Assembly: GCF_964213995.1 (NCBI RefSeq) | Contig: NW_027590645.1 | Coordinates: 124,001 to 188,000, forward strand | Reading direction: 5' to 3' | Length of the DNA stretch: 64,000 nt | Origin: Mustelus asterias | Lineage: Eukaryota | Shown here: one piece after another, positions 1 through 64,000 of the stretch | Numbering within the stretch: position 1 is the stretch's first letter | Layout: each line of letters begins with the position of its first letter | Program-made: the position numbers and the translations under genes | Notes under the pieces: model-generated | Seen by the model: only the letters and a program-made list of their open reading frames with translations | The model's database searches: none | What the model was told of the DNA's origin: nothing

Positions 1-298
1 AAGGAAGAGATTTCAAAGTGATCCACACTGGCTTCAGCCCAACATCCATTCTCTGGTTCACACCAGTGAACAGTTCAGAGTAGACTGAAGCTATTAGCAA
101 TGGAGCCCAACATTTAATCTGTGTCATTGGTTTGTCCTCGGGAACTGGGAAACCGCTCTCACTGTCATAGATCAATTTTGTTTTCATTCCATTATGCATC
201 ATTATTAACTGTTGTTTCATAATAAACCAATCTAAAACTCACACATGAGCTGAAGTCCCTCTTTTGGGTAATCAGATTCCCCTGGATCACGTCTTACC
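1..298 (+). mobile_element. 3' part of a decayed LTR-like repeat
   Basis: Aligns by eye with 20213-20491 (…cttcagc(c/t)caaca…ctctgg(t/c)tcacaccagt…aactgttg…cctctt(t)tgggtaatc…cttac(c)a); has AATAAA at ~220 and ends in CA. Confidence 0.4.
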
Positions 299-1654
299 AA
301 ACACTGCGTGCACTTCTAGTTGCCATATTAAAAAAAAGTTGAGGCATTAGAAAGGGAAGAGAAAATTTACAATAATTATATCAGAAATGTGTAGGTACTA
401 GATACTAGGAAAGGATTGACAAGCTGGGTCTCTTTTTTTTCAGACTGCAAAAGCTTCAATCCACCAAGCGACCTACTAGGATATACCCGCTCCCTCCTTT
501 TACTGTGGATAATGGGCCTGTATAATCAACCTGCAAAGTTTCCCAGGGAATATCATTCAGATGGGATGTGTCCATTTGGACATTATATTTCACAGAGCCA
601 GATTAATTTGGACACAGATTCAAGTGGTAAGGAACATCCTCCTGTTTCCTCAGCCACCGGTAGTAATTATGAACATAAGGATGAATCAAAAGAGAAACAC
701 TTCCTAATATAATCCCTAAACTAGTTGTTTTGTAAGACATCACAATGCAGCAAGTTAAATTCAATCCACCTTGTTGGATTGTCCAGTCCTTACTCGCTGT
801 GAGCCATAAGAGAAAGTTGTTCCTATGGTGTACGGCCTATCTGACCACAGTCACGTCAGAGTCAGGATCGTGACGAGTTTTAAAATCAGGTTTAACTGGA
901 GTCTGTCAGACCAGTGCCAATGATTATGTTTTGGGTGAAGCCCATGGAATCTCCTCGAAAGCAGCTTTCTTGGTGAGTCAGTCTGCCTGGTTCTTACCGT
1001 CACTCTTCACTAACTCCTGCTGCTGATCTACCTTCACCTTACAAATAGCAATTTGTCCCGGACACTTACCAGCAACATCCCCAATCATTCAGAGTTTGAA
1101 ATGGTGGGCGATTTTTTTTTTTGCCAGAGAAGTTGTTTCCAGTGAAGGAGGTACAACTAATGAAACTTTCAGTATAGTTGGTGATTCTATCAGTAATGGG
1201 CTGTATTGGTGATGTCCTCAGATTTCTGGGCTAAATATTGTGGTGCCAATTTAATAAGGATGCCACATACTGTCACTGGAAATCAAAGACACAGCACCAG
1301 ACTGATATGGACCTGATTCATAAAACCCAGATCAATCTACGAACTCTAATACAGTCAAACAGGGATATGGCTTTAACAGGATTGGACTTTGTCTCTTTCT
1401 TCTGTTAGGTATGTGGAATTCTTTCATGCTTCAATATCCCAGCCGAGTGATAATTGTGAAGTTTCAGGATATTAATGTCTTTACTTTGTAATCTCACAAT
1501 TCGTCTACTCTTTAACACCAGGAGCACTCCCTTTATTCACAATGTTACCAGGGCTTGTCCAATCTGTAGAATCATCCAATTAAAGTCTAACAGGTACTCT
1601 GTGCGTTTCACTCAAGTGAGCATTTAATATATGCTGAATAAACGGGACAATCAA

Positions 1655-2665
1655 TCTTTGCCCTCTTTTTAGGTCAAACCAAACCAAATAAACAAACTCA
1701 GCTTAAATCAGGACAAAGTAAAAGGGGCAGCTCCCCAAAAAGGAGGGGGAACAGCCCGAACAGAAATCAAAGTACAAAGGAAACTTAAAAACATCAAATT
1801 AAAATGTGATTATTGGGGTCAATGATGCACCCCAACCCCTGCGGTGCCCAGCGGGCGCGGAAAGCGTCAACCTCGCCCGTGGACACCGCATGCTCCCTCT
1901 CCAGGGACACCTGGCCGCGAACGTAGCCGCGGTAGAGGGGAAGACAGTCAGGATGGACGGCCCCCTCGATCGCCCGCAGCCTGGACCGGTAAATGGCGCG
2001 TTTCGCCAGGCCCAGGAGCAGGTTCACGAGGAGGTCGCCATCCCGACCCTCCCCTCTCCGCACCGGGTGTCCGTAGATCAGGAGCGTGGGACTGAAGTGC
2101 AGACAAAACATCAACAAAAGGTTCTTCAGGAAAACATAAAGGGAGTGCAGCCTAAGACACACAACAAAGACGTGGTCCACGGACTCCACAAGGCCGCAGA
2201 AAGGGCAGTCTTCGGAGCCCGTGAACCAGTGAACCCTACGGTTGTGCGGAACTGCTGCATGCATCACCCTCCACCCCAGGTCCCCGACGTAATTGGGGGA
2301 GATCCCTCCGTAGAGGGACCTCCAGCGGGGACCTCCGCCGCCCGGCGGCAACAAGGCCCGCCAAGGTGTATCCGGGCGACAGGCGAGGAGGCAGTGATGG
2401 AAGGTGTGCAGCAGCAGCCCGCACAGGAAACGCCTCCGCGCGGTAGAAAAAGGCACGGAGGGCATTTCCGCGAGGCGGCTCAGGCTGTGGGGTACCTCAC
2501 CTAGGGGAGGGGGCTGAGGCTTTGGGCCAATGTGGAATTCCGCCCGAACAGGGGAACGCTCGGGCGGGATCCCACCGCACGCCTGCGCCGTCTCAAGTTT
2601 GCGTGCAGTTTCGGGGCCGAGCACGACCGTCCTAAGGTCTAGGATGGCTTTGGCCGCGCGCACAG
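1655..2665 (-). mobile_element. 5'-truncated Tx1/L1-clade LINE (ORF2 C-terminus with zf-RVT domain plus 3' UTR)
   Basis: ORF 1794..2708(-) contains GDLGWRVMHAAV…CPFCGLVESVDHVFVVC, the CCHC/zf-RVT motif of L1/Tx1 ORF2; CpG-rich block in AT-rich flanks. Confidence 0.8.
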
Positions 2666-2789
2666 ATGAATGTGTCTGAGATGCATCAACCTGGAATACC
2701 TTTTCCATTAAGCTCTCAGTTCACGAGAGCATATATATATTCGTCAGAGAGGTTTACAGCAGGTTCGGCCCAACTTGCCCTTTTTTAAA

Positions 2790-3275
2790 AAACCCCTAAG
2801 CTAATCCCAATTGCCCGCATTTGGCCCATATCCCTCTACACCCATCGTACCCATATAACTTCTCTAAGCTTATTAAAGACAAAATTGTACCCGCCTCTAT
2901 GACTACCTCTGGCAGATTGTTCCAGACACTCACCACCCTCTGTGTGAAAAGATTGCCCCTCTGGACACTTTTGTATCTCTCCCCTCTCACCTTAAACCTA
3001 TGCCCTCTAGTTTTAGACTCCCCTACTTTTGGGAAAAGATATTGACTATCCAGCTGATCTGTGTCCCTCATTATTTTATAGACCTCGATAAGATCACCCC
3101 TCGGCCTCCTACGCTCCAGAGAAAAAAGTCCCATCTATCCAGCCTCTCCTTATAACTCAATCCATCAAGTCCCGGTAGCATCCGAGTAAATCTTTTCTGC
3201 AATCTTTCTAGTTTAATCATATCCTTTCTATAATCGGGTGACCAGAATTGCACACAGTATTCCAAACGGGGTCTT
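2790..3275 (-). mobile_element. CR1 LINE 3' fragment (frameshifted)
   Basis: RPRLEYCVQFWSP…GLFSLERRRPRGDLIEVYK…TRGHRFKV, homologous to the CR1 ORF2 C-termini in this window. Confidence 0.9.
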
Positions 3276-3679
3276 ATTGTTCTGACTTTGCCAACAGGGC
3301 TGTGGAATTTATTGGATAGATCTTCCAAAGGCCAGCACAGACATACTGAGCTGAATGGTTTCCATCCATCTGTATCATTCTGTAAAACAATGAATATTCA
3401 GAATCAGGATGAGACAGAACGAGAGGAACCAGTGACTGTGCGATTGAATCCAGACAGAGTCAGCACCATCAGGGAAAGGGAAAGAGAGGAGACAGTGTAA
3501 AAGCTTCCCACAGGAGAATTTGAGTAATTTAACATAGCAGATCATCAATTCGCAATAATTTGCGTTTTTTTAAAATTAGTTTATCTCAATACCTAACAAT
3601 GTTATTTTATATTCACTGTTTGAGGTTACAATGGCGCTGCTGTTAACCACCATTCCTTGCGGTTGTGAAAGTACCCTAT

Positions 3680-4150
3680 TCACTCCACAGGAGCCCACAG
3701 CGCATGCGCGGTGTTGTATGTGGAGCATGCGCAATGTCACTTTGCTCGGAGCCCTGCGAGTGCGGGAGTTGCTTTTTTCAATGGGTGAGAGTGTGTGGGG
3801 CGGAGGGAGGAATGGAGCTGGGAGTCAGGGTGGGGAGGGAGGAATGGAGCCAGGAATCAGGGTGGGGAGGGAGCGGAGGCTTCACAAACACCTGCTGTAG
3901 GCCGCAAGGTCCGAATCAGAGCCTGCGGGTCCCGGGTTTGCAGCTGCGGGGATTGAATCCGGGATCAGGCCCAGTGCAGCGGCCGCCATCTTTGTTCCGC
4001 GGGGAGCAGAGCGCGCATGCGCGGTCAGTCAGTGGTGCTTCAGGGTCCCGGTGACCAGGAGAGGAAAGGTTTGACTCATTGACTGACAGGGCGGGTTAAT
4101 TGGCGCTCTCTTTAGAGAGGGAAGGTGCTACAGGGCGAATGTGCGGCCAT
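3680..4150 (+). promoter_or_regulatory. CpG-island promoter/first exon of the ZNF gene at 5795
   Basis: CpG-rich; NRF1-type GCGCATGCGC at ~3700 and ~4013; gatgtggagcatgcgca-type motif shared with 16410 and 28310. Confidence 0.6.
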
Positions 4151-4254
4151 CCGAATAACAGAAGAAAATATAATCAGAATTAGGAGCATGAGGAGGCCAT
4201 TCGACCCATCAAGGTTGCTCTGCGATTCAATAAACTCATGGCTCATCTGATCAA

Positions 4255-4345
4255 GAAAATGCTGGAAAATCTCAGGTGTGACAGCATCTGTGGAGAGAGA
4301 ATAGAGCTAAAGTTTCAAGTCTGGATGACCCTTCGTCAGAGCCCA
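4255..4345 (-). repeat. Short Penelope-type repeat with a degenerate hammerhead core
   Basis: Minus strand gggctCTGACGAagggtcatccagacttGAAActttagctc; same family at ~19970, ~21090, ~36340 and ~43125. Confidence 0.55.
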
Positions 4346-4958
4346 TCTGTTCATTGTCATAACTCAGTTTTCCTCCAGCCTCTCTCACCCTTAACTCCCT
4401 TGGAGGTGAAACTCCCGGTGCGAACACAGCCTTGAATATACTCAATGACCAATCTCCACTGCCCACTGGGGGAGAGAACTCCACGGGCTACTGGCCCTCT
4501 GAGAGATGCAATTGCTCCTCATCTCTGTCCCTTTTTTTAAACTGTCCTTGCAATTTTTGATTCCCTGATATGGGGAAACAGCACTTACCCTGTCAAGTAC
4601 CCTCAGAATCATATGTGCTTCAGTTAGATCTCCTCTCATTTATCTAAAATCCAATGAGTATCGACGCACCCTGTTAACCTTTCCTAAATAAACAAACTTC
4701 TTTATGCCAGGAATTATCGTAGTGGACCTTGTCTGAACTGCAACCTATGTCACCATTTCAATCTTAAATAATCCTATGCTAGGAAACAGAAGGAGAGGTG
4801 TTATGAATTTATATTCTGGACTAACTAATGGATTTTGGAAACTCCTTTTACAGTTAGAAGGGGATGATTTATACACAGCAATCTCAAACCAAGAAAAATG
4901 TTTATCTCTTAATCTCTAACCACTGTTGACACATGACTCTTGTAATCTCCTTTCACAG

Positions 4959-5075
4959 GGAATTAGAAGATTTGAAGACTGCAATTGTTGTCCGACTCCA
5001 GTGCTTCTGGCATCTTTCCAGCTGCAGGCTCCAGCAGGAGGTTTTAAATTTGAAAACAGTGAAATTGTTCCGGAG
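4959..5075 (+). other. Putative internal (probably non-coding) exon of the first ZNF gene
   Basis: Pyrimidine tract + cacag| acceptor resembling the cluster's last-exon acceptor; consensus donor GAG|GTGAGT at 5075/5076. Confidence 0.4.
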
Positions 5076-5169
5076 GTGAGTATTATTGCGCATTCATCTA
5101 CAGTTTAGAGTTTTTAGTGCTTTGCTCTGTTGTCTGTGAGAGGTTTCATGGCTCTGGGGTTGGTGTGAT

Positions 5170-5340
5170 TCACCAGCGAGTTCACACTGGGGAGAGGCTG
5201 TTCACCTGCATTGTGTGTGGGAAGGGATTCAGTCAGTCATCCACCTGCTGAGACACCAGCGAGTTCACAAGTGATTGCAGGGGTTGGATTTTGCTGTTTT
5301 GCTGCTGTTAAATCACATTCAGGACTGAACCATGTTCATT
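5170..5340 (+). pseudogene. Remnant of a terminal zinc finger plus ZNF 3' UTR
   Basis: [24 protein letters not shown](1-bp deletion)…HQRVHK* followed by the cluster's conserved 3' UTR motif. Confidence 0.75.
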
Positions 5341-5794
5341 AATCTGAATCATCGATGCAGATTTGATGGGCTGAATAGTCTCTTTCTGCACTGTAGGGGT
5401 TCCACGGATTCTTAAAATTCTGTCCGAATTGAAGATAATTTCACTATTTCTGATTTCCGCACATCTGGAGATAAATTCCACTCCTTTGTGAGCATTTTGA
5501 TTGATTTGATGGCTCGCAATGATGTTTTAAATTCATTATTCACTCTAAGCCAGTGAGGAAAGAGTGTTCCACAGCAACTAGAATTGTCTGTTCTCAGTTT
5601 CTGAGCTGTACTGACTGTGATGACATTTGTAAACTCCTTTTACAGGATATTAAAAGGGGAGGATTTGCCAGAAGAAATCTCAAACGAAACTTCACGTCAA
5701 GCTCTGACAGAGTCACTCATTAGGACGGGGAAAACCATCACCCATTTTACCATCAGAGTGACAGGAAAAGCACCAAGACGCAGTCACCCACACC

Positions 5795-6727
5795 ATGGGA
5801 AAACCATGGAAATGTGGGGATTGTGGAAAGGGATTCAGATCCCCATCTGAGCTGGAAACACATCGACGCAGTCACACTGGGGAGAGGCCATTCACCTGCT
5901 ATCAGTGTGGAAAGAGATTTACTAATTCATCCGACCTGCTTACACACCAGCGAGTTCACACTGGGGAGAGGCCATTCACCTGCTCTGATTGTGGGAAGAA
6001 ATTTAGTATTTCATCCAATCTAGTGAGACACCGTCGAGTTCACTCTGGGGAGAGACCATTCACCTGCTCAGTGTGTGGAAAAAGATGCAGAGATTCATCC
6101 ACCCTGCTGGTACACCAGCAAGTTCACACCAAGGAGAGGCTGTTCACTTGTTCTGAGTGTGGGAAGGGATTCACTCGGTTATCCAGTCTGCAGAGACACC
6201 ATCGCGTTCACACTGGGGAGAGACCATTCACCTGCTCAGAGTGTGGGAAAGGATTCAGAGATTCATCTGACCTGCTGGCACATCAGCGAGTTCACACTGG
6301 GGAGAGGCCGTTCATCTGCTCCGTGTGTGGGAAAGGATTTGGAGATTCCTCCACCCTGCTGACACACCAACGAGTTCACACTGGGGAGAGGCCGTTCACC
6401 TGCTCCAATTGTGGGAGGGAATTCAGTCAGTTAGCCAATCTGCTAAGACACCAGCAAATTCACAGCGGGGACAGGGAGGGGCCTTTCACCTGCTCAGAGT
6501 GTGAGAAGCGATTCAGTGATTTACCTACCCTGCTGACACACCAGCGGGTTCACACCGGGGAGAAGCCATTTACCTGCTCCGTGTGTGGGAAGAGATTCAA
6601 TCGGTCATCCAACCTGCTGACACACCAGAGAGTTCACACTGGGGAGAGACCATTTACCTGCTCTGACTGTGGGAAGGGATTCACTCAGTCATCCCACCTG
6701 CTGAGACACCAGCGAGTTCACAAGTGA
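5795..6727 (+). CDS. C2H2 zinc-finger protein, 11 fingers, no visible effector domain
   Basis: 11 CX2CX12HX3H units with TGERP linkers; accATGg Kozak context; splice acceptor ttttacag| at 5645. Confidence 0.9.
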
Positions 6728-7479
6728 TTACAGTGGTTGTATTCTGCTGTTAATCACATCCGGGACTGAACCATGTTCATTCTGACAGTTGGTGAAGTGG
6801 GAGGGTCAGAGGGTTTCTTGCTGTTGGACTGGCCGGTCTCAGTTTTCATTCCAGTGGCTGATTCTCTTTGAGCGAGAGCACATTTCCACTGAAATGATCC
6901 ACAAAAGCAGATGTCAGATGAGACTGAGATGAGGAAAAAAATCTGAACTCAAAGGGTAGTGAACTTGTGGAATTCTCTACCACAGAAGGCTGTGGAATCC
7001 CAATCACTGAATATGTTCAAGGAAGAGATAGATTTTTTAAAAGATTTTAATGGCTTCAAGCGGTGTGGGGAGAATATGGCATTGAGATTGAGGATCAGCC
7101 ATGATCATATTGAATGGTGGAGCAGACTCGAATGGCCTGCTCCTAGTTTCTATCGAGTACATTAACTTTATCCTGGAAATAAATAGTCTTTTTCCTACCA
7201 CTACAGGTGTCTTGTCTTTTATCCGTCCTTGTTCTGAGGTTAGCTGTACTCTGAACAATCTTTCTCCACTGATTTCTCAGCTGCTCTCACTGCCTGTCCC
7301 ATCAAGAGGCCAGTCCACATTCTGATACTATCTCGGGCCTTCCTTGTACACATTTTCCAGGTGTTTTATCTCACATTGGTCAATAAAAATGCCTTTCACT
7401 GGGATGCTGTGTCACAAGTCTTTGTATTAGCTAAAGATTTGGCAATACTTTGTCTCTGAAAGAAACCCCGTAACAGCCC

Positions 7480-7668
7480 TGAACATCACTGGCCTTTGAA
7501 TGTGGAAGGAGCAACGTAACGTCTATTCTGTCCATGGGATAAGATTTCAGATATAATTGTGACTGGAAAAGCACTGAGACACACACACACCCGAGTGAGA
7601 GTGTTCCAGTGAACTGAGTGTGGAAAGAGCTTTAACCAGTTACACAGCCTGAAAATACATCACACTAT
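7480..7668 (+). pseudogene. Truncated ZNF last-exon leader (dead fingers only)
   Basis: gtgactggaaaagcac…gtgttccagtgaactgagtgtggaaagagctttaaccagttacacagcc matches 17662-17760. Confidence 0.7.
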
Positions 7669-8014
7669 AGGGTAAGTAAATGGGAACGTGGGAATGATAA
7701 AGTATAATTTGTGGAAAAAGGTTATCCGCATTGTTGGGAAGAATAGAAAATCAGCATTTTATTTAAATAGGCTGCAGAATTCCACAGTGGTCTCCTTGAT
7801 GAGGGATATACTCAGCATGACCACTGTGACTGTGTCCTGTCAATGTACAGCTGCATTGCAGGGTCAGGATCATCTCTGAAGGAGCTGCCAGTTAGTCCCT
7901 TTTCCTCAGAGCCTTCACTACAATTATAGAATGATGACAGCAAATGAAGAGTCATTCAGCCCATCGTGTTCACACCCACACCAGCTTTCTGAGAGAGTGA
8001 CACAGCCAGTCCCA

Positions 8015-8378
8015 CTCCCCGGCCTCTCCCTCGTTACTCCCCGGCCTCTCCCTCGGTCACTCCCCGGCCTCTCCCTCGGTCACTGCCCGGCCTCTCCCTC
8101 GGTCACTCCCCGGCCTCTCCTTCGGTCACTCCCCGGCCTCTCCCTCGGTCACTCCCGGCCTCACCCTCGGTCACTCCCGTCCTTTCCCTCGCTCCCTCCC
8201 CGGCCTCTCCCTCGATCCCTCCCTGGCCTCTCCCTCGATCCCTCCCTGGCCTCTCCCTCGATCCCTCCCTGGCCTCTCCCTCCATCCCTCCCTGGCCTCT
8301 CCCTCCATCCCTCCCTGGCCTCTCCCTCGGTCCCTCCCTGGCCTCTCCCTCGGTCCCTCCCTAGCCTCTCCCTCGGCC
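8015..8378. repeat. 23-bp minisatellite, about 16 copies (CTCCCCGGCCTCTCCCTCGGTCA / CTCCCTGGCCTCTCCCTCGATCC)
   Basis: Direct inspection of tandem units with no unique spacers. Confidence 0.9.
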
Positions 8379-8399
8379 AGTGCACAGTCTTTCTCTCGT

Positions 8400-8875
8400 A
8401 ATCCTGAACATTTTTTTTCTCTTCAGATAATTATCCAGTTGTGTTTTGAAATCTTGTTTGAACCTTCCTCCTCCCCACACTGGGTCAGTGCACGCCGGGT
8501 TCTAACCACTCACTCTGGAAACGGGATTTCCTCAAATCACCATTGCTTATTTCACAAATCACCTTTAACCTGTGTCCTCTGCTTCTTGACCTTTTTGCCA
8601 ATCAGAATAGTTTCTTCCGATCTTCTCTGTCCAAATCCCTCTTGATTTTGAATATTTCTATCGAACCTCCTCTTCTCTATAGAGATCAGCTCCAGCTTTG
8701 CCAATCTACCCTCATAACTGAAGTTTCTCATCCCTGGAATCAGTCTCATGAATTTTATCTGCATCCTCTACAATGTCTTCACCTCCTTCCTATCGCGATC
8801 TATCGGAGTTGGCCACAATGCTCCAGTTGAGGCTGAACCAATGCTTTATTTTGGTTCATCACAACTTCCTTATTA
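8400..8875 (-). mobile_element. Decayed CR1 3' fragment
   Basis: Minus-strand translation IKFMRLIPGMRNFSYEGRLAKLELISIEKRR; ALVQPQLEHC. Confidence 0.65.
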
Positions 8876-10131
8876 TTCTCGGGTATTTGGACATCAGCCT
8901 TTCTCCTGTCAATATACAGCTGCCTTATGGGGTTGTGGTCACATTTGAAAGAGCTGCCCATCAGCCCCACTCCCCTCCCCTTTCCCCAGAGCCCTGTTAA
9001 CTTTACCTTCAACTGGAGATCCAATTCACTTCGGAAAGATGTATCTGAATCTGCTTCCATCCCCTTTCAGGCAGAACGTTCCAGAACAGAATTAATTGAG
9101 AAATGAATGCCCCCAGTGGATTTTTCCCAATTATTTGATGCGACATATTTAATTGTTGATCTTCTGTTAAATACATTTCCAGAGCAGATTTAAGGGAAAA
9201 TGTTCATGACATCTTGGAGATGAACCACACGAAATGCTGTCTGTTTGAAACAAAGTTGATTTATTTGATGCATTAAAATATTAAACTCCAGCCACATTAC
9301 AGGAGTTAACATCAGCAAAAAAAAAGTCAGAATTAATATGATTCAATCCTAAATATGATCAACAGCAGCAACAAAAGCAGAATCCAACTCCTCTAGAGAC
9401 TCTGTCTGAGAGTCAGTGCAGACTTGATGGGCTGAATGGCCTCCTTCTGCACTGTAGGGATTCTATGAAAAGTAAACTCAAGATTAAAATAAAGATTCTT
9501 CAGCTAGTCACTAATCAGCCTTTTCCATTTTCCTGAAGTCATCTTATAATTATTTATCTCCTAGATTTGATGAATTAAACATTATCTGCAATTGTATGAT
9601 AAATGATCAGTTTTATACAAATTAATGAATCATGTCTTACTTTATAGTTGGATAATGCAGTGACCAGAACTGTGCTCAGTATTCTAGCTGTGTTCTAACT
9701 CGTCTCTAACGTAATCTCCCTGCTCTTATATTCCAGGCCTCAGACAGGAAAGTGTCCCAAATGCCTCCTTGACCATCTGATCTACATGTGCAGCCATCTT
9801 CAGGGATCAGTGGATATGCACTCCAAAGTCCTTCTGTTCCTCTATAATTCTCAACATCATCCCATGTTCATTCCCTTGTCTTGTTTACCCTCCCAAATTC
9901 AATCTCTCATTGATCCAGATTGAATTCTACTTGCTATTTTTGTGTTGACTCACCCCCCAGTCCATTAATATCTTCCTGCTGTCCACAGCTTTATTCCTCA
10001 TTGTCAACCATGGGAGCTACTTTTGTATCAGATGCAAACTTAGTAATAATTTTCCACACAGTTGAGCCGAAATTATTGACACATACCAGAAAACTGTGGA
10101 CCACCACTGGAAACAGGCATCTTGGCATCAT

Positions 10132-11280
10132 TCAGTCCTGGGTGTGATTAACAGCAGCAATAACAGCAGAATCCAACCCTTGCTGTTGCCTGTGAACTTG
10201 CTGGTGTTTCAGCAGGTTGTTTGACTGAGCGAATCCCTTCCCACACATGGAGCAGTTGAACGGCCTTTCCCCAGTGTGAACTCGCTGGTGTTTCAGCAGA
10301 TTCTGTTTACTTTTAAATCTCTTCTCACAATCAGAACATTCAAAAGGTCTCTGATCAGTGTGAACAAGTTGGTGTGTAGTCAGGTGGGATGACTGAGTGA
10401 ATCTCTTGCCGCACAGGGGGCAAGTGTAAGGTCTCTCTCCAGTGTGAACTCGCCGGTGTATCAGAAGGTCAGATGCATCAATGAATTCCTGACAACACAC
10501 AGGGCAGGTGAATGGCCTCTCCCCAGTGTGAACTCGATGGTGTCTCAGAAGGTGAGCTAATCGAGTGAATCCCTTCCCACAGAGAGAGCAGATGAATGGT
10601 CTCTCCCCAGTGTGAGTGTGCTGGTGTTTCAGAAGATCCTTTTTGCTTTTAAATGTTTTATCACATTCAGAACAATTGATAGGTCTCTGATCAGTGTGAA
10701 CAAATCGATGTTTCAGGAGCTGGGATGAACAAGTGAATCCCTTCCCACACACGGAGCAGATGAACGGCCTCTCCCCAGTGTGAGTGCGCTGATGAATCAA
10801 TAAATCCTTTTTACTTTTAAAGTTCTTCTCACAGTCAGAACATTGAAATGGTCTCTGATCAGTGTGAACACTTTGGTGTGTCAGGAGGTGGGATGACTGA
10901 GTGAATCCATTCCCACACACGGAGCAGATGAAAGGCCTCTCCCCAGTGTGAGTGCGTTGGTGAATCAACAAATCCTTTCTGCTTTTAAAGCTCTTCCCAC
11001 ACTCACAACATTTAAACGGTCTCTGATCAGAGTGAACCTGGTGGTGAGTCCGGAGGTTTGATAAAGCATTAAATCCCTTTCCACATTGAAGACAGGTGAA
11101 TGGCCTCTCACCAGTATGGACATGCTGGTGTGTGTAGAGGCTGGATGACTGAGTGAATCCCTTCCCACACACAGAGCAGGTGAATGGTCTCTCCCCAGTG
11201 TGAATACGTCGATGGGTTTCCAATTCAGATGGGTAATTGAATCCCGTCCCACAGTCCGCACATTTCCACGGTTTCTCCAT
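10132..11280 (-). CDS. C2H2 zinc-finger protein, 13 fingers, with a C-terminal extension through the paralogous stop position
   Basis: 13 intact fingers; alternating TGERP/TDQRP linkers; acceptor ttttccag| at ~11750. Confidence 0.9.
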
Positions 11281-11281
11281 G

Positions 11282-11406
11282 ATTATTGACAGGCTATCGG
11301 GTGTAGGCGGGATGCAGATTTGAGCTCACTATCAGATCAGCCATGATGTTATTAAATGGTGGAACTGGCCCGTGGGGCCGAATGGCCTATTGCTGCTCCT
11401 TGTTCA
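11282..11406 (+). mobile_element. ~125-bp LINE (CR1-type) 3'-end fragment with a CATG target-site duplication
   Basis: gatcagccatgat…ggccgaatggccta…gctcct tail; CATG at 11278-11281 and 11407-11410; the empty site is visible in the paralog at 51010-51045. Confidence 0.75.
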
Positions 11407-12957
11407 CATGGTGCAGGTGTCCTCCTGTCTCTCCAGGTTATTTAATCAGTTGAAACCAGGTCCACACAAAGAACACGAGTACGGTGTCTACCTGATGTAA
11501 ATGTGCTATTTCTTTTCACGCTGTGTGACTGGTTAAAGCTCCGTTCCAGCTGACTGTGGAAAAATAACTGAGATGTCTGTGTCTCGGGGCTTTTCCAGTC
11601 ACACTGATGTTGAATAATTTCCCAAAGACAAAATAGGCAAACGTTTCTCCTTCCACATTCATAGGCCTTTGATATTCAGATCCTGAAGAATCATGTGACA
11701 CTGTCAGATCCTGAGACGTTTGGTTTGAATCGCCAGTCTGCAGATATTCTGGAAAAGGAGTTTACATTGAATTACTTTGAATACACAAGACATAAACAAG
11801 CCATTCAGTTTTACTCTTTATACTTGACACATCTTCTCCTGTCCCATATTCCTCATCTCAGCCTTTCAATTGATTTTTCTATTTATTTTTCTCTCGTGTG
11901 CTTCTCTCATTTCCTTTTGAAACAATCTCAGCACTTGCCTCAACTCATTTCGATGGTGATTCTAAACCTGTGAGTGAAGAAATTTGTCCTTATTGCCTTC
12001 TTGGATTTATTAGTAACTATCTTGTATTTATGACTCTTTGTTTATTGATCGTTCCTTCTTTTAGACTCTGTCACAAGTGGAACATTCTCTCCACATTTCC
12101 CCTGTCCAAGCCACGAATAATTTTAAAGACTTTTATCAGGTCACTGCTCTACAGGAAAAAACTTCAATCCATTTAATCTTTCCTGAAAGCTGTAATCTCT
12201 GTTTACAAAAATCATCACAGTCAATGCAGAATAGAAATCACAGACAGACAAACATTTCTCTTGGGGTTGTGTGAAATTCATCGACTTGTAACCGTGTGTA
12301 AAAGCAGTTTTCAAACATCTATCAGTGTCAGTCCACAATAGAAACGCTGAACAGACAATTTTCTTTCCTCCACTCCCAGTTTTCTCCCTCCCTCTCCTCT
12401 GTCTGGGTTCAGTTCTCCAGCTCCTGTTTGCAGACTGACAATAAAACCAACGGGTCTTATTGGCGTGTTGGGGCCTCCAGCGGGTGTTTGTGAATCCTCC
12501 CCGCCCATCTCCCAGGGTTTCCTTCCTTCCCAGAGATCAGAGTCCTCATTGATTTGAGGCCAAAGTGTAACCTCTTATTTATTGTCCCCATCCTCTGATG
12601 TGAACCATCCTCCAGTGGCTGAGCCAGGATGGGGCCGTTAACCTGGGCCTGTTCCCGGGAGGGAGGGAGGGAGGGAGAAGCCCCGCAGCTGCAAACCAGG
12701 GAGCTGACAATGATTCTGAAAGGTTTGCGGATCCACAAAGTGTTTCCAAATCCCCCCTAATGTCCAGCTGCCAGCTCAGTGCTCCCCGGGCCTGGCCCCA
12801 CAGTAAAGTGGGGGCCTGAGGCCTAGGCCAGAAGTTGGTGCTGTTTCCAGTGCAGCCGTGGTTTCCATTCCCACCCTGTGCTCACAATCTCCTCCCGAAC
12901 CCTCCCCAAAACCATGATTGACACTGAGCATGCTCAGAGCGTGCACCCACACCACCT

Positions 12958-13083
12958 GATGTGGAGATGCCGGTGTTGGACTGGGTGAGTCACCTGATGA
13001 AGGGGCGGAGCTCCGAAAGCTCCTGATTCCAAATAAACCTGTTGGACTTTCACCTGGTGTTGTAACTTCTTACTGTGCTCACC
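12958..13083 (+). mobile_element. Solo Penelope pseudo-LTR fragment with a hammerhead core
   Basis: cacCTGATGAaggggcggagctccGAAAgctc…ccaaataaacctgttggacttt(c/a)acctggtgttg matches the 3' end of the Penelope at 61915-62020; flanked by ccacacc on both sides. Confidence 0.75.
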
Positions 13084-13084
13084 A

Positions 13085-13294
13085 CACCTGCGCAGTCCGT
13101 TCCCAGGCTCCCCAGCGCCTGATCATCTTTGCGCATGCTCCACTCCCAGCCTGGATCCGCCTGTCATTTACTCCGATTGGTTGGAGGACCAGCCGCTCCC
13201 GCTCGGTCCTCCAGCCCCGCCCCTCATTCACTCCGATTGGTTGGAGGACCAGCCGCTCCCATTCGGTCCTCCAGCCGCGCCCCCCTTCCTATTG
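13085..13294. promoter_or_regulatory. Left half of a type-A bidirectional CpG promoter
   Basis: Tandem duplicated ctccgattggttggaggaccagccgctccc (CCAAT box), gcgcatgc NRF1-like site; homologous to 28180-28275. Confidence 0.7.
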
Positions 13295-16200
13295 TACTGG
13301 GGAAGGTGTGACCTCTATGAGAAGGATGGTCTACACCTGAATCGGAAGGGGACCAATATCCTGGGGGGTAAATTTGCTAAGGCCATGCAGGGAGGTTTAA
13401 ACTGATTCGGGGGGGGGGGGGGGAGGGATCCTGAGTAGTGGGGCTGAAAGTGAGGGATGCATGGATGGGGACTGCAATGCACGGCATTGCAGAGGTGAGG
13501 TGGAGCAGGGTTTGAAATGTGTATACTTCAATGCCAGGAGTATTCGCAATAAAGTGGGTGAACTTGCAGCGTGGATCAGTACCTGGGACTTCGATGTTGT
13601 GGCTATTTCAGAGACATGGATAGAGCAGGGGCAGGAATGGATGCTGCAGGTCCCGGGGTTCAAATGTTTTAGTCGAAGTAGGGAAGGAGGTAGAAGAGGG
13701 GGAGGGGTAGCATTATTGGTCAGAGATTGTATCACAGTGTCAGAGAGGAGGTTTGATGAGGACTTATCTGTTGAGGTAGTATGGGCGGAGATTAGAAATA
13801 GGAGAGGAGAGGTCACCCTGTTGGGAGTCTTTTATAGACCTCCTAAAAGTTCTAGAGAGGTTGAGGAAAGGATTGCGGAGTCAATCCTGCTTAGGAGTGA
13901 AAGTAATAGGGCAATTGTTATGGGGGATTTTAACTTTACTAATATTGACTGGAATTGTTATAGCTCTAGCTCGTTAGAGGGGTCAGTTTTTGTTCAAAGC
14001 GTGCAGGAAGGTTTTTTGACTCAGTATGTAGACAGGCCAACTAGAGGTGAGGCTATATTGGATCTGGTGCTGGGAAATGAACCAGACCAGGTGCTAGACT
14101 TGGAAGTTGGTGTGCATTTTGGTGATAGTGACCACAATTCGGTTACGTTCACCTTAGTGATGGAAAGGGATAGGCATGAACCTCGGGCCAGTGGTTTTAG
14201 CTGGGGGAAGGGTAATTATGAGGCTATTAGGAGAGAATTAGGAAACATAGGTTGGACTAGGAGATTACAGGGACTGGGAACGTCCGACATGTGGAGTTTT
14301 TTCAAGGAGCAGCTACTGCGAGTCTGTGATAGGTATGTCCCTGTCAGACAAGGAAGAATTGGTAGGGCTAGGGAACCGTGGTGCACCAAAAAAGTTTCTT
14401 TGTTGGTTAAAAAGAAAAAGGAGGCTTATGTTCGGATGAGACGTGAGCACTCGGGTAGTGCACTAGAAAGCTTTAGATTGGCTAGGAGGGAGTTGAAGAG
14501 CGAGCTTAGAAGGGCTAAAAGGGGACATGAGAAGACTTTGGCGGATAGGGTTAAAGAGAATCCTAAGGCGTTCTATAGGTATGTCAAAAACAGAAGGTTG
14601 GTTAGGGCAAGTTTAGGGCCAGTTATAGATGGCAGAGGGAAGTTATGTGTGGAACCGGAGGAGATTGGTGAAGCATTGAACCAATATTTCTCTTCGGTGT
14701 TCACGCAAGGGGACATGAATATAGCTGAGGAGGACACTGGGTTGCAGGGGAGTAGAATTGACAGTATTACAGTGGATAAGGAGGATGTGCAGGATATTCT
14801 GGAGGGTCTGAAAATAGATAAATCCCCTGGTCCGGATGGGATTTATCCAAGGATTCTCTGGGAGGCAAGAGAAGTGATTGCAGAGCCTCTGGCTCTGATC
14901 TTCAGGTCGTCGTTGGCCTCCGGTATAGTACCAGAAGATTGGAGGTTAGCGAATGTTGTCCCATTGTTTAAGAAGGGGAACAGAGACTTCCCCGGGAATT
15001 ATAGACCGGTGAGTCTCACTTCTGTTGTCGGCAAGATGTTGGAAAAAATTATAAGGGATAGGATTTATAGTTATTTGGAGAGTAATGAATTGATAGGTGA
15101 TAGTCAGCATGGTTTTGTGGCAGGTAGGTCGTGCCTTACAAACCTTATTGAGTTTTTTGAGAAAGTGACCAAGGAGGTGGATGGGGGCAAGGCAGTGGAC
15201 GTGGTATATATGGATTTTAGTAAGGCGTTTGATAAGGTTCACCATGGTAGGCTTCTGCAGAAAATGCAGATGTATGGGATTGGGGGTGATCTAGGATATT
15301 GGATCAGGAATTGGCTAGCGGATAGGAAACAGAGGGTGGTGGTTGATAGTAAATATTCATCATGGAGTGCGGTTACAAGTGGTGTACCTCAGGGATCTGT
15401 TTTGGGGCCACTGCTGTTTGTAATATTTATTAATGACCTGGATGAGGGTATAGTTGGGTGGATTAGCAAATTTGCTGATGACACCAAAGTCGGTGGTGTG
15501 GTAGACAGTGAGGAAGGGTGTCGTAGTTTGCAGGAAGACTTAGACAGGTTGCAATGTTGGGCCGGGAGGTGGCGGATGGAGTTTAATGCGGAGAAGTGTG
15601 AGGTGATTCACTTTGGTAGGAATAACAGATGTGTTGAGTATAGGGCTAACGGGAGGACTTTGAATAGTGTGGAGGAGCAGAGGGATCTAGGTGTATGTGT
15701 ACATAGATCCCTGAAAGTTGGGAATCAAGTAGATAAGGTTGTTAAGAAGGCATATGGTGTCTTGGCGTTTATTGGTAGGGGGATTGAATTTAGGAGTCGT
15801 AGCGTTATGTTGCAACTGTACACAACTCTGGTGCGGCCGCACTTGGAGTATTGTGTGCAGTTCTGGTCCCCACATTACAGGAAGGATGTGGAGGCTTTGG
15901 AGAGGGTGCAGAGGAGGTTTACCAGGATGTTGCCTGGTATGGAGGGGAGATCCTATGAGGAGAGGCTGAGGGACTTGGGATTGTTTTCGCTGGAAAGGCG
16001 GCGGCTAAGAGGGGATCTTATTGAAACATATAAGATGATTAGAGGTTTAGATAGGGTGGATAGTGATAGCCTTTTTCCTCTGATGGAGAAATCCAGCACG
16101 AGGGGGCATGGCTTTAAATTGAGGGGGGGTAGTTATAGGACTGATGTCAGGGGTAGGTTCTTTACCCAGAGAGTGGTGAGGGATTGGAATGCCCTACCAG

Positions 16201-16370
16201 CATCAGTTGTAAATGCGCATAGTTTGGGGGCGTTTAAGAGAGCCGTAGATAGATTCATGGACGAAAAGAAATTGGTTTAGGTTTTTTTTTGTAACTGGTC
16301 GGTGCAACATCGTGGGCCGAAGGGCCTGTTCTGCGCTGTAATGTTCTATGTTCTATGTTCTATGTTCTAT
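13295..16370 (+). mobile_element. 5'-truncated CR1 LINE (ORF1 tail plus intact ORF2), TSD CTATTG
   Basis: ORF1 end DGLHLN…GGLN*; ORF2 with EN and RT; (TATGTTC)n tail; CTATTG at 13289-13294 and 16367-16372. Confidence 0.95.
13461..16280 (+). CDS. CR1 ORF2: AP-like endonuclease plus reverse transcriptase
   Basis: NARS, ISETW, GDFN, SDHN endonuclease motifs; NYRPVSL, DFSKAFD, GVPQGSVLGP, FADD RT motifs; no stops. Confidence 0.92.
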   Translation: MDGDCNARHCRGEVEQGLKCVYFNARSIRNKVGELAAWISTWDFDVVAISETWIEQGQEWMLQVPGFKCFSRSREGGRRGGGVALLVRDCITVSERRFDEDLSVEVVWAEIRNRRGEVTLLGVFYRPPKSSREVEERIAESILLRSESNRAIVMGDFNFTNIDWNCYSSSSLEGSVFVQSVQEGFLTQYVDRPTRGEAILDLVLGNEPDQVLDLEVGVHFGDSDHNSVTFTLVMERDRHEPRASGFSWGKGNYEAIRRELGNIGWTRRLQGLGTSDMWSFFKEQLLRVCDRYVPVRQGRIGRAREPWCTKKVSLLVKKKKEAYVRMRREHSGSALESFRLARRELKSELRRAKRGHEKTLADRVKENPKAFYRYVKNRRLVRASLGPVIDGRGKLCVEPEEIGEALNQYFSSVFTQGDMNIAEEDTGLQGSRIDSITVDKEDVQDILEGLKIDKSPGPDGIYPRILWEAREVIAEPLALIFRSSLASGIVPEDWRLANVVPLFKKGNRDFPGNYRPVSLTSVVGKMLEKIIRDRIYSYLESNELIGDSQHGFVAGRSCLTNLIEFFEKVTKEVDGGKAVDVVYMDFSKAFDKVHHGRLLQKMQMYGIGGDLGYWIRNWLADRKQRVVVDSKYSSWSAVTSGVPQGSVLGPLLFVIFINDLDEGIVGWISKFADDTKVGGVVDSEEGCRSLQEDLDRLQCWAGRWRMEFNAEKCEVIHFGRNNRCVEYRANGRTLNSVEEQRDLGVCVHRSLKVGNQVDKVVKKAYGVLAFIGRGIEFRSRSVMLQLYTTLVRPHLEYCVQFWSPHYRKDVEALERVQRRFTRMLPGMEGRSYEERLRDLGLFSLERRRLRGDLIETYKMIRGLDRVDSDSLFPLMEKSSTRGHGFKLRGGSYRTDVRGRFFTQRVVRDWNALPASVVNAHSLGAFKRAVDRFMDEKKLV

Positions 16371-16660
16371 TGGCCCGGAGCTGCCGTCAATCAGTGCCCG
16401 GGCATTGTGATGTGGAGCATGCGCAGTGTCATTGCTGTCCTTGGCGCTTGTTTGTCCCGGAGAAGCGGAGTCAGCGTTAGGCGGTGGCTGGGAGGCTTTG
16501 GAAACACTTTGTGGATCCGCAGGCGGGAAGGAGCTCGAGACGGTGGGTTTTCAATGGGCATTTTAAATGGCGCGGATCCAGAGCCCGAAAGAAAACCGGA
16601 AACATAAATGGATCCGGGCGGTGAGGCTTCATAAACACCCGGTGTCGGCCAGGTGCCGGA
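16371..16660 (+). promoter_or_regulatory. Right half of the type-A promoter plus first exon of the ZNF pseudogene at 17861
   Basis: ctattgg…gtcaatcagt…gcattgtga…gcatgcgcagtg…ggcgcttgtttgtc matches 28272-28360. Confidence 0.7.
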
Positions 16661-16668
16661 TCTCGGGG

Positions 16669-16973
16669 CCAGGGTGGCACAGTGGGTTTGCACTGCTGCT
16701 TCACAGCGCCAGGGACCCGGGTTCAACTCCCAGCCTGGGTCACTGTCTGTGTGGAGTCTGCACATTCTCCCCGTGTCTGCGTGGGTTTCCTCCGGGTGCT
16801 CCGGTTTCCTCCCACAGTCTGAAAGACGTGCTGGTTAGGGTGCATTGGCCGTGCTAAATTCTCCCTCAGTGTTACCCGAACAGGCGCCGGAGTGTGGCAA
16901 CTAGGGGATTCTCACATCAACTTCATTGTAGTGTTAATGTAAGCCTACTTGCGACACTAATAATTAAACTTTA
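16669..16973 (+). mobile_element. HE1/V-SINE-like tRNA SINE, tail type B
   Basis: tRNA-like A/B-box head, central gggtttcctccgggtgctccggtttcctcccacagtc domain, tail …aacttcattg(c)agtgttaatgtaagcctacttg…aataa. Confidence 0.85.
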
Positions 16974-17860
16974 ATCCCTCAATTTGCAAGGCAAAATCCT
17001 CAGACGTTGGGCAAAACCAAATGGATAACCCAATTCTTGATATTTAATTGAGGTTAATTAGTCAGCAGGAAGAGAACCAGAAAGCAGCATGGGCCCTGAC
17101 ACTGATACCATGTTTAACTTAGTTCGAGAGGGAGGTTTGGAGAAACCCCCTTCACAATTTCTCATCAAATCTCTAAACAGTCAGTTCTGGACACAAAGTT
17201 AACATCTGCTATTCTGACTGATCAGGTCAGGATGATTCAGATTAATGTTTTCTCACGTGTTATGAATGAATTGAATCATCAAAAACACTATCTCTGGTTG
17301 TATGAATTTTTTAAAAGGATACTGAAATGATTATCTGTCAATTTATTTGGATTTCAGTTCAGGGAGGAGGGAGAGTGTGTGGGATGGGGATCTGCAACTT
17401 TAGGGGTTCGAGAGGAAAAAGTTCCAGAGAAACTAGAATAGTCTGTTGAGAATTTCTATTCTGGACTGTCAGTGATTACTTTTATTGATGGTTTTTACAG
17501 CTATTAGAAGTTGAGGATTGCAGACGAGAATCTCAAGTCAAACATCACATCAAGGTCTGACAGAATCACTCGATTCATAGGACCTGGATATCATCGTACT
17601 TGGAAAGTGGAAGGAGAAATGTTTGTTTGTTCTGTCTGTGGGAAAAGATTTCGAACATCAGTGTGACTGGAAAAGCACCGAGACACACACACACCCGAGT
17701 CAGAGTGTTCCAGTGAACTGACTGTGGAAAGAGCTTTAACCAGTTACACAGCCTGAAAAAACACCACCATTCACAGTGAGGAGAAACTGTACATGTGTTG
17801 TGTGTGTGGACGAGGCTTCAACTGATCATCAACCTGGAGAGACATGATGACACCGACACC

Positions 17861-18534
<674 letters not shown>

Positions 18535-18540
18535 GGGCAG

Positions 18541-19360
18541 TGTGGTGATATAAACAGGGCCTAGTTTTAAGGCTGATAAAATTGGATATCCTAAATTAAA
18601 GAATTAGGCACATGGAAATCAAACACAGTCAAACCGCAGGCAGGCCAATTGTACAATACACAAAGGTGTCTGGGCCTGACCCATCAACCACCCATCAAAG
18701 GTCGTTACACTCTACTTGAGACTTAGCAGGAGATCATGGCACCTCATTGAAATGCATCGGTCTATTGTTAGAAGCCCAGATCGGGCCAGACTTTCTGTCA
18801 CCAAGAGATCCTGTAGAAACCTTACCTGATAACAAGTTTAACAACATGGAGATGGACACCTGGGGGGCGGACCCTGGTGTCCTGTCAGACAGACATCAAG
18901 AAACCCACTGGGTATTGGAACCCCCTCCTGGGACCTCATTGGCCAGAAGCCAGAGAAGTTTCTGGAAAGGCAAGCAGGCTGGGGATAAAGGGACACACTC
19001 AGAGGCACAAGGAGCGAAGACTCGACAGGGGAGACAGCCATGACCATTCGGAAGACTGACCAGACAAGGAAGGAAGGAAGAAGCGGCCATCGAGACTCAC
19101 CTTCGTGACAACAGACCAGAGGGACTCAGAGAATCGGACCTGCAGTTTAACCAAGCCATCTTTACGGGTAGTATACTTGAATCTGCTGGGGTATCCTCTT
19201 GTTTTATGTGGGTAATTTAAGGGTTAATAGTGTTATTTAATAAACTTGTTGAATCTTTACTTGTGTTTGTCCTTTGTCCACCTTGCAAATAAGGGCACCG
19301 GGGTAAAACCTTGGAGTAAGTAAACTGGTTGAAAGTATCTGAGAATTAACAGGTACAACA
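18541..19360 (+). mobile_element. Solo LTR (820 bp) with 4-bp TSD GCAG
   Basis: TGTGGT…ACAACA termini; GCAG at 18537-18540 and 19361-19364; AATAAA at ~19239; the ZNF 3' UTR resumes directly after it. Confidence 0.85.
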
Positions 19361-20065
19361 GCAGGGATTGGATTCTGCTGTTATTGCTGCTGTTAATGAC
19401 AACCAGGCCCTTTCATTCTGACAGCTGGAGTTTGTTTATACCCAGTAACTGGGCTGGAGTTTAATATTCTGGATCTAGAGCTGATTGTGCTCCCGGGGCT
19501 GCAGTGTCCCTTTAACAACCTCTGTCTGCGACCTTTCCCCATAATTCAGCAACTCGCATCAGAAATTAATTTACAAACAGGATTCTGAACTTCTTACTTC
19601 AATCCCAAATTGATCTTTGGTACAAACTTTACAATTCAGTGTCTGAGAGGTTCCACTGATTAACATCTCCAATTAAAATGCTGATTAATCTTTGTTGACA
19701 ATTCTTACTGATCTGCACATTACACACACTGACACCTCCATTATCCACCAGAAAGAAGGGGAATGGAAATTGGTGGAGAATCAAGAGTTCCCAAATGTTA
19801 CCCCTCCCGTCTGGTACAGAATTCCCCTCAGCCCGGGAGTGGAGACAAGTTCAATCCAAGTAACGGACTGTAAGAAATTGCTGTCTAATAACTTCATAAA
19901 ATTTTCACAAATTTCTGGATTATAGAAGCAGCTCACTCTCTGTCTTATGAAGAAAGCTTCCATCGCAGCTCTGACAAAGGGTCATCCAGACTCGAAACAT
20001 CGACTCTATTTTCTCCCCACAGATACTGTCAGACCAGCTGAGATTTTCCAGCATTTTCTGTTTTT

Positions 20066-20491
20066 GAAACACAGGACATGCCTGTTATCTCTGCCAAGGA
20101 CAATGTCGCTAGACCCTGAAACAAGAGATTTATAACCCTGATACGATCGGATCTCATGACCCGTACATAAACCCAACAGCCTGTGTGAAGTTTAAAACAG
20201 GCTCTTGAGAGCAAAGAGATTTTGTAGTGATCCATTCTGACTTCAGCTCAACACCTGCACTCTGGCTCACACCAGTAAACCATTCAGAGGAGACCAGTAC
20301 TCACTCTGTCTTCTGTCTGTTTGTCCTCTGGGACTGGTAAACCATTTTCACCTGTCAGTTTGTGGGTTTTTCCTGTTTGTTTAGCTTCTGCATCATATTC
20401 AAACTGTTGCTTCTCAATGAAATACTTCAAATTATTTCTGAGCTCAACACCCTCTTTGGGTAATCTGTGATTTGCGGAGCTAAATCTTACA
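20066..20491 (+). mobile_element. Decayed LTR-like repeat (partial second copy at ~21355-21520)
   Basis: aaacacaggaca…cctgttat…ctgccaaggaca…cctgaaacaaga shared with 21360-21510; 3' half shared with 1-298. Confidence 0.5.
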
Positions 20492-21859
20492 AGTTCGGAG
20501 TGGGATCAGTCTTCGTTAAACATGAATGGGGAAGTTCCTAAGTGAAGCCAGGACTATACAATGGCACTGCCTCATTACAGGGAATGACTGATAGATAATC
20601 TGACAGAGAAAACAGATTGGAGAAGGTGGTGATGGGGATTACGAGTAAATCCTATATAATTGGATTTCTAAACCAGTTCAGAAAGGAGAAATTAAGTTGA
20701 AGAGGGTCCAGTATCAGTTAGAAAATATCCACAAGGTGGATGCAGATGAACAGGGAGCTGGAGAATATTTAAAGTCCGTGCATGAAGTTTTGTTTGAACC
20801 AGATGTATTGACAACATGTCAATAATTTAAAGTTGTGTGAGATGACCTGCACGGTGGGGAGGATGAATCAAAGTTGATCGTTATCACATTTACTGGAAAA
20901 GGTTTTATAGTTATTCTTAATGGCAGCTGAAGGGTTTGTGTTGCTGATTCTGATCATTCAAGTAGGTTTACTATGTTACCCATGGGATATCATCAAAAAA
21001 TGAGGAAAACAAGCTCATAGTTTAGAAATAGTGAGGTTAGTAAGAAATTAGTGAGAATTCAGTAAGATATTCCTTTTCAAAAATAGAAAATGGGAAAATC
21101 TCAATAAGTCTGACAGCATCTGTGGAGAGAGGATATAGCCAACGTTTTGAGGCAGGGAGTCGGTCAGACTCGAAACATTGGCTCTATTCTCTCTCCACAG
21201 ATGCTGTCAGACGTGTTGGAATTTTCCAGCATTTTCTGTTTTTGTTTCAGATTTCAGCATCTGCAGTATTTAATCGCTATGTGATAAAATATTTAGCAAT
21301 GTATTGAATATTATAAGAATATCTCTCTCTTTCTTATCAGGAAAGCTTCCTGGGTCGACAAACACAGGACAGTGTAGGCCTGTTATACCTGCCAAGGACA
21401 TGTCACTAGCACAGAACCTGAAACAAGACAAACTTGATAGGGTTGAGGGGTTCTCAAAACCCACATGTAAACCAACTGTCTGAGTAAAGATTAAACAGGA
21501 TGTCCGAGCAAGTGATGAGCCACAAAATGACTTAATGGACAATGGAAATAGCAGGGATTACCTTGAATATCTGCCCCTGACTGATGGACAATTGAGTGAG
21601 TGACAAAAAACTCTCAGAAATTTGGTTTATACAAGGGCATTTGAGAGGGAAAAATCACAGACAGCAGAGAGCTTCTCAAAGTGATTCATCCATCCACATT
21701 TGTTCCTCTTCATTGGAAGTGTGAGTGAGGTTTGTAGATGTGGCCTAATATACAAAACAATGAATGATGACATTTCAAACTGGAAAGTTCCACTCAACCC
21801 CCTGAACCAACAAATGGAGTGTTTGTTGCCATGGCAGCTGAGTGCATTCTGCGTTTCCA

Positions 21860-22400
21860 TATCTCCATCCTGGATTTTTTGCTGATTATTTTCAAGTTGT
21901 GTTCTGCAGTTACCAACCATCCTGCCAATGGATACAGTTTCTTCCTGTGTAGATTAAAACTCCTCAGAAGTGTCCACACCTCTATTAAATCACTTTTTAA
22001 CCTTCTCAGCTCTAAAGAGAACAATCCCAGCTTCTTCAGTCTCTCCACAGAACTGAAATCCCACATCCCTGATACTATTCTGGGAAATTTTCCCTGCATC
22101 CTCTCGAAGGCCTTGACATCTTTCCCAAAGTGAAATTTAGAACTCAGAATTTAACACTATTTCAGCTGAGGATTAATCCTTGATTTATAAAGATTCACAA
22201 TAACTGCCTTGCTTTTGTAATCCATGTCTCTATTAATAAACCGAGGACTCCATTAGCTTTATATTTAAACAGCTTGATCAACTTGTCCTGTCGCAGTCAA
22301 GCATTTGTATACATCCACTCCCAGGTCACAGTGTTCCTGCATTCTGTTTAAAGTTGTCCCATTTAGCTTATTCTGCCTCTCCACATTCTTCCTTCCAAAA
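21860..22400 (-). mobile_element. Decayed CR1 3' fragment
   Basis: SVERLKKLGLFSLELRRLKSDLIEV in ORF 21794..22099(-). Confidence 0.7.
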
Positions 22401-22712
22401 TTCACCATGGAATATGAATCACTTTGGGATGTTCTGAAAGGTTCTAAATGAACACAAGAAATTTATTTCTCTTTCACAGCTGATTTAAGGTTGTAGATTT
22501 TGCTTCAAAGAGTAAATAGGGATTGATTTCAGAGTTAATTATTTGACTGATCAGGAACAATTTCAGCTGGGAGTCAGTGAATTGAGAGGAAAGATCCCAG
22601 ACAGCGGTTCTTCAAGGTCCACAACAGGCCCAACAGTTCAATCAGATCCACTCTAAGCTCAGGAGAGCTCAACAACTCCACACACTGTCCACAGGGGAGT
22701 TCCCCTGCTGTA

Positions 22713-23026
22713 TAGAATCATAGAATCCCTACAGTGCAGAAGGAGGCCATTCAGCCTATTGAGTCTGCACCGACCACAATCCCACCGAGGCCTTATCCCC
22801 ATAACCCTACCCTGCTAATCCCCTGACACTAGGGTCAATTTACCATGGCCAATCAACCTAACCCGTACATCTATAGACTGTGGGAAGAAACCAAAACACC
22901 CAGTGGAAACCCACGCAGACACAGGGAGAATGTGCAAACTCCACATGGACAGTGACCTGAGGCTGGAATTGGACCCAGGTTCCTGGTGCTGCGAGGCAGC
23001 AGTGCTAACCCACTGTGCCACCGTGC
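22713..23026 (-). mobile_element. HE1-like SINE, tail type A (CR1-like tail)
   Basis: Reverse complement of head + V-domain + …ggcctccttctgcactgtagggattctatga. Confidence 0.85.
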
Positions 23027-23420
23027 AGTGGGACCAACATTCGTGTTTTAACTAACATCACCATGGATTGATCAGTTGAACTGATTGCTGTTTGTGGAAT
23101 CTTACTGTGTACAAACTGACTGCCAGGATCAGTAACAACTTGTATTTATAGAATACGTTTAATGTGATAAAACATCCCAAGGTGCTTCAGAGGAATTTTG
23201 TAACAAAATACTGAGTCACACTGGGTGATATGTGAACAGATGGTCAAAAGCTTGATAGGAGTGGGAGATTTTAATGAGAATCTTTAATCAGGAGGGAGGG
23301 AATGGAGGGGCGGAGAGGTTTAGGGAGGGAATTTCAGAACTTCACACCAGGACACAGACATTAATGATGGAGTAATTAAAATCAGAGATGTTCAAGAGGC
23401 CAGAATGAGAAGATCTGTTC

Positions 23421-23742
23421 GGATGGCACGTTGGCACAGTGGTTAGCACTGTTGCATCACAGCGCCAGGGACCAGGGTTCAATTAGAGCCTCGGGTGACT
23501 GTCTGTGTGGAGTTTTCCCATTCTCCTCATGTCTGTGTGGGTTTCCTCTGGGTGCTCTGGTTTCCTCCCACAGTCCAAAGATGTGTGGGTTATATTGATT
23601 TGCCATGATAAATTAACCTTAGTGTCAGGGGAATTAGCAGGGTAAATATGAGGGGTTACAGGAATAGGGCCTGGGTGGGATTGTGGTCGGCGCAGACTCG
23701 ATGGGCCAAATGGCCTCCTCCTGCACTGTAGAGATTCTATGA
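23421..23742 (+). mobile_element. HE1-like SINE, tail type A
   Basis: ggatggcacgttggcacagtggttagcact…ctgcactgtagagattctatga. Confidence 0.85.
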
Positions 23743-23920
23743 TCTCAGAGGGTTATTGTAGATTAGAGATTGGGAGGGACAGGCCATGGAGGGACTTGAA
23801 AACAAGGATGCAAATGTTAAAATCAATGCGTTATCTGATGTGGACCCGGTGTAGTTCAGTGAGCACAGGATGTGATGGTGAACAGCACACGGGCAGCAGA
23901 GTTTTGTATAATCACAAATG

Positions 23921-24283
23921 TGGGGAGGTGATGACCCAGTGGTATTATCGTTAGACTATTAATCCAGAAACTCAGCTCATGTTCTGGGGACCCAGATTCA
24001 AATCCCACCACGGCAGATGGTGGAATTTGAATTCAATAAAGAAAATCTGGGATTCAGAATTTACTGATGACCATGAAACCATTGTCGATTATCAGAAAAA
24101 CCCATCTGTTCACTTATGTCCTTCAGGGAAGGAAATCTGCTGTCCTTACCTGGTCTGGCCTACATGTGGCTCCAGAGTCACAACAATGTGGTTGACCCTC
24201 AACTGCCCTCCAGGGGCAATTAGGGATGGAAAATTATTGCTGGGCAGCCAGCGATGCCCATGTTCCACAAATTAATAAAAAAG
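23921..24283 (+). mobile_element. Second tRNA-derived SINE family (copies also at 42765-43122, 47264-47583, 52321-52348 + 53901-54255)
   Basis: ggggaggtgatg…agtggta…ggttcaaatccc head; shared ccatgaaaccattgtcgat…agggaaggaaatctgc…tggcctacatgtg body; A-rich tail. Confidence 0.75.
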
Positions 24284-24289
24284 ACATGT

Positions 24290-25250
24290 TTCATGTGGGG
24301 GTGGGGTGAATGTGAGAGGCTGGTCAGGAATGGGTTGGAATGGTTGAGTTTAAAGGTAACACGGGCATGAATGAATGGTTTCAGCAGCAGATGAGCTGGG
24401 GTGTGGTGGGGTGGAGACAGGTGATGTTATGGAGATTGAAATATCTGACACGGAGATTGTGAAGAGTGTGGTTCAGCCTCAGACAGTTCACAGGAAGAGG
24501 GATGGACTCAGTAGTTAGGGAACGGAATTTGTAATAGTGACTGAAGACAATGATTTTGATCTTTCCAATTTTTAATTGGAGAAAATTTCTGTTCATCCAG
24601 GACTGGATATGGGATAAGCAGTTTGATAATTTAGTAACAGTGGAGGAATGGATAGGGATGGGGGTGAGGTAGAGCTGGGTGTTGTCAGTGTACATGGGAA
24701 AACTAACACCGTGCTTTTGGATAATGTCATGGAATGGCAGCATGTAGATGAGAAATAGGCAAGTCCAAGAATAGATCCTTGGGGGACACCAAGTTCAGTG
24801 GCTTTGGAGAGGAAAAGGAAGCTGAAGAGGAGGTCAAAGGTTGTTTTTTCAGAACGTGTGGTGACAATGAATTGAAAGGTGAGAAGGACAGAACCAGAAG
24901 AGAACAAGAACTATAAACAGTAGCGGTTAATATGGAGCAGGCGAATGGTCAGCAGCTTAGTGGGAATAAGGTCAGTAGAACATAAGGGGGGGTGTCATGG
25001 ACCAGCTGAGTTCTAACAGGGCATAAGAGAGAGTTGGGAGGGAAACTGGAGAAAGATGCGAGTTCCAGACTTGGTTAAGGACAGCTGGGCCCGGTGGGCT
25101 AGTGGAAGGGAGGGGAGCAGCAGGGGCAGCTGATCAGATTGTCTCAATCTTTGTGACAAAAAGCTCCTCTTGTTGTTGGAGGTGAGGATGGAGGAGACAG
25201 GGGAGGGGGTGAGAATTTCAAAAGGAACTAATTTGTAACAGCTATTAAAA
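24290..25250 (-). mobile_element. Decayed L2-clade LINE RT fragment
   Basis: LGVPQGSILG, YTDNTQLYL (YADDTQLY-like), CLSHIQSWMNRNFLQLKIGK. Confidence 0.8.
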
Positions 25251-25401
25251 AGATTCAGCACATGTACATTACACAAACTATTTTTTCAAAGCAAAAATAT
25301 TAGCCCCTGTGGGTTGGAGTTTAGAAATATGAGCAGAAACAGACCCCAATGAACACGGTTCAGTCCCGAATGTGATTAACAGCAAAATCCAGTCACTGTA
25401 G

Positions 25402-26294
25402 TTACACATGAAGTTGCTGGTGTCTCAGCAGGTAGGATGACCGAGTGAATCCTTTTCCACATTCGGAGCAGGTGAATGGTCTTTCCTTGGTGTGAGTGCG
25501 CTGGTGTACAGTGAGTTCAGATGACTGCCTGAACCCAGCCCCACAGCTGGAGCACCTGAACAGTCTCTCGTCAGAGTGAACTCGCTGATGGCCAATCAGA
25601 TCCCAGCGTCTTTTATAACACTTCCCACAGTCCAGACATTGGAAAGGTCTCTCATCAGAGTGAACTCGCTGATGGCACATCAGATCCTCAGAACCTTTAA
25701 AGCCCTTCCCACACTCCTGACATTTAAATGGTCTCTTGTCTGCGTGAACTCGCTGATGTCTCAACATGTTGGACGAATCAGTGAATCCTTTCCCACACTT
25801 GGGGCAGGTGAATGGTTTCTCCAAAGCGTGAATTCGCTGGTGCTTCAACAGGTTGGATAAATCATTGAATCCTTTCCCACACATAGTGTAGCTGAATGGC
25901 CTCTCCCCAGTGTGAACTCGCCGGTGTCTCAGCAGGCTGGATAAATCACTGAATCCCTTCCCACACTTCGAACAAGTGAAAGGTTTCTTCCCCAGTGTGA
26001 GTACGTTGATAAGTTTCCAGCTGAGATGGGTAACAAAATGACTCCTCACAATCCCTACGTTTCCATGGTTTCTTAGTGTGAACACGTTTATGTTGCGACA
26101 AGCCTGAGGATCGACTGAAGCCTCGTCCACACACAGGACAGGTGTACGGTTTCTCCCCACTCTGAACGGTGCTTTTTCCTTCCACGTTCAATACTCGATG
26201 ATATTCAGTTACAATAACTTGGACAACTTTGTCAGATCCTGATGTGATGTTTGGTTTCTTGTTTCCCAAATACAAAACTTCCCCTTTTAAAACC
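25402..26294 (-). pseudogene. ZNF pseudogene, second subfamily (~9 fingers), 1-bp insertion at ~25988
   Basis: Two overlapping ORFs (25946..26350 and 25402..26160) join at HTG/EKP; C>R, H>Y and C>Y losses; acceptor ttttatag| at 26295. Confidence 0.8.
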
Positions 26295-26699
26295 CTATAA
26301 AATTGATTTAAAAAAGAAAAAAATGTGAGAGAGAACCCACAAAAACACAAAGGCAGGTTGCGAAATTGCGCTGAATGAATCTGGTATTTTGTGGGGTCGG
26401 CACTAGGAAAGAGTGACTATGAAAGCTGCTGGATTGTCATAAAAACCCAACTGATTCACTAATGTCATTCAGGGAAGGGAAGCTGCCACCCGGTCTGGGG
26501 CTCCACAGACTCTGTCCTCTGTGAGGGGAGGAGAGTGGGAGAGGATTTGGGAGCAGAAACAGAGGAGAGGGATTTTATATTTGTACAAGTAAACCAGGAT
26601 TTTAATAGAATCTCCCAAGGCCAGGATATCCACACTAACTCCCTGTTGCACTTTGCTTGTCATCGTCAACAGTCCCTCGATTTGAGGATGACATCTATC

Positions 26700-27125
26700 A
26701 TCACAGAATCCCTACAGTGCAGAAGGAGGCCATTCGACCCATCGGGTCTACACCAACTCTCTGACAGAGTACTTTACCCAGGCCCTCTTGCCCAGCCTAT
26801 CCCCATAGCCTCACATATTTATCTTAACTAAGCCCCCTTATCTCCACATCTTGGGACATTAAGGGGAAATTTATCATGGTCAATCCACCTAACCTGAACA
26901 TCTTTGGACTGTGGGGGGAATTCGGAGCACCCGGAGGAAACCCATGTAGACACGAGGAGAACATGTAAATGTCACTGATTTTCACAGTAACTTCATTGCA
27001 GTGTTAATGTAAGCCTATTGTGGCACTAATAAATAAATTTAACTTAAGTCACCCAAGACTGGAATCAAACCCGGGTCCCTGGCGCTGTGAGGCAGTAATA
27101 CTAACCATTCTGCCACCGTGTCACC
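26700..27125 (-). mobile_element. HE1-like SINE (tail A) with an opposite-strand tail-B fragment nested at ~26975-27045
   Basis: SINE head at ~27120 and tail at ~26705, interrupted by attttcacagtaacttcattgcagtgttaatgtaagcc…aataaataaa. Confidence 0.75.
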
Positions 27126-27849
27126 CGTGTCTTCTTAGGGTTGTGAGTTTCTGCCATGGGTCTTCATGTGACTGCTGATCTATAAACACACAGCCCAAAG
27201 ATGTGCGGTTCGGTGGATTCGGCGTTCTGAATTGCCCCTTAGTGTTCAAAGATGTGCAGGTTAGGGGGATTGGTGGGGTATACGTGTGGGGTTACGGGGT
27301 TAGAGCAGGAGTAAGATGCTCTGTCGGAGAGTCGTTGCAAACTCGATAGGCCAAATGACCTCCTTCTACTCTGTAGGAATTCTATGAGACTCAGACATCC
27401 CATGAGGGAGTGGGACCCAGAGAGCAGGATTTGCTTCATTTTCTTTCCTTCTCTGCTACCGCTCTGTCTGATCAATAAGACATTGGGACTCAGAGGGTTG
27501 ATGCAGTTTGATGGACAGGGTGTCTCCATTCTGAACAATGGGGAACAAGCTCTGACCACTGACGCTCAGGAGCAGCAGTGTGTACTAGCTACAAGATGTA
27601 CTCCAGAAATTCACCTGAGCATCTCCCAAACCCACCTCCATCTAAAAGGACCAGGTTAGCTGAGACATGGGAACACCACCAGCTGCAAGCTCCTCTCCAA
27701 GTCACTCACCATCCTGACTTGGAAATATATCGCTGTTCCTTCGCATTCGCTGGGACAAAATCCTGCAATTCCCTCCTACCAGCAGGGTGGATGTACCTGC
27801 ACCACATGGACTGCAGTGGGTTCAGGTCCCATACATCACAAAGGTAGCC

Positions 27850-28560
27850 GCTTCGACCCTGCTGCCCCCAACAAACACGGTGTCCGTGCCTGCGCGCAAT
27901 TGCACATTGCCCCTTACAAAGATGCCGGCCGCACATGCGCACTGATGAACGTTGCCACCGACAGAATGGCGTCAGTCAGCCCAGGCCCAACACGACAAGT
28001 TGCGCCTCCAATTTGGTACCAACAGGGCGCCCGGGAAGTTATTTTCCGGGGTTTGGGTTTGAACAACATGTTTACGAAGCCTCTCCACCCACCCGCCACA
28101 TTCATCGCTCTCTGCGCGCCGCCCTTTACCTTGAACTGATCTCGGCTCCGAGTTAAAACCGACCGTCCGCCGCCATTACCCACACTGCGCATGCTTCAGC
28201 TCCCTCCCCCTGTTCACTCTGGTTGGAGGACCAGCCGCTCCCGCTCGGTCCTCCAGCCCCGCCCCCTTTTCCTATTGGTTCAGAGTCAATCAGTCCCCGA
28301 GCATTGTGACGTTGGGCATGCGCAGTGCGGCTCATGTCCAGGGACAGGCGCTTGTTTGTCTGATCTTCAGGCGGGAAGGAGGCGGATAAGCGGAGGCAGC
28401 GTTAGGGGCAGTGGGTGGGAGGGGAGGCTCCACACACCCAGTGGAGGCTTCAACACCCCCAATAAGGAACTAGCGGCACCGCCTCAACACCCAACACAAC
28501 GGCAGCTGCAGCACTTTCTCCCGGGGCCAGGCCCCAGTGGACAAATGTGGCTTCAGGAAG
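27850..28560. promoter_or_regulatory. Uninterrupted type-A bidirectional CpG promoter
   Basis: CpG island; tgcgcatgc (28187), ggttggaggaccagccgctcccgctcggtcctccagccccgcccc, cctattgg, gcatgcgcagtg; colinear with 13085-13294 + 16371-16500. Confidence 0.7.
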
Positions 28561-28609
28561 GAAATGCAGCAATGGGTTTGGTTTGATTTGATTTATTGTC
28601 ACATGTATT

Positions 28610-28975
28610 GAGATAATGGTTTACAGTTTACTTAACAAGAGTTTGAGGATTATCTGAAAGTAAATGGTATTGAGCATATAAAATCCGCATATCATCCATA
28701 AACCCATGGATTAGCTGAAAGATTTGAACAATTCTTGAAACATTCTTTAAAAGCTTCAAGAGAGCAAGGTTTGCTATCACATCATGTGAACATCTTTTTG
28801 TCCTCTTTTAGAAACACTACTTATGCGACTACCCAAAGTTCACCTGCATTACTACTCTTAAAGAGAAAGTTGAGGACTATGTTTATTATCTCGAGAAACT
28901 TCAGAAATTAGAGCGTCAACAGCAGTCCAAAATTGTGACGTGAAGGCAAAACTATGCTCATTTCAACAATGCTCA
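28610..28975 (+). mobile_element. Gypsy-type integrase remnant (continues at ~33344-33450)
   Basis: Translates KSAYHP*THGLAERFEQFLKHSLK…FRNTTYATTQSSPALLLLKRKLRT; after the CR1, KWIPAIVLAKTGP. Confidence 0.65.
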
Positions 28976-28983
28976 TTGTTCCA

Positions 28984-29072
28984 AGTGGGATAGCTTGATC
29001 TTGGTTTCAGATAAAGCTCGGCACAACATCGTGGGCCGAAGGGCCTGTTCTGTGCTGTACTGTTCTATGTTC
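28984..29072 (+). repeat. Copy of the last 89 bp of the adjacent CR1, placed at its 5' end
   Basis: Matches 33253-33341 with one mismatch and 53813-53900. Confidence 0.9.
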
Positions 29073-29449
29073 ACTGGAGCAAGCTGAGAGGGAGTGATTG
29101 GAGGCAGCAGTACTGGTGAGAGATTAATTGAATTGTTTATTTATTTCATTAGTCAGCTAGTGTGTGGTTTTTTTTGGCCTTTACTTTTGCAGTAGAATTT
29201 TAAGTTTAAAGTGAAAACTGGAAGTGGGCTGCTAAGGAGTCTGGGAAGGGTTTTTTAAGCGCGTGAAGTATAAAAGGTAGACTGCAGTATACAGCGGGCA
29301 GCGTCGGGAGCGGGCAGTGGAGTGAGTGGGAAGCAGAGTGTGAGCTATAAGGCTTTGGCTCACAGGGTTTAGGCAGAAAGGGCGAGCAGGGGTGAGTTTA
29401 AATTCACTTCTGCACTTTCTACCGGGTACTGGCAAGGTATCTAGAGGGG

Positions 29450-30373
29450 ATGGGTGTGCAGGCAGTGCTATGTTCCTCTTGCACTATGTTTGAGGTGAGG
29501 GACGACGACAGTGTCCCTGCTGATTACATCTGTGGGAAGTGCACCCATCTGCAGTTCCTCCAAAACCGTGTGAGGGAACTGGAGCTGGAGTTGGATGAAC
29601 TTAGGATCATTAGGGACGCAGAGGTGGCCATAGACAGAAGCTTTAGGAATACAGTTACTCCGAGGAATGAAAGCAGATGGGTGATGGTGAGAGGGGCTGG
29701 GAGGAAGCAGTCCGTGCAGGGATCCCCGGTGGTCGTTCCCCTTAGCAACAAGTATTCCGCTTTGGATACGGTTGAGGGGGATGACATAAGAGTGGTGAGC
29801 CGCAGTGAGAGGATCTCCAGCACTGTGTCCGTCTCTGTGGCTCGGGAGGGTAAGGGGCAGAGCGGGAGGGCAATAGTTATTGGGGACTCGTTAGTTAGAG
29901 GGATAGATAGGAGGTTCTGTGGCAGCAAAAGAGACTCACGGATGGTATGTTGCCTACCGGATGCCAAGGTCCGTGACGTCTCAGACCGTGTTTTCCGGAT
30001 TCTGAAGGGGGAGGAGAAACAGTCACAAGTCGTGGTACACATTGGTACCAATGACATAGGTAAGCGAAGGGACGGGGATTTAAAGCAGGAATTTCTGGAG
30101 CTGGGCTGGAAGCTGAGAGCCAAGACAAAACATGTGGTCATCTCTGGTACGTTGCCGGTGCCACGTGATAGCGAGTTGAGGAACAGGGAGAGAGTGCAGT
30201 TAAACATGTGGTTGCAGGGATGGTGTAGGAGGGAGGGTTTCAGATACGTGGATAATTGGAACACATTCTGGGGAAGGGGGGACCTGTACAAACAGGACGG
30301 GGTGCACCTGAACCAGAGGGGCACCATCCTAGGAGGGAAATTTGTTACGGCTCTTCAGGGGGGTTTAAACTAA
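29450..30373 (+). CDS. CR1 ORF1: Cys-rich zinc finger/leucine zipper plus SGNH-esterase domain
   Basis: CSSC…CGKC, LQNRVRELELELDEL, IVIGDSLVRG, HIGTND, DGVHLN. Confidence 0.9.
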   Translation: MGVQAVLCSSCTMFEVRDDDSVPADYICGKCTHLQFLQNRVRELELELDELRIIRDAEVAIDRSFRNTVTPRNESRWVMVRGAGRKQSVQGSPVVVPLSNKYSALDTVEGDDIRVVSRSERISSTVSVSVAREGKGQSGRAIVIGDSLVRGIDRRFCGSKRDSRMVCCLPDAKVRDVSDRVFRILKGEEKQSQVVVHIGTNDIGKRRDGDLKQEFLELGWKLRAKTKHVVISGTLPVPRDSELRNRERVQLNMWLQGWCRREGFRYVDNWNTFWGRGDLYKQDGVHLNQRGTILGGKFVTALQGGLN

Positions 30374-33267
30374 TTTGTCAGGGGAGTGGGAAAAGGAGTT
30401 GTAGTCCAGAAGTCAGTGAGGGTGGTGAGGTATTGAGGAAGGTATCAGGGTCAAGGGTGGGTACTGGTAGACAGGAAGGTGGGTTGAAGTGTGTCTACTT
30501 CAATGCAAGGAGCATCCGGAACAAGGTAGATGAACTTGGGGTGTGGATTGGTACTTGGGACTACGATGTTGTGGCCATTACGGAGACGTGGGTAGAACAA
30601 GGACAGGAATGGTTGTTGGATGTTCCGGGGTATAGATGTTTCACTAAGTGTAGGGAAGCTGGTAAAAGAGGTGGAGGAGTGGCATTGTTAATCAAGGATA
30701 GTTTAACGGCTGTGGAAAGGCACTTCGAGGGGGATCTGCACACTGAGGTAATATGGGCTGAGGTTAGAAATAGGAAAGGAGCGGTCACGTTGTTAGGAGT
30801 TTACTATAGGCCCCCAAATAGTAATAGAGATGTAGAGGAAGAAATTGCTAAGCAGATTATGGATATGTGTGGGGGTCACAGGGTAGTTGTCATGGGGGAC
30901 TTTAACTTTCCAAATATTGATTGGAACCTTTGTAGGTCAAATAGTTCGGATGGGGCAGTTTTTGTGCAGTGTGTGCAGGAGGGTTTCCTGACACAATATG
31001 TGGATAGGCCGACAAGAGGTGAGGCCACATTGGATTTGGTTCTGGGAAATGAACCAGGCCAAGTGTTAGATTTGGTTGTGGGAGAGCACTTTGGAGATAG
31101 TGACCACAATTCGGTGTCTTTTGTTATTGCAATGGAGAGGGATAGGGCCGTACGGCAGGGCAAGGTTTACAATTGGGGGAGAGGTAATTATGATGCGATT
31201 AGGCAAGAATTAGGGGGCATAAGTTGGGAACAGAAACTGTCAGAGAAAGGAACTAATGAAAAGTGGAACTTTTTCAAGGAACAAATACTGGATGTCCTTG
31301 ATAGGTATGTCCCTGTCAGGCAGGGAGGAAATGGCCGAGTGAGGGAACCATGGTTCACGAAAGAGGTGGAATGTCTTGTGAAAAGGAAGAGGGAAGCTTA
31401 TGTAGGGATGAGGAAACAAGGTTCAGATGGCTCGATTGAGGGTTACAAGTTAGCAAGGAATGAGCTGAAAAAGGGGCTGAGGAGAGCTAGGAGGGGACAC
31501 GAGAAGTCCTTGGCGGGTCGGATCAAGGAAAACCCCAAGGCTTTTTACTCTTATGTGAGGAATAAAAGAATGACCAGGGTGAGGTTAGGGCCGGTCAAGG
31601 ACAGTAGTGGGAACTTGTGTATGGAGTCAGTAGAGATAGGCGAGGTGATGAATGAATACTTTTCTTCAGTGTTCACCAAGGAGAGGGGCCATGTTTTTGA
31701 GGAAGAGAAGGTGTTACAGGCTAATAGGCTGGAGGAAATAGATGTTCGGAGGGAGGATGTCCTGGCAGTTTTGAATAAACTGAAGGTCGATAAGTCCCCT
31801 GGGCCTGATGAAATGTATCCTAGGATTCTTTGGGAGGCAAGGGATGAGATTGCAGAGCCTTTGGCTTTGATCTTTGGGTCCTCGCTGTCCACGGGGATGG
31901 TGCCAGAAGACTGGAGAATGGCGAATGTTGTTCCTCTGTTTAAGAAAGGGAATAGAAATGACCCTGGTAATTATAGACCGGTTAGTCTTACTTCGGTGGT
32001 TGGTAAATTGATGGAAAAGGTCCTTGGAGATGGGATTTACGACCATTTAGAAAGATGCGGATTAATCCGGGATAGTCAGCACGGATTCGTGAAGGGCAAG
32101 TCATGCCTCACAAATTTGATAGAATTTTTTGAGGAGGTAACCAAGTGTGTTGATGAAGGTAGGACAGTTGATGTCATATACATGGATTTTAGTAAGGCGT
32201 TTGATAAGGTCCCCCATGGTCGGCTTATGATGAAAGTGAGGAGGTGTGGGATAGAGGGAAAGTTGGCCGATTGGATAGGTAACTGGCTGTCTGATCGAAG
32301 ACAGAGGGTGGTGGTCGATGGAAAATTTTCGGATTGGAGGCAGGTTGCTAGCGGAGTGCCGCAGGGATCAGTGCTTGGTCCTCTGCTCTTTGTGATTTTT
32401 ATTAATGACTTAGAGGAGGGGGCTGAAGGGTGGATCAGTAAATTTGCTGATGACACCAAGATTGGTGGGGTAGTGGATGAGGTGGAGGGCTGTTGCAGGC
32501 TGCAAAGAGACATAGATAGGATGCAAAGCTGGGCTGAAAAATGGCAAATGGAGTTTAACCCTGATAAATGTGAGGTGATTCATTTTGGTAGGACTAATTT
32601 AAATGTGGATTACAGGGTCAAAGGTAGGGTTCTGAAGACTGTGGAGGAACAGCGAGACCTTGGGGTCCATATCCACAGATCTCTAAAGGTTGCCACTCAA
32701 GTGGATAGAGCTGTGAAGAAGGCCTATAGTGTGTTAGCTTTTATTAACAGGGGGTTGGAGTTTAAGAGCCGTGGGGTTATGCTACAACTCTACAGGCCCT
32801 TGGTGAGACCACATTTGGAATATTGCGTGCAGTTCTGGTCACCTCACTATAGGAAGGATGTGGAAGCGCTGGAAAGAGTGCAGAGGAGATTTACCAGGAT
32901 GCTGCCTGGTTTGGAGGGTAGGTCTTATGAGGAAAGGTTGATGGAGCTAGGGCTGTTCTCTCTGGAGCGGAGGAGGCTGAGGGGAGACTTAATAGAGGTT
33001 TATAAAATGATGAAGGGGATAGATAGAGTGAACGTTCAAAGACTATTTCCTCGGGCGGATGGAACTATTACAAGGGGGCATAACTATAGGGTTCGTGGTG
33101 GGAGATACTGGAAGGATATCAGAGGTAGGTTCTTTACGCAGAGAGTGGTTGGGGTGTGGAATGGACTGCCTGCAATGATAGTGGAGTCAGACACTTTAGG
33201 AACATTTAAGCGGTTATTGGATAGGCACATGGAGCACACCAGGATGATAGGGAGTGGGATAGCTTGA
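30364..33267 (+). CDS. CR1 ORF2 (endonuclease + RT), -1 frame to ORF1, no AUG before the endonuclease
   Basis: Same frame as ORF-track 30256..33267 (which uses a non-ATG start); NARS, ITETW, GDFN, SDHN, FADD motifs; first Met is inside the EN domain (KQIMDM). Confidence 0.88.
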   Translation, partial: FKLICQGSGKRSCSPEVSEGGEVLRKVSGSRVGTGRQEGGLKCVYFNARSIRNKVDELGVWIGTWDYDVVAITETWVEQGQEWLLDVPGYRCFTKCREAGKRGGGVALLIKDSLTAVERHFEGDLHTEVIWAEVRNRKGAVTLLGVYYRPPNSNRDVEEEIAKQIMDMCGGHRVVVMGDFNFPNIDWNLCRSNSSDGAVFVQCVQEGFLTQYVDRPTRGEATLDLVLGNEPGQVLDLVVGEHFGDSDHNSVSFVIAMERDRAVRQGKVYNWGRGNYDAIRQELGGISWEQKLSEKGTNEKWNFFKEQILDVLDRYVPVRQGGNGRVREPWFTKEVECLVKRKREAYVGMRKQGSDGSIEGYKLARNELKKGLRRARRGHEKSLAGRIKENPKAFYSYVRNKRMTRVRLGPVKDSSGNLCMESVEIGEVMNEYFSSVFTKERGHVFEEEKVLQANRLEEIDVRREDVLAVLNKLKVDKSPGPDEMYPRILWEARDEIAEPLALIFGSSLSTGMVPEDWRMANVVPLFKKGNRNDPGNYRPVSLTSVVGKLMEKVLGDGIYDHLERCGLIRDSQHGFVKGKSCLTNLIEFFEEVTKCVDEGRTVDVIYMDFSKAFDKVPHGRLMMKVRRCGIEGKLADWIGNWLSDRRQRVVVDGKFSDWRQVASGVPQGSVLGPLLFVIFINDLEEGAEGWISKFADDTKIGGVVDEVEGCCRLQRDIDRMQSWAEKWQMEFNPDKCEVIHFGRTNLNVDYRVKGRVLKTVEEQRDLGVHIHRSLKVATQVDRAVKKAYSVLAFINRGLEFKSRGVMLQLYRPLVRPHLEYCVQFWSPHYRKDVEALERVQRRFTRMLPGLEGRSYEERLMELGLFSLERRRLRGDLIEVYKMMKGIDRVNVQRLFPRADGTITRGHNYRVRGGRYWKDIRGRFFTQRVVGVWNGLPAMIVESDTLGTFKRLLDRHMEHTRMIGSGIA

Positions 33268-34049
33268 TCTTGGTTTCAGATAAAGCTCGGCACAACATCA
33301 TGGGCCGAAGGGCCTGTTCTGTGCTGTACTGTTCTATGTTCTAAGGAGATTGTTGAGCATGTAATTCTGTGACAAGTGAGAAATGGATACCAGCCATTGT
33401 TTTAGCAAAAACAGGACCTGAAATGGAGAGTTGAGCAAAGACAGCAGGATTGGAAAATGGTGATAGTTACAATGGTGTTTGTTCAGTTAGTCTCGTACCC
33501 ACATTTAAAGGAGAAAACACAATGTGACATATTTGACACACAGCAGTGGAGGTTTTATGTGGGGCACAAATGCCCAGGAAATCTCAACCTCAAGTAACCA
33601 ATTTTAAATGATTAATTCTAGTTTGGTTTACACACAATCTACGTATGTCACCTCAATATGATTTTATACTGAATTCTGGGGCTTACGTTCATCACATGAC
33701 TTGAACTTAGCACCACACTTAAATTGACAAGGGAGAAAGAACACATGGCCTTAAGGCAGCAATACGAGATGTCAAGGTTAAACAATTACTGGTACAAACT
33801 GTCTACCTTCCTCACAATTAAAATGATCAGTTCTGTTCTCGAAATTCAAAGTCTGTTGTATTACGTAATACAAATATTAAAATGTTCAGCCTTGTGCATT
33901 AAATTTAGTGCAGTTTAACTTCTGATGTTCAAGAAAAGTCACTTTATTTCACACTGCAACCATCTTTAATGTAGTAAGTTTAGAATGAAATTCTGTAATT
34001 AGCTTTTGTAACTCTTTAGTTTCTTTAATTTTTAATAAAAAGTGAAGTA

Positions 34050-34260
34050 AAATTGCTGTCGTCCCAGATGAGGCTGCTATGCCCCTTGAGGGGTATGCTG
34101 ACTGGTGGTGATTTAACCTGAGGATCACCACACCCCAGGTGAGGGACACCATTGAGAAGGCGGGGCCTTTATGAATAACCTGAGCTGATATGGGAATTGA
34201 ACCTGCGCTGTTGCCGTTTCTCTGCATCACAAACCAGCTGTCCAGCCAACTGAAATAGCT
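34050..34260 (-). mobile_element. Third tRNA-derived SINE-like element
   Basis: Minus strand cagttggctggacagctgg…caggttcaattccc (A/B-box-like head). Confidence 0.5.
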
Positions 34261-35264
34261 GTTAGTTGAATGTACTGTGTTATATCAAGCAGATCAATCA
34301 CTTTAAGGAATTGATATGTATTTTAAGGTTATAAGGAAAGTAAAGTAACTCATTCCAAAGAACCAGAGAGGAGTAATTTCAAATAACTCATCCAAAACAA
34401 AGACAGCATGTTTCCCCATCCTGAGCAAATGGGCAGGGGAGATATCAAGGGGCTCTCTAAACTTAGCAAGAAGTAACAGAAAGAAACTTCAATGAGAGAG
34501 AGGGTCCCACAAGTAATTGACACCTCAGAAGGCCAGTCATTTAACTGGTGTTGCACAGAATCGGGGACGATGGGAGATGATGCCAGTGGTTGATTAGCAC
34601 CCTCGAGAAACAGATTAGAAATCGGTCATGCCCGTAGACCGGGCAATTGAACAAGAGGGGAGGCTAATGGTAAACTAATGGTGTTGGTTAATGGGACTAG
34701 GGCTAGTCCATTACTCAAAGGGGGGATTATTGAGGTGGGCAATACATATTAGATATATAGATATTCCATTTCATACCAGCAATATATCATACTAATCAAA
34801 ATGTAGTATAGTGGTTTGAGAAACATCATGGATTAGCGAGCTAGCTGACCTGACCACATTCCTATAGCTATTCAGTCATTAAAGACAGTTATGGAGCATT
34901 AAACTTGTCCAGCAGTGCCTTTCGTATCAGCACACAGGCAGCTGCTTTGTGAGACTGCCAGCAGTACGGACAAGTCAGAGAGAAGAACGTTCTGAGAAGA
35001 GATTCGTTGTGAAAGCTCAGGGACGGTTGATAAGGTACCACGTAAATGTCTTGGGATGGTCCAGAACTGTCCCCGAGTTGATCACGCAGCCTAGTTACTC
35101 ATTCCATTGGACCTATATGTAATGTGTGTAATCTATCACCATTCTGATTGGATTGTGTCCAGCTGGGATGGGCTGAGTAACTGTACAGGAATTGATGATA
35201 TTCTTTGTTTTGTGGAGTTGCTCATGATCAGCCCCTGTGGTTTCTTCCCGCTGGCGTAACTCAC

Positions 35265-35730
35265 AGGAACATTGAAATTAGGAGCAGAAGTAGGCAAGTT
35301 CAGCCCTTGGAGCCTGCTCCGCCATTCAATCAGATCATGGCTGATCTCTCCCTGGTCTCAAATCCACTTCCCCACCTGTTCCCCATATCCCTCTTTCCCT
35401 TTCTTTTTATCAGAAATATCTCTCCCTCCCTCTTGAAACAATTCAATGATTCAGACACCACCTCGCTATGTGGCAGCGAGTTCCACAAATTCACCACTCT
35501 CTGAGAATCTCCTCATCTCAGTTTTAAATCTACAGTCTCGCAACCTGTACCTGTGACCTCTTGTTCTAGATTGTCCCATAAGAGGAAACATTTGCTCTAC
35601 ATTTACTTTATCAATCGCTTTTAACATTTTATGTCCTTCGATTAGATCCCGCTCATCCTTCTAAACTCCAGTGAGTATAGCCCAAACTGCTTAATCTCTC
35701 CTCATATGTCATCCCCTTCATCCCCAGAAT
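35265..35730 (-). mobile_element. Decayed CR1 3' end
   Basis: Reverse complement has gtgaatttgtggaactcgctgccac and the gatcagccatgatc…aatggcggagcaggctc 3'-UTR stem. Confidence 0.65.
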
Positions 35731-35900
35731 AAATACTCAATTAACTGTTTGTCGATTCAATCAGGCTTAAGTGTTGAATGATTCTTCTGAGTTCATTCTC
35801 CCAAACAGTTCCTTTACCACAGCCATTACCTCTCCCTTTGCCTTTTGTTCCAGGACGTTTTTGTCATTTATTCTCATCCGACCTTATTCTCATTCTCATT

Positions 35901-36243
35901 TGGGCGGCACGGTAGCACAGTGGTTAGCACTGCTGCTTCACAGCTCCAGGGTCCCCGGTTCGATTCCCGGCTCGGGTCACTGTCTGTGTGGAGTTTGCAC
36001 ATTCTCCTCGTGTCTGCGTGGGTTTCCTCCGGGTGCTCCGGTTTCCTCCCACAGTCCAAAGATGTGCGGGTTAGGTTGATTGGCCAGGTTAAAAAATTGC
36101 CCCTTAGAGTCCTGGGATGTGTAGGTTAGAGGGATTAGCGGGTAAAATATGTGGGGGTAGGACCTGGGTGGGATTGTGGTCGGTGCAGACTCGATGGGCC
36201 GAATGGCCTCCTTCTGCACTGTAGGGTTTCTATGATTCTATGA
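35901..36243 (+). mobile_element. Young HE1-like SINE, tail type A
   Basis: gggcggcacggtagcacagtggttagcactgctgcttcacagctccaggg…ggttcgattccc…ctgcactgtagggtttctatgattctatga; CpGs retained. Confidence 0.9.
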
Positions 36244-36695
36244 CCTCTAACCAATCCCTAACTTTCCCTTTTGTTCCACCTGACCCTCCTCCATTTCTCA
36301 CCAGAATCAAACCCATCACATTTCTCCCTCTCTTTAGTTCTGAGGTAGAGTTACATTGGGCGTGAAACATTAACTCTGTTTCTCTCTCCACGGATGCTGC
36401 CAGACCTGCTGTGTTTTTCCAGTTCTTTCTGTATTTACTTTTGATCTACCTGTAGTGAAGGGAAAAACATTATTTACCACCGAGGATAAAATAAATGTTT
36501 TTCAACAGCATTTGTGAATCCTTTCGGTGGAAATGTACTCTCTCAGGCTCAAAGAAATTTAGCCCACTGGAAGCAAAGTTGTGAGACCAGCCAGTCCAGC
36601 AGAAAGAAACCCTCCGACCCTCCCACTTCCCAAACTGTCAGAATGAACATGGTTCTGTCCTGAGTGTGATTAACAGCAGAATCCAACACCTGTAA

Positions 36696-37280
36696 TCACT
36701 TGTGAACTCGCTGGTGTGTCCGCATGTTCGATAACTGAGTGAATCCCTTCCCACAATCAGAGCAGGTGAACGGCCTCTCCCCAGTGTGAACTCGCTGGTG
36801 TCTCCTCAGGTCAGATGAATCACTGAATCGCTTCCTGCATTGGGAGCAGATGAACGGCCTCAGCCCAGCATGAACTCGCTCATGTTTCCTGAGGTCAGAT
36901 GAATGACTGAATTGCTTCTCACATTCAGAACAGGAGAATGGCTTCTCCCCAGTGTGAACTCGTTTGTGCGTCCGCAGGATGGATGAATTACTGAATTCCT
37001 TCCCACACACACAGCAAGTGAATGGTCGCTCCCCAGTGTGAATTCGCTGGTGTGACTGCAGGTGGGATAACTGGGTGAATCCCTTCCCACAATTAGGACA
37101 GACAAATGGTCTCTCTCCAGTGTGAATTCGCTGGTGTGTCTGTAAAATGGATGAATTACTGAATCCCTTCCCACAAACAGGGCAGATGAATGGCCTTTCA
37201 CCTGTGTGACAACGTCGATGAATTTCCAGGTGACTCGGGCAACGAAAACGTTTCCCACAATCCCCACAACACATTTCCAT
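36696..37280 (-). CDS. C2H2 zinc-finger ORF, 7 fingers; canonical ATG (37291) out of frame, second ATG in frame; may be a pseudogene
   Basis: 7 intact fingers; 5-bp insertion after KPWKC; last-exon acceptor changed to ttttacaa at ~37651. Confidence 0.6.
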   Translation of the reverse strand: MEMCCGDCGKRFRCPSHLEIHRRCHTGERPFICPVCGKGFSNSSILQTHQRIHTGERPFVCPNCGKGFTQLSHLQSHQRIHTGERPFTCCVCGKEFSNSSILRTHKRVHTGEKPFSCSECEKQFSHSSDLRKHERVHAGLRPFICSQCRKRFSDSSDLRRHQRVHTGERPFTCSDCGKGFTQLSNMRTHQRVHK

Positions 37281-38339
37281 GGTTTCTCCATGGTGTCAAT
37301 GTCCTTGTGTCTCTCCAGGTTTGACAATCAGTTGACGCCTCGTTCACACATACAACCAGTGTGCAGTCTCTCCCTGCTGTGAATGGTGTGATGTTGCTTC
37401 AGCCAATGTAACTGATTAACGATCCTTTCACAGTCACTGCATTGTACACTCTCACTCAGGTATCATTCTCTGTACTGTTCCAGTCACACTGATATTAAAA
37501 TCTCTCACAGCAGACAAAAAGGACAAACATTTCTCCTTTTAGATTCAAGATTGATGATATTCAGCTCCTGATGAATGGAGTGACTCTGTCAGATCCTGAT
37601 GTGCTATCTGCTTTGAGAGTTCTGTCTGCGATATCTCCTCCCCTAATATATTGTAAAAGAGTTTACAAACGTAATCAGTGACAGTACAGGATAGAAATTC
37701 AGAACAGAATTTTAATTGCTAAGGAACATTCATTCCTCTCTCATTTATCGAAGGCTGTAAATATCTGGACCACACACTCTCTATTCACATTCTGCTGTAT
37801 TTAATACATACCCAATAACACTATGATGTATAATTATACAGTACTCTATTACATGATTAGAGATACATAGGGCTGTGAGGGAGTATTTTATTTCGACAGC
37901 TAGTGTTGCTGACCTGAAACTCTCTGCCTACCAGCTTGATGGAAGCAGAGAAGGTGAATAATTTCAGAATGAAATTGGAGGGGCACTTGAAGGAAATAAC
38001 CTGTAGGGGGAATGGGGATGTCGAGAAGGAATGGGAGTGGCTGGATTGTCCTACAGAGTGTTAGCATAGGCTCAAGTTACTGAATGGACACCTTGTGTCG
38101 TAATGACGCTGACTGGAAATGCATATTGTAGCTACAGTAGGATAATACAAGATTAGAAATAATTAATGTATTTTATTACAAATAAGATATCTAATCTGTA
38201 CCATATTACAAGACTAGACATATCTCTGTCCTATCTTAATTTACCGTCCCCTTAAATGTCAGCCATATCTGGGGAAACCATCTCTTGAATTGTGACCATT
38301 AGGAAAGAGACCATCCTTTTACCCAGATAAATAAATGTG

Positions 38340-39160
38340 TCAGACTGAGGGAGCGAAAGAATGTCAATGTCATGAAGAGAGAGAGAGCTGGGCCAACCTT
38401 GCCAGAATCTGCACCCTCCCTGGATTCACTTCGTTTCCCTTCAGTTGCTGCAAATCCCCAATTTCCCCCAGAATGAGAAAAGAAATGGAAAGGGGGAGAA
38501 AAGAAAGTGTTTTACTCACAGATGGTGGAGACAGGAAGAAGTTTCAGTCTGTGTGCACCTCAATCTGAGTATCACAAAGCCCGATTGGCTGAAGGACCAG
38601 AGTCCTTCCGGTCCTCCAACTCTTCCCATTGGTCAACACCTCAGCACGAAGGTCAGAAGGCGGGCTGCCCCGCTCATGCGCAGTGTCCCCTCTCCACTGG
38701 ACATGCGCAGTCCCGGGCCAGGGGGAGGGGGCGATCACCGAGAGGCTTCTCGCTGTGGCCGGGGCCGCCAGCCGGTTGCCTAGAAACCTTGGCTGGAGGA
38801 GGTGCAGGGGGAGGGGAACAATGGGTGGGGGCGGGGCTTCCATGTCTGTGCGCCCGGGCCTGCGCACTGGAACTCCAGGACGTCATTGTGGAAGAGACTG
38901 ATTCCTATTGGCTGATTCGCGGCAGGGCTCCATTGTGACGTCACAATGCGGAAGTTGGCCAATAAGCTTCAGAGTGAAACTTCCGCCTCTGGGCCACATC
39001 TGGGAGGAAATCAATGTTTCCCCTTTCCATTTCTTTTCTCATTCTGGGGGAAATTAGGGACTTGCAGCAACTGAAGGGAAAGGAAGTGAATCCAGGGAGG
39101 CTGCAGACTCTGAAAAGGTTGGCCCGGGTTTCTCTCTCTCTTAAAGACATTGACATCCTT
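38340..39160. promoter_or_regulatory. Type-B bidirectional CpG promoter flanked by inverted homologous first exons
   Basis: CCAAT boxes, catgcgca x2, GC box, palindrome CATTGTGACGTCACAATG + CGGAAGT; 38355-38500 is the reverse complement of 39015-39160; donors aag|gttggc at 38398 (-) and 39117 (+). Confidence 0.75.
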
Positions 39161-39476
39161 TGCAATGTTCCACAGGAACTAGAATTGGCTGATTTGAATT
39201 TCTATCTTGTTCTGACAGCGATGACTTTTGTAAATTCTTTTTACAGGATATTAGAAGGAGTTGATTTGCTGATAGAAATTTCAAGATCTAACACTCACTC
39301 AATTCATGGGAGCTGAATGTCATCGGTTTGAATCTGGAAGAAGAAACGTTTCTCTGCTTGAGTTGGGTGAACCATTGGTGTGAACAGAAAAGCATCGAGG
39401 CCCGTGCAACCCGAGTGACGGTGTTCCAGTGCACGTATTGTGAAAACTGCAGGAGAGACAGAAAGACACTCAGATC

Positions 39477-40427
39477 ATGGAAAAACCATGGAAATGTGGG
39501 GACTGTGAAAAGTCATTCCGTTCCCCATCGGTGTTGGAAATTCATCGACGCAGTCACACCGGGGAGAGGCCATTCACCTGCTCCAATTGTGGGAAAGGAT
39601 TCACTCGGTTATCGATCTTGCTGACACACCAGCGAGTTCACACCGGGGAGAAGCCATTCAGCTGCTCTGATTGTGGGAAGGGATTCACTCAATCATCGCA
39701 CTTGCTGATACACCAGCGAGTTCACAATGGAGAGAGGCCATTCACTTGCCCCGTGTGTGAGAAGGGATTCAGCGATTCATCCACACTGCAGACACACCAG
39801 AGAGTTCATACTGGGGAGAGGCCATTTATCTGCTCCATGTGTGGTAAAGGATTTGCTCAGTCATCCAACCTGTATTCACACCAGCGAGTTCACACCGGAG
39901 AGAGGCTGTTTCCCTGCTCTGTGTGCGGGAAGGGATTCAGTAACTCCGCCAACCTGCTGAGACACCAGCAACTTCATACTGGGGAGGCTTCCTTCACCTG
40001 CTTTGAGTGTGGTAAAGGATTCAGTGATTCATCCAACCTGTTTTCGCACCAGCGAACTCACACTGGGGAGAGGCCATTCACCTGCTTTCTGTGTGGAAAG
40101 GGATTTAGCCAGGCATCCAGCCTGCAGACACACCAGCGCGTCCACACCGGGGAGAGGCCGTTCACCTGCTCAGTGTGCGGCAAGGGATTCAGTGATTCAT
40201 CCAACCTGATTTCACACCAGCGAGTTCACACTGGAGTGAGGCCATTTAACTGCTTTGTGTGTCAGAAGGGATTCAGTCGATTATCTAACCTGCTGACGCA
40301 CCAGCGACTTCACACTGGGGAGAGACCGTTTGCCTGCAATGAATGTGGAAAGGGATTCACACGATCATCCCACCTGCTGAGACACCAGCAAGTTCATAAG
40401 CGATTACAAACATTGGATTCTGCTTAA
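39477..40427 (+). CDS. C2H2 zinc-finger protein, 11 fingers
   Basis: 11 intact fingers; acceptor ttttacag| at 39246; ends [10 protein letters not shown]. Confidence 0.9.
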
Positions 40428-41324
40428 TCACACCCAGGACTGAACCACGTTCATTCTGACAGTTTGGGAAGTGGGAGGGTTGGAGGGTTTCTTTCTGCTG
40501 GACTGGCCGATCTCACAGCTTTGTTTCCAGTGGGCTGATGCTCTTTGAACCTGGGAGAGCACATTTCCACTGAAATGATCCACAAAAGCTGATGAAGGTT
40601 ATTTATTTTATTCTGGATAGTAAATAGTGTTTTTCCTACCACTACAGGTAGATCTAAAATAAATACATTTGTCTCTGTACCAGTGAGTCTACAGCACAGG
40701 GCCAGGCCAGTCGGCTCACATGGTCTATGTCAGTATTTATGCTCCACATGAGCCTCCACCCACCCCTCTTCATCTCCCCCCATCAGCATATCCTTCTATT
40801 CCTTTCTCCCTCATGTATGTATCTAGCTTCCCCTTCAATGTATTCATGCTGTTCACCTCAACCACTCGCTGTGGTAGTGAGTTCTACAGTCTCACCACTC
40901 GCTGGTAAAGAGGTTTCACATTAAATCCCTATTAGATTATTGAATCTCTGAAAATGCACACAGCATTTGTAACAAAAAGGATGAATTGTCAGCGCGGATA
41001 GAGATAAATGTGTGTGTCCTGATAGACATTACAGAGACTTAGCTGAAAGGTCACGGAGGCTGGGATCTAAATATTGAAGGGTATTTGACATAATGAAATG
41101 GCAGGAAGCTAGGAAAAGGTGACAGGATCTCTCCCATTAACTAACGATGACATTAGTTCAGTACAGAGCTACCACCTTAGCCTGAAAGATCAGGATGAAG
41201 GATCGGTTTGGGTCGAGATAAGAAATGGTAAAGGTACGAGGTCTCTTGTGGGAGTATTTAATGGGCCCCTTACCTAAGTTACACTGAACTGATTTCTTTA
41301 TTTTGAACATGACACTATAATAGT

Positions 41325-41628
41325 ATGTTTATTTATTAGTGTCACAAACCGGCTTACATTAACATTGCAATGAAGTTACTGTGAAAATCCCTGAGTTGCC
41401 ACAACTCAGCGCCTATTTGGGGAGACTGAAGGAGAATTTAGCATGGCCAACGCACCTGACCAGCATGTCTTTCCGACTATGGGAGGAAACCGGAGCACCC
41501 GGAGGAAACCCACACAGACACGGGGAGAACGTGCAGGCTCCGCACAGACAGTGACCCAAGCCGGGAATTCACCATGGGTCCCTGGTGCCGTGAGGCAGCA
41601 GTGCTAACCACTGTGCCACCGTGCCGCA
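41325..41628 (-). mobile_element. HE1-like SINE, tail type B
   Basis: Reverse complement of the 16669-16973 type. Confidence 0.85.
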
Positions 41629-42239
41629 CTCAGATACTATATTGCACTGCCCAGAAATAAAATAAACACCTGATCAAAAAGGACTAGGAAAAAGTACAAA
41701 CTTATAAATCTCAACTCCTTTTCACAAATACAGATCAAATACTTCATCATTCCCAGTTCCCAGTCACATCATTTTCTCATTATTGTGTTCTGATTATTCA
41801 AATAGTATCTCTATTAAACTCATAGATAATACCATTATTTTATTCCGTGACGTCATATAAACTAACATTTGAAGCTAAGACATTGTTTTAAAGCTGTATT
41901 TACACATATTTTCAAATCTTCACCCAAAGCATTCCAAAGATTCATCCACAAACTGAAATATACACAGACTTCAAAGTTGTACAAACATAACATTTTTTAA
42001 ACTTGGTTTTTTCTACTTAATTCATGATCTTCATCCCTTAAAGTCAACAGGTTCTTTGCAAATTTTCAGGCAATGATTCCTTTTTTGCTTCATCCAAAAT
42101 CATTGCAGTTTTCAGTTCAACTGACTTCCTAAACTTTAAAAACTGGACATTTTATAAGTAATTTGTTGCTAAGTTCTTGAAAATTCACTTTATTACTATT
42201 CATTTGGCTTTTTTCTGTAACATATCGATCGGATTAATA

Positions 42240-42548
42240 AAGTTAAAGTTTGATGTTTATTTATTCGTGTCACAAGTAGACTTACATTAACACTGAAATG
42301 AAGTTAATGGAAATCCCCCAGTCACCACACTCCGGCACCTCTTTGGCTACACTGAGGGAGAATTTAGCATGGCCAATGCACCTAACCAGCACGTCTTTCG
42401 GACAGTGGGAGGAAACCGGAGCACCCGGAGGAAATCCACGCAGACGCAGGGAGAATGTGCAGACTCCACACAGTGACCCAAGCCAGGAATCAAACCTGGG
42501 TTCCTGGCACTGAGAGGCAGCACTGCTCACCACAGTGCCGCCATGTTG
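42240..42548 (-). mobile_element. HE1-like SINE, tail type B
   Basis: Reverse complement of the 16669-16973 type. Confidence 0.85.
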
Positions 42549-43150
42549 CCCAAATATTCATGCTATTTTATAATGTTTCCCCAAACCTCTGAAGAATCAT
42601 CTCAAGTGAACAATACAAAATATGCAATGACTGCGGATCCAATATAAATTTAGTCTTACTCAGAATTTCAATACTCTTTGATTATTTTATTTTAATATAT
42701 TGTATGTGTGGTTTCCAACAAAAGGTATGGTCTCGGAGAACACCCAGAACTATATTTCCATATTGGGGAGGCGATGGTGTAGTGGCAGTGTCACAGGACG
42801 AGTGACCCAGAGACTCAGGGTAATGCTCTCGGGACCCAGGTTCGAATCCTATTGTGGCAACTGGTGAAATATAAATTAGATGAAAATCTGGGATTAAATG
42901 TCTAATGATGATTAGAAACTATTGTCGATTGTCATAAAAGCCCATCTGGTTTACTGATGTCCTTTAGGGAAGCAAATCTGCCAACCTTATCTGGTCTGAC
43001 CAACATGTAACTCCAGATCCACAGCAACATGGTTACCTTTAATTGCTCTCTCAGATCAAGGACAATTAGGAATGGGCAATAAATGCTGTCCCAGCAACAC
43101 CCACATCCCATGAATAAATAAATGTTGACATTGTCTGTGGGGAGAGAATA

Positions 43151-43190
43151 GAGCCAACGTTTCGAGTCTAGATGACCCTTCATCAGAGGG
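43151..43190 (-). ncRNA. Minimal hammerhead-ribozyme motif in a short Penelope-type repeat
   Basis: CTGATGA-a-GGGTC(atcta)GACTC-GAAA-CG-TT; palindromic AACGTT stem III; stem I only partly paired. Confidence 0.55.
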
Positions 43191-43887
43191 GTCTGACCCC
43201 TCTTCTGTTTTTGTGAATGTTGCCATTGTTTATTATATTAACCAAGGGATTTACTTCACCAAATAACATAAACTTCGTTCCACTCAGAGTCGGTCACAAT
43301 TCATTTTTGACAAACAATATTTTTATTTTCTCCAATTCAGCACTAACAATTTCAATAAGCTCTTGAAGATCCCACCCAGAATAAAAAATATTGGCATCAT
43401 CTGCAAACAAAACTAATTGTAATAACTGATGCATTCCAAATGTCATTAATATATAAAATAAACAATTGAAGGCCCAAAACAGATCCCTGTGAAACTCCAC
43501 ACAGAATATTCACAAAATCTGATTCACATCACCTACTGTTACAAATTGTTGAGATTTCCAAATAACTTCTGAGCCACTTATTCACTACTCCCCTAATCCC
43601 TTGTTTCCAGTGTTTTAAGTAATATTCCATGGTCAATTGTATCAAATCTGTGTAAGATCAGTAAAAACCTCGATTGTAAATTGTCTTCTTGTCCACAGCA
43701 TTCGTCATTTTCTCCACAAATTCCATCAGTGATAATGAGATAGACTGACTTGGTCTGACTATTACACAGTGAGTTACATTGAGGAATGGAATTATCAGAC
43801 CATTTAGCAAATGACTTCTCTTTTCTCTGAAAAATTAGAAAAGTGAAGACACTCTCCTGTAATTAGTATAGTCATGCAGTATAATAT

Positions 43888-43960
43888 GCCCGGCTAGCTC
43901 AGTCGGTAGAGCATGAGACTTTTAATCTCAGGGTTGTGGGTTCGAGCCCCACGTTGGGCG
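43888..43960 (+). tRNA. tRNA-Lys with a TTT anticodon in a Lys(CTT)-type body; possibly a retroposed pseudogene
   Basis: 73-nt cloverleaf GCCCGGCTAGCTCAGTCGGTAGAGCATGAGACT-TTT-AATCTCAGGGTTGTGGGTTCGAGCCCCACGTTGGGCG; differs from the vertebrate Lys-CTT sequence as recalled only at C34>T and C48>T; no T4 terminator directly after. Confidence 0.85.
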
Positions 43961-43970
43961 TTGTTGTTTG

Positions 43971-44304
43971 GGGTGGCACGGTAGCACAGTGGTTAGCACT
44001 GCTGCTTCACAGCTCCAGGGATCTGGTTTCGATTCCCGGCTTGGGTCACTGTCTGTGTACACATTCTCCTCGTGTCTGCGTGGGTTTCCTCCGGGTGCTC
44101 CGGTTTCCTCCCACAGTCCAAAGATGTGCGGGTTAGGTTGTTTGGCCACACTAAAATTGCCCCTTAGTGTCCTGAGATGCATAGGTGAGAGGGATTAGCG
44201 GGTAAACGTGTAGGGATATGGGAGTAGGGCCTGGGTGGGATTGTGGTCAGAGCAGACTCGATGGGCCAGATGGCCTCTTTCTGCACTGTAGGGTTTCTTC
44301 TATG
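43971..44304 (+). mobile_element. HE1-like SINE, tail type A, 10 bp downstream of the tRNA
   Basis: Head, V-domain and ctgcactgtagggtttcttctatg tail. Confidence 0.9.
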
Positions 44305-44575
44305 TTTACCACCAGCTTTAAACCATGGAGTAACTTAGTCTATTTTCATTTTACAGGGAAATAGCCCAGTTTGAAAAGACCGGATGCAAATGTGTCAATG
44401 GTTTTACTCCACAATCAATAACCTGCTTAATGATTGACATCTCAGTATTGTCTGAATTGGTAGATTTTTTATTCTTATGATATTTCACAATATCAATGAC
44501 CTCCTTTCCATCAACACCTCTAAAACGTGGGATGGGATGAAGAGGTGGATCACTTTCTCTTGGAACTTTTATCAT

Positions 44576-45375
44576 TGTCCATGAACTCTGTTAAAAAGAA
44601 ATCCACATTTGGAAGCCCAGCCATTATATGAAATATCAGCACTATAACAGGAGAAGATAAGAAAGACAGACATATTGATCTTTTCATCAACACATCTGAG
44701 AGTTAAGAATGTGTGACATGATTTTGGGACACCGGAGTGAGTGTACAGATGTGATTTGTTACATGTGAAAAAGAACAAGCCTAAATTCATGATGAGATGG
44801 AGTGAAGAGCGGGTCCCAAACACACACAGCTACTTGAGACACAGCAGGACATGAAATGGTTCATGTGGCCAGGGCATTGAGACAACATTGTGACATCATC
44901 AAGGCACTGACACACACTCCAGAGAGAAACTGAGTTCAAAACAATCAGGATCCAATTAAACACATTGAACATGCTCACAAAAATAATATAGATTGGGACA
45001 ATTCAGGTCTTGGGAGAAATAATACTGATTACAAAGTGTCAACAAGTTGGATAGGGGTAAAGAGAGAGCTGGGGAAACTTTTACATCCATGCTTGATCTG
45101 TTGCTTGAAGCATCTGTCCTTATGTACTAGTAACCGAGAACTCTCAGCGCTCCTTCAGGAGTAGAAAAGATTGAGTAGATGTTTCCCCAGGCGGGACCAG
45201 AACAGAACTGGAAAATAACAGTGAAATTGAGTGAGGGTCAGAGAGAGAGTTCTCCCCCCTCAAGGTGTGGTCTGTAAGAATCCTGGGGAACCCCCTACTT
45301 CGGGTTTTTTGACTAGTGAACATTAAATTAAATTCTATAACTGGCTGTGCCTTGATTTTGAATTTGATTGTTACA
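44576..45375. mobile_element. Possible LTR (TG…CA) next to a decayed internal region
   Basis: tgtcc…gttaca termini; purine tract aaaaacaggagaaa abuts tgtaac on the minus strand; orientation ambiguous. Confidence 0.3.
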
Positions 45376-47902
45376 TTTCTCCTGTTTTTATCCCTGTTAT
45401 GATTACGCTCTGGGTAAGGATGGTTGACAGGTGACAGGATGGGAAATTGTGGTTTGGGTCATTGACCAAATGGTTTGTTGATCCAAAAGGTGTAAAAGGG
45501 GCCAAACTTTATCAGAAATCCAGCAGAGCTGAGAACAGACGACTTGCTGTGTGGGAGCAGGGGGATAAACAGCTCCCAGAGGACAGAGAAAACAGGAGGG
45601 CCTTGAATCCTGGATGATACCTGTGTGTCAAGGCCACCATGTTTTCACTGCTTGGCATGGAAATGCTGACTCCCTGTACCAGGGACGCAGCGTGGGAAGA
45701 CAATTGTTTGAGAGTTTGACGTGGCTTGTGCAGATACAGATGGTTCAATGACAGGTTTTCTAATTGGGCCGTTCAAATGTTAGCTGGGCAATGATTGGGT
45801 TAAATCAGTCTCCATAGACTTTGTGATGTAACAAAGTATAAGAAGGGATTCCCCGAGCACAGAGATTTGTCGAGGTTTTACATATTGCATTGACTGGTGC
45901 CATGGCATCTGGGGCAGAGCAGGGAGCATTTCCGTGGAGATGCTGCTTCTACCCAGAGTGTAATGGTAATGCTGCTGCATTTTGATATGACTGCTCAGAC
46001 ATTAGCCTGTGTCAGCTCTTATTGATCCTGAATAAAATCTAACCACTGTCACCAATAAGGGTTATCACTGGAATCATTTCAGAGTTTGGGAAAAGGGGAG
46101 AAAGGGTTAATTGATTCCCTGAACCCCATTTTCTAACATCGCTGAGTCAAAAATAAAATCTCATCTCCCCCTCTGGCTCCTTTGCCAATTACCTTAGAGG
46201 GACTCACTTTCTGTTAAAGAGCCTGCCAACCCCTCTCACCCACTTTCCCTAAAGTGCATCAATCTCATCAGGAAAAGTCCAGAACAATCAAATATTTTTA
46301 CTGATAAAAGTTTATTAATGAAACAGAACATGGTTAAAACAAACAGAAAATGACTTGAGGATCAAAGACAACCAGAGTAAAGGATGTTCACAATGTTCTG
46401 GACACAAATGGTTTCTCTTCAGCTCCTCTGTCCCCTGTTCCCGTGACTCCCCGCTTTGGACACAGGGACACTGAACCCCGGGGGTCACGTCACCATCAGC
46501 CCTGGTCACCCCCTCCCGAGCCCCGATTGGTTGGAGGCCCATTTCCCAGTCAGTCCTCCAGCGCCTTCCTGTCTCTCTATTAGTGTGATCCCCATGGCAG
46601 TTTCCCAACTGCCATGCAGGCCTGTTATTCACAGCTAAATTCAGCCCTCAGCTCCGTTGCCTGGCTGTCATTGACACGAGCAACAGAGACAGAAAGGTGT
46701 CCCAGGCTCAAATGGGAAGTCAAAACTTGTGGCTCTAAACCAACACTTCAACATTTGTCAGTCAAATCCATGTTATTTACACTGGGAGTTTTTATGATGA
46801 GATTAATTGAAGTGTTCGGCTGGTCAGCAAGCTCGATAAGCACTGATTCCAGATTGTTCAATACTTCTGTCTTGAATCACAAAATCTTCTCACTTTATCC
46901 CCTTCCTGAACTGAATTCCATTATCCTGAGCAGCTGTGGGTGTCACCTCTCTGTGTAAACTCCTGCCCCTTTTTATAAGGCTCTCTCATTCCTTATTGTG
47001 GGTCAATTCTTTAATGGTTGAGGATCGCTCTGCGATGTAGTGAGTGTTTATCCGGTCAATCAATGTTTCTGATGTCAGTCAGAACGTCCATCGTTACTTT
47101 TCACCTGTTTCTTACTCTGTGTTTTATAAAAATAAAGTTTTCAAACTTTTACAGAATGGTCAGCTTTAAGGTTTCTTTAGTTCATGATGAGGTCATCCAA
47201 AGGTCAAAGCCTCTCTTTTCTCCTTCCCGTTTAACTAAGGGTCTGTGGAATATTCCATTCACGGGGAGGTGGTGGGAATGTCGCTGGCCGAGTAATGCAG
47301 AGACCCAGCAAAGGATCTGGGGACAGGCAGCTGGTGGGATTTGAATTCAGTGAATCAATTTGGAATTATATAAAGTTAGTCTCAGTAACGGTGACCATGA
47401 AATTGTCATCGATTGTTGTAAAAACCTGTCCAGTTCACCCTATTAATGCTCCCTATTAGGGAAGGAAATCTGCCATCCTTACCCGGTCTGGCCTACATGT
47501 GAATCCAGACCCACACAGCGATGTGGGTGAATCTTAACTGCCCCTCTGAAATGGCTGAGCAAGTCACTCCATTCAGGGGCAATCATTCTAGACACCCACC
47601 ACCCTCTGTGAAAAAATTGCCCCTCTGGACCCTTTTGTATCTCTCCCCTCTCACCTTAAACCTATGCCCTCTGTCTGTGTGGAGTTTGCACATTCTCCCC
47701 GTGTCTGCGTAGGTTTCCTCCGGGTTCTCCAGTTTCCTCCCACAATCCAAAGATGTGCAGGTTTGATGCATTGGTCATGCTAAATTCTCATTCAGTGTAC
47801 CCGAACAGGTGCCACGTTGCAGCGATTAGGGGATTTTCACAATAACTTAATTGCAGTGTTAATGTAAGCCCACTTGTGACTAATAAATAAACGTTACTTT
47901 AC

Positions 47903-48690
47903 TTAGACCTTTATAAGATCACCCCCAAGTCTCTTACGCTCCAGGGAAAAAACACCCAGTCCATCCAGCCTCTCCTTATACCTTAAACCATCAAGGCCTG
48001 GTAGCATGCTAGTAAATCTTTTCTGCACTCTTTCTAGTTTAATAATATCCTTTCTATAATCGGGTGACCAGAACTGTACACAGTATTTCAAGTGTGGCCT
48101 TACCAATGTCTTGTACAACTTCAACAAGACGTCCCAACTCCTGTATTCAATGTTCTGACCAATGAAACCAAGCATGCTGAATGCCTTCTTCACCACGCTG
48201 TCCACCTGTGACTCCACTTTCAAGGAGCTGTGAACATGTACCCCTAGATCTCTTTGTTCTGTAACTCTCCCCAACGCCCTACCATTAACTGAGTAAGTCC
48301 TGCCCTGATTCAGTCTACCAAAATGCATCACCTCGCATTTATCTAAATTAAACTGCATTTGCCATTCATCAGCCCACTAGCCCAATTGATCAAGATCCCG
48401 TTGCAATCTGAGATAACCTTCTTCACTGTCCACTGTGCCACCAATCTTGGTGTCATCTGCAAACTTACTAACCATGCCTCCTAAATTTTCATCCAAATCA
48501 TTATTATAAATGACAAATAAGAGTAGACTCAGCATTGATCCCTGTGGTGCACCACTGGTCACAGGCCTCCAGTTTGAAAAACAACCCTCTATAACCACCC
48601 CCTGTCTTCTATCATCCAGCCAATTTTGTATCCATTTAGCTACTTCACCCTGGATCCCATGAGATTTAACCTTATGCAACACCTCCCTTG
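47903..48690 (-). mobile_element. Decayed CR1 RT fragment
   Basis: SKFADDTKIGG…RPHLKYCVQFWSP with stops. Confidence 0.9.
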
Positions 48691-48784
48691 CTAAAGTCCT
48701 CATTAGATATCAATTCTACCTGTTACCGACATTTCACTGAACCAGTCTATATTTTCATCACCAGACTACACTGGCAGCAATGTC

Positions 48785-50007
48785 AACATCTTTCTAACTT
48801 GATTGATTCTATTGAGGAGCTGACAAGGGTGACCATTGAGGGTAGAGCAGTGGATGTTGTGTACATGGATTTTAGTAAGGCTTTCAACAAGGTCCCTCAT
48901 GGTCGCCTCATCCAGAAGATTAAGATGCATGGGATTCACGGTGACTTGGCCACTTGGATTCAGAATTGATTTGCCCATAGAAGTCAGAAAATAGTGGTGG
49001 AAGGGTGTTTTTCTGACTGGAGGTCTGTGACGAGTGGTGTTCTGCAGGGATCCGTACTGGGACCTTTGCTCTTTGGGATACATATAAATGACTTGGATGA
49101 AAACGTGGATGGGTGGGTTAGTAAGTTTGCAGACAACACAAAGCTAGATGGAGTTGTAGATAATGTAGAAGGTTGTCAAAGGATACAGTGGGATGTAGAT
49201 CAGCTGCAGATATGAGCGGAGAAATGGCAGATGGATTTTAATCCGGACAAGTGTGAGGTACTGCACTTTGGGAGATCAAATATTAAGGGTAAGTATCCAG
49301 TTAATGGCAGACCCCTGAACAGCAATGATCTTGGGGTTCAAGTCCAGAGCTCCCTGAAATTGGCCACACCAGTAGATAGGTGGTAAAGAAGGCAGATAGC
49401 ATGCTTGCCTTTATTGAGTCTGACATCCTTTATTCAGGATGTCATGTTGCAGCTTTATAAAACCTTGGTTAGACCGCACTTAGAATAGTGCATTCAATTC
49501 TGTTCGCTACATTACAGGAAGGATGCAGAGGATTTGGAGAGGGTGCAGAAGATGTTTACCAGGATGCTGCCTGGATTGGAGGGGATGAGCTATAATGAGA
49601 GGCTGGACAAACTAGGGTTGTTTTCTCTGAAACTGCAGAAATTGAGGGGAGAGCTGATTGAAGTCTATAAAATTATGAGAGACAGAGATAGGGTTGACAG
49701 TCAGAATCTTTTTCCCCAGAGTTAAAATTTCTAATACTAGGGGGCATGCACTTCAGGAGAGAGGGGGAAAGTTCAAAGGAGATGTGAGGGGCAAGTTTTT
49801 CCTTTGCACAGAGAGTGGTCGTGTCTGGAACACGCTGCAGCACAGGTGGTGGAGGCAGATACGATAGGGGCGTTTAGATAAACACATAAATATGCAAGGA
49901 ATATGGACCAAGGGCAGGCAGAACGGATAAGTTTAATTTGGCATCATGTTCGACCCAATATCGTGGGCTGAAGGGTCTGTTCCTGTGCTGTACTGTTCTA
50001 CGTTCTA
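48785..50007 (+). mobile_element. Decayed CR1 3' half
   Basis: DFSKAFNKVPHG, QGSVLGP, KFADN; tail ctgtgctgtactgttctacgttcta. Confidence 0.9.
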
Positions 50008-50091
50008 TTAGTGATCTCCATTTAGAAAAAGGAAATAAAGGCACTGGAGAAGGGGCAAGAAAGATTCACAAGAATAATCCCAGAACTGTAA

Positions 50092-51018
50092 TCACTTGTG
50101 AACTCGCTGGTGTTTCACCAAGTTTGCTGACCGAGTGAATCCCTTCCCACACACAGAGCAGGTGACCAGCCTCTGCCCAGTGTGAACTCGCTGATGTACC
50201 CGTAGGTTGCATGACTGAGCGAATCCCTTCCCACAGTCAGAGCAGCTGAACGGTCTCTCCCCAGTGTGAATGCGCTGGTGGGTAATCAGTTCATGAGAGC
50301 TTTTGAAGCCACTCCCACAGTCAGAACATTTAAAGGGTCTCTCCTGGGTGTGAGTGATGTTGTGTCTGCGGAGGCTGGATAACTGAGTGAATCCTTTCGC
50401 ACACACCGAGCAGGTGAATGGTCTCTCCCTGGTGTGAACTCGCTGATGGTTCAGCAATGCTGCAGATATTCTAAATCTCTTTGAGCAGTGAGGGCAGCTG
50501 AACGGCCTCTCCTCAGTGTGAATGCGCTGGTGGACGATCAGTTTCTGAGAGCTTTTGAAGCCATTCCCACAGTCACAGCATTTAAAGGGTCTCTCATTGG
50601 TATGAATGACTCGGTGTGTCTTCAGGCTGGATGACTGAGTGAATCCCTTCCCACACACAGAGCAGGTGAACGGTCTCTCCCCAGTGTGAACTCGCTGGTG
50701 TATCTGCAGGTTGGATGAAGTTCTAAATTTCTTTGTGCAGTGAGAGCAGCTGAACGGTCTCTCCTCAGTGTGAATGCGCTGGTGGGACACCAGATCCTGA
50801 GAGCTTTTAAAACCACTCCCACAGTCACAGCATTTAAATGGTCTCTCATTGGTGTGAGTGAGATTGTGTTTCTGCAGGCTGGATAACTGAGTGAATCCCT
50901 TCCCACACACAGAGCAGGTGAATGGTCTCTCCCCAGTGTGACTGCGTTGATGAATTTCCAGCTGAGATGGGGATATGAATCCCTTCCCACAGTCTCCACA
51001 TTTCCACGGTTTCTCCAT
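50092..51018 (-). CDS. C2H2 zinc-finger protein, 11 fingers with three-finger periodicity
   Basis: accATGgag at 51018; 11 intact fingers; acceptor cttacag| at ~51369. Confidence 0.88.
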
Positions 51019-52351
51019 GGTGCGGGTGTCCTTGTGACTCTCCAGGTTAAACAATCAGTTAAATCTCACACAGAACACGGGTACAATCTCTCCCCGCTGT
51101 GAAAGCTGCGATGTATTTTCAGGCTGTGTAACTGGTTAAAGCTCTTTCCACACTCAGTGCACTGGAACACTCTCACTCGGGTGTGTGTATCTCAATGCAT
51201 TTCTAGTCACAGCGATGTTTACAATCTTTTGAAGCCAAGAGGCCAAACAAGCATTTCTCCTGCTAGATTCAAAGGCCGATGATATTCAGGTCCCAAGAAG
51301 TCGAGTCACTCTGTCAGATCTCGATGTGATGTTGGAGATTTCTGTCTGATTTCTCCTTGTCTAATATCCTGTAAGTCAATTTAGAAAAAAAACATTGCAA
51401 TTCAGAATATGATCGAAATTCAAATCTACATTTCTAGTTTATGGAGCATTCTTTAAAGACACAGTCATGGAGCATTAAACTTGCCCAGCAGGGCCTCCCG
51501 TATCAGCACACAGGCAGCTGCTTTGTGAGACTGCCAGCAGTACAGACAAGTCAGAGATAAGGGTGTCCTCAGAAGTGGGATTCATTGTGAAAGCTCAGGG
51601 ACGGTTGATAAGATGGAGCAATTCTGTGATTCTAATGAACATTCTTTCCTCTCCCATTCCCCAAAAGCCGTGAATCTCCATCCCACACACTCTCCCTCCA
51701 TTCTCACTCTGCTGTATCTAATATTCACCCTCCCAATTCTCCTGAAGGTGCTGATTGAGGCTGATTGACAGATCCATGCTCACTGCTTCCTGTCCAGCAC
51801 AGAGATCAGAACAAATAGGAGCTGCAGTCAGCATTCGGCCCATCGAGTCTGCTCAACCATTCATTGAGATTATTGGTTGATCTACCTCTGCATTATTTTC
51901 CCCACACTGTCCCCCATATCCATCGATATCTTCAATATCTAGAAACCTATCAACCCCTCTCTTGAAAATTCTTGATGACTGAGGCTCTGTAGTCCTCTGG
52001 GGTAGAGAATCCAAAACATCACCACATCCTTGAGTGAAGAAATCCTTCCTCATCTGAGCTTTCTCTCCATTTTCCAGCCTGTTTCCAATAATTATTGACT
52101 CCCTTGTCATTCAAACACTGTCTAACTCATCCTTGAATATATTCAATCCCTCCACTGGTCCCTATGGAAGAGAAATCTAGACACTAACAATTCTCTGAGA
52201 GAAGAGATTGTTGGAAATATATAATATAGCTGCAGTCCAAAATTACACAGCCAGATATAATAAGTGTATTTTATTACAGAGCTATAAATAATATATCTAA
52301 TCTGTACCATATAACAACAGGGGAGCGGATAGCCTTGTAGTATTAATCACC

Positions 52352-53900
52352 AGTCCCCTGGGCCTGATGAAATGTATCCTAGGATTCTGTGGGAGGCAAG
52401 GGATGAGATTGCAGAGCCTTTGGCGTTGATCTTTGGGTCCTCGCTGTCCACGGGGATGGTGCCAGAGGACTGGAGAATGGCGAATGTTGTTCCTCTGTTT
52501 AAGAAAGGGAATAGAAATGACCCTGGTAATTATAGACCGGTTAGTCTTACTTCGGTGGTTGGTAAATTGATGGAAAGGGTCCTTAGGGATGGGATTTACG
52601 ACCATTTAGAAAGATGCGGATTAATCCGAGATAGTCAGCACGGATTCGTGAAGGGCAAGTCGTGCCTCACAAATTTGATAGAATTTTTTGAGGAGGTAAC
52701 TAAGTGTGTTGATGAAGGTAGGGCAGTTGATGTCATATACATGGATTTTAGTAAGGCGTTTGATAAGGTCCCCCATGGTCGGCTTATGATGAAAGTAAGG
52801 AGGTGTGGGATAGAGGGAAAGTTGGCCGATTGGATAGGTAACTGGCTGTCTGACCGAAGACAGAGGGTGGTGGTGGATGGAAAATTTTCGGATTGGAGGC
52901 AGGTTGCTAGCGGTGTGCCGCAGGGATCAGTGCTTGGTCCTCTGCTCTTTGTGATTTTTATTAATGACTTAGAGGAGGGGGCTGAAGGGTGGATCAGTAA
53001 ATTTGCTGATGACACCAAGATTGGTGGAGTAGTGGATGAGGTGGACAGCTGTTGTAGGCTGCAAAGAGACATAGATAGGATGCAAAGCTGGGCTGAAAAA
53101 TGGCAAATGGAGTTTAACCCTGTTAAATGTGAGGTGATTCATTTTGGTAGGACAAATTTAAATGTGGATTACAGGGTCAAAGGTAGGGTTCTGAAGACTG
53201 TGGAGGAACAGAGAGATCTTGGGGTCCATATCCACAGATCTCTAAAGGTTGCCACTCAAGTGGATAGAGCTGTGAAGAAGGCCTATAGTGTGTTAGCTTT
53301 TATTAACAGGGGGTTGGAGTTTAAGAGCCGTGGGGTTATGCTGCAACTGCACAGGACCTTGGTGAGACCACATTTGGAATATTGTGTGCAGTTCTGGTCA
53401 CCTCACTATAAGAAGGATGTGGAAGCGCTGGAAAGAGTGCAGAGGAGATTTACCAGGATGCTGCCTGGTTTGGAGGGTAGGTCATATGAGGAAAGGTTGA
53501 GGGAGCTAGGGCTGTTCTCTCTGGAGCGGAGGAGGCGGAGGGGAGACTTAATAGAGGTGTATAAAATGATGAAGGGGATAGATAGAGTGAACGTTCAAAG
53601 ACTATTTCCTCGGGTGGATGGAGCTATTACAAGGGGGCATAACTATAGGGTTCGTGGTGGGAGATACAGGACGGATATCAGAGGTAGGTTCTTCACGCAG
53701 AGAGTGGTTGGGGTGTGGAATGGACTGCCTGCAGTGATAGTGGAGTCAGACACTTTAGGAACATTTAAGCGGTTATTGGATAGGCACATGGAGCACACCA
53801 GGATGATAGGGAGTGGGATAGCTTGATCTTGGTTTCAGATAAAGCTCGGCACAACATCGTGGGCCGAAGGGCCTGTTCTGTGCTGTACTGTTCTATGTTC
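52352..53900 (+). mobile_element. 5'-truncated young CR1 (same family as 29073-33343), TSD TATTAATC, nested in a SINE inside a ZNF intron
   Basis: Nearly identical to 31795-33341; TATTAATC at 52341-52348 and 53901-53908; open 484-aa RT ORF 52372..53826. Confidence 0.95.
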
Positions 53901-54689
53901 TATTAATCCAGAAACTTAGCTGATGTTCTGGGGACCCGGGTTTGAATCCTGCCACGGCAGATGGTGGAATTTGAATTTGAAAACAAAATCTAGAATTAAG
54001 AATCTACTGATGACCATGAAACCATTGTCGATTGACCAAAAAACCCGTCTGGTTCATTAATGTGCTTTAGGGAAGGAAATCTGCCGTCCTTACCCAGTCT
54101 GGCCTACATGTGACTCCAGAGCCACAGCAATGTGGTTGACTCTCACCCAGCTTCTGAAATGGCCGAGCGAGCCATTCAGTTCAAGGGCAATTGGGGATGG
54201 GCAATAAATGCTGGCCCAGCCGGCAATGCCCGTGTCCCAAGGATGAATAAAAAACAACATCAGACACGTCTCTGTCCGATATTAGTTTACTGTCCCCTTT
54301 AATATATTTCAGAAATTAGATGGGCACATGAAGGAAATAAACTTGCAGGGGAAAGGGAATATAGAAAGGGAATGGGACTGACTGGATTGTTCTACAGAGA
54401 GTCGGCATGGATTCGAGTTACTGAATGGACTCCTTCTGCGCTGTAATGACTCAATGAGTGAAAATATATAACATAGCTTCAGTGCTACATTACAAAACAA
54501 GAAATAATAATAAACGTACTTTGTTACAGAACCATAAATATTATACCAAATCTACTATATAACAACACAAGGCATATCTCTGTCCTATATTAATTTATTG
54601 TCCTTTTAAATGTCAGCCATCACCAGGGGAAACCAGCCCTTTAATTGTGAACATTAGGAAAGGGACCTTTTAGCCAGACAAATCAATGT

Positions 54690-55500
54690 GTCAAGCTGAG
54701 GGAGCAAAGGATGTCAATGTCTTTAAGAGAAAGAGAAACCTGGGCCAACCTTTCCAGAGTCTGCACCCTCCCTGGAGTCACTCCGTTTCCCTTCAGTTGC
54801 TGCAAGTCAAGGCAGGAATGAGCAGCTGAACAAGCTCATTGTCCACTTCCGCATTCAGACAATGGGCGAGCTCTGATTGGCTGGAGGACCAGAACATCCG
54901 TTCCTCCAACTTTCCATTGGCCAACACCTCAGCAGCAGGTCAAAAGGTTGGCTCGCCCCGCACATGCGCATCTTCCCCTCTCCCTTGGACATGCGCAGTC
55001 CCGGGCCGAGGGAGGGGGCGATCATGACGCGGCTTCTCGCTCTGGCCGGAGCCGTCAGCCGGTTGATTGGAAACCGTGGCTGGAAGAGGTGAAGGGGGAG
55101 GGGGAACAATGGGTGGGGGCGGGGCTCCCGGGTCCGCGCGCCCGGGCCTGAGCACTGGAACCCGGAGACGTCATCGCGGAGCAGAATGATTCCTATTGGC
55201 TGATTTAGGCAGAGCTCTCTTATGGACGTCACAATGCGGAAGTTGTCCAAACTCCCTCTTCTGGGCAACATCTGGGAGGAAATCAATGTTTCCCCCTTTC
55301 CATTTCTTTTCTCATTCTGGGGGAAATTGGGGACTTGCAGCAACTGAAGGGAAAGGAAGTGAATCCAGGGAGGCTGCAGACTCTGGAAAGGTTACAGATG
55401 AAGACCGGATTCAGGAACAGGACTAGGCCCAGGTATATTTTTGTTTCTCTCTCAAAGACATTGACATCTTTTAGTTCCCTCAGTTTATCTGGCTAATAGG
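54690..55500. promoter_or_regulatory. Second type-B bidirectional promoter with inverted first exons
   Basis: Colinear with 38340-39160; left arm partly replaced at ~54808-54870. Confidence 0.75.
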
Positions 55501-55729
55501 GTAGCCTCTTACCCAATGTTCACAATTCAGTTTTCCCAGAAGAGGGCTAACATTTAAATGAACTGTAAATTTGTATGGGAGAGAGATATGTTATTTATGA
55601 TCCCATATTTTTTGACTTGAAATATACAGCAGTGTGGCTGCTTTATCAATTTCCAGTGATGCAGAGATTACAACATAGAAGGAAATGCATTTGGCAACTT
55701 AAATCCATGCTGACTCTCCGTGGTAGCCA

Positions 55730-55900
55730 TGATGTGGAGATGCCGGCATTGGACTGGGTTGGGCATAGTAAGAAGTCTCACAACACCAGGTTAAAGTCCA
55801 TCAGGTGAGTGACCTGAGGAAGGAGCAGTGCTCCAAAAGCTCGTGATTCCAAATAAACCTGTTGGACTTTAACCTAGTGTTGTGAGACTTACTGTACTCT
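55730..55900. mobile_element. Penelope pseudo-LTR inverted-repeat remnant with a mutated hammerhead
   Basis: agtaagaagtctcacaacaccaggttaaagtcca … tggactttaacctagtgttgtgagacttact; CTGAGGA…AAAA instead of GAAA. Confidence 0.75.
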
Positions 55901-56939
55901 CTGTGGAGCAATTTGGTCAGTTCCATTCCCTTGAGCTCCACGTCACATTGGAATGGATGAGAGTTCCAGATGAAGTGAGACTGGGGTGGAGTCGGGCGAT
56001 GTCACTGAGATGGGAATAGGCGGTTTTGATGATGATGTGGATATGTGGTTGGAAGCTCATCTTGGGGTGAAATATTTCACCATGGTTGTGAACAGTTTGG
56101 TTCAGCCTCAGACAGTTACCAGGAAGATAGAGTTGCTGGTGAGGGAGTGGAGTTTGTAGTGGGGACTGAAGACAATGGGTTCAGTCTTCCCAGTGTTTGT
56201 ATGAAAGAAGTTTCAGTTCTTTTAGTACTGGATTTCAGACAAGTCAGGATTGTGTGCGAGTTGTGGGGGGAGAAACTCGGAGGTGATGGCGTTCACATCT
56301 ACCTGCTACCTTGGTCCTTCTAGGTGGTGGAGGTTGAGGATTTGGGAGATTCTGTCAAAGTTCTCATTGAGTTCTAGATGTATAAAATCCCTCTCCTTCA
56401 CCCCGGCCCCTTCTACTTCTCTCTGTCTCCACTCGAGACCAGGTGCCAGATTTCCTTTCTTGACAGACATCAGCATAACACTTGGGTTTTTATGATAATC
56501 CAGCAGCTTTCCTCTGTGTGGGTTTCCTCCAGATGCTCTGGTTTTCTCCCACAGTCCAGAGATGTGCAGATTAAGTGGGTTAGCCATTTCCCTTAGTGTC
56601 CCAAGACATGTAGGTTAGATGGATTAGCCATGGTAAATGTGTGAGGGTATGGGGATAGGGTGGGGGAGAGGCTCTGGGTAAGATACTATGTGAGAGAATT
56701 GGTGCGACCCATGGGTTGAATGTCCTCCTTCTGCACTGTAGGGACTCTATGATAATGTTGGAAAATGTGAAACAGTTCATTTTGGAAGGGAGAGCAGGGG
56801 AGTATTATTTAAATGGGGAAAAGACTGTAAAGCTGCAACACAACAGGACTTGGGGGACTTCTGCACAAAACACAGAAACCCAGCACACAGGTGCAGTTGG
56901 TAATCAGGAAGCCTAATAGAATGTTGGCCCTTATTTCAA

Positions 56940-57240
56940 GTAAAGTAAAGTTTATTTATTTGTCACAAGTAGGCTTACATTAACAATGCAATGATGTTAC
57001 TGTGAAAATCCACTAGTCGCCACACTCCGGCGCCTGTTCAGGTACACTGAGGGAGAATTTAGCATGACCAGTTCACCTAACCTGCACATCTTTGGACTGT
57101 GGGAGGAAACCGGAGCACCCGGAGGAAACCCACGCAGAACCGGGGAGAATGTGCAAACTCCACACAGACAGTGACCCAAGCCAGGAATTGAACCCGAGTC
57201 TCTGGCGCTGTGAAGCAGCAGTGCTAACTGCAGTGCCACT
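56940..57240 (-). mobile_element. HE1-like SINE, tail type B, nested in a decayed CR1 (~56760-57785, +)
   Basis: SINE motifs; flanking CR1 translation LLQLYKVLARPYLEDCEQFWSP. Confidence 0.8.
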
Positions 57241-57969
57241 GTGGTTGGAGTATATGAGTAGGGAAGTCTTGCTACAACTGTACAAGGTACTGGCGAGACC
57301 ATATCTGGAGGACTGTGAGCAGTTTTGGTCTCCTTATTTCAGGAAAAATATTATTTCATTGGAGGCAGTTCACAGTAGATTCACTTGGATTATCCCCGTT
57401 ATGGAGGGATTGTTTTATGAGGAAAGTTTAAACAGGTTGGGCCTCTCCTCATTGGAATTTAGAAGAATGAGAGGTGATCTCATTGAAGCATATTGGATTC
57501 TTAAGGGACTTGAGAGGGTAAATGCTGAGCGGATGTTTCCTCTCATGGGAGAGTCTGGGACCAGAGGGCACAGTCTCAGAATAAAAGGTGCCAATTTAAG
57601 ACTGAGATCAGGAGCAATTTCTTCTCCCAGAGGGTTGAGAGTCTTTGCAAGTCCTTGCCACAGAGAGCTGTGGGGGCAAAGCCCTTGTGTATATTTTTGA
57701 TCAATAAGGAAATCAAGGGTTACGGGAAAAGGGCAAGAAAGTGGACATGAGGAATGTCAGATCAGCCATGATCCTATTGAATGGGTGACATTCAATCCCT
57801 TCCCTGCAGGACATCAGTGAATCAATTGGGTTTTTAATGACACTCCAGAATTTTCATGGTCACTTTTACCTAGTGCCGGCCCCAGAAATGACCAGATTCA
57901 TTCCGCTCAATTTCACAACCTGCCTTTGTGTTTTTGTGGGTTCTCTCTCACATTTGTTTTCTTTTAAAT

Positions 57970-58630
57970 TCAGTGTCACAGAGTTTTAGAAGAGGAGGAT
58001 TTGCAGTCAGGAATCTTTGAACAAACATCACATCAGGAGTTGACGGAGCTGCCCAGTTAACGGTAACTTGATTATCATTTAAACATTGAAGGAAAAAGCA
58101 TTGTTCACAGTAGATGAAACTGTTCTCTGTGTGGACGCAGCTTCAGTTGATCATCTGGCCTCAGGAGCTACAAATATAAACATCCTGGGGAGGAACCATG
58201 GAAGAGTGAGGACAGTGATGAGGGATTCAGTTACCTGTCTGAGCTGGAAGCTCATCGTGCACCGGGGAGAGGCCGTTCACCGGCTCTGTGTATTGGACTG
58301 ATTTCACTCCATCAGCCAACCTGTTGTCTCACTGACATATTCACACTGGGGGGAGATTGTTCAAACGCTGCAGAGATGGAAAGGGATTCATTCAGTCATC
58401 CCACCATATGACACACAAACGTGTTCACACTTGAGTGATTTTGTTAATTGCCCAGATTACGAGAAGAGCTGTAAAAGTTCCAGGGAAGTGATATCCTATC
58501 AACTTGTCCACACTGACGAGAGACCGTTCAGGTGCTCTCACTTTAGGACTGAGTTCAGGCGATTATCTCACCTCACAGTGCACCAGCAGATTCACACTGG
58601 GGAGAGGTTATTCCTCTGCTCTGACTCAGT
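57970..58630 (+). pseudogene. Heavily decayed ZNF pseudogene, paralog of 25402-26294
   Basis: Shares the upstream intron (acaacctgcctttgtgtttttgtgggttctctctcacattt) and the finger remnants EPWKSEDSDEGFSYLSELEAHR and [11 protein letters not shown]. Confidence 0.8.
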
Positions 58631-58883
58631 TGAAAAAAATTACAAGTAAATCACTATTTGCTATAGACCAAAGAAAGATACTTTATTAGAAGAGTAAGGG
58701 TCACAAGGTAAAACAAGCCAAGTTCCAGAATATTAAACATCCAGTCCAGTTACAGAGATTGTAAACATCAACAGAAACAAACCCAAACTATCAGAATGAA
58801 CAGAGTTCAGGCTTGGATGTCATTAACAGCAGCAACAGCAGCAGAATCCAATCCCAATAATCACTGCTGAACTCGCCGGTGTG

Positions 58884-59786
58884 TCAGCCAATTAGATGAT
58901 CGATTGTATCCTTCTCACATGTGGAACAGGAGTCTGGTCTCTCCCCAGTGTGAACTCGCTGGTGTGTCCGCAGGTTGGATGAATTACTGAATCCTTTCCC
59001 ACACTGAGAGCAGGTGAATGGTCTCTCTCCAGTGTGAACCCGCTGATGTATCTGCAGGTGGGATGACTGAGTGAATGTTTTCCCACAATAGGAGCAGGTG
59101 AATGGTCTCTCCCCAGTGTGCAATCGTCGGTGTCTCTGCAGATTTGATGCATAAGGAAAATGCTTCCCACACTCAGAGCAGATGAACAGCCTCTCCCCAG
59201 TGTGAACTCGCTGATGTATCAGCAGATAGGATGAATCAGTGAATCCCTTCCCACACTCGGAGCAGCTGAACAGTCTCTCCCTGGTGTGAATTCGCTGGTG
59301 TCTCTGCAGGTTGGATGAATTACTGAATCCTTTCCCACACTCAGGGCAGATGAATGGCCTCTCCCCAGTGTGAACTCGCTCGTGTGTCTGCAGGTGGGAT
59401 AACTGAGTGAATCCCTTCCCACACTCTGAACACGTGAACCATTTCTCCCCGGTGTGACCTCGCTGGTGCATCAGCAAGTTGGATGATTCACTGAATCCCT
59501 TCCCACAATCGGAGCAGGTGAATGGCTTCTCCCCGCTGTGAACTCGCTTGTGTGTCTCCAGGTGGGATGAACTTGTGAATCCTTTCCCGCACTCGGGGCA
59601 GGTGAATGGCCACTCCCCTGTGTGAACTCGTTTGTGTGTCTGCAGGGAGGATGAATGAGCAAATCCCTTCCCACACTCCAAACAAATGAACGGCCTCTCC
59701 CCAGTGTGATTACATCGATGAGTTTCCAGTTGGTGTGAGAAATTGAATCCTTTACCACAGTCTCCACATTTCCACGGCTTCTCCAT
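58884..59786 (-). CDS. C2H2 zinc-finger protein, 10 intact fingers plus a frameshifted 11th
   Basis: accATGgag at 59786 (in-frame ATG also at 59801); acceptor gttacag| at ~60081; promoter lies beyond the window. Confidence 0.85.
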
Positions 59787-60864
59787 GGTGCTGGTGTCCA
59801 TGTGTCTCTCCCAGTTTGACAGTCAGCTGAAGCCTCATCCACAACAAAACACCCGAACGGTCTCACCCCAATGTGACTGGTGCTGTCTTTTCAAGATGTG
59901 TTCTTGCTTTTCCAATCACATTTATGGTTGAAATCTCTTGAAGCAGAAGAACAGACAAATATTTCTCTTTGTAGATTCCAAAGGCTGATGTTGTCCAGGT
60001 CCCGATGAATGGAGTTAATCTGTCAGATCACCATGAGTGTTTGTTTTGAGATTTCTGTCTGGAAATCCTCTTCTGATATCCTGTAACACGAATTTCCAAA
60101 ATTCATCACTGTCAGTGCAACTTAGAAATTCAGAAAAGACAATTCCAGTTTTTATAGAAAATTCTTTACTTTTCCCCACTATTCTTACCCTGCTGTTTCC
60201 CACTCTACACCCTCCCAATTCTCCTAAAGGTGCCAATTCATGTTGGTTAATGAATCCATGCTCATCACTTCCTGTTCAAATGTGTGTAATATGCAGCACT
60301 CATTACTTGGTTGGAGATATGGTGGGTGCAGCGAGTGATCATGATCTGGAACTGGGTGCCCACGGATCTTGTGGCAGTGAAAACAATTAAAGATTTCAAA
60401 CTGAAATTGGATGCGCACTTGAAGGAAATATTCTTGCAGGAGAATGGGTAGATGGAGGGGCAATGGGTCTGACTGGATTGCTCTATAAGAAGTTGACATT
60501 GTCTCCTTCTCTATCGGAATAACAATGCCTGGAAGTATATTAACATAGTTACAATATTCTATTACAAGACTAGAATCATAGAATCCCTACAGTGCAGAAG
60601 GAGGCCATTCAGCCCATCCAGTCTGCACCAACCACAATCCCACCCAGGCCCTATTCCTGTAACCCCATTTACTGGCCCTGCTATTACCACTGACACTAAG
60701 GTCAATTTTACCACGGCCAATCATTGGATGAACCTGTGTTGAAGATATTAAAAAGGCCATGTGTTTAACACAAAGTCAATTTATTTGACTATTATCCACA
60801 ATATTAACACCTATAAATGGACTGTTGTTTATTAACAGCAATGGAAACAGACCCATTCGAACAT

Positions 60865-61910
60865 AATAATTAAGAACAGAAGGAGGCCACTCGGCCCCTC
60901 AAGCCTGTTCCGCCATTCAATAGGATCGTGGCTGATCTGATTGTAACCTCAACCCAACATTCCTGCCCACTACCCTCACCAATAATCTTCCATCTCCTTG
61001 TTAATCAGGAGACCACCTTGCTCTTCTTCAAAATATTCCAAGATTCTTCTTCCTCTGCCTTTTGAGGAAGAGAGTTCCAAAGATCCATGATCCTCTGAGA
61101 GAAAACACTTCTCCCTATCTCTGTCTGAAACACATTTTTAAACAGTGTCTCCTTGTTCAAGATTCTCCCACAAGAAAAAAAAATCCTTTCCACATCAACC
61201 CAGTCAATAGCCCTCAGAAACGTAAAAGGTTTCAATCAAGGCCCCTCTTACTCTTCTAAACTCCAGTGGCTACAAGCCCAGATTCTCCAATCTTTCCTCA
61301 TAAGACAACCTGCCAATTTCTGGTATTAGTCTGGTAGACATTCTCTGAACTGCTTCCAATGCATTTACATTTTCCTTAAATAAGGAGTTCAATACTTTAA
61401 CAACACTCCAGATGTGGTCTCACCAGTGTCCTGTCTGACTGAAACATAAACTCACTCCTTTTGTAACCACTTTCCTCACAATAAACAATGACATTCTATT
61501 AACTTTCCTGATTACTTGCTGTACCTGCATTCCACCCTTTTGTGATTCATGTATTAGGACACCTCTGAATCTCAGAGCTCTGCAATCTCTCACCATTTAA
61601 CGTTTTTTTTAAAATTTGGCAGAAATTCCTGCCAAAATTGATAATTCCATATTTGCCCACGTTATACTCCATTTGCCAAATCTTTGCCCACTAGCTGAAC
61701 TTATCTACATCCCTTTGTGGCCTCCTTACATCCTCTTCACACTTACTTTTCTACCTTTGTGTCCTCAGCAAATTTAGCGACCATGCTTGCATCCAAGTCA
61801 TTTATATAAGTTGTTAAAAGTAGAGGTCCCAGTTCTGATCGCTTTGGCACATCACTCGTCACATCCTGTCAACCAGATAAAGATCCATGTGTGCCAACTC
61901 TGTTTCCCGT
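60865..61910 (-). mobile_element. Decayed CR1
   Basis: FSQRIMDLWNSLPQKA; 3'-UTR stem gatcagccacgatcc…aatggcggaacaggct. Confidence 0.7.
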
Positions 61911-61973
61911 TAGCTTAGTAAGAAGTTTAACAACACCAGGTTAAAGTCCAACAGGTTTATTTGGTAGCAAAAG

Positions 61974-62018
61974 CCACACAAGCTTTCGAGGCTCTGAGCC
62001 CCTTCTTCAGGTGAGTGG
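61974..62018 (-). ncRNA. Minimal type-I hammerhead ribozyme in the Penelope pseudo-LTR
   Basis: CAC-CUGAAGA-A-GGGGCU(CAG)AGCCUC-GAAA-GC-UU-GUG: stem I CAC/GUG, 6-bp stem II, palindromic AAGCUU stem III. Confidence 0.7.
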
Positions 62019-62295
62019 GAATTCTGTTCACAAACAGAACTTATAAGACACAGACTCAATTTACATGAATAATGGTTGGAATGCGAATACTTACAACTAA
62101 TCCAGTCTTTAAGAAACAAAACAATGGGAGTGGAGAGAGCATCAAGACAGGCTAAAAAGATGTGTATTGTCTCCAGACAAGACAGCCAGTGAAACTCTGC
62201 AGGTCCACGCAACTGTGGGAGTTACAAATAGTGTGACATAAATTCTGATTCTAGGATCGCATGATAAAGACTCAGGAGGAAAAAAGCAGAAATAT

Positions 62296-63999
62296 TTATG
62301 TGAAATAGTGTGACATAAACCCAATATCCCGGTTGAGGCCGTCCTTGTGTGTGCGGAACCTGGCTATCAGTTTCTGCTCCGCGACTCTGCGCTGTCGTGT
62401 GTCGCGAAGGCCGCCTTGGAGAACGCTTACCCGAATATCAGAGGCCGAATGCCCGTGACCGCTGAAGTGCTCCCCAACAGGAAGAGAACAGTCTTGCCTG
62501 GTGATTGTCGAGCGGTGTTCATTCATCCGTTGTCGCAGCGTCTGCATAGTTTCCCCAATGTACCATGCCTCGGGACATCCTTTCTTGCAGCGTATCAGGT
62601 AGACAACGTTGGCCGAGTTGCAAGAGTATGTACCGTGTACCTGGTGGATGGTGTTCTCACGTGAGATGATGGCATCTGTGTCGATGATCCGGCACGTCTT
62701 GCAGAGGTTGCTGTGGCAGGGTTGTGTGGTGTCTTGGTCACTGTTCTCCTGAAGGCTGGGTAGTTTGCTGCGGACAATGGTCTGTTTGAGGTTGTGCGGT
62801 TGTTTGAAGGCAAGAAGTGGGGGTGTGGGGATGGCCTTGGCGAGATGTTCGTCTTCATCAATGACATGTTGAAGGCTCCGGAGGAGATGCCGTAGCTTCT
62901 CCGCTCCGGGGAAGTACTGGACAACGAAGGGTACTCTGTCCACTGTGTCCCGTGTTTGTCTTCTGAGGAGGTCGGTGCGGTTTTTCGCTGTGGCGCGTTG
63001 GAACTGTTGATCAATGAGTCTAGCGCCATATCCTGTTCTTATGAGGGCATCTTTCAGCGTCTGGAGGTGTCTGTTGCGATCCTCCTCATCCGAGCAGATC
63101 CTGTGTATACGGAGGGCTTGTCCGTAGGGGATGGCTTCTTTAACGTGTTTAGGGTGGAAGCTGGAGAAGTGGAGCATCGTGAGGTTATCCGTGGGCTTGC
63201 GGTACAGTGAGGTGCTGAGGTGACCGTCCTTAATGGAGATGCGCGTGTCCAAGAATGCAACCGATTCCGGAGAGTAGTCTATGGTGAGCCTGATGGTGGG
63301 ATGGAACTTGTTGATGTCATCATAGAGTTGTTTCAGTGATTGTTCACCATGAGTCCAAAGGAAGAAAATGTCATCGATGTATCTAGTGTATAGCACCGGT
63401 TGAAGGTCCCGTGCGGTGAAGAAGTCTTGTTCGAACCTGTGCATGAAGATGTTGGCATATTGAGGTGCAAATTTGGTCCCCATGGCTGTTCCGTGTGTCT
63501 GGATGAAGAACTGGTTGTTGAAGGTGAAGATATTGTGGTCCAGGATGAAGCGGATGAGATGTAAAATTGCATCTGGAAACTGGCAGTTGTTGGCGCTGAG
63601 CACTGAGGCCGTTGCAGCAATGCCATCGTCATGGGGGATGCTGGTGTAGAGTGCTGAGACATCCATTGTGACGAGGAGCGCTCCTGGTTCAACTGCTCCA
63701 TGTGTGCCGAGTTTCTGTAGGAAGTCCGTCGTGTCGCGACAAAAGCTGGGGGTTCTTTGTACAATGGGTTTCAGGATGCCCTCGACATAGCCGGAGAGGT
63801 TCTCGCACAGGGTCCCATTGCCCGATACGATGGGACGGCCGGGTGTGTTTGCCTTGTGTATCTTCGGGAGGCAGTAGAGATCTCCAACGCGGGGAGTACG
63901 TGGGATGAGAGCACGGAGGGTGTTCTGAAGGTCCGGATCAAAGGTCTTGATCAGAGTGTTGAGTTGACGGGTGTGTTCTTTGGTCGGATCTGCAGGTAA
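62296..63999 (-). CDS. Penelope RT + Cys-rich linker + GIY-YIG endonuclease (5'-partial)
   Basis: Frame open to the window edge (LPKIHK, GRPIVS); DVSALYTSI, GTAMG, RYIDD; CHSNLCKTC; NVVYLIRC…YIGET…R…EH. Confidence 0.92.
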   Translation of the reverse strand, partial: LPADPTKEHTRQLNTLIKTFDPDLQNTLRALIPRTPRVGDLYCLPKIHKANTPGRPIVSGNGTLCENLSGYVEGILKPIVQRTPSFCRDTTDFLQKLGTHGAVEPGALLVTMDVSALYTSIPHDDGIAATASVLSANNCQFPDAILHLIRFILDHNIFTFNNQFFIQTHGTAMGTKFAPQYANIFMHRFEQDFFTARDLQPVLYTRYIDDIFFLWTHGEQSLKQLYDDINKFHPTIRLTIDYSPESVAFLDTRISIKDGHLSTSLYRKPTDNLTMLHFSSFHPKHVKEAIPYGQALRIHRICSDEEDRNRHLQTLKDALIRTGYGARLIDQQFQRATAKNRTDLLRRQTRDTVDRVPFVVQYFPGAEKLRHLLRSLQHVIDEDEHLAKAIPTPPLLAFKQPHNLKQTIVRSKLPSLQENSDQDTTQPCHSNLCKTCRIIDTDAIISRENTIHQVHGTYSCNSANVVYLIRCKKGCPEAWYIGETMQTLRQRMNEHRSTITRQDCSLPVGEHFSGHGHSASDIRVSVLQGGLRDTRQRRVAEQKLIARFRTHKDGLNRDIGFMSHYFT

Positions 64000-64000
64000 C

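What the first reader, a model, noticed from the sequence alone, without database searches (positions are those of the whole stretch)
5795..59786. Cluster of effector-less poly-ZF genes with a distinctive conserved first finger (possible KRAB-independent TE-control system)
Seen: all nine loci carry a finger of the form (E/K)[19 protein letters not shown](T/I)HxRxH (W before the first Cys, Pro at helix +1, Glu at +5; the 59786 copy lacks the Pro). It is the first coded finger in seven loci and the second in the other subfamily, and it never appears in internal positions, where helix residues vary freely. The last finger is also stereotyped (GKGFTxSSxLLRHQxVHK). No KRAB, SCAN or BTB sequence is visible, and stops upstream of the ATG would block fusion to upstream exons. 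About a third of the loci are dead. Established: KRAB-ZFP clusters are a sarcopterygian/tetrapod feature, and birth-and-death ZNF clusters track TE load in other vertebrates. Inference: the PW/PSxLE finger may be a protein-interaction module that recruits a co-repressor while the variable fingers recognise TEs.
Basis: partly seen in the sequence, partly recalled or inferred. Interest (0 to 1): 0.8.

Follow-up and report, generated by a model that had tools for sequence, protein, structure and literature searches.

The report
Shark zinc-finger cluster lacking repressor domain
This is a cluster of shark genes for many-fingered DNA-binding proteins that carry no known silencing domain and all begin with the same unusual, ancient finger, which makes them a testable lead for how sharks and rays might keep their jumping genes in check, although the role of that finger is unproven.

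Summary
Mostly confirmed, with corrections. The window is shark DNA (inferred) with nine C2H2 poly-zinc-finger loci: five intact, four broken. No KRAB, SCAN, BTB or other effector was found. The Trp/Pro+1/Glu+5 finger is real. It is one strongly supported finger class, under purifying selection, and sits first or second in arrays of seven named shark and ray genera. None of 2,582 fingers in one non-shark control set has the Trp.

In seven loci it follows a spliced 5' leader made of a decayed acidic spacer and up to three dead fingers. The ATG sits where the linker glycine was. The key stop is shared with sawshark and horn shark models. A frozen shark-ray gene pair (32 of 32 DNA-contact residues identical) carries the same helix as ordinary finger 2, so inheritance from a founder plus position explains much of the pattern. 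Finger 1 is not measurably more constrained than finger 2 or the last finger, and the last finger is not a class of its own.

Co-repressor recruitment and transposon targeting are plausible but untested. Ten literature searches found no description of the family.

The parts
5795..6727 (+). Locus A: intact 310-aa ORF, 11 fingers, Trp finger first (type I)
5646..5794 (+). Locus A 5' leader: splice acceptor at 5646, then decayed spacer and finger relic with large deletions and an in-frame stop
10132..11280 (-). Locus B: intact 382-aa ORF, 13 fingers, two-finger internal repeat (type I)
11281..11748 (-). Locus B leader relic with a 129-nt insertion that duplicates the ATG and leaves an upstream ATG-TGA
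17501..18531 (+). Locus C: broken type I copy (ACG in place of ATG at 17861, frameshift near 18259); fullest relic of three dead fingers at 17501-17860
25402..26294 (-). Locus D: broken type II copy; Trp finger is second, has lost two zinc ligands, and is followed by a frameshift
36696..37650 (-). Locus E: probably dead type I copy (acceptor AG changed to AA, 5-nt insertion in the Trp finger; a second ATG is in frame with the array)
38300..39120 (.). Bidirectional GC-rich promoter and short 5' exon region between head-to-head loci E and F (CRE-, ETS- and CCAAT-like motifs; donor at 38520-, 72-nt intron, acceptor at 38447-)
   Evidence: motif names recalled; transcription not shown
39247..39476 (+). 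Locus F leader relic
39477..40427 (+). Locus F: intact 316-aa ORF, 11 fingers (type I)
50092..51018 (-). Locus G: intact 308-aa ORF, 11 fingers, three-finger internal repeat (type I)
51019..51368 (-). Locus G leader relic with one dead finger still canonical in another frame
54640..55400 (.). Second copy (84% identical) of the bidirectional promoter module, between loci G and H
57982..58700 (+). Locus H: heavily decayed type II copy; end approximate
58884..59786 (-). Locus I: intact 300-aa ORF, 10 fingers plus a degenerate tail; first finger lacks Pro+1 (type I)
59787..60080 (-). Locus I leader relic

Best explanation
An elasmobranch, tandemly duplicating birth-and-death family of C2H2 poly-zinc-finger DNA-binding proteins with no effector domain.

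Gene layout. Each gene is transcribed from a GC-rich, often bidirectional promoter, and short non-coding exons splice onto one large exon (inferred). The front of that exon is a dead, formerly coding stretch: an acidic spacer plus up to three fingers (shown). Translation starts at a recruited ATG. In type I it sits in the old linker just before the Trp finger, in strong Kozak context; in type II it sits one finger earlier (position shown, use inferred).

The Trp finger. It is an old finger type inherited from a founder array older than the shark-ray split. It stays at the front because internal duplication and homogenisation act downstream of it, and purifying selection keeps it folded (shown). 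It most likely works as a constant end anchor of the array rather than as the part that picks targets.

Function. The downstream fingers duplicate and vary at their base-reading residues, so each gene recognises a different sequence, probably often retrotransposon-derived. The proteins then act by occupying those sites or by recruiting partners in trans (inferred, untested).
For: - Five intact ORFs contain fingers only, and no effector was found.
- A shared acceptor lies 149-468 nt before the ATG position. The leader has frameshifting indels in 7 of 7 type I loci and diverges at p=0.29, close to four-fold sites at 0.33-0.39.
- The first relic stop is present in 7 of 7 type I loci. Three database models from Pristiophorus and Heterodontus end at that same stop.
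- In 32 named elasmobranch proteins the finger is rank 1 in 21 cases, rank 2 in 5 and never deeper.
- Finger 1 pN/pS is 0.32, 95% interval 0.17-0.56.
- A Stegostoma-Mobula pair is 89% identical over 230 aa with 32 of 32 contact residues identical, and carries the YPSELE helix as finger 2. It is the nearest of that pair's fingers for 6 of 7 window first fingers.
- Two- and three-finger internal repeats occur in loci B and G.
- Shark genomes carry 703-3,586 ZNF ORFs and abundant retroelements (PMC10547256 supplement rows).
Against: - There are no RNA data, so exon structure and start use are inferred.
- No DNA target was tested.
- Internal-finger dN/dS at contact positions (0.80) compares non-orthologous fingers and shows relaxed or diversifying change, not positive selection.
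- Scoring did not match the dead relic finger to finger 1 of the conserved pair, so that link rests on motif likeness only, and the direction (founder or domesticated member) is unknown.
- The Trp is fixed in most expanded members but is Tyr in the conserved pair. Passive inheritance does not explain that well.
- The four-fold site counts are small.
Confidence: 0.45

Rival explanations
1. The Trp finger is a built-in effector: a protein-binding zinc finger (co-repressor docking or dimerisation) that replaces KRAB or FiNZ, while the other fingers read transposons.
For: The fixed residues Trp, Gly-Asp, Pro+1 and Glu+5 lie off the canonical base-reading positions -1, 2, 3, 6 (positions per PMC4592553 passage), and Asp and Glu are acidic. 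Position +3 swings among E, Q, K, L. The finger was kept when the fingers before it died in shark type I genes, and the preceding finger is degenerate in two stingray models. It is never deeper than rank 2. KRAB families are reported lost or absent in cartilaginous fishes (PMC8455134 passage).
Against: Base-reading positions -1, +3 and +6 are also less variable than in other fingers. The same helix sits as an ordinary linked finger 2 in a gene with frozen contact residues. Constraint intervals overlap those of finger 2 and the last finger. 3 of 11 database type II copies and both window type II copies lost a zinc ligand, and one type II model lacks the finger. The model folds as a canonical finger with the Pro opening the helix, where Pro is commonly tolerated (recalled).
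Confidence: 0.28
2. Mostly neutral turnover: a duplicating cassette whose first finger looks special only through ancestry and position, with selection on the fold alone and no common family function such as transposon control.
For: 4 of 9 loci are broken and there are four further fragments. The whole cassette, including the dead leader, the promoter and the 3' flank, is copied along. Finger 1 is not significantly more constrained than its neighbours. Tyr at -1 is kept in 23 of 26 database copies but in only 1 of 6 window copies.
Against: Five ORFs of 300-382 codons stay open while adjacent leaders are shredded by indels. pN/pS is below 1 in all finger positions tested. The signature persists in sharks and rays.
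Confidence: 0.2
3. The genes do have an effector, encoded by an undiscovered upstream exon that splices in frame at a cryptic acceptor just before the ATG, or through the spacer in type II genes.
For: The spacer is open in frame from the acceptor in some type II database models (P0243, P0249, P0028, P0009). Effector exons are often missed in poly-ZF annotation (PMC2604467 passage). AG dinucleotides exist in the open codons before the ATG.
Against: Those AGs mostly lack a pyrimidine tract (0.20-0.65, against 0.50-0.70 at the shared acceptor). The N-termini of the 15 named elasmobranch spacer hits share no domain by inspection. The spacer is frameshifted ahead of the Met in two otherwise open type II models (P0065, P0258). 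The strong Kozak ATG is kept in all 5 intact genes.
Confidence: 0.07

Closest known systems
KRAB zinc-finger (KZFP) clusters of sarcopterygians
   Same: Tandem clusters, one large finger exon, TGEKP-type linkers, variable contact residues, many pseudogenes.
   Different: No KRAB or SCAN. The protein begins at a finger, and the region where a spacer and effector would join is a dead leader.
FiNZ-ZNF family of cyprinid fish (PMC10547256; bioRxiv 10.1101/2022.11.29.518450)
   Same: A lineage-specific, KRAB-independent poly-ZNF expansion with a family-constant acidic N-terminal element, shown there to repress young transposons.
   Different: FiNZ is a 28-aa non-finger domain on its own coding exon. 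Here the constant element is itself a C2H2 finger, and the acidic spacer is non-coding in all type I loci.
Frozen shark-ray eight-finger gene (XP_059497701.1 Stegostoma; XP_062916153.1 Mobula)
   Same: Finger 2 has the YPSELE helix, and the FKS-type fingers after TDERPF-type linkers also occur in window loci B, D and G.
   Different: It has Tyr instead of Trp and fixed contact residues across shark and ray, while the window arrays vary.
Protein-binding C2H2 fingers (Ikaros dimerisation fingers, FOG fingers; recalled)
   Same: They set the precedent that a finger can be an interaction module.
   Different: No PDB sequence hit singled out such a finger; the top hits were generic DNA-binding arrays.
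RefSeq/UniRef 'zinc finger protein 239-like / 850-like / 271-like' models of sharks and rays
   Same: The same family, already present as automatic gene models in Heterodontus, Scyliorhinus, Pristiophorus, Mustelus, Stegostoma, Cetorhinus and Hemitrygon.
   Different: The names are generic, and many models appear to fuse neighbouring genes or translate the dead leader.

Membership tests
Tandem C2H2 poly-ZF genes | Three or more tandem C2H2 fingers with canonical linkers | tested here: met
   10-13 fingers in each of 5 intact ORFs
Tandem C2H2 poly-ZF genes | Clustered birth and death | tested here: met
   9 loci in 54 kb, 4 broken, 4 fragments, duplicated promoter
KRAB-ZFP | N-terminal KRAB-A box | tested here: not met
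   Own HMM: best window E=0.94 among 2,707 segments, 15 of 15 controls found; none in 47 named elasmobranch proteins
KRAB-ZFP | TRIM28/KAP1 recruitment | not testable with these tools
   Needs biochemistry
SCAN-ZFP | SCAN domain | tested here: not met
   Best window E=0.39, 17 of 17 controls found
BTB-ZF / ZAD-ZF / PRDM9-like | BTB, ZAD or SET domain upstream | tested here: not met
   No such Pfam hit in 262 frames of 60 aa or more; shorter exons and exons outside the window were not covered
FiNZ-ZNF | FiNZ domain on an upstream coding exon | tested here: inconclusive
   No FiNZ profile was at hand; no in-frame route from the shared acceptor in type I loci; the paper calls FiNZ unique to cyprinids
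Transposon-silencing ZNF system | Binding to and repression of transposons | not testable with these tools
   Only the cross-species ZNF-retroelement correlation
Transposon-silencing ZNF system | Positive selection at contact residues among recent paralogues | tested here: inconclusive
   Contact dN/dS 0.80 versus 0.23 off-helix in internal fingers, but the fingers are not orthologous
Protein-interaction C2H2 finger | Conserved non-DNA-reading residues | tested here: inconclusive
   Trp, Gly-Asp, Pro+1 and Glu+5 conserved, but contact positions also constrained; no surface map available
Protein-interaction C2H2 finger | A demonstrated partner | not testable with these tools
   No candidate partner identified

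The most novel reading that the evidence does not exclude
Sharks and rays run a further, independently evolved transposon-silencing zinc-finger system in which the effector is a converted zinc finger. The ancestral N-terminus was discarded, translation was restarted from a linker codon right before the Trp finger, and that finger docks a co-repressor for hundreds to thousands of variable arrays.
Probability: 0.25. Interest if true: 0.8.

Novelty: new variant of a known kind. Interest (0 to 1): 0.52.

Why it matters
Cartilaginous fishes are reported to lack KRAB families (PMC8455134 passage). Yet they carry some of the larger ZNF repertoires listed in the PMC10547256 supplement, for example 3,586 ZNF ORFs beside 242,270 retroelement ORFs in Scyliorhinus canicula. 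How they would use such arrays is open.

This family gives a diagnostic marker (the Trp finger plus the dead leader), a shared translation start that one knock-down reagent could target, and a frozen shark-ray member to serve as reference. It also shows a poly-ZF family whose N-terminus became 5' UTR, and it explains why automatic models of these genes are often fused or truncated.

Tried and rejected
- Self-association of fingers 1-2 of locus G with zinc: verdict 'no answer', score 0.01; it bears on nothing either way.
- Conserved upstream ORF in the leader: rejected. The relic ATG survives in only 1 of 5 intact genes.
- Leader kept as a strongly conserved element: not supported. It diverges near the four-fold rate and carries many indels.
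- Recoding of the shared TGA stops: rejected. The frame is broken by indels on both sides in every copy, and CGA-to-TGA decay explains the stops (inference; locus D has CGA at the second site).
- Last finger as a class: rejected. The group table there lists one change for 'last', but only against the 'first' group; the printed tree scatters them.
- N-terminal stability cap: weakened, since the signature also occurs in second position.
- Searches with the finger profile were swamped by long arrays (best 120 of 594 and of 7,746 hits seen), so the family's range, including chimaeras, is not settled.
- PDB search and Atlas searches gave only generic fingers. Rfam gave one tRNA.
- No eukaryotic genome collection was available.
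- Literature: ten searches found no description of this family. The library lacks most subscription papers, and three supplement files of PMC10547256 were not searched.
Full report
Source. The best-matching relatives are named shark and ray proteins, up to 86% identical over the first 60 residues of locus A for a Scyliorhinus torazame model. The deleted leader of locus A resembles a Scyliorhinus canicula model. The window is therefore shark DNA, probably catshark-like (inference). About 21% of it lies in six LINE-type blocks. These were recognised by eye from endonuclease and reverse-transcriptase motifs; only fragments were confirmed by Pfam.

The observation. A six-frame scan and a looser motif search give nine zinc-finger loci. 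Five are intact ORFs made only of fingers: A 5795-6727+, B 11280-10132-, F 39477-40427+, G 51018-50092- and I 59786-58884-, of 300-382 aa and 10-13 fingers. Four are broken. C has ACG for ATG and a frameshift. D has a ligand-less Trp finger and a frameshift. E has a mutated acceptor and a 5-nt insertion in the finger. H is decayed.

How distinct the finger is. Of 69 non-first canonical fingers, none has the Trp or Pro+1 and one has Glu+5. The seven first fingers form one branch with support 100/100, whereas last fingers are scattered (78 columns, bootstrap not converged). In controls the Trp occurs in 0 of 2,582 fingers of 107 named non-chondrichthyan proteins (four unnamed records and nine Heterodontus models left out) and in 2 of 744 fingers of another 91. 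The pattern is far beyond chance.

No effector. HMMs built from 28 KRAB and 33 SCAN segments recovered all held-out controls (15 of 15, 17 of 17). They found nothing in 2,707 window segments or in 47 named elasmobranch proteins. Pfam found no effector in 262 stop-to-stop frames of 60 aa or more outside the finger exons and the masked LINE blocks. Shorter frames were covered only for KRAB and SCAN.

What lies before the ATG. All loci share a homologous splice-acceptor site (C placed; AG changed to AA in E). In the seven type I loci, 149-468 nt separate it from the ATG position. That stretch is a decayed coding region: an acidic spacer, then up to three dead fingers. Every copy has frameshifting indels. 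The first in-frame TGA is present in 7 of 7, and the second in 5 of 5 copies that keep the region. Pairwise distance is 0.29, against 0.33-0.39 at four-fold sites of fingers 1, 2 and internal fingers (the last finger gave 0.18 on few sites). The ATG occupies the glycine position of the old TGEKP-type linker, in A-x-x-ATG-G context. Only 11-15 open codons precede it in the intact genes, and nearby AGs mostly lack a pyrimidine tract. The Trp finger was therefore once an internal finger. Three database models, two from Pristiophorus and one from Heterodontus, end exactly at the first relic stop, so this arrangement predates the split of those shark lineages. Type II genes lack two of the dead fingers and start at a Met at the end of the spacer in most database copies; both window copies have lost that Met.

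Upstream exons. A GC-rich module at 38.6-39.1 kb sits between head-to-head loci E and F and recurs at 54.9-55.4 kb with 84% identity between G and H. An S. torazame model (XP_072363096.1) joins sequence homologous to the E-side of this module to the same spacer. That supports the exon layout, though I could not see the model's RNA support. A spacer profile searched against 1.84 billion representatives gave 24 hits: 15 named elasmobranch models, 3 named repeat-like chance hits from other groups, 5 without an organism name, and 1 not looked up. The named models share no N-terminal domain by inspection.

Range and constraint. In 32 named elasmobranch proteins, 26 fingers show at least two of the three signature residues. 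They rank first in a block 21 times, second 5 times and never deeper, against 273 other fingers. They come from Mustelus, Pristiophorus, Scyliorhinus, Heterodontus, Stegostoma, Cetorhinus and the stingray Hemitrygon. Because that set was chosen on Trp, Pro and Glu, only the other columns are a fair test. There, Gly 27 of 32, Asp 29 of 32 and Tyr at -1 24 of 32 are also fixed, and -1, +3 and +6 are less variable than in size-matched samples of other fingers. In the window, finger 1 has pN/pS 0.32 (95% interval 0.17-0.56), finger 2 0.49 (0.24-0.93), finger 3 0.47 (0.28-0.75) and the last finger 0.49 (0.26-0.89). Purifying selection is clear; extra constraint on finger 1 is only a trend. Against a strict requirement, 3 of 11 database type II copies and both window type II copies lost a zinc ligand, one type II model has no such finger, and two stingray models begin without it. 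An AlphaFold model of fingers 1-3 of locus F is canonical, mean pLDDT 93.9, with the helix starting at the Pro.

A frozen relative. A zebra shark and a devil ray protein (XP_059497701.1, XP_062916153.1) are 89% identical over 230 aa, with all 32 base-reading residues identical. Their finger 2 carries the YPSELE helix with Tyr in place of Trp and is the nearest match for 6 of 7 window first fingers. Their FKS-type fingers match a second internal class in loci B, D and G. The dead relic finger did not score best against their finger 1. This gene is either the founder or an early domesticated member. Either way, most of the signature predates the shark-ray split and exists in an ordinary, linked second position.

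Mechanism. Shown: effector-less arrays, a dead leader, an old and selected first finger, and internally duplicating variable fingers. Inferred: splicing, use of the start codon, DNA binding, and transposon targets. I rate founder inheritance plus a constant-anchor role at 0.45, a dedicated protein-binding effector finger at 0.28, near-neutral turnover at 0.20 and a hidden effector exon at 0.07.

Literature. I saw passages only of bioRxiv 10.1101/2022.11.29.518450 and PMC10547256. They describe FiNZ-ZNFs and the ZNF-retroelement correlation, and the journal version's main text has no 'shark', 'skate' or 'canicula'. I saw supplement rows of PMC10547256 listing ZNF ORF counts of 703-3,586 in five shark assemblies, 1,223 in a skate and 475 in Callorhinchus (three files not searched). 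I also saw passages of PMC8455134 (KRAB loss in cartilaginous fishes), PMC10380595 (KRAB-ZFPs sarcopterygian), PMC2604467 (effector-less poly-ZF predictions are common and ambiguous) and PMC4592553 (contact positions). Ten searches found no account of this family, its first finger or its leader. The expansion is known as a count and as generic gene models.

Verdict. A real, apparently undescribed variant of a known kind of system, a lineage-specific poly-ZF expansion. Its anatomy is unusual, and it offers a direct route to test how elasmobranchs control transposons. Interest 0.52; 0.8 if finger 1 proves to be an effector (probability 0.25).

Noticed in passing
window 10254-11010 (-), 25638-25722 (-), 50328-50832 (-): A second stereotyped internal finger class (FKS or YKR before the helix, after TDQ/TNE/SDE-type linkers); 9 window fingers on one long branch, matching fingers 5 and 7 of the frozen shark-ray gene. 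A looser pattern fits 46 of 315 database fingers.
   Followed up: partly
window 11281-11410 (-): A 129-nt insertion at the start codon of locus B duplicates the ATG and leaves an upstream ATG-TGA plus another out-of-frame ATG, which may dampen translation.
   Followed up: partly
window 37262-37300 (-): The 5-nt insertion in locus E puts a second strong-context ATG in frame with the array, giving a possible Trp-less protein, but the acceptor is also mutated.
   Followed up: partly
window 5170-5340 (+), 7478-7668 (+), 9277-9387, 19346-19476: Four further family fragments: a last finger with 3' flank, a leader relic cut before the Trp finger, and two 3' flank pieces.
   Followed up: partly
window 6724-6913, 36430-36699, 40402-40667: The 3' flanks of loci A, E and F are 83-85% identical, closer than their leaders, which suggests gene conversion or a conserved 3' UTR element.
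   Followed up: no
window 13401-16280 (+), 29402-33267 (+), 52333-53826 (+): CR1-like LINE blocks with long open frames; 31793-33343 and 52352-53902 are 97.5% identical, so the family is young (family name by eye).
   Followed up: no
window 62296-63999 (-) and 1794-2720 (-): A Penelope-like reverse transcriptase plus endonuclease frame running off the window end, and a Tx1/L1-like C-terminal fragment (zf-RVT hit; family names recalled).
   Followed up: no
window 43887-43961 (+): A single tRNA-Lys(TTT) gene directly upstream of a SINE-like repeat.
   Followed up: no
window 16670-16970, 22712-23026, 23418-23743, 35898-36241, 41325-41625, 42253-42555, 43968-44298, 56943-57243: Eight or more copies of a roughly 300-nt SINE-like repeat, 76-88% identical.
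   Followed up: no
database models P0123, P0143, P0180, P0189, P0217 (Heterodontus), P0121 (Pristiophorus), P0001 (Mustelus): Automatic gene models that appear to fuse neighbouring family members, or join family sequence to a histone H2A or to LINE sequence; annotation of these clusters looks unreliable.
   Followed up: partly

Follow-up and report, generated by a model that had tools for sequence, protein, structure and literature searches.

CR1 is a dominant LINE in birds, reptiles and sharks, and a young CR1-type LINE lies in the 64,000-nt stretch of Mustelus asterias DNA analysed here (hereafter the window; NW_027590645.1). Its second open reading frame is set one base back from the first, raising the question of how the endonuclease and reverse transcriptase of such an element come to be translated. 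The assignment to the CR1 clade rests on the APE endonuclease and reverse transcriptase of ORF2, on the SGNH esterase of ORF1, on ORF1 homology with bird, turtle and lizard elements, and on a short 3' UTR with a microsatellite tail of a type that we take to be typical of CR1 (Table 1). The 5' end was placed from sister loci, 24 of 58 of which have matches that start at 29068-29072. ORF1 combines an N-terminal CX2C-X16-CX2C motif with a C-terminal SGNH/GDSL esterase, and it lacks one codon (AAT near 30325) found in sister copies. The esterase domain is homologous to that of ZfL2-1 ORF1p, which has been treated as representative of the CR1 clade in a paper whose main text contains no mention of frameshifting (PDB 4C1B; PMC3905857); this comparison is at the protein level, and the Leu-Asn tail of ORF1 lies outside the aligned part.

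Table 1. Features of the CR1-type LINE and of a second CR1 copy, in window coordinates.
Feature	Position	Strand	Support or remark
5' UTR of full-length CR1-type LINE	29073..29449	+	5' end approximate
ORF1, 307 aa, ending Leu-Asn-stop	29450..30373	+	PF13472, E 2e-12; PDB 4C1B, E 4e-42
Slippery heptamer T_TTA_AAC, in register with ORF1 (0 frame)	30364..30370	+	
ORF1 stop, TAA here, adjoining the 3' side of the heptamer	30371..30373	+	
G-box GGGGAGTGGG, candidate frameshift stimulator	30381..30390	+	Lineage conservation
-1-frame linker from shift site to endonuclease, 38 codons without stop or AUG	30370..30483	+	
ORF2 body: APE endonuclease and reverse transcriptase	30484..33267	+	PF03372, PF00078
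3' UTR, short, with TTCTATG-type microsatellite tail at its end	33268..33343	+	
Second CR1 subfamily copy, 5'-truncated: same heptamer followed by TGA	13396..13405	+	~70% DNA identity

The junction itself suggests an answer: this element likely makes its endonuclease-reverse transcriptase as an ORF1-ORF2 fusion by programmed -1 frameshifting, an interpretation drawn from sequence comparison. The last codons of ORF1 read GGG GGT TTA AAC TAA, and we confirmed that T_TTA_AAC sits in the X_XXY_YYZ register of the ORF1 frame, as a sequence-only reading of this DNA had noted. U_UUA_AAC is the -1 slippery heptamer of coronaviruses. The same reading had pointed to an overlapping G_GGT_TTA, which is indeed in register at 30361-30367, but only 5 of 22 lineages have it and we rejected it as the shift site. 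The -1 frame runs open through the junction (stop-to-stop 30256-33267), and its first in-frame ATG, at 30859, falls inside the endonuclease (codon 126 from its start), after the NARS and ETW motifs, both as had been described. As an estimate of chance, the 1272 codons of the window element contain seven in-register X_XXY_YYZ heptamers, one of which is T_TTA_AAC.

Searches of the M. asterias genome with the window DNA or ORF1 returned only copies of 98-99% identity, which are uninformative for conservation, and in their place divergent proteins served as queries; the fifth of these yielded 20 loci and no new lineage. Junction DNA was compared among 22 lineage representatives, 11 from the M. asterias genome and 11 from bird-like metagenome loci, with a median of 48% nucleotide identity between clusters, and fish, frog, turtle and lizard elements were compared at the protein level only. 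Of 198 distinct loci whose ORF1 stop is at its canonical place, 196 have TTTAAAC, and the stop that follows varies (TAG 101, TAA 77, TGA 20). Among the lineages, the wobble T preceding TTA is found in 22/22, TTA in 22/22 (against a background of 13% of 235 Leu codons) and AAC in 21/22 (against 39% of 94 Asn codons), the exception being the decayed representative L125, which has TTTACGA. The heptamer is also altered or deleted in 4 of the 28 loci that were dropped.

That this is mere coding need, with Leu-Asn required at the esterase C-terminus and its codons common by descent or chance, is scarcely credible and already largely refuted. The amino acids are certainly well kept: Leu-Asn-stop ends 65 of 73 ORF1 homologues with a scorable tail, from sharks, rays, bony fish, frogs, turtles, lizards and a bird, and the terminal Asn is invariant in all 28 proteins of an alignment of hand-chosen full-length homologues (A1). 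However, nearby residues as invariant as Leu-Asn use mixed codons, and at other invariant Leu, Asn and Gly positions the same tree shows 3-10 synonymous codon changes. The position preceding Leu may hold any of eight amino acids (Gly, Arg, Thr, Ser, Ala, Cys, His or Asn), yet the third base of its codon is fixed as T, in 197 of 198 loci. In that tree, which comprises 21 lineages, the third bases of the heptamer change 0, 0 and 1 times, whereas 91 control columns change 2-10 times, with a median of 6. Conservation thus exceeds what Leu-Asn coding needs, and free synonymous variation at the heptamer, which had been named beforehand as grounds for giving up frameshifting, was not found.

The frame beyond the heptamer is maintained as well. 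Upstream of it, the -1 frame contains 58 stops in 1100 codons (5.3%); in the linker, counted without selecting open copies, there are 2.7 in 994 codons (0.3%) against 69.5 expected, and between the heptamer and the first AUG 0.7 in 549 codons against 42 expected. Linkers vary between lineages in sequence and in length (92-347 nt) but keep the frame: in 17 of 19 lineages the modal length brings ORF2 into the -1 frame. The second CR1 subfamily represented in the window has a modal linker of 104 nt, again the -1 frame, although the window copy of that subfamily is itself out of frame because the G-run downstream of its heptamer has expanded. Within the family of the window element, 54 of 58 sister copies keep an open -1 frame, as the earlier reading required, and 53 of these 54 have no AUG before the endonuclease. 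The accompanying claim of an AUG-less ORF2 holds for this family; it does not hold generally, since in 11 of 16 open-linker lineages an AUG precedes or coincides with the first endonuclease codon, and five lineages, the window's included, have none before the catalytic motifs.

These AUGs bear on the alternative that ORF2 is made separately by termination-reinitiation of the L1/SART1 type (AUG-independent where there is no AUG), the heptamer and G-box serving to aid termination or to hold the 40S subunit. According to passages in the literature, L1 and SART1, the LINEs that have been studied experimentally, show reinitiation-like coupling (PMC2881922, PMC5009743), with ORF2 translation depending on that of ORF1 and thought to proceed by reinitiation (PMC2881922, PMC3894237, PMC5009743). 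CR1 shares with them a bicistronic LINE RNA, but L1 and SART1 make a separate ORF2p by reinitiation or UAAUG coupling, whereas the CR1 junction has a slippery site and no conserved start codon. Of the 16 open lineages, 10 have an AUG in the linker and one more has it as the first codon of the endonuclease; a UAAUG overlap occurs in 2 of 21 lineages, and four bird-like loci have an AUG two codons past the stop. All of these could also reinitiate. The window element has no UAAUG and no AUG beside the ORF1 stop, and the lineage comparison revealed no conserved start or near-cognate codon near that stop. Reinitiation would also leave unexplained the perfect X_XXY_YYZ register, the invariant wobble T and a -1 frame free of stops from the heptamer to AUGs up to 215 nt away, and we regard it as improbable.

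The second conserved element of the junction is a G-box of the form G4-5-N2-3-G3, whose first base is the 11th past the heptamer. Its placement at a fixed distance from the CR1 heptamer is new here. G is found at positions 11-15 in 20, 20, 20, 21 and 18 of 21 lineages and at positions 18-20 in 19, 21 and 19, with an exact GGGG-NNN-GGG in 16 of 21. In seven of the 21 lineages UGGGA lies at +17-21, a resemblance to the calicivirus TURBS motif and a point in favour of reinitiation, but TURBS acts upstream of the stop and the CR1 box is downstream of it. The G-quadruplex that had been suggested as a stimulator finds no support in that form: four G3 runs are present in 2 of 20 lineages and four G2 runs in 7 of 20, neither in the window's lineage, where two conserved G-runs make up the box. 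G4Hunter-type scores reach at least 1.2 in 18 of 20 lineages, but of 59 other blocks in the window's lineage 10 are equally high. A local hairpin at the junction was rejected (z of -0.59 for the window; mean z of +0.13 for 20 lineages, none below -2), and a search without an explicit pseudoknot model detected no stem of a canonical 3' hairpin or of a pseudoknot 5-9 nt downstream in the window or the 20 lineages. Nor did 13 elements reveal a long-range G-box partner common to all; a C-rich Pro-coding site ~650 nt upstream ranked in the top four for 6 of 13, but its energies were modest and we attribute it to composition.

A signal at the level of DNA or RNA processing could combine the same two motifs: TTTAAA resembles a TATA box, promoter factors bind GGGAGGG-like boxes, and in TAG-ending lineages TTTAAACTAG resembles a branch point and acceptor, so that TTTAAAC plus G-box might act as internal promoter with GC box, as splice site or in RNA packaging or reverse transcription, making or serving an ORF2-only RNA. 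We consider this very unlikely. A DNA or splice signal needs neither a single codon register nor an open -1 frame beginning exactly there, an ORF2-only RNA would be without an AUG in five lineages, and as a splice signal the site lacks the AG in TAA- and TGA-ending lineages (97 of 198 loci) and has no pyrimidine tract.

We return to frameshifting, for which tandem slippage is an established mechanism. Most ribosomes would terminate at the ORF1 stop and release free ORF1p, while a minority, pausing at the adjacent stop codon and the G-box, would shift back by one base together with tRNA-Leu and tRNA-Asn, reading on through the linker. The product would be a fusion of ~1272 aa, with the ORF1p:ORF2p ratio fixed as in Gag/Gag-Pol. 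Because slippage is in tandem, the fusion should read 0-frame Leu-Asn followed by Leu-Ile-Cys-Gln-Gly, and not Phe-Lys-Leu across the junction as first proposed; otherwise the Gag-Pol-like fusion of the sequence-only reading stood up, in the window family, to each check that sequence permits. The arrangement resembles the -1 frameshift signals of coronaviruses and retroviral gag-pol in heptamer class, in register and in the order of a structural ORF followed by a -1-frame polymerase without its own start, but differs in having no detected pseudoknot or hairpin 5-9 nt downstream. CR1 is moreover a non-LTR element without a protease, unlike the viral and LTR systems, and for this reason its fusion would probably stay uncut.

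Among non-LTR elements, a figure legend in a review states that ORF2 of Dictyostelium TRE LINEs needs a -1 frameshift (PMC5911963). TRE5-A and TRE3-A are, like CR1, two-ORF elements of the APE type, but they are amoebozoan and of another lineage, and the passages on them describe neither a slippery site nor a stimulator, whereas CR1 has a defined heptamer and a G-box that shark and bird-like elements alike have kept. The closest parallel for the G-box is the PRRSV nsp2 -2/-1 frameshift, which passages in two papers describe as working without RNA structure, through a short conserved motif placed 11 nt beyond the shift site on its 3' side (PMC7939443, PMC5009743). The CR1 box is likewise short, unstructured and conserved, and its start at the 11th base matches the spacing of the protein-bound PRRSV box; however, nsp1beta and PCBP bind a C-rich motif in PRRSV, the motif of CR1 is G-rich and a candidate stimulator, and CR1 would use only the -1 frame. 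The G-box is probably an element that binds protein or engages in G-G interactions, and not a hairpin.

Searches further afield returned no CR1 locus and no match to the heptamer-stop-G-box pattern among viral contigs, where one match (L170) is an unrelated esterase, and nothing useful among prokaryote genome contigs. Seven longer fused proteins, a weak test, included no clean ORF1-endonuclease-reverse transcriptase fusion and look like gene-model chimeras. Of 21 sequencing runs listed, four were inspected, three of them only guessed to be RNA: one 1757-nt contig (X1) spans the junction, X6 has no junction coverage, and none of the four has a joint there; contigs cannot show a single transcript, and these data are not counted as evidence. 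The literature searched, beyond whose reach lie the 1997 CR1 papers, yielded no report of frameshifting for CR1.

How ORF2 is translated in LINEs is called an open question in a passage of PMC3894237. If CR1 frameshifts as proposed, its active protein would be an esterase-endonuclease-reverse transcriptase fusion, present annotations of the CR1 ORF2 start would be wrong, and engineered or expressed CR1 proteins would need the ORF1 part. The signal spans roughly 40 nt, and its G-box would be a natural G-G stimulator, which a passage of a 2016 review calls anticipated but unknown (PMC5009743), or a protein-switched frameshift element outside viruses. A broader proposal, which we put forward as doubtful, is that all jawed-vertebrate CR1 LINEs make a Gag-Pol-like fusion by -1 frameshifting, switched by a protein that binds the G-box 11 nt downstream and that may be a host G-tract binder or ORF1p. 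Were this true, cells would have in the CR1 junction a G-rich counterpart, in mirror image, to the C-box mechanism of arteriviruses, and it would have been conserved since sharks and birds diverged.

The window carries a full-length two-ORF LINE that its domain content, its tail and the homology of its ORF1 to turtle, lizard and bird proteins would place in CR1. The closest solved structure to the ORF1 esterase is the ZfL2-1 ORF1 esterase, and the nearest named ORF1 homologues come from sharks and rays; another CR1 subfamily of the same genome is matched by a catshark protein at 92-93%. The family is young, because the best 40 of 1821 own-genome candidates are the window itself and 39 copies at 98% identity. 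Adjoining the 5' end directly, head-to-tail, is a copy of the family's own 3' end (88/89 identical to 33253-33341), which fits either template jumping by the reverse transcriptase or insertion into an earlier copy's tail; sequence upstream of 29040 is matched in only 2 of the 58 sister loci. The LINE splits a decayed gypsy-like integrase remnant that has in-frame stops on both sides, and no clear target-site duplication was seen at this insertion.

Features of the window around and related to the CR1 element
Feature	Position	Strand	Remarks
Full-length two-ORF LINE	29073-33343	+	
ORF1, 307 aa	ATG 29450 to TAA 30373	+	SGNH esterase domain
ORF2, stop-to-stop	30256-33267	+	APE endonuclease and reverse transcriptase
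3'-end copy, 89 nt	28984-29072		
Gypsy-like integrase remnant	28560-28980 and 33345-33480		
Copy of same young family	52352-53902		97%, 5'-truncated
Second CR1 subfamily	13295-16355 and loci L091-L115		G-box (G-rich motif 3' of the heptamer) grown into a run of 10-14 G
Further decayed RT fragments	2883-3277, 8560-10092, 21887-22420, 47906-49878, 57218-57696, 61210-61901		

ORF1 ends GGG GGT TTA AAC TAA, which puts the heptamer T_TTA_AAC (30364-30370) in the slippery register just before the stop, and ORF2 lies in the -1 frame relative to ORF1 with its first ATG (30859) well inside the endonuclease; on both points the sequence-only reading was right. The element's 1272 codons hold seven in-register slippery heptamers of any class, so that one at ORF1's last position through chance is unlikely, though not impossible. 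The deciding evidence is conservation, not chance frequency in the element.

We collected 265 loci (L001-L265). Own-genome queries were the window DNA, the window ORF1, the second window subfamily and four divergent ORF1 proteins; 40 lower-ranked places were hand-picked for diversity, and 55 public loci came from searches with peptide patterns placed well away from the heptamer. To locate the junction we used a C-terminal ORF1 profile lacking the last six residues; it hit 235 loci, 226 of them distinct and 198 with a stop at the canonical place; TTTAAAC is present in 196 of these 198. By eye, the 28 dropped loci comprised 7 with heptamer and stop and an ORF1 broken upstream, 11 with the heptamer kept and the stop mutated, 4 with the heptamer altered or deleted, 5 that end before the site and 1 unrelated. 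Since the heptamer lay within the two DNA queries and copies do not count as independent observations, lineages were used for tests. Grouped by the 180 nt that precede the last three codons, the sequences fell into 24 clusters (median between-cluster identity 48%). Three of these were merged as one subfamily, which left 22 lineages. This genome supplied 11 of them, and the other 11 are metagenome loci with ORF1 tails like that of the named bird protein P0108. Each lineage was represented by one natural copy, picked for its linker length and lack of stops and without regard to the heptamer.

The codon before the Leu has T as third base in 22/22 lineages while its amino acid varies (background four-fold-site T, 22%); the Leu codon is TTA in 22/22 (background 13%) and the Asn codon AAC in 21/22 (background 39%). 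Upstream Gly, Asn and Leu residues of equal invariance have mixed codons. A tree of 21 lineages, from which L137 was left out for an internal frameshift, gives 0, 0 and 1 changes at these three third bases, versus at least 2 changes in each of 91 control columns (median 6). Of 122 homologous proteins fetched, 73 had a scorable tail, the remainder being truncated or without motif match; 65 of the 73 end in Leu-Asn, among them named proteins of sharks, rays, eel, mormyrid, sturgeon, frogs, turtles, lizards and kittiwake. Such endings are what constraint on the protein would give, but the third bases are conserved beyond Leu-Asn coding, and we find this explanation barely credible.

Two shark-type CR1 ORF1 proteins, P0005 and P0093, are deposited as Pseudomonas aeruginosa and Proteus mirabilis sequences; host DNA contaminating the bacterial assemblies probably accounts for them. 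Five others (P0028, P0086, P0105, P0126, P0127) are host gene models with CR1 ORF1 pieces (RPS24, TMEM204, NUBP1, collagen XVI and mesothelin isoforms), either annotation artefacts or exonisation.

The modal linker, the -1-frame stretch between shift site and endonuclease, is 92-347 nt in the 19 lineages with an endonuclease in reach. This length puts ORF2 in the -1 frame in 17 of them; the other two are decayed copies, one with a -1 sister copy. In 159 copies of 18 lineages, taken without selection for openness, -1-frame linker stops number 2.7 per 994 lineage-weighted codons versus 69.5 expected from the other frames (0.7 versus 42 before the first AUG), bearing out the stop-free frame looked for earlier, whereas over the 50 codons that precede the heptamer there are 58 in 1100 codons and the nearest upstream stop is at most 15 nt away in 15/19 lineages. 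Since the -1 frame is open below the heptamer and stop-laden above it, ribosomes must, judging from this pattern, enter ORF2 at the ORF1 stop or right after. Set beside it, a non-translational signal at the heptamer is very improbable.

Entry could also be by reinitiation. An AUG before the catalytic motifs is absent in only 5 of 16 open-linker lineages; elsewhere it occurs at scattered places, two codons after the stop in four bird-like loci, and UAAUG stands at the junction in two lineages. These AUGs count against frameshifting, and the AUG-less ORF2 of the sequence-only reading holds for the window's lineage (53/54 copies), not as a general trait. No start codon is conserved across lineages at the ORF1 stop or just beyond it, and we consider reinitiation unlikely.

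No hairpin is favoured 3' of the heptamer, and the elements examined share no long-range G-box partner. The stop is followed by a variable spacer of 7 nt, beyond which G occupies positions 11-15 and 18-20 in 18-21 of 21 lineages. Selection seems to act on the box as RNA, because three of the conserved Gs fall at third positions of -1-frame codons, two of them in Gly codons that are GGG-type in 21/21 and 19/21 lineages versus 36% GGG in the window's ORF2. The downstream G-tracts, read earlier as a possible quadruplex, are conserved, but with two G-runs only, and a complete quadruplex within one molecule could form in a minority of lineages. The G-box sits where PRRSV has its C-rich box, which, according to PMC7939443, acts without structure via bound proteins.

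A C-rich site ~650 nt 5' of the ORF1 stop (near 29725), at the conserved PLSNKY motif, ranks among the top four G-box pairing partners in 6/13 elements, with modest energies. The second subfamily's G run is unstable, differing in length between copies (linker 103-109 nt) and breaking the -1 frame in 9/20, including the window's second copy; many copies seem 5'-truncated ~100 nt upstream of the junction.

By its sequence conservation, the junction is a real, strongly conserved recoding signal, and programmed -1 slippage giving an ORF1-ORF2 fusion is, we believe with good confidence, the most likely mechanism. We infer slippage, pausing and the G-box role alike: ribosomes would pause on UUA-AAC, facing the stop codon and, beyond it, the G-box; some of them would slip back one base to make a fusion of ~1272 aa, and the remainder would release ORF1p.

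A full-text literature search, with primary CR1 papers beyond its reach, found a CR1 slippery site described nowhere, and 'chicken repeat 1' with 'ribosomal frameshift' returned 0 papers. In a 1997 turtle CR1 paper, ORF1 and ORF2 reportedly overlap by a short stretch, which makes it quite possible, if not what we expect, that CR1 frameshifting has already been suggested in passing in print. The first 300,000 characters of PMC5009743 hold 0 mentions of CR1. Frameshifting in a LINE has a precedent, since Dictyostelium TRE5-A and TRE3-A require a -1 frameshift according to PMC5911963; what is new, as far as the search reached, is a recoding signal in CR1, whose slippery signal appears unreported.
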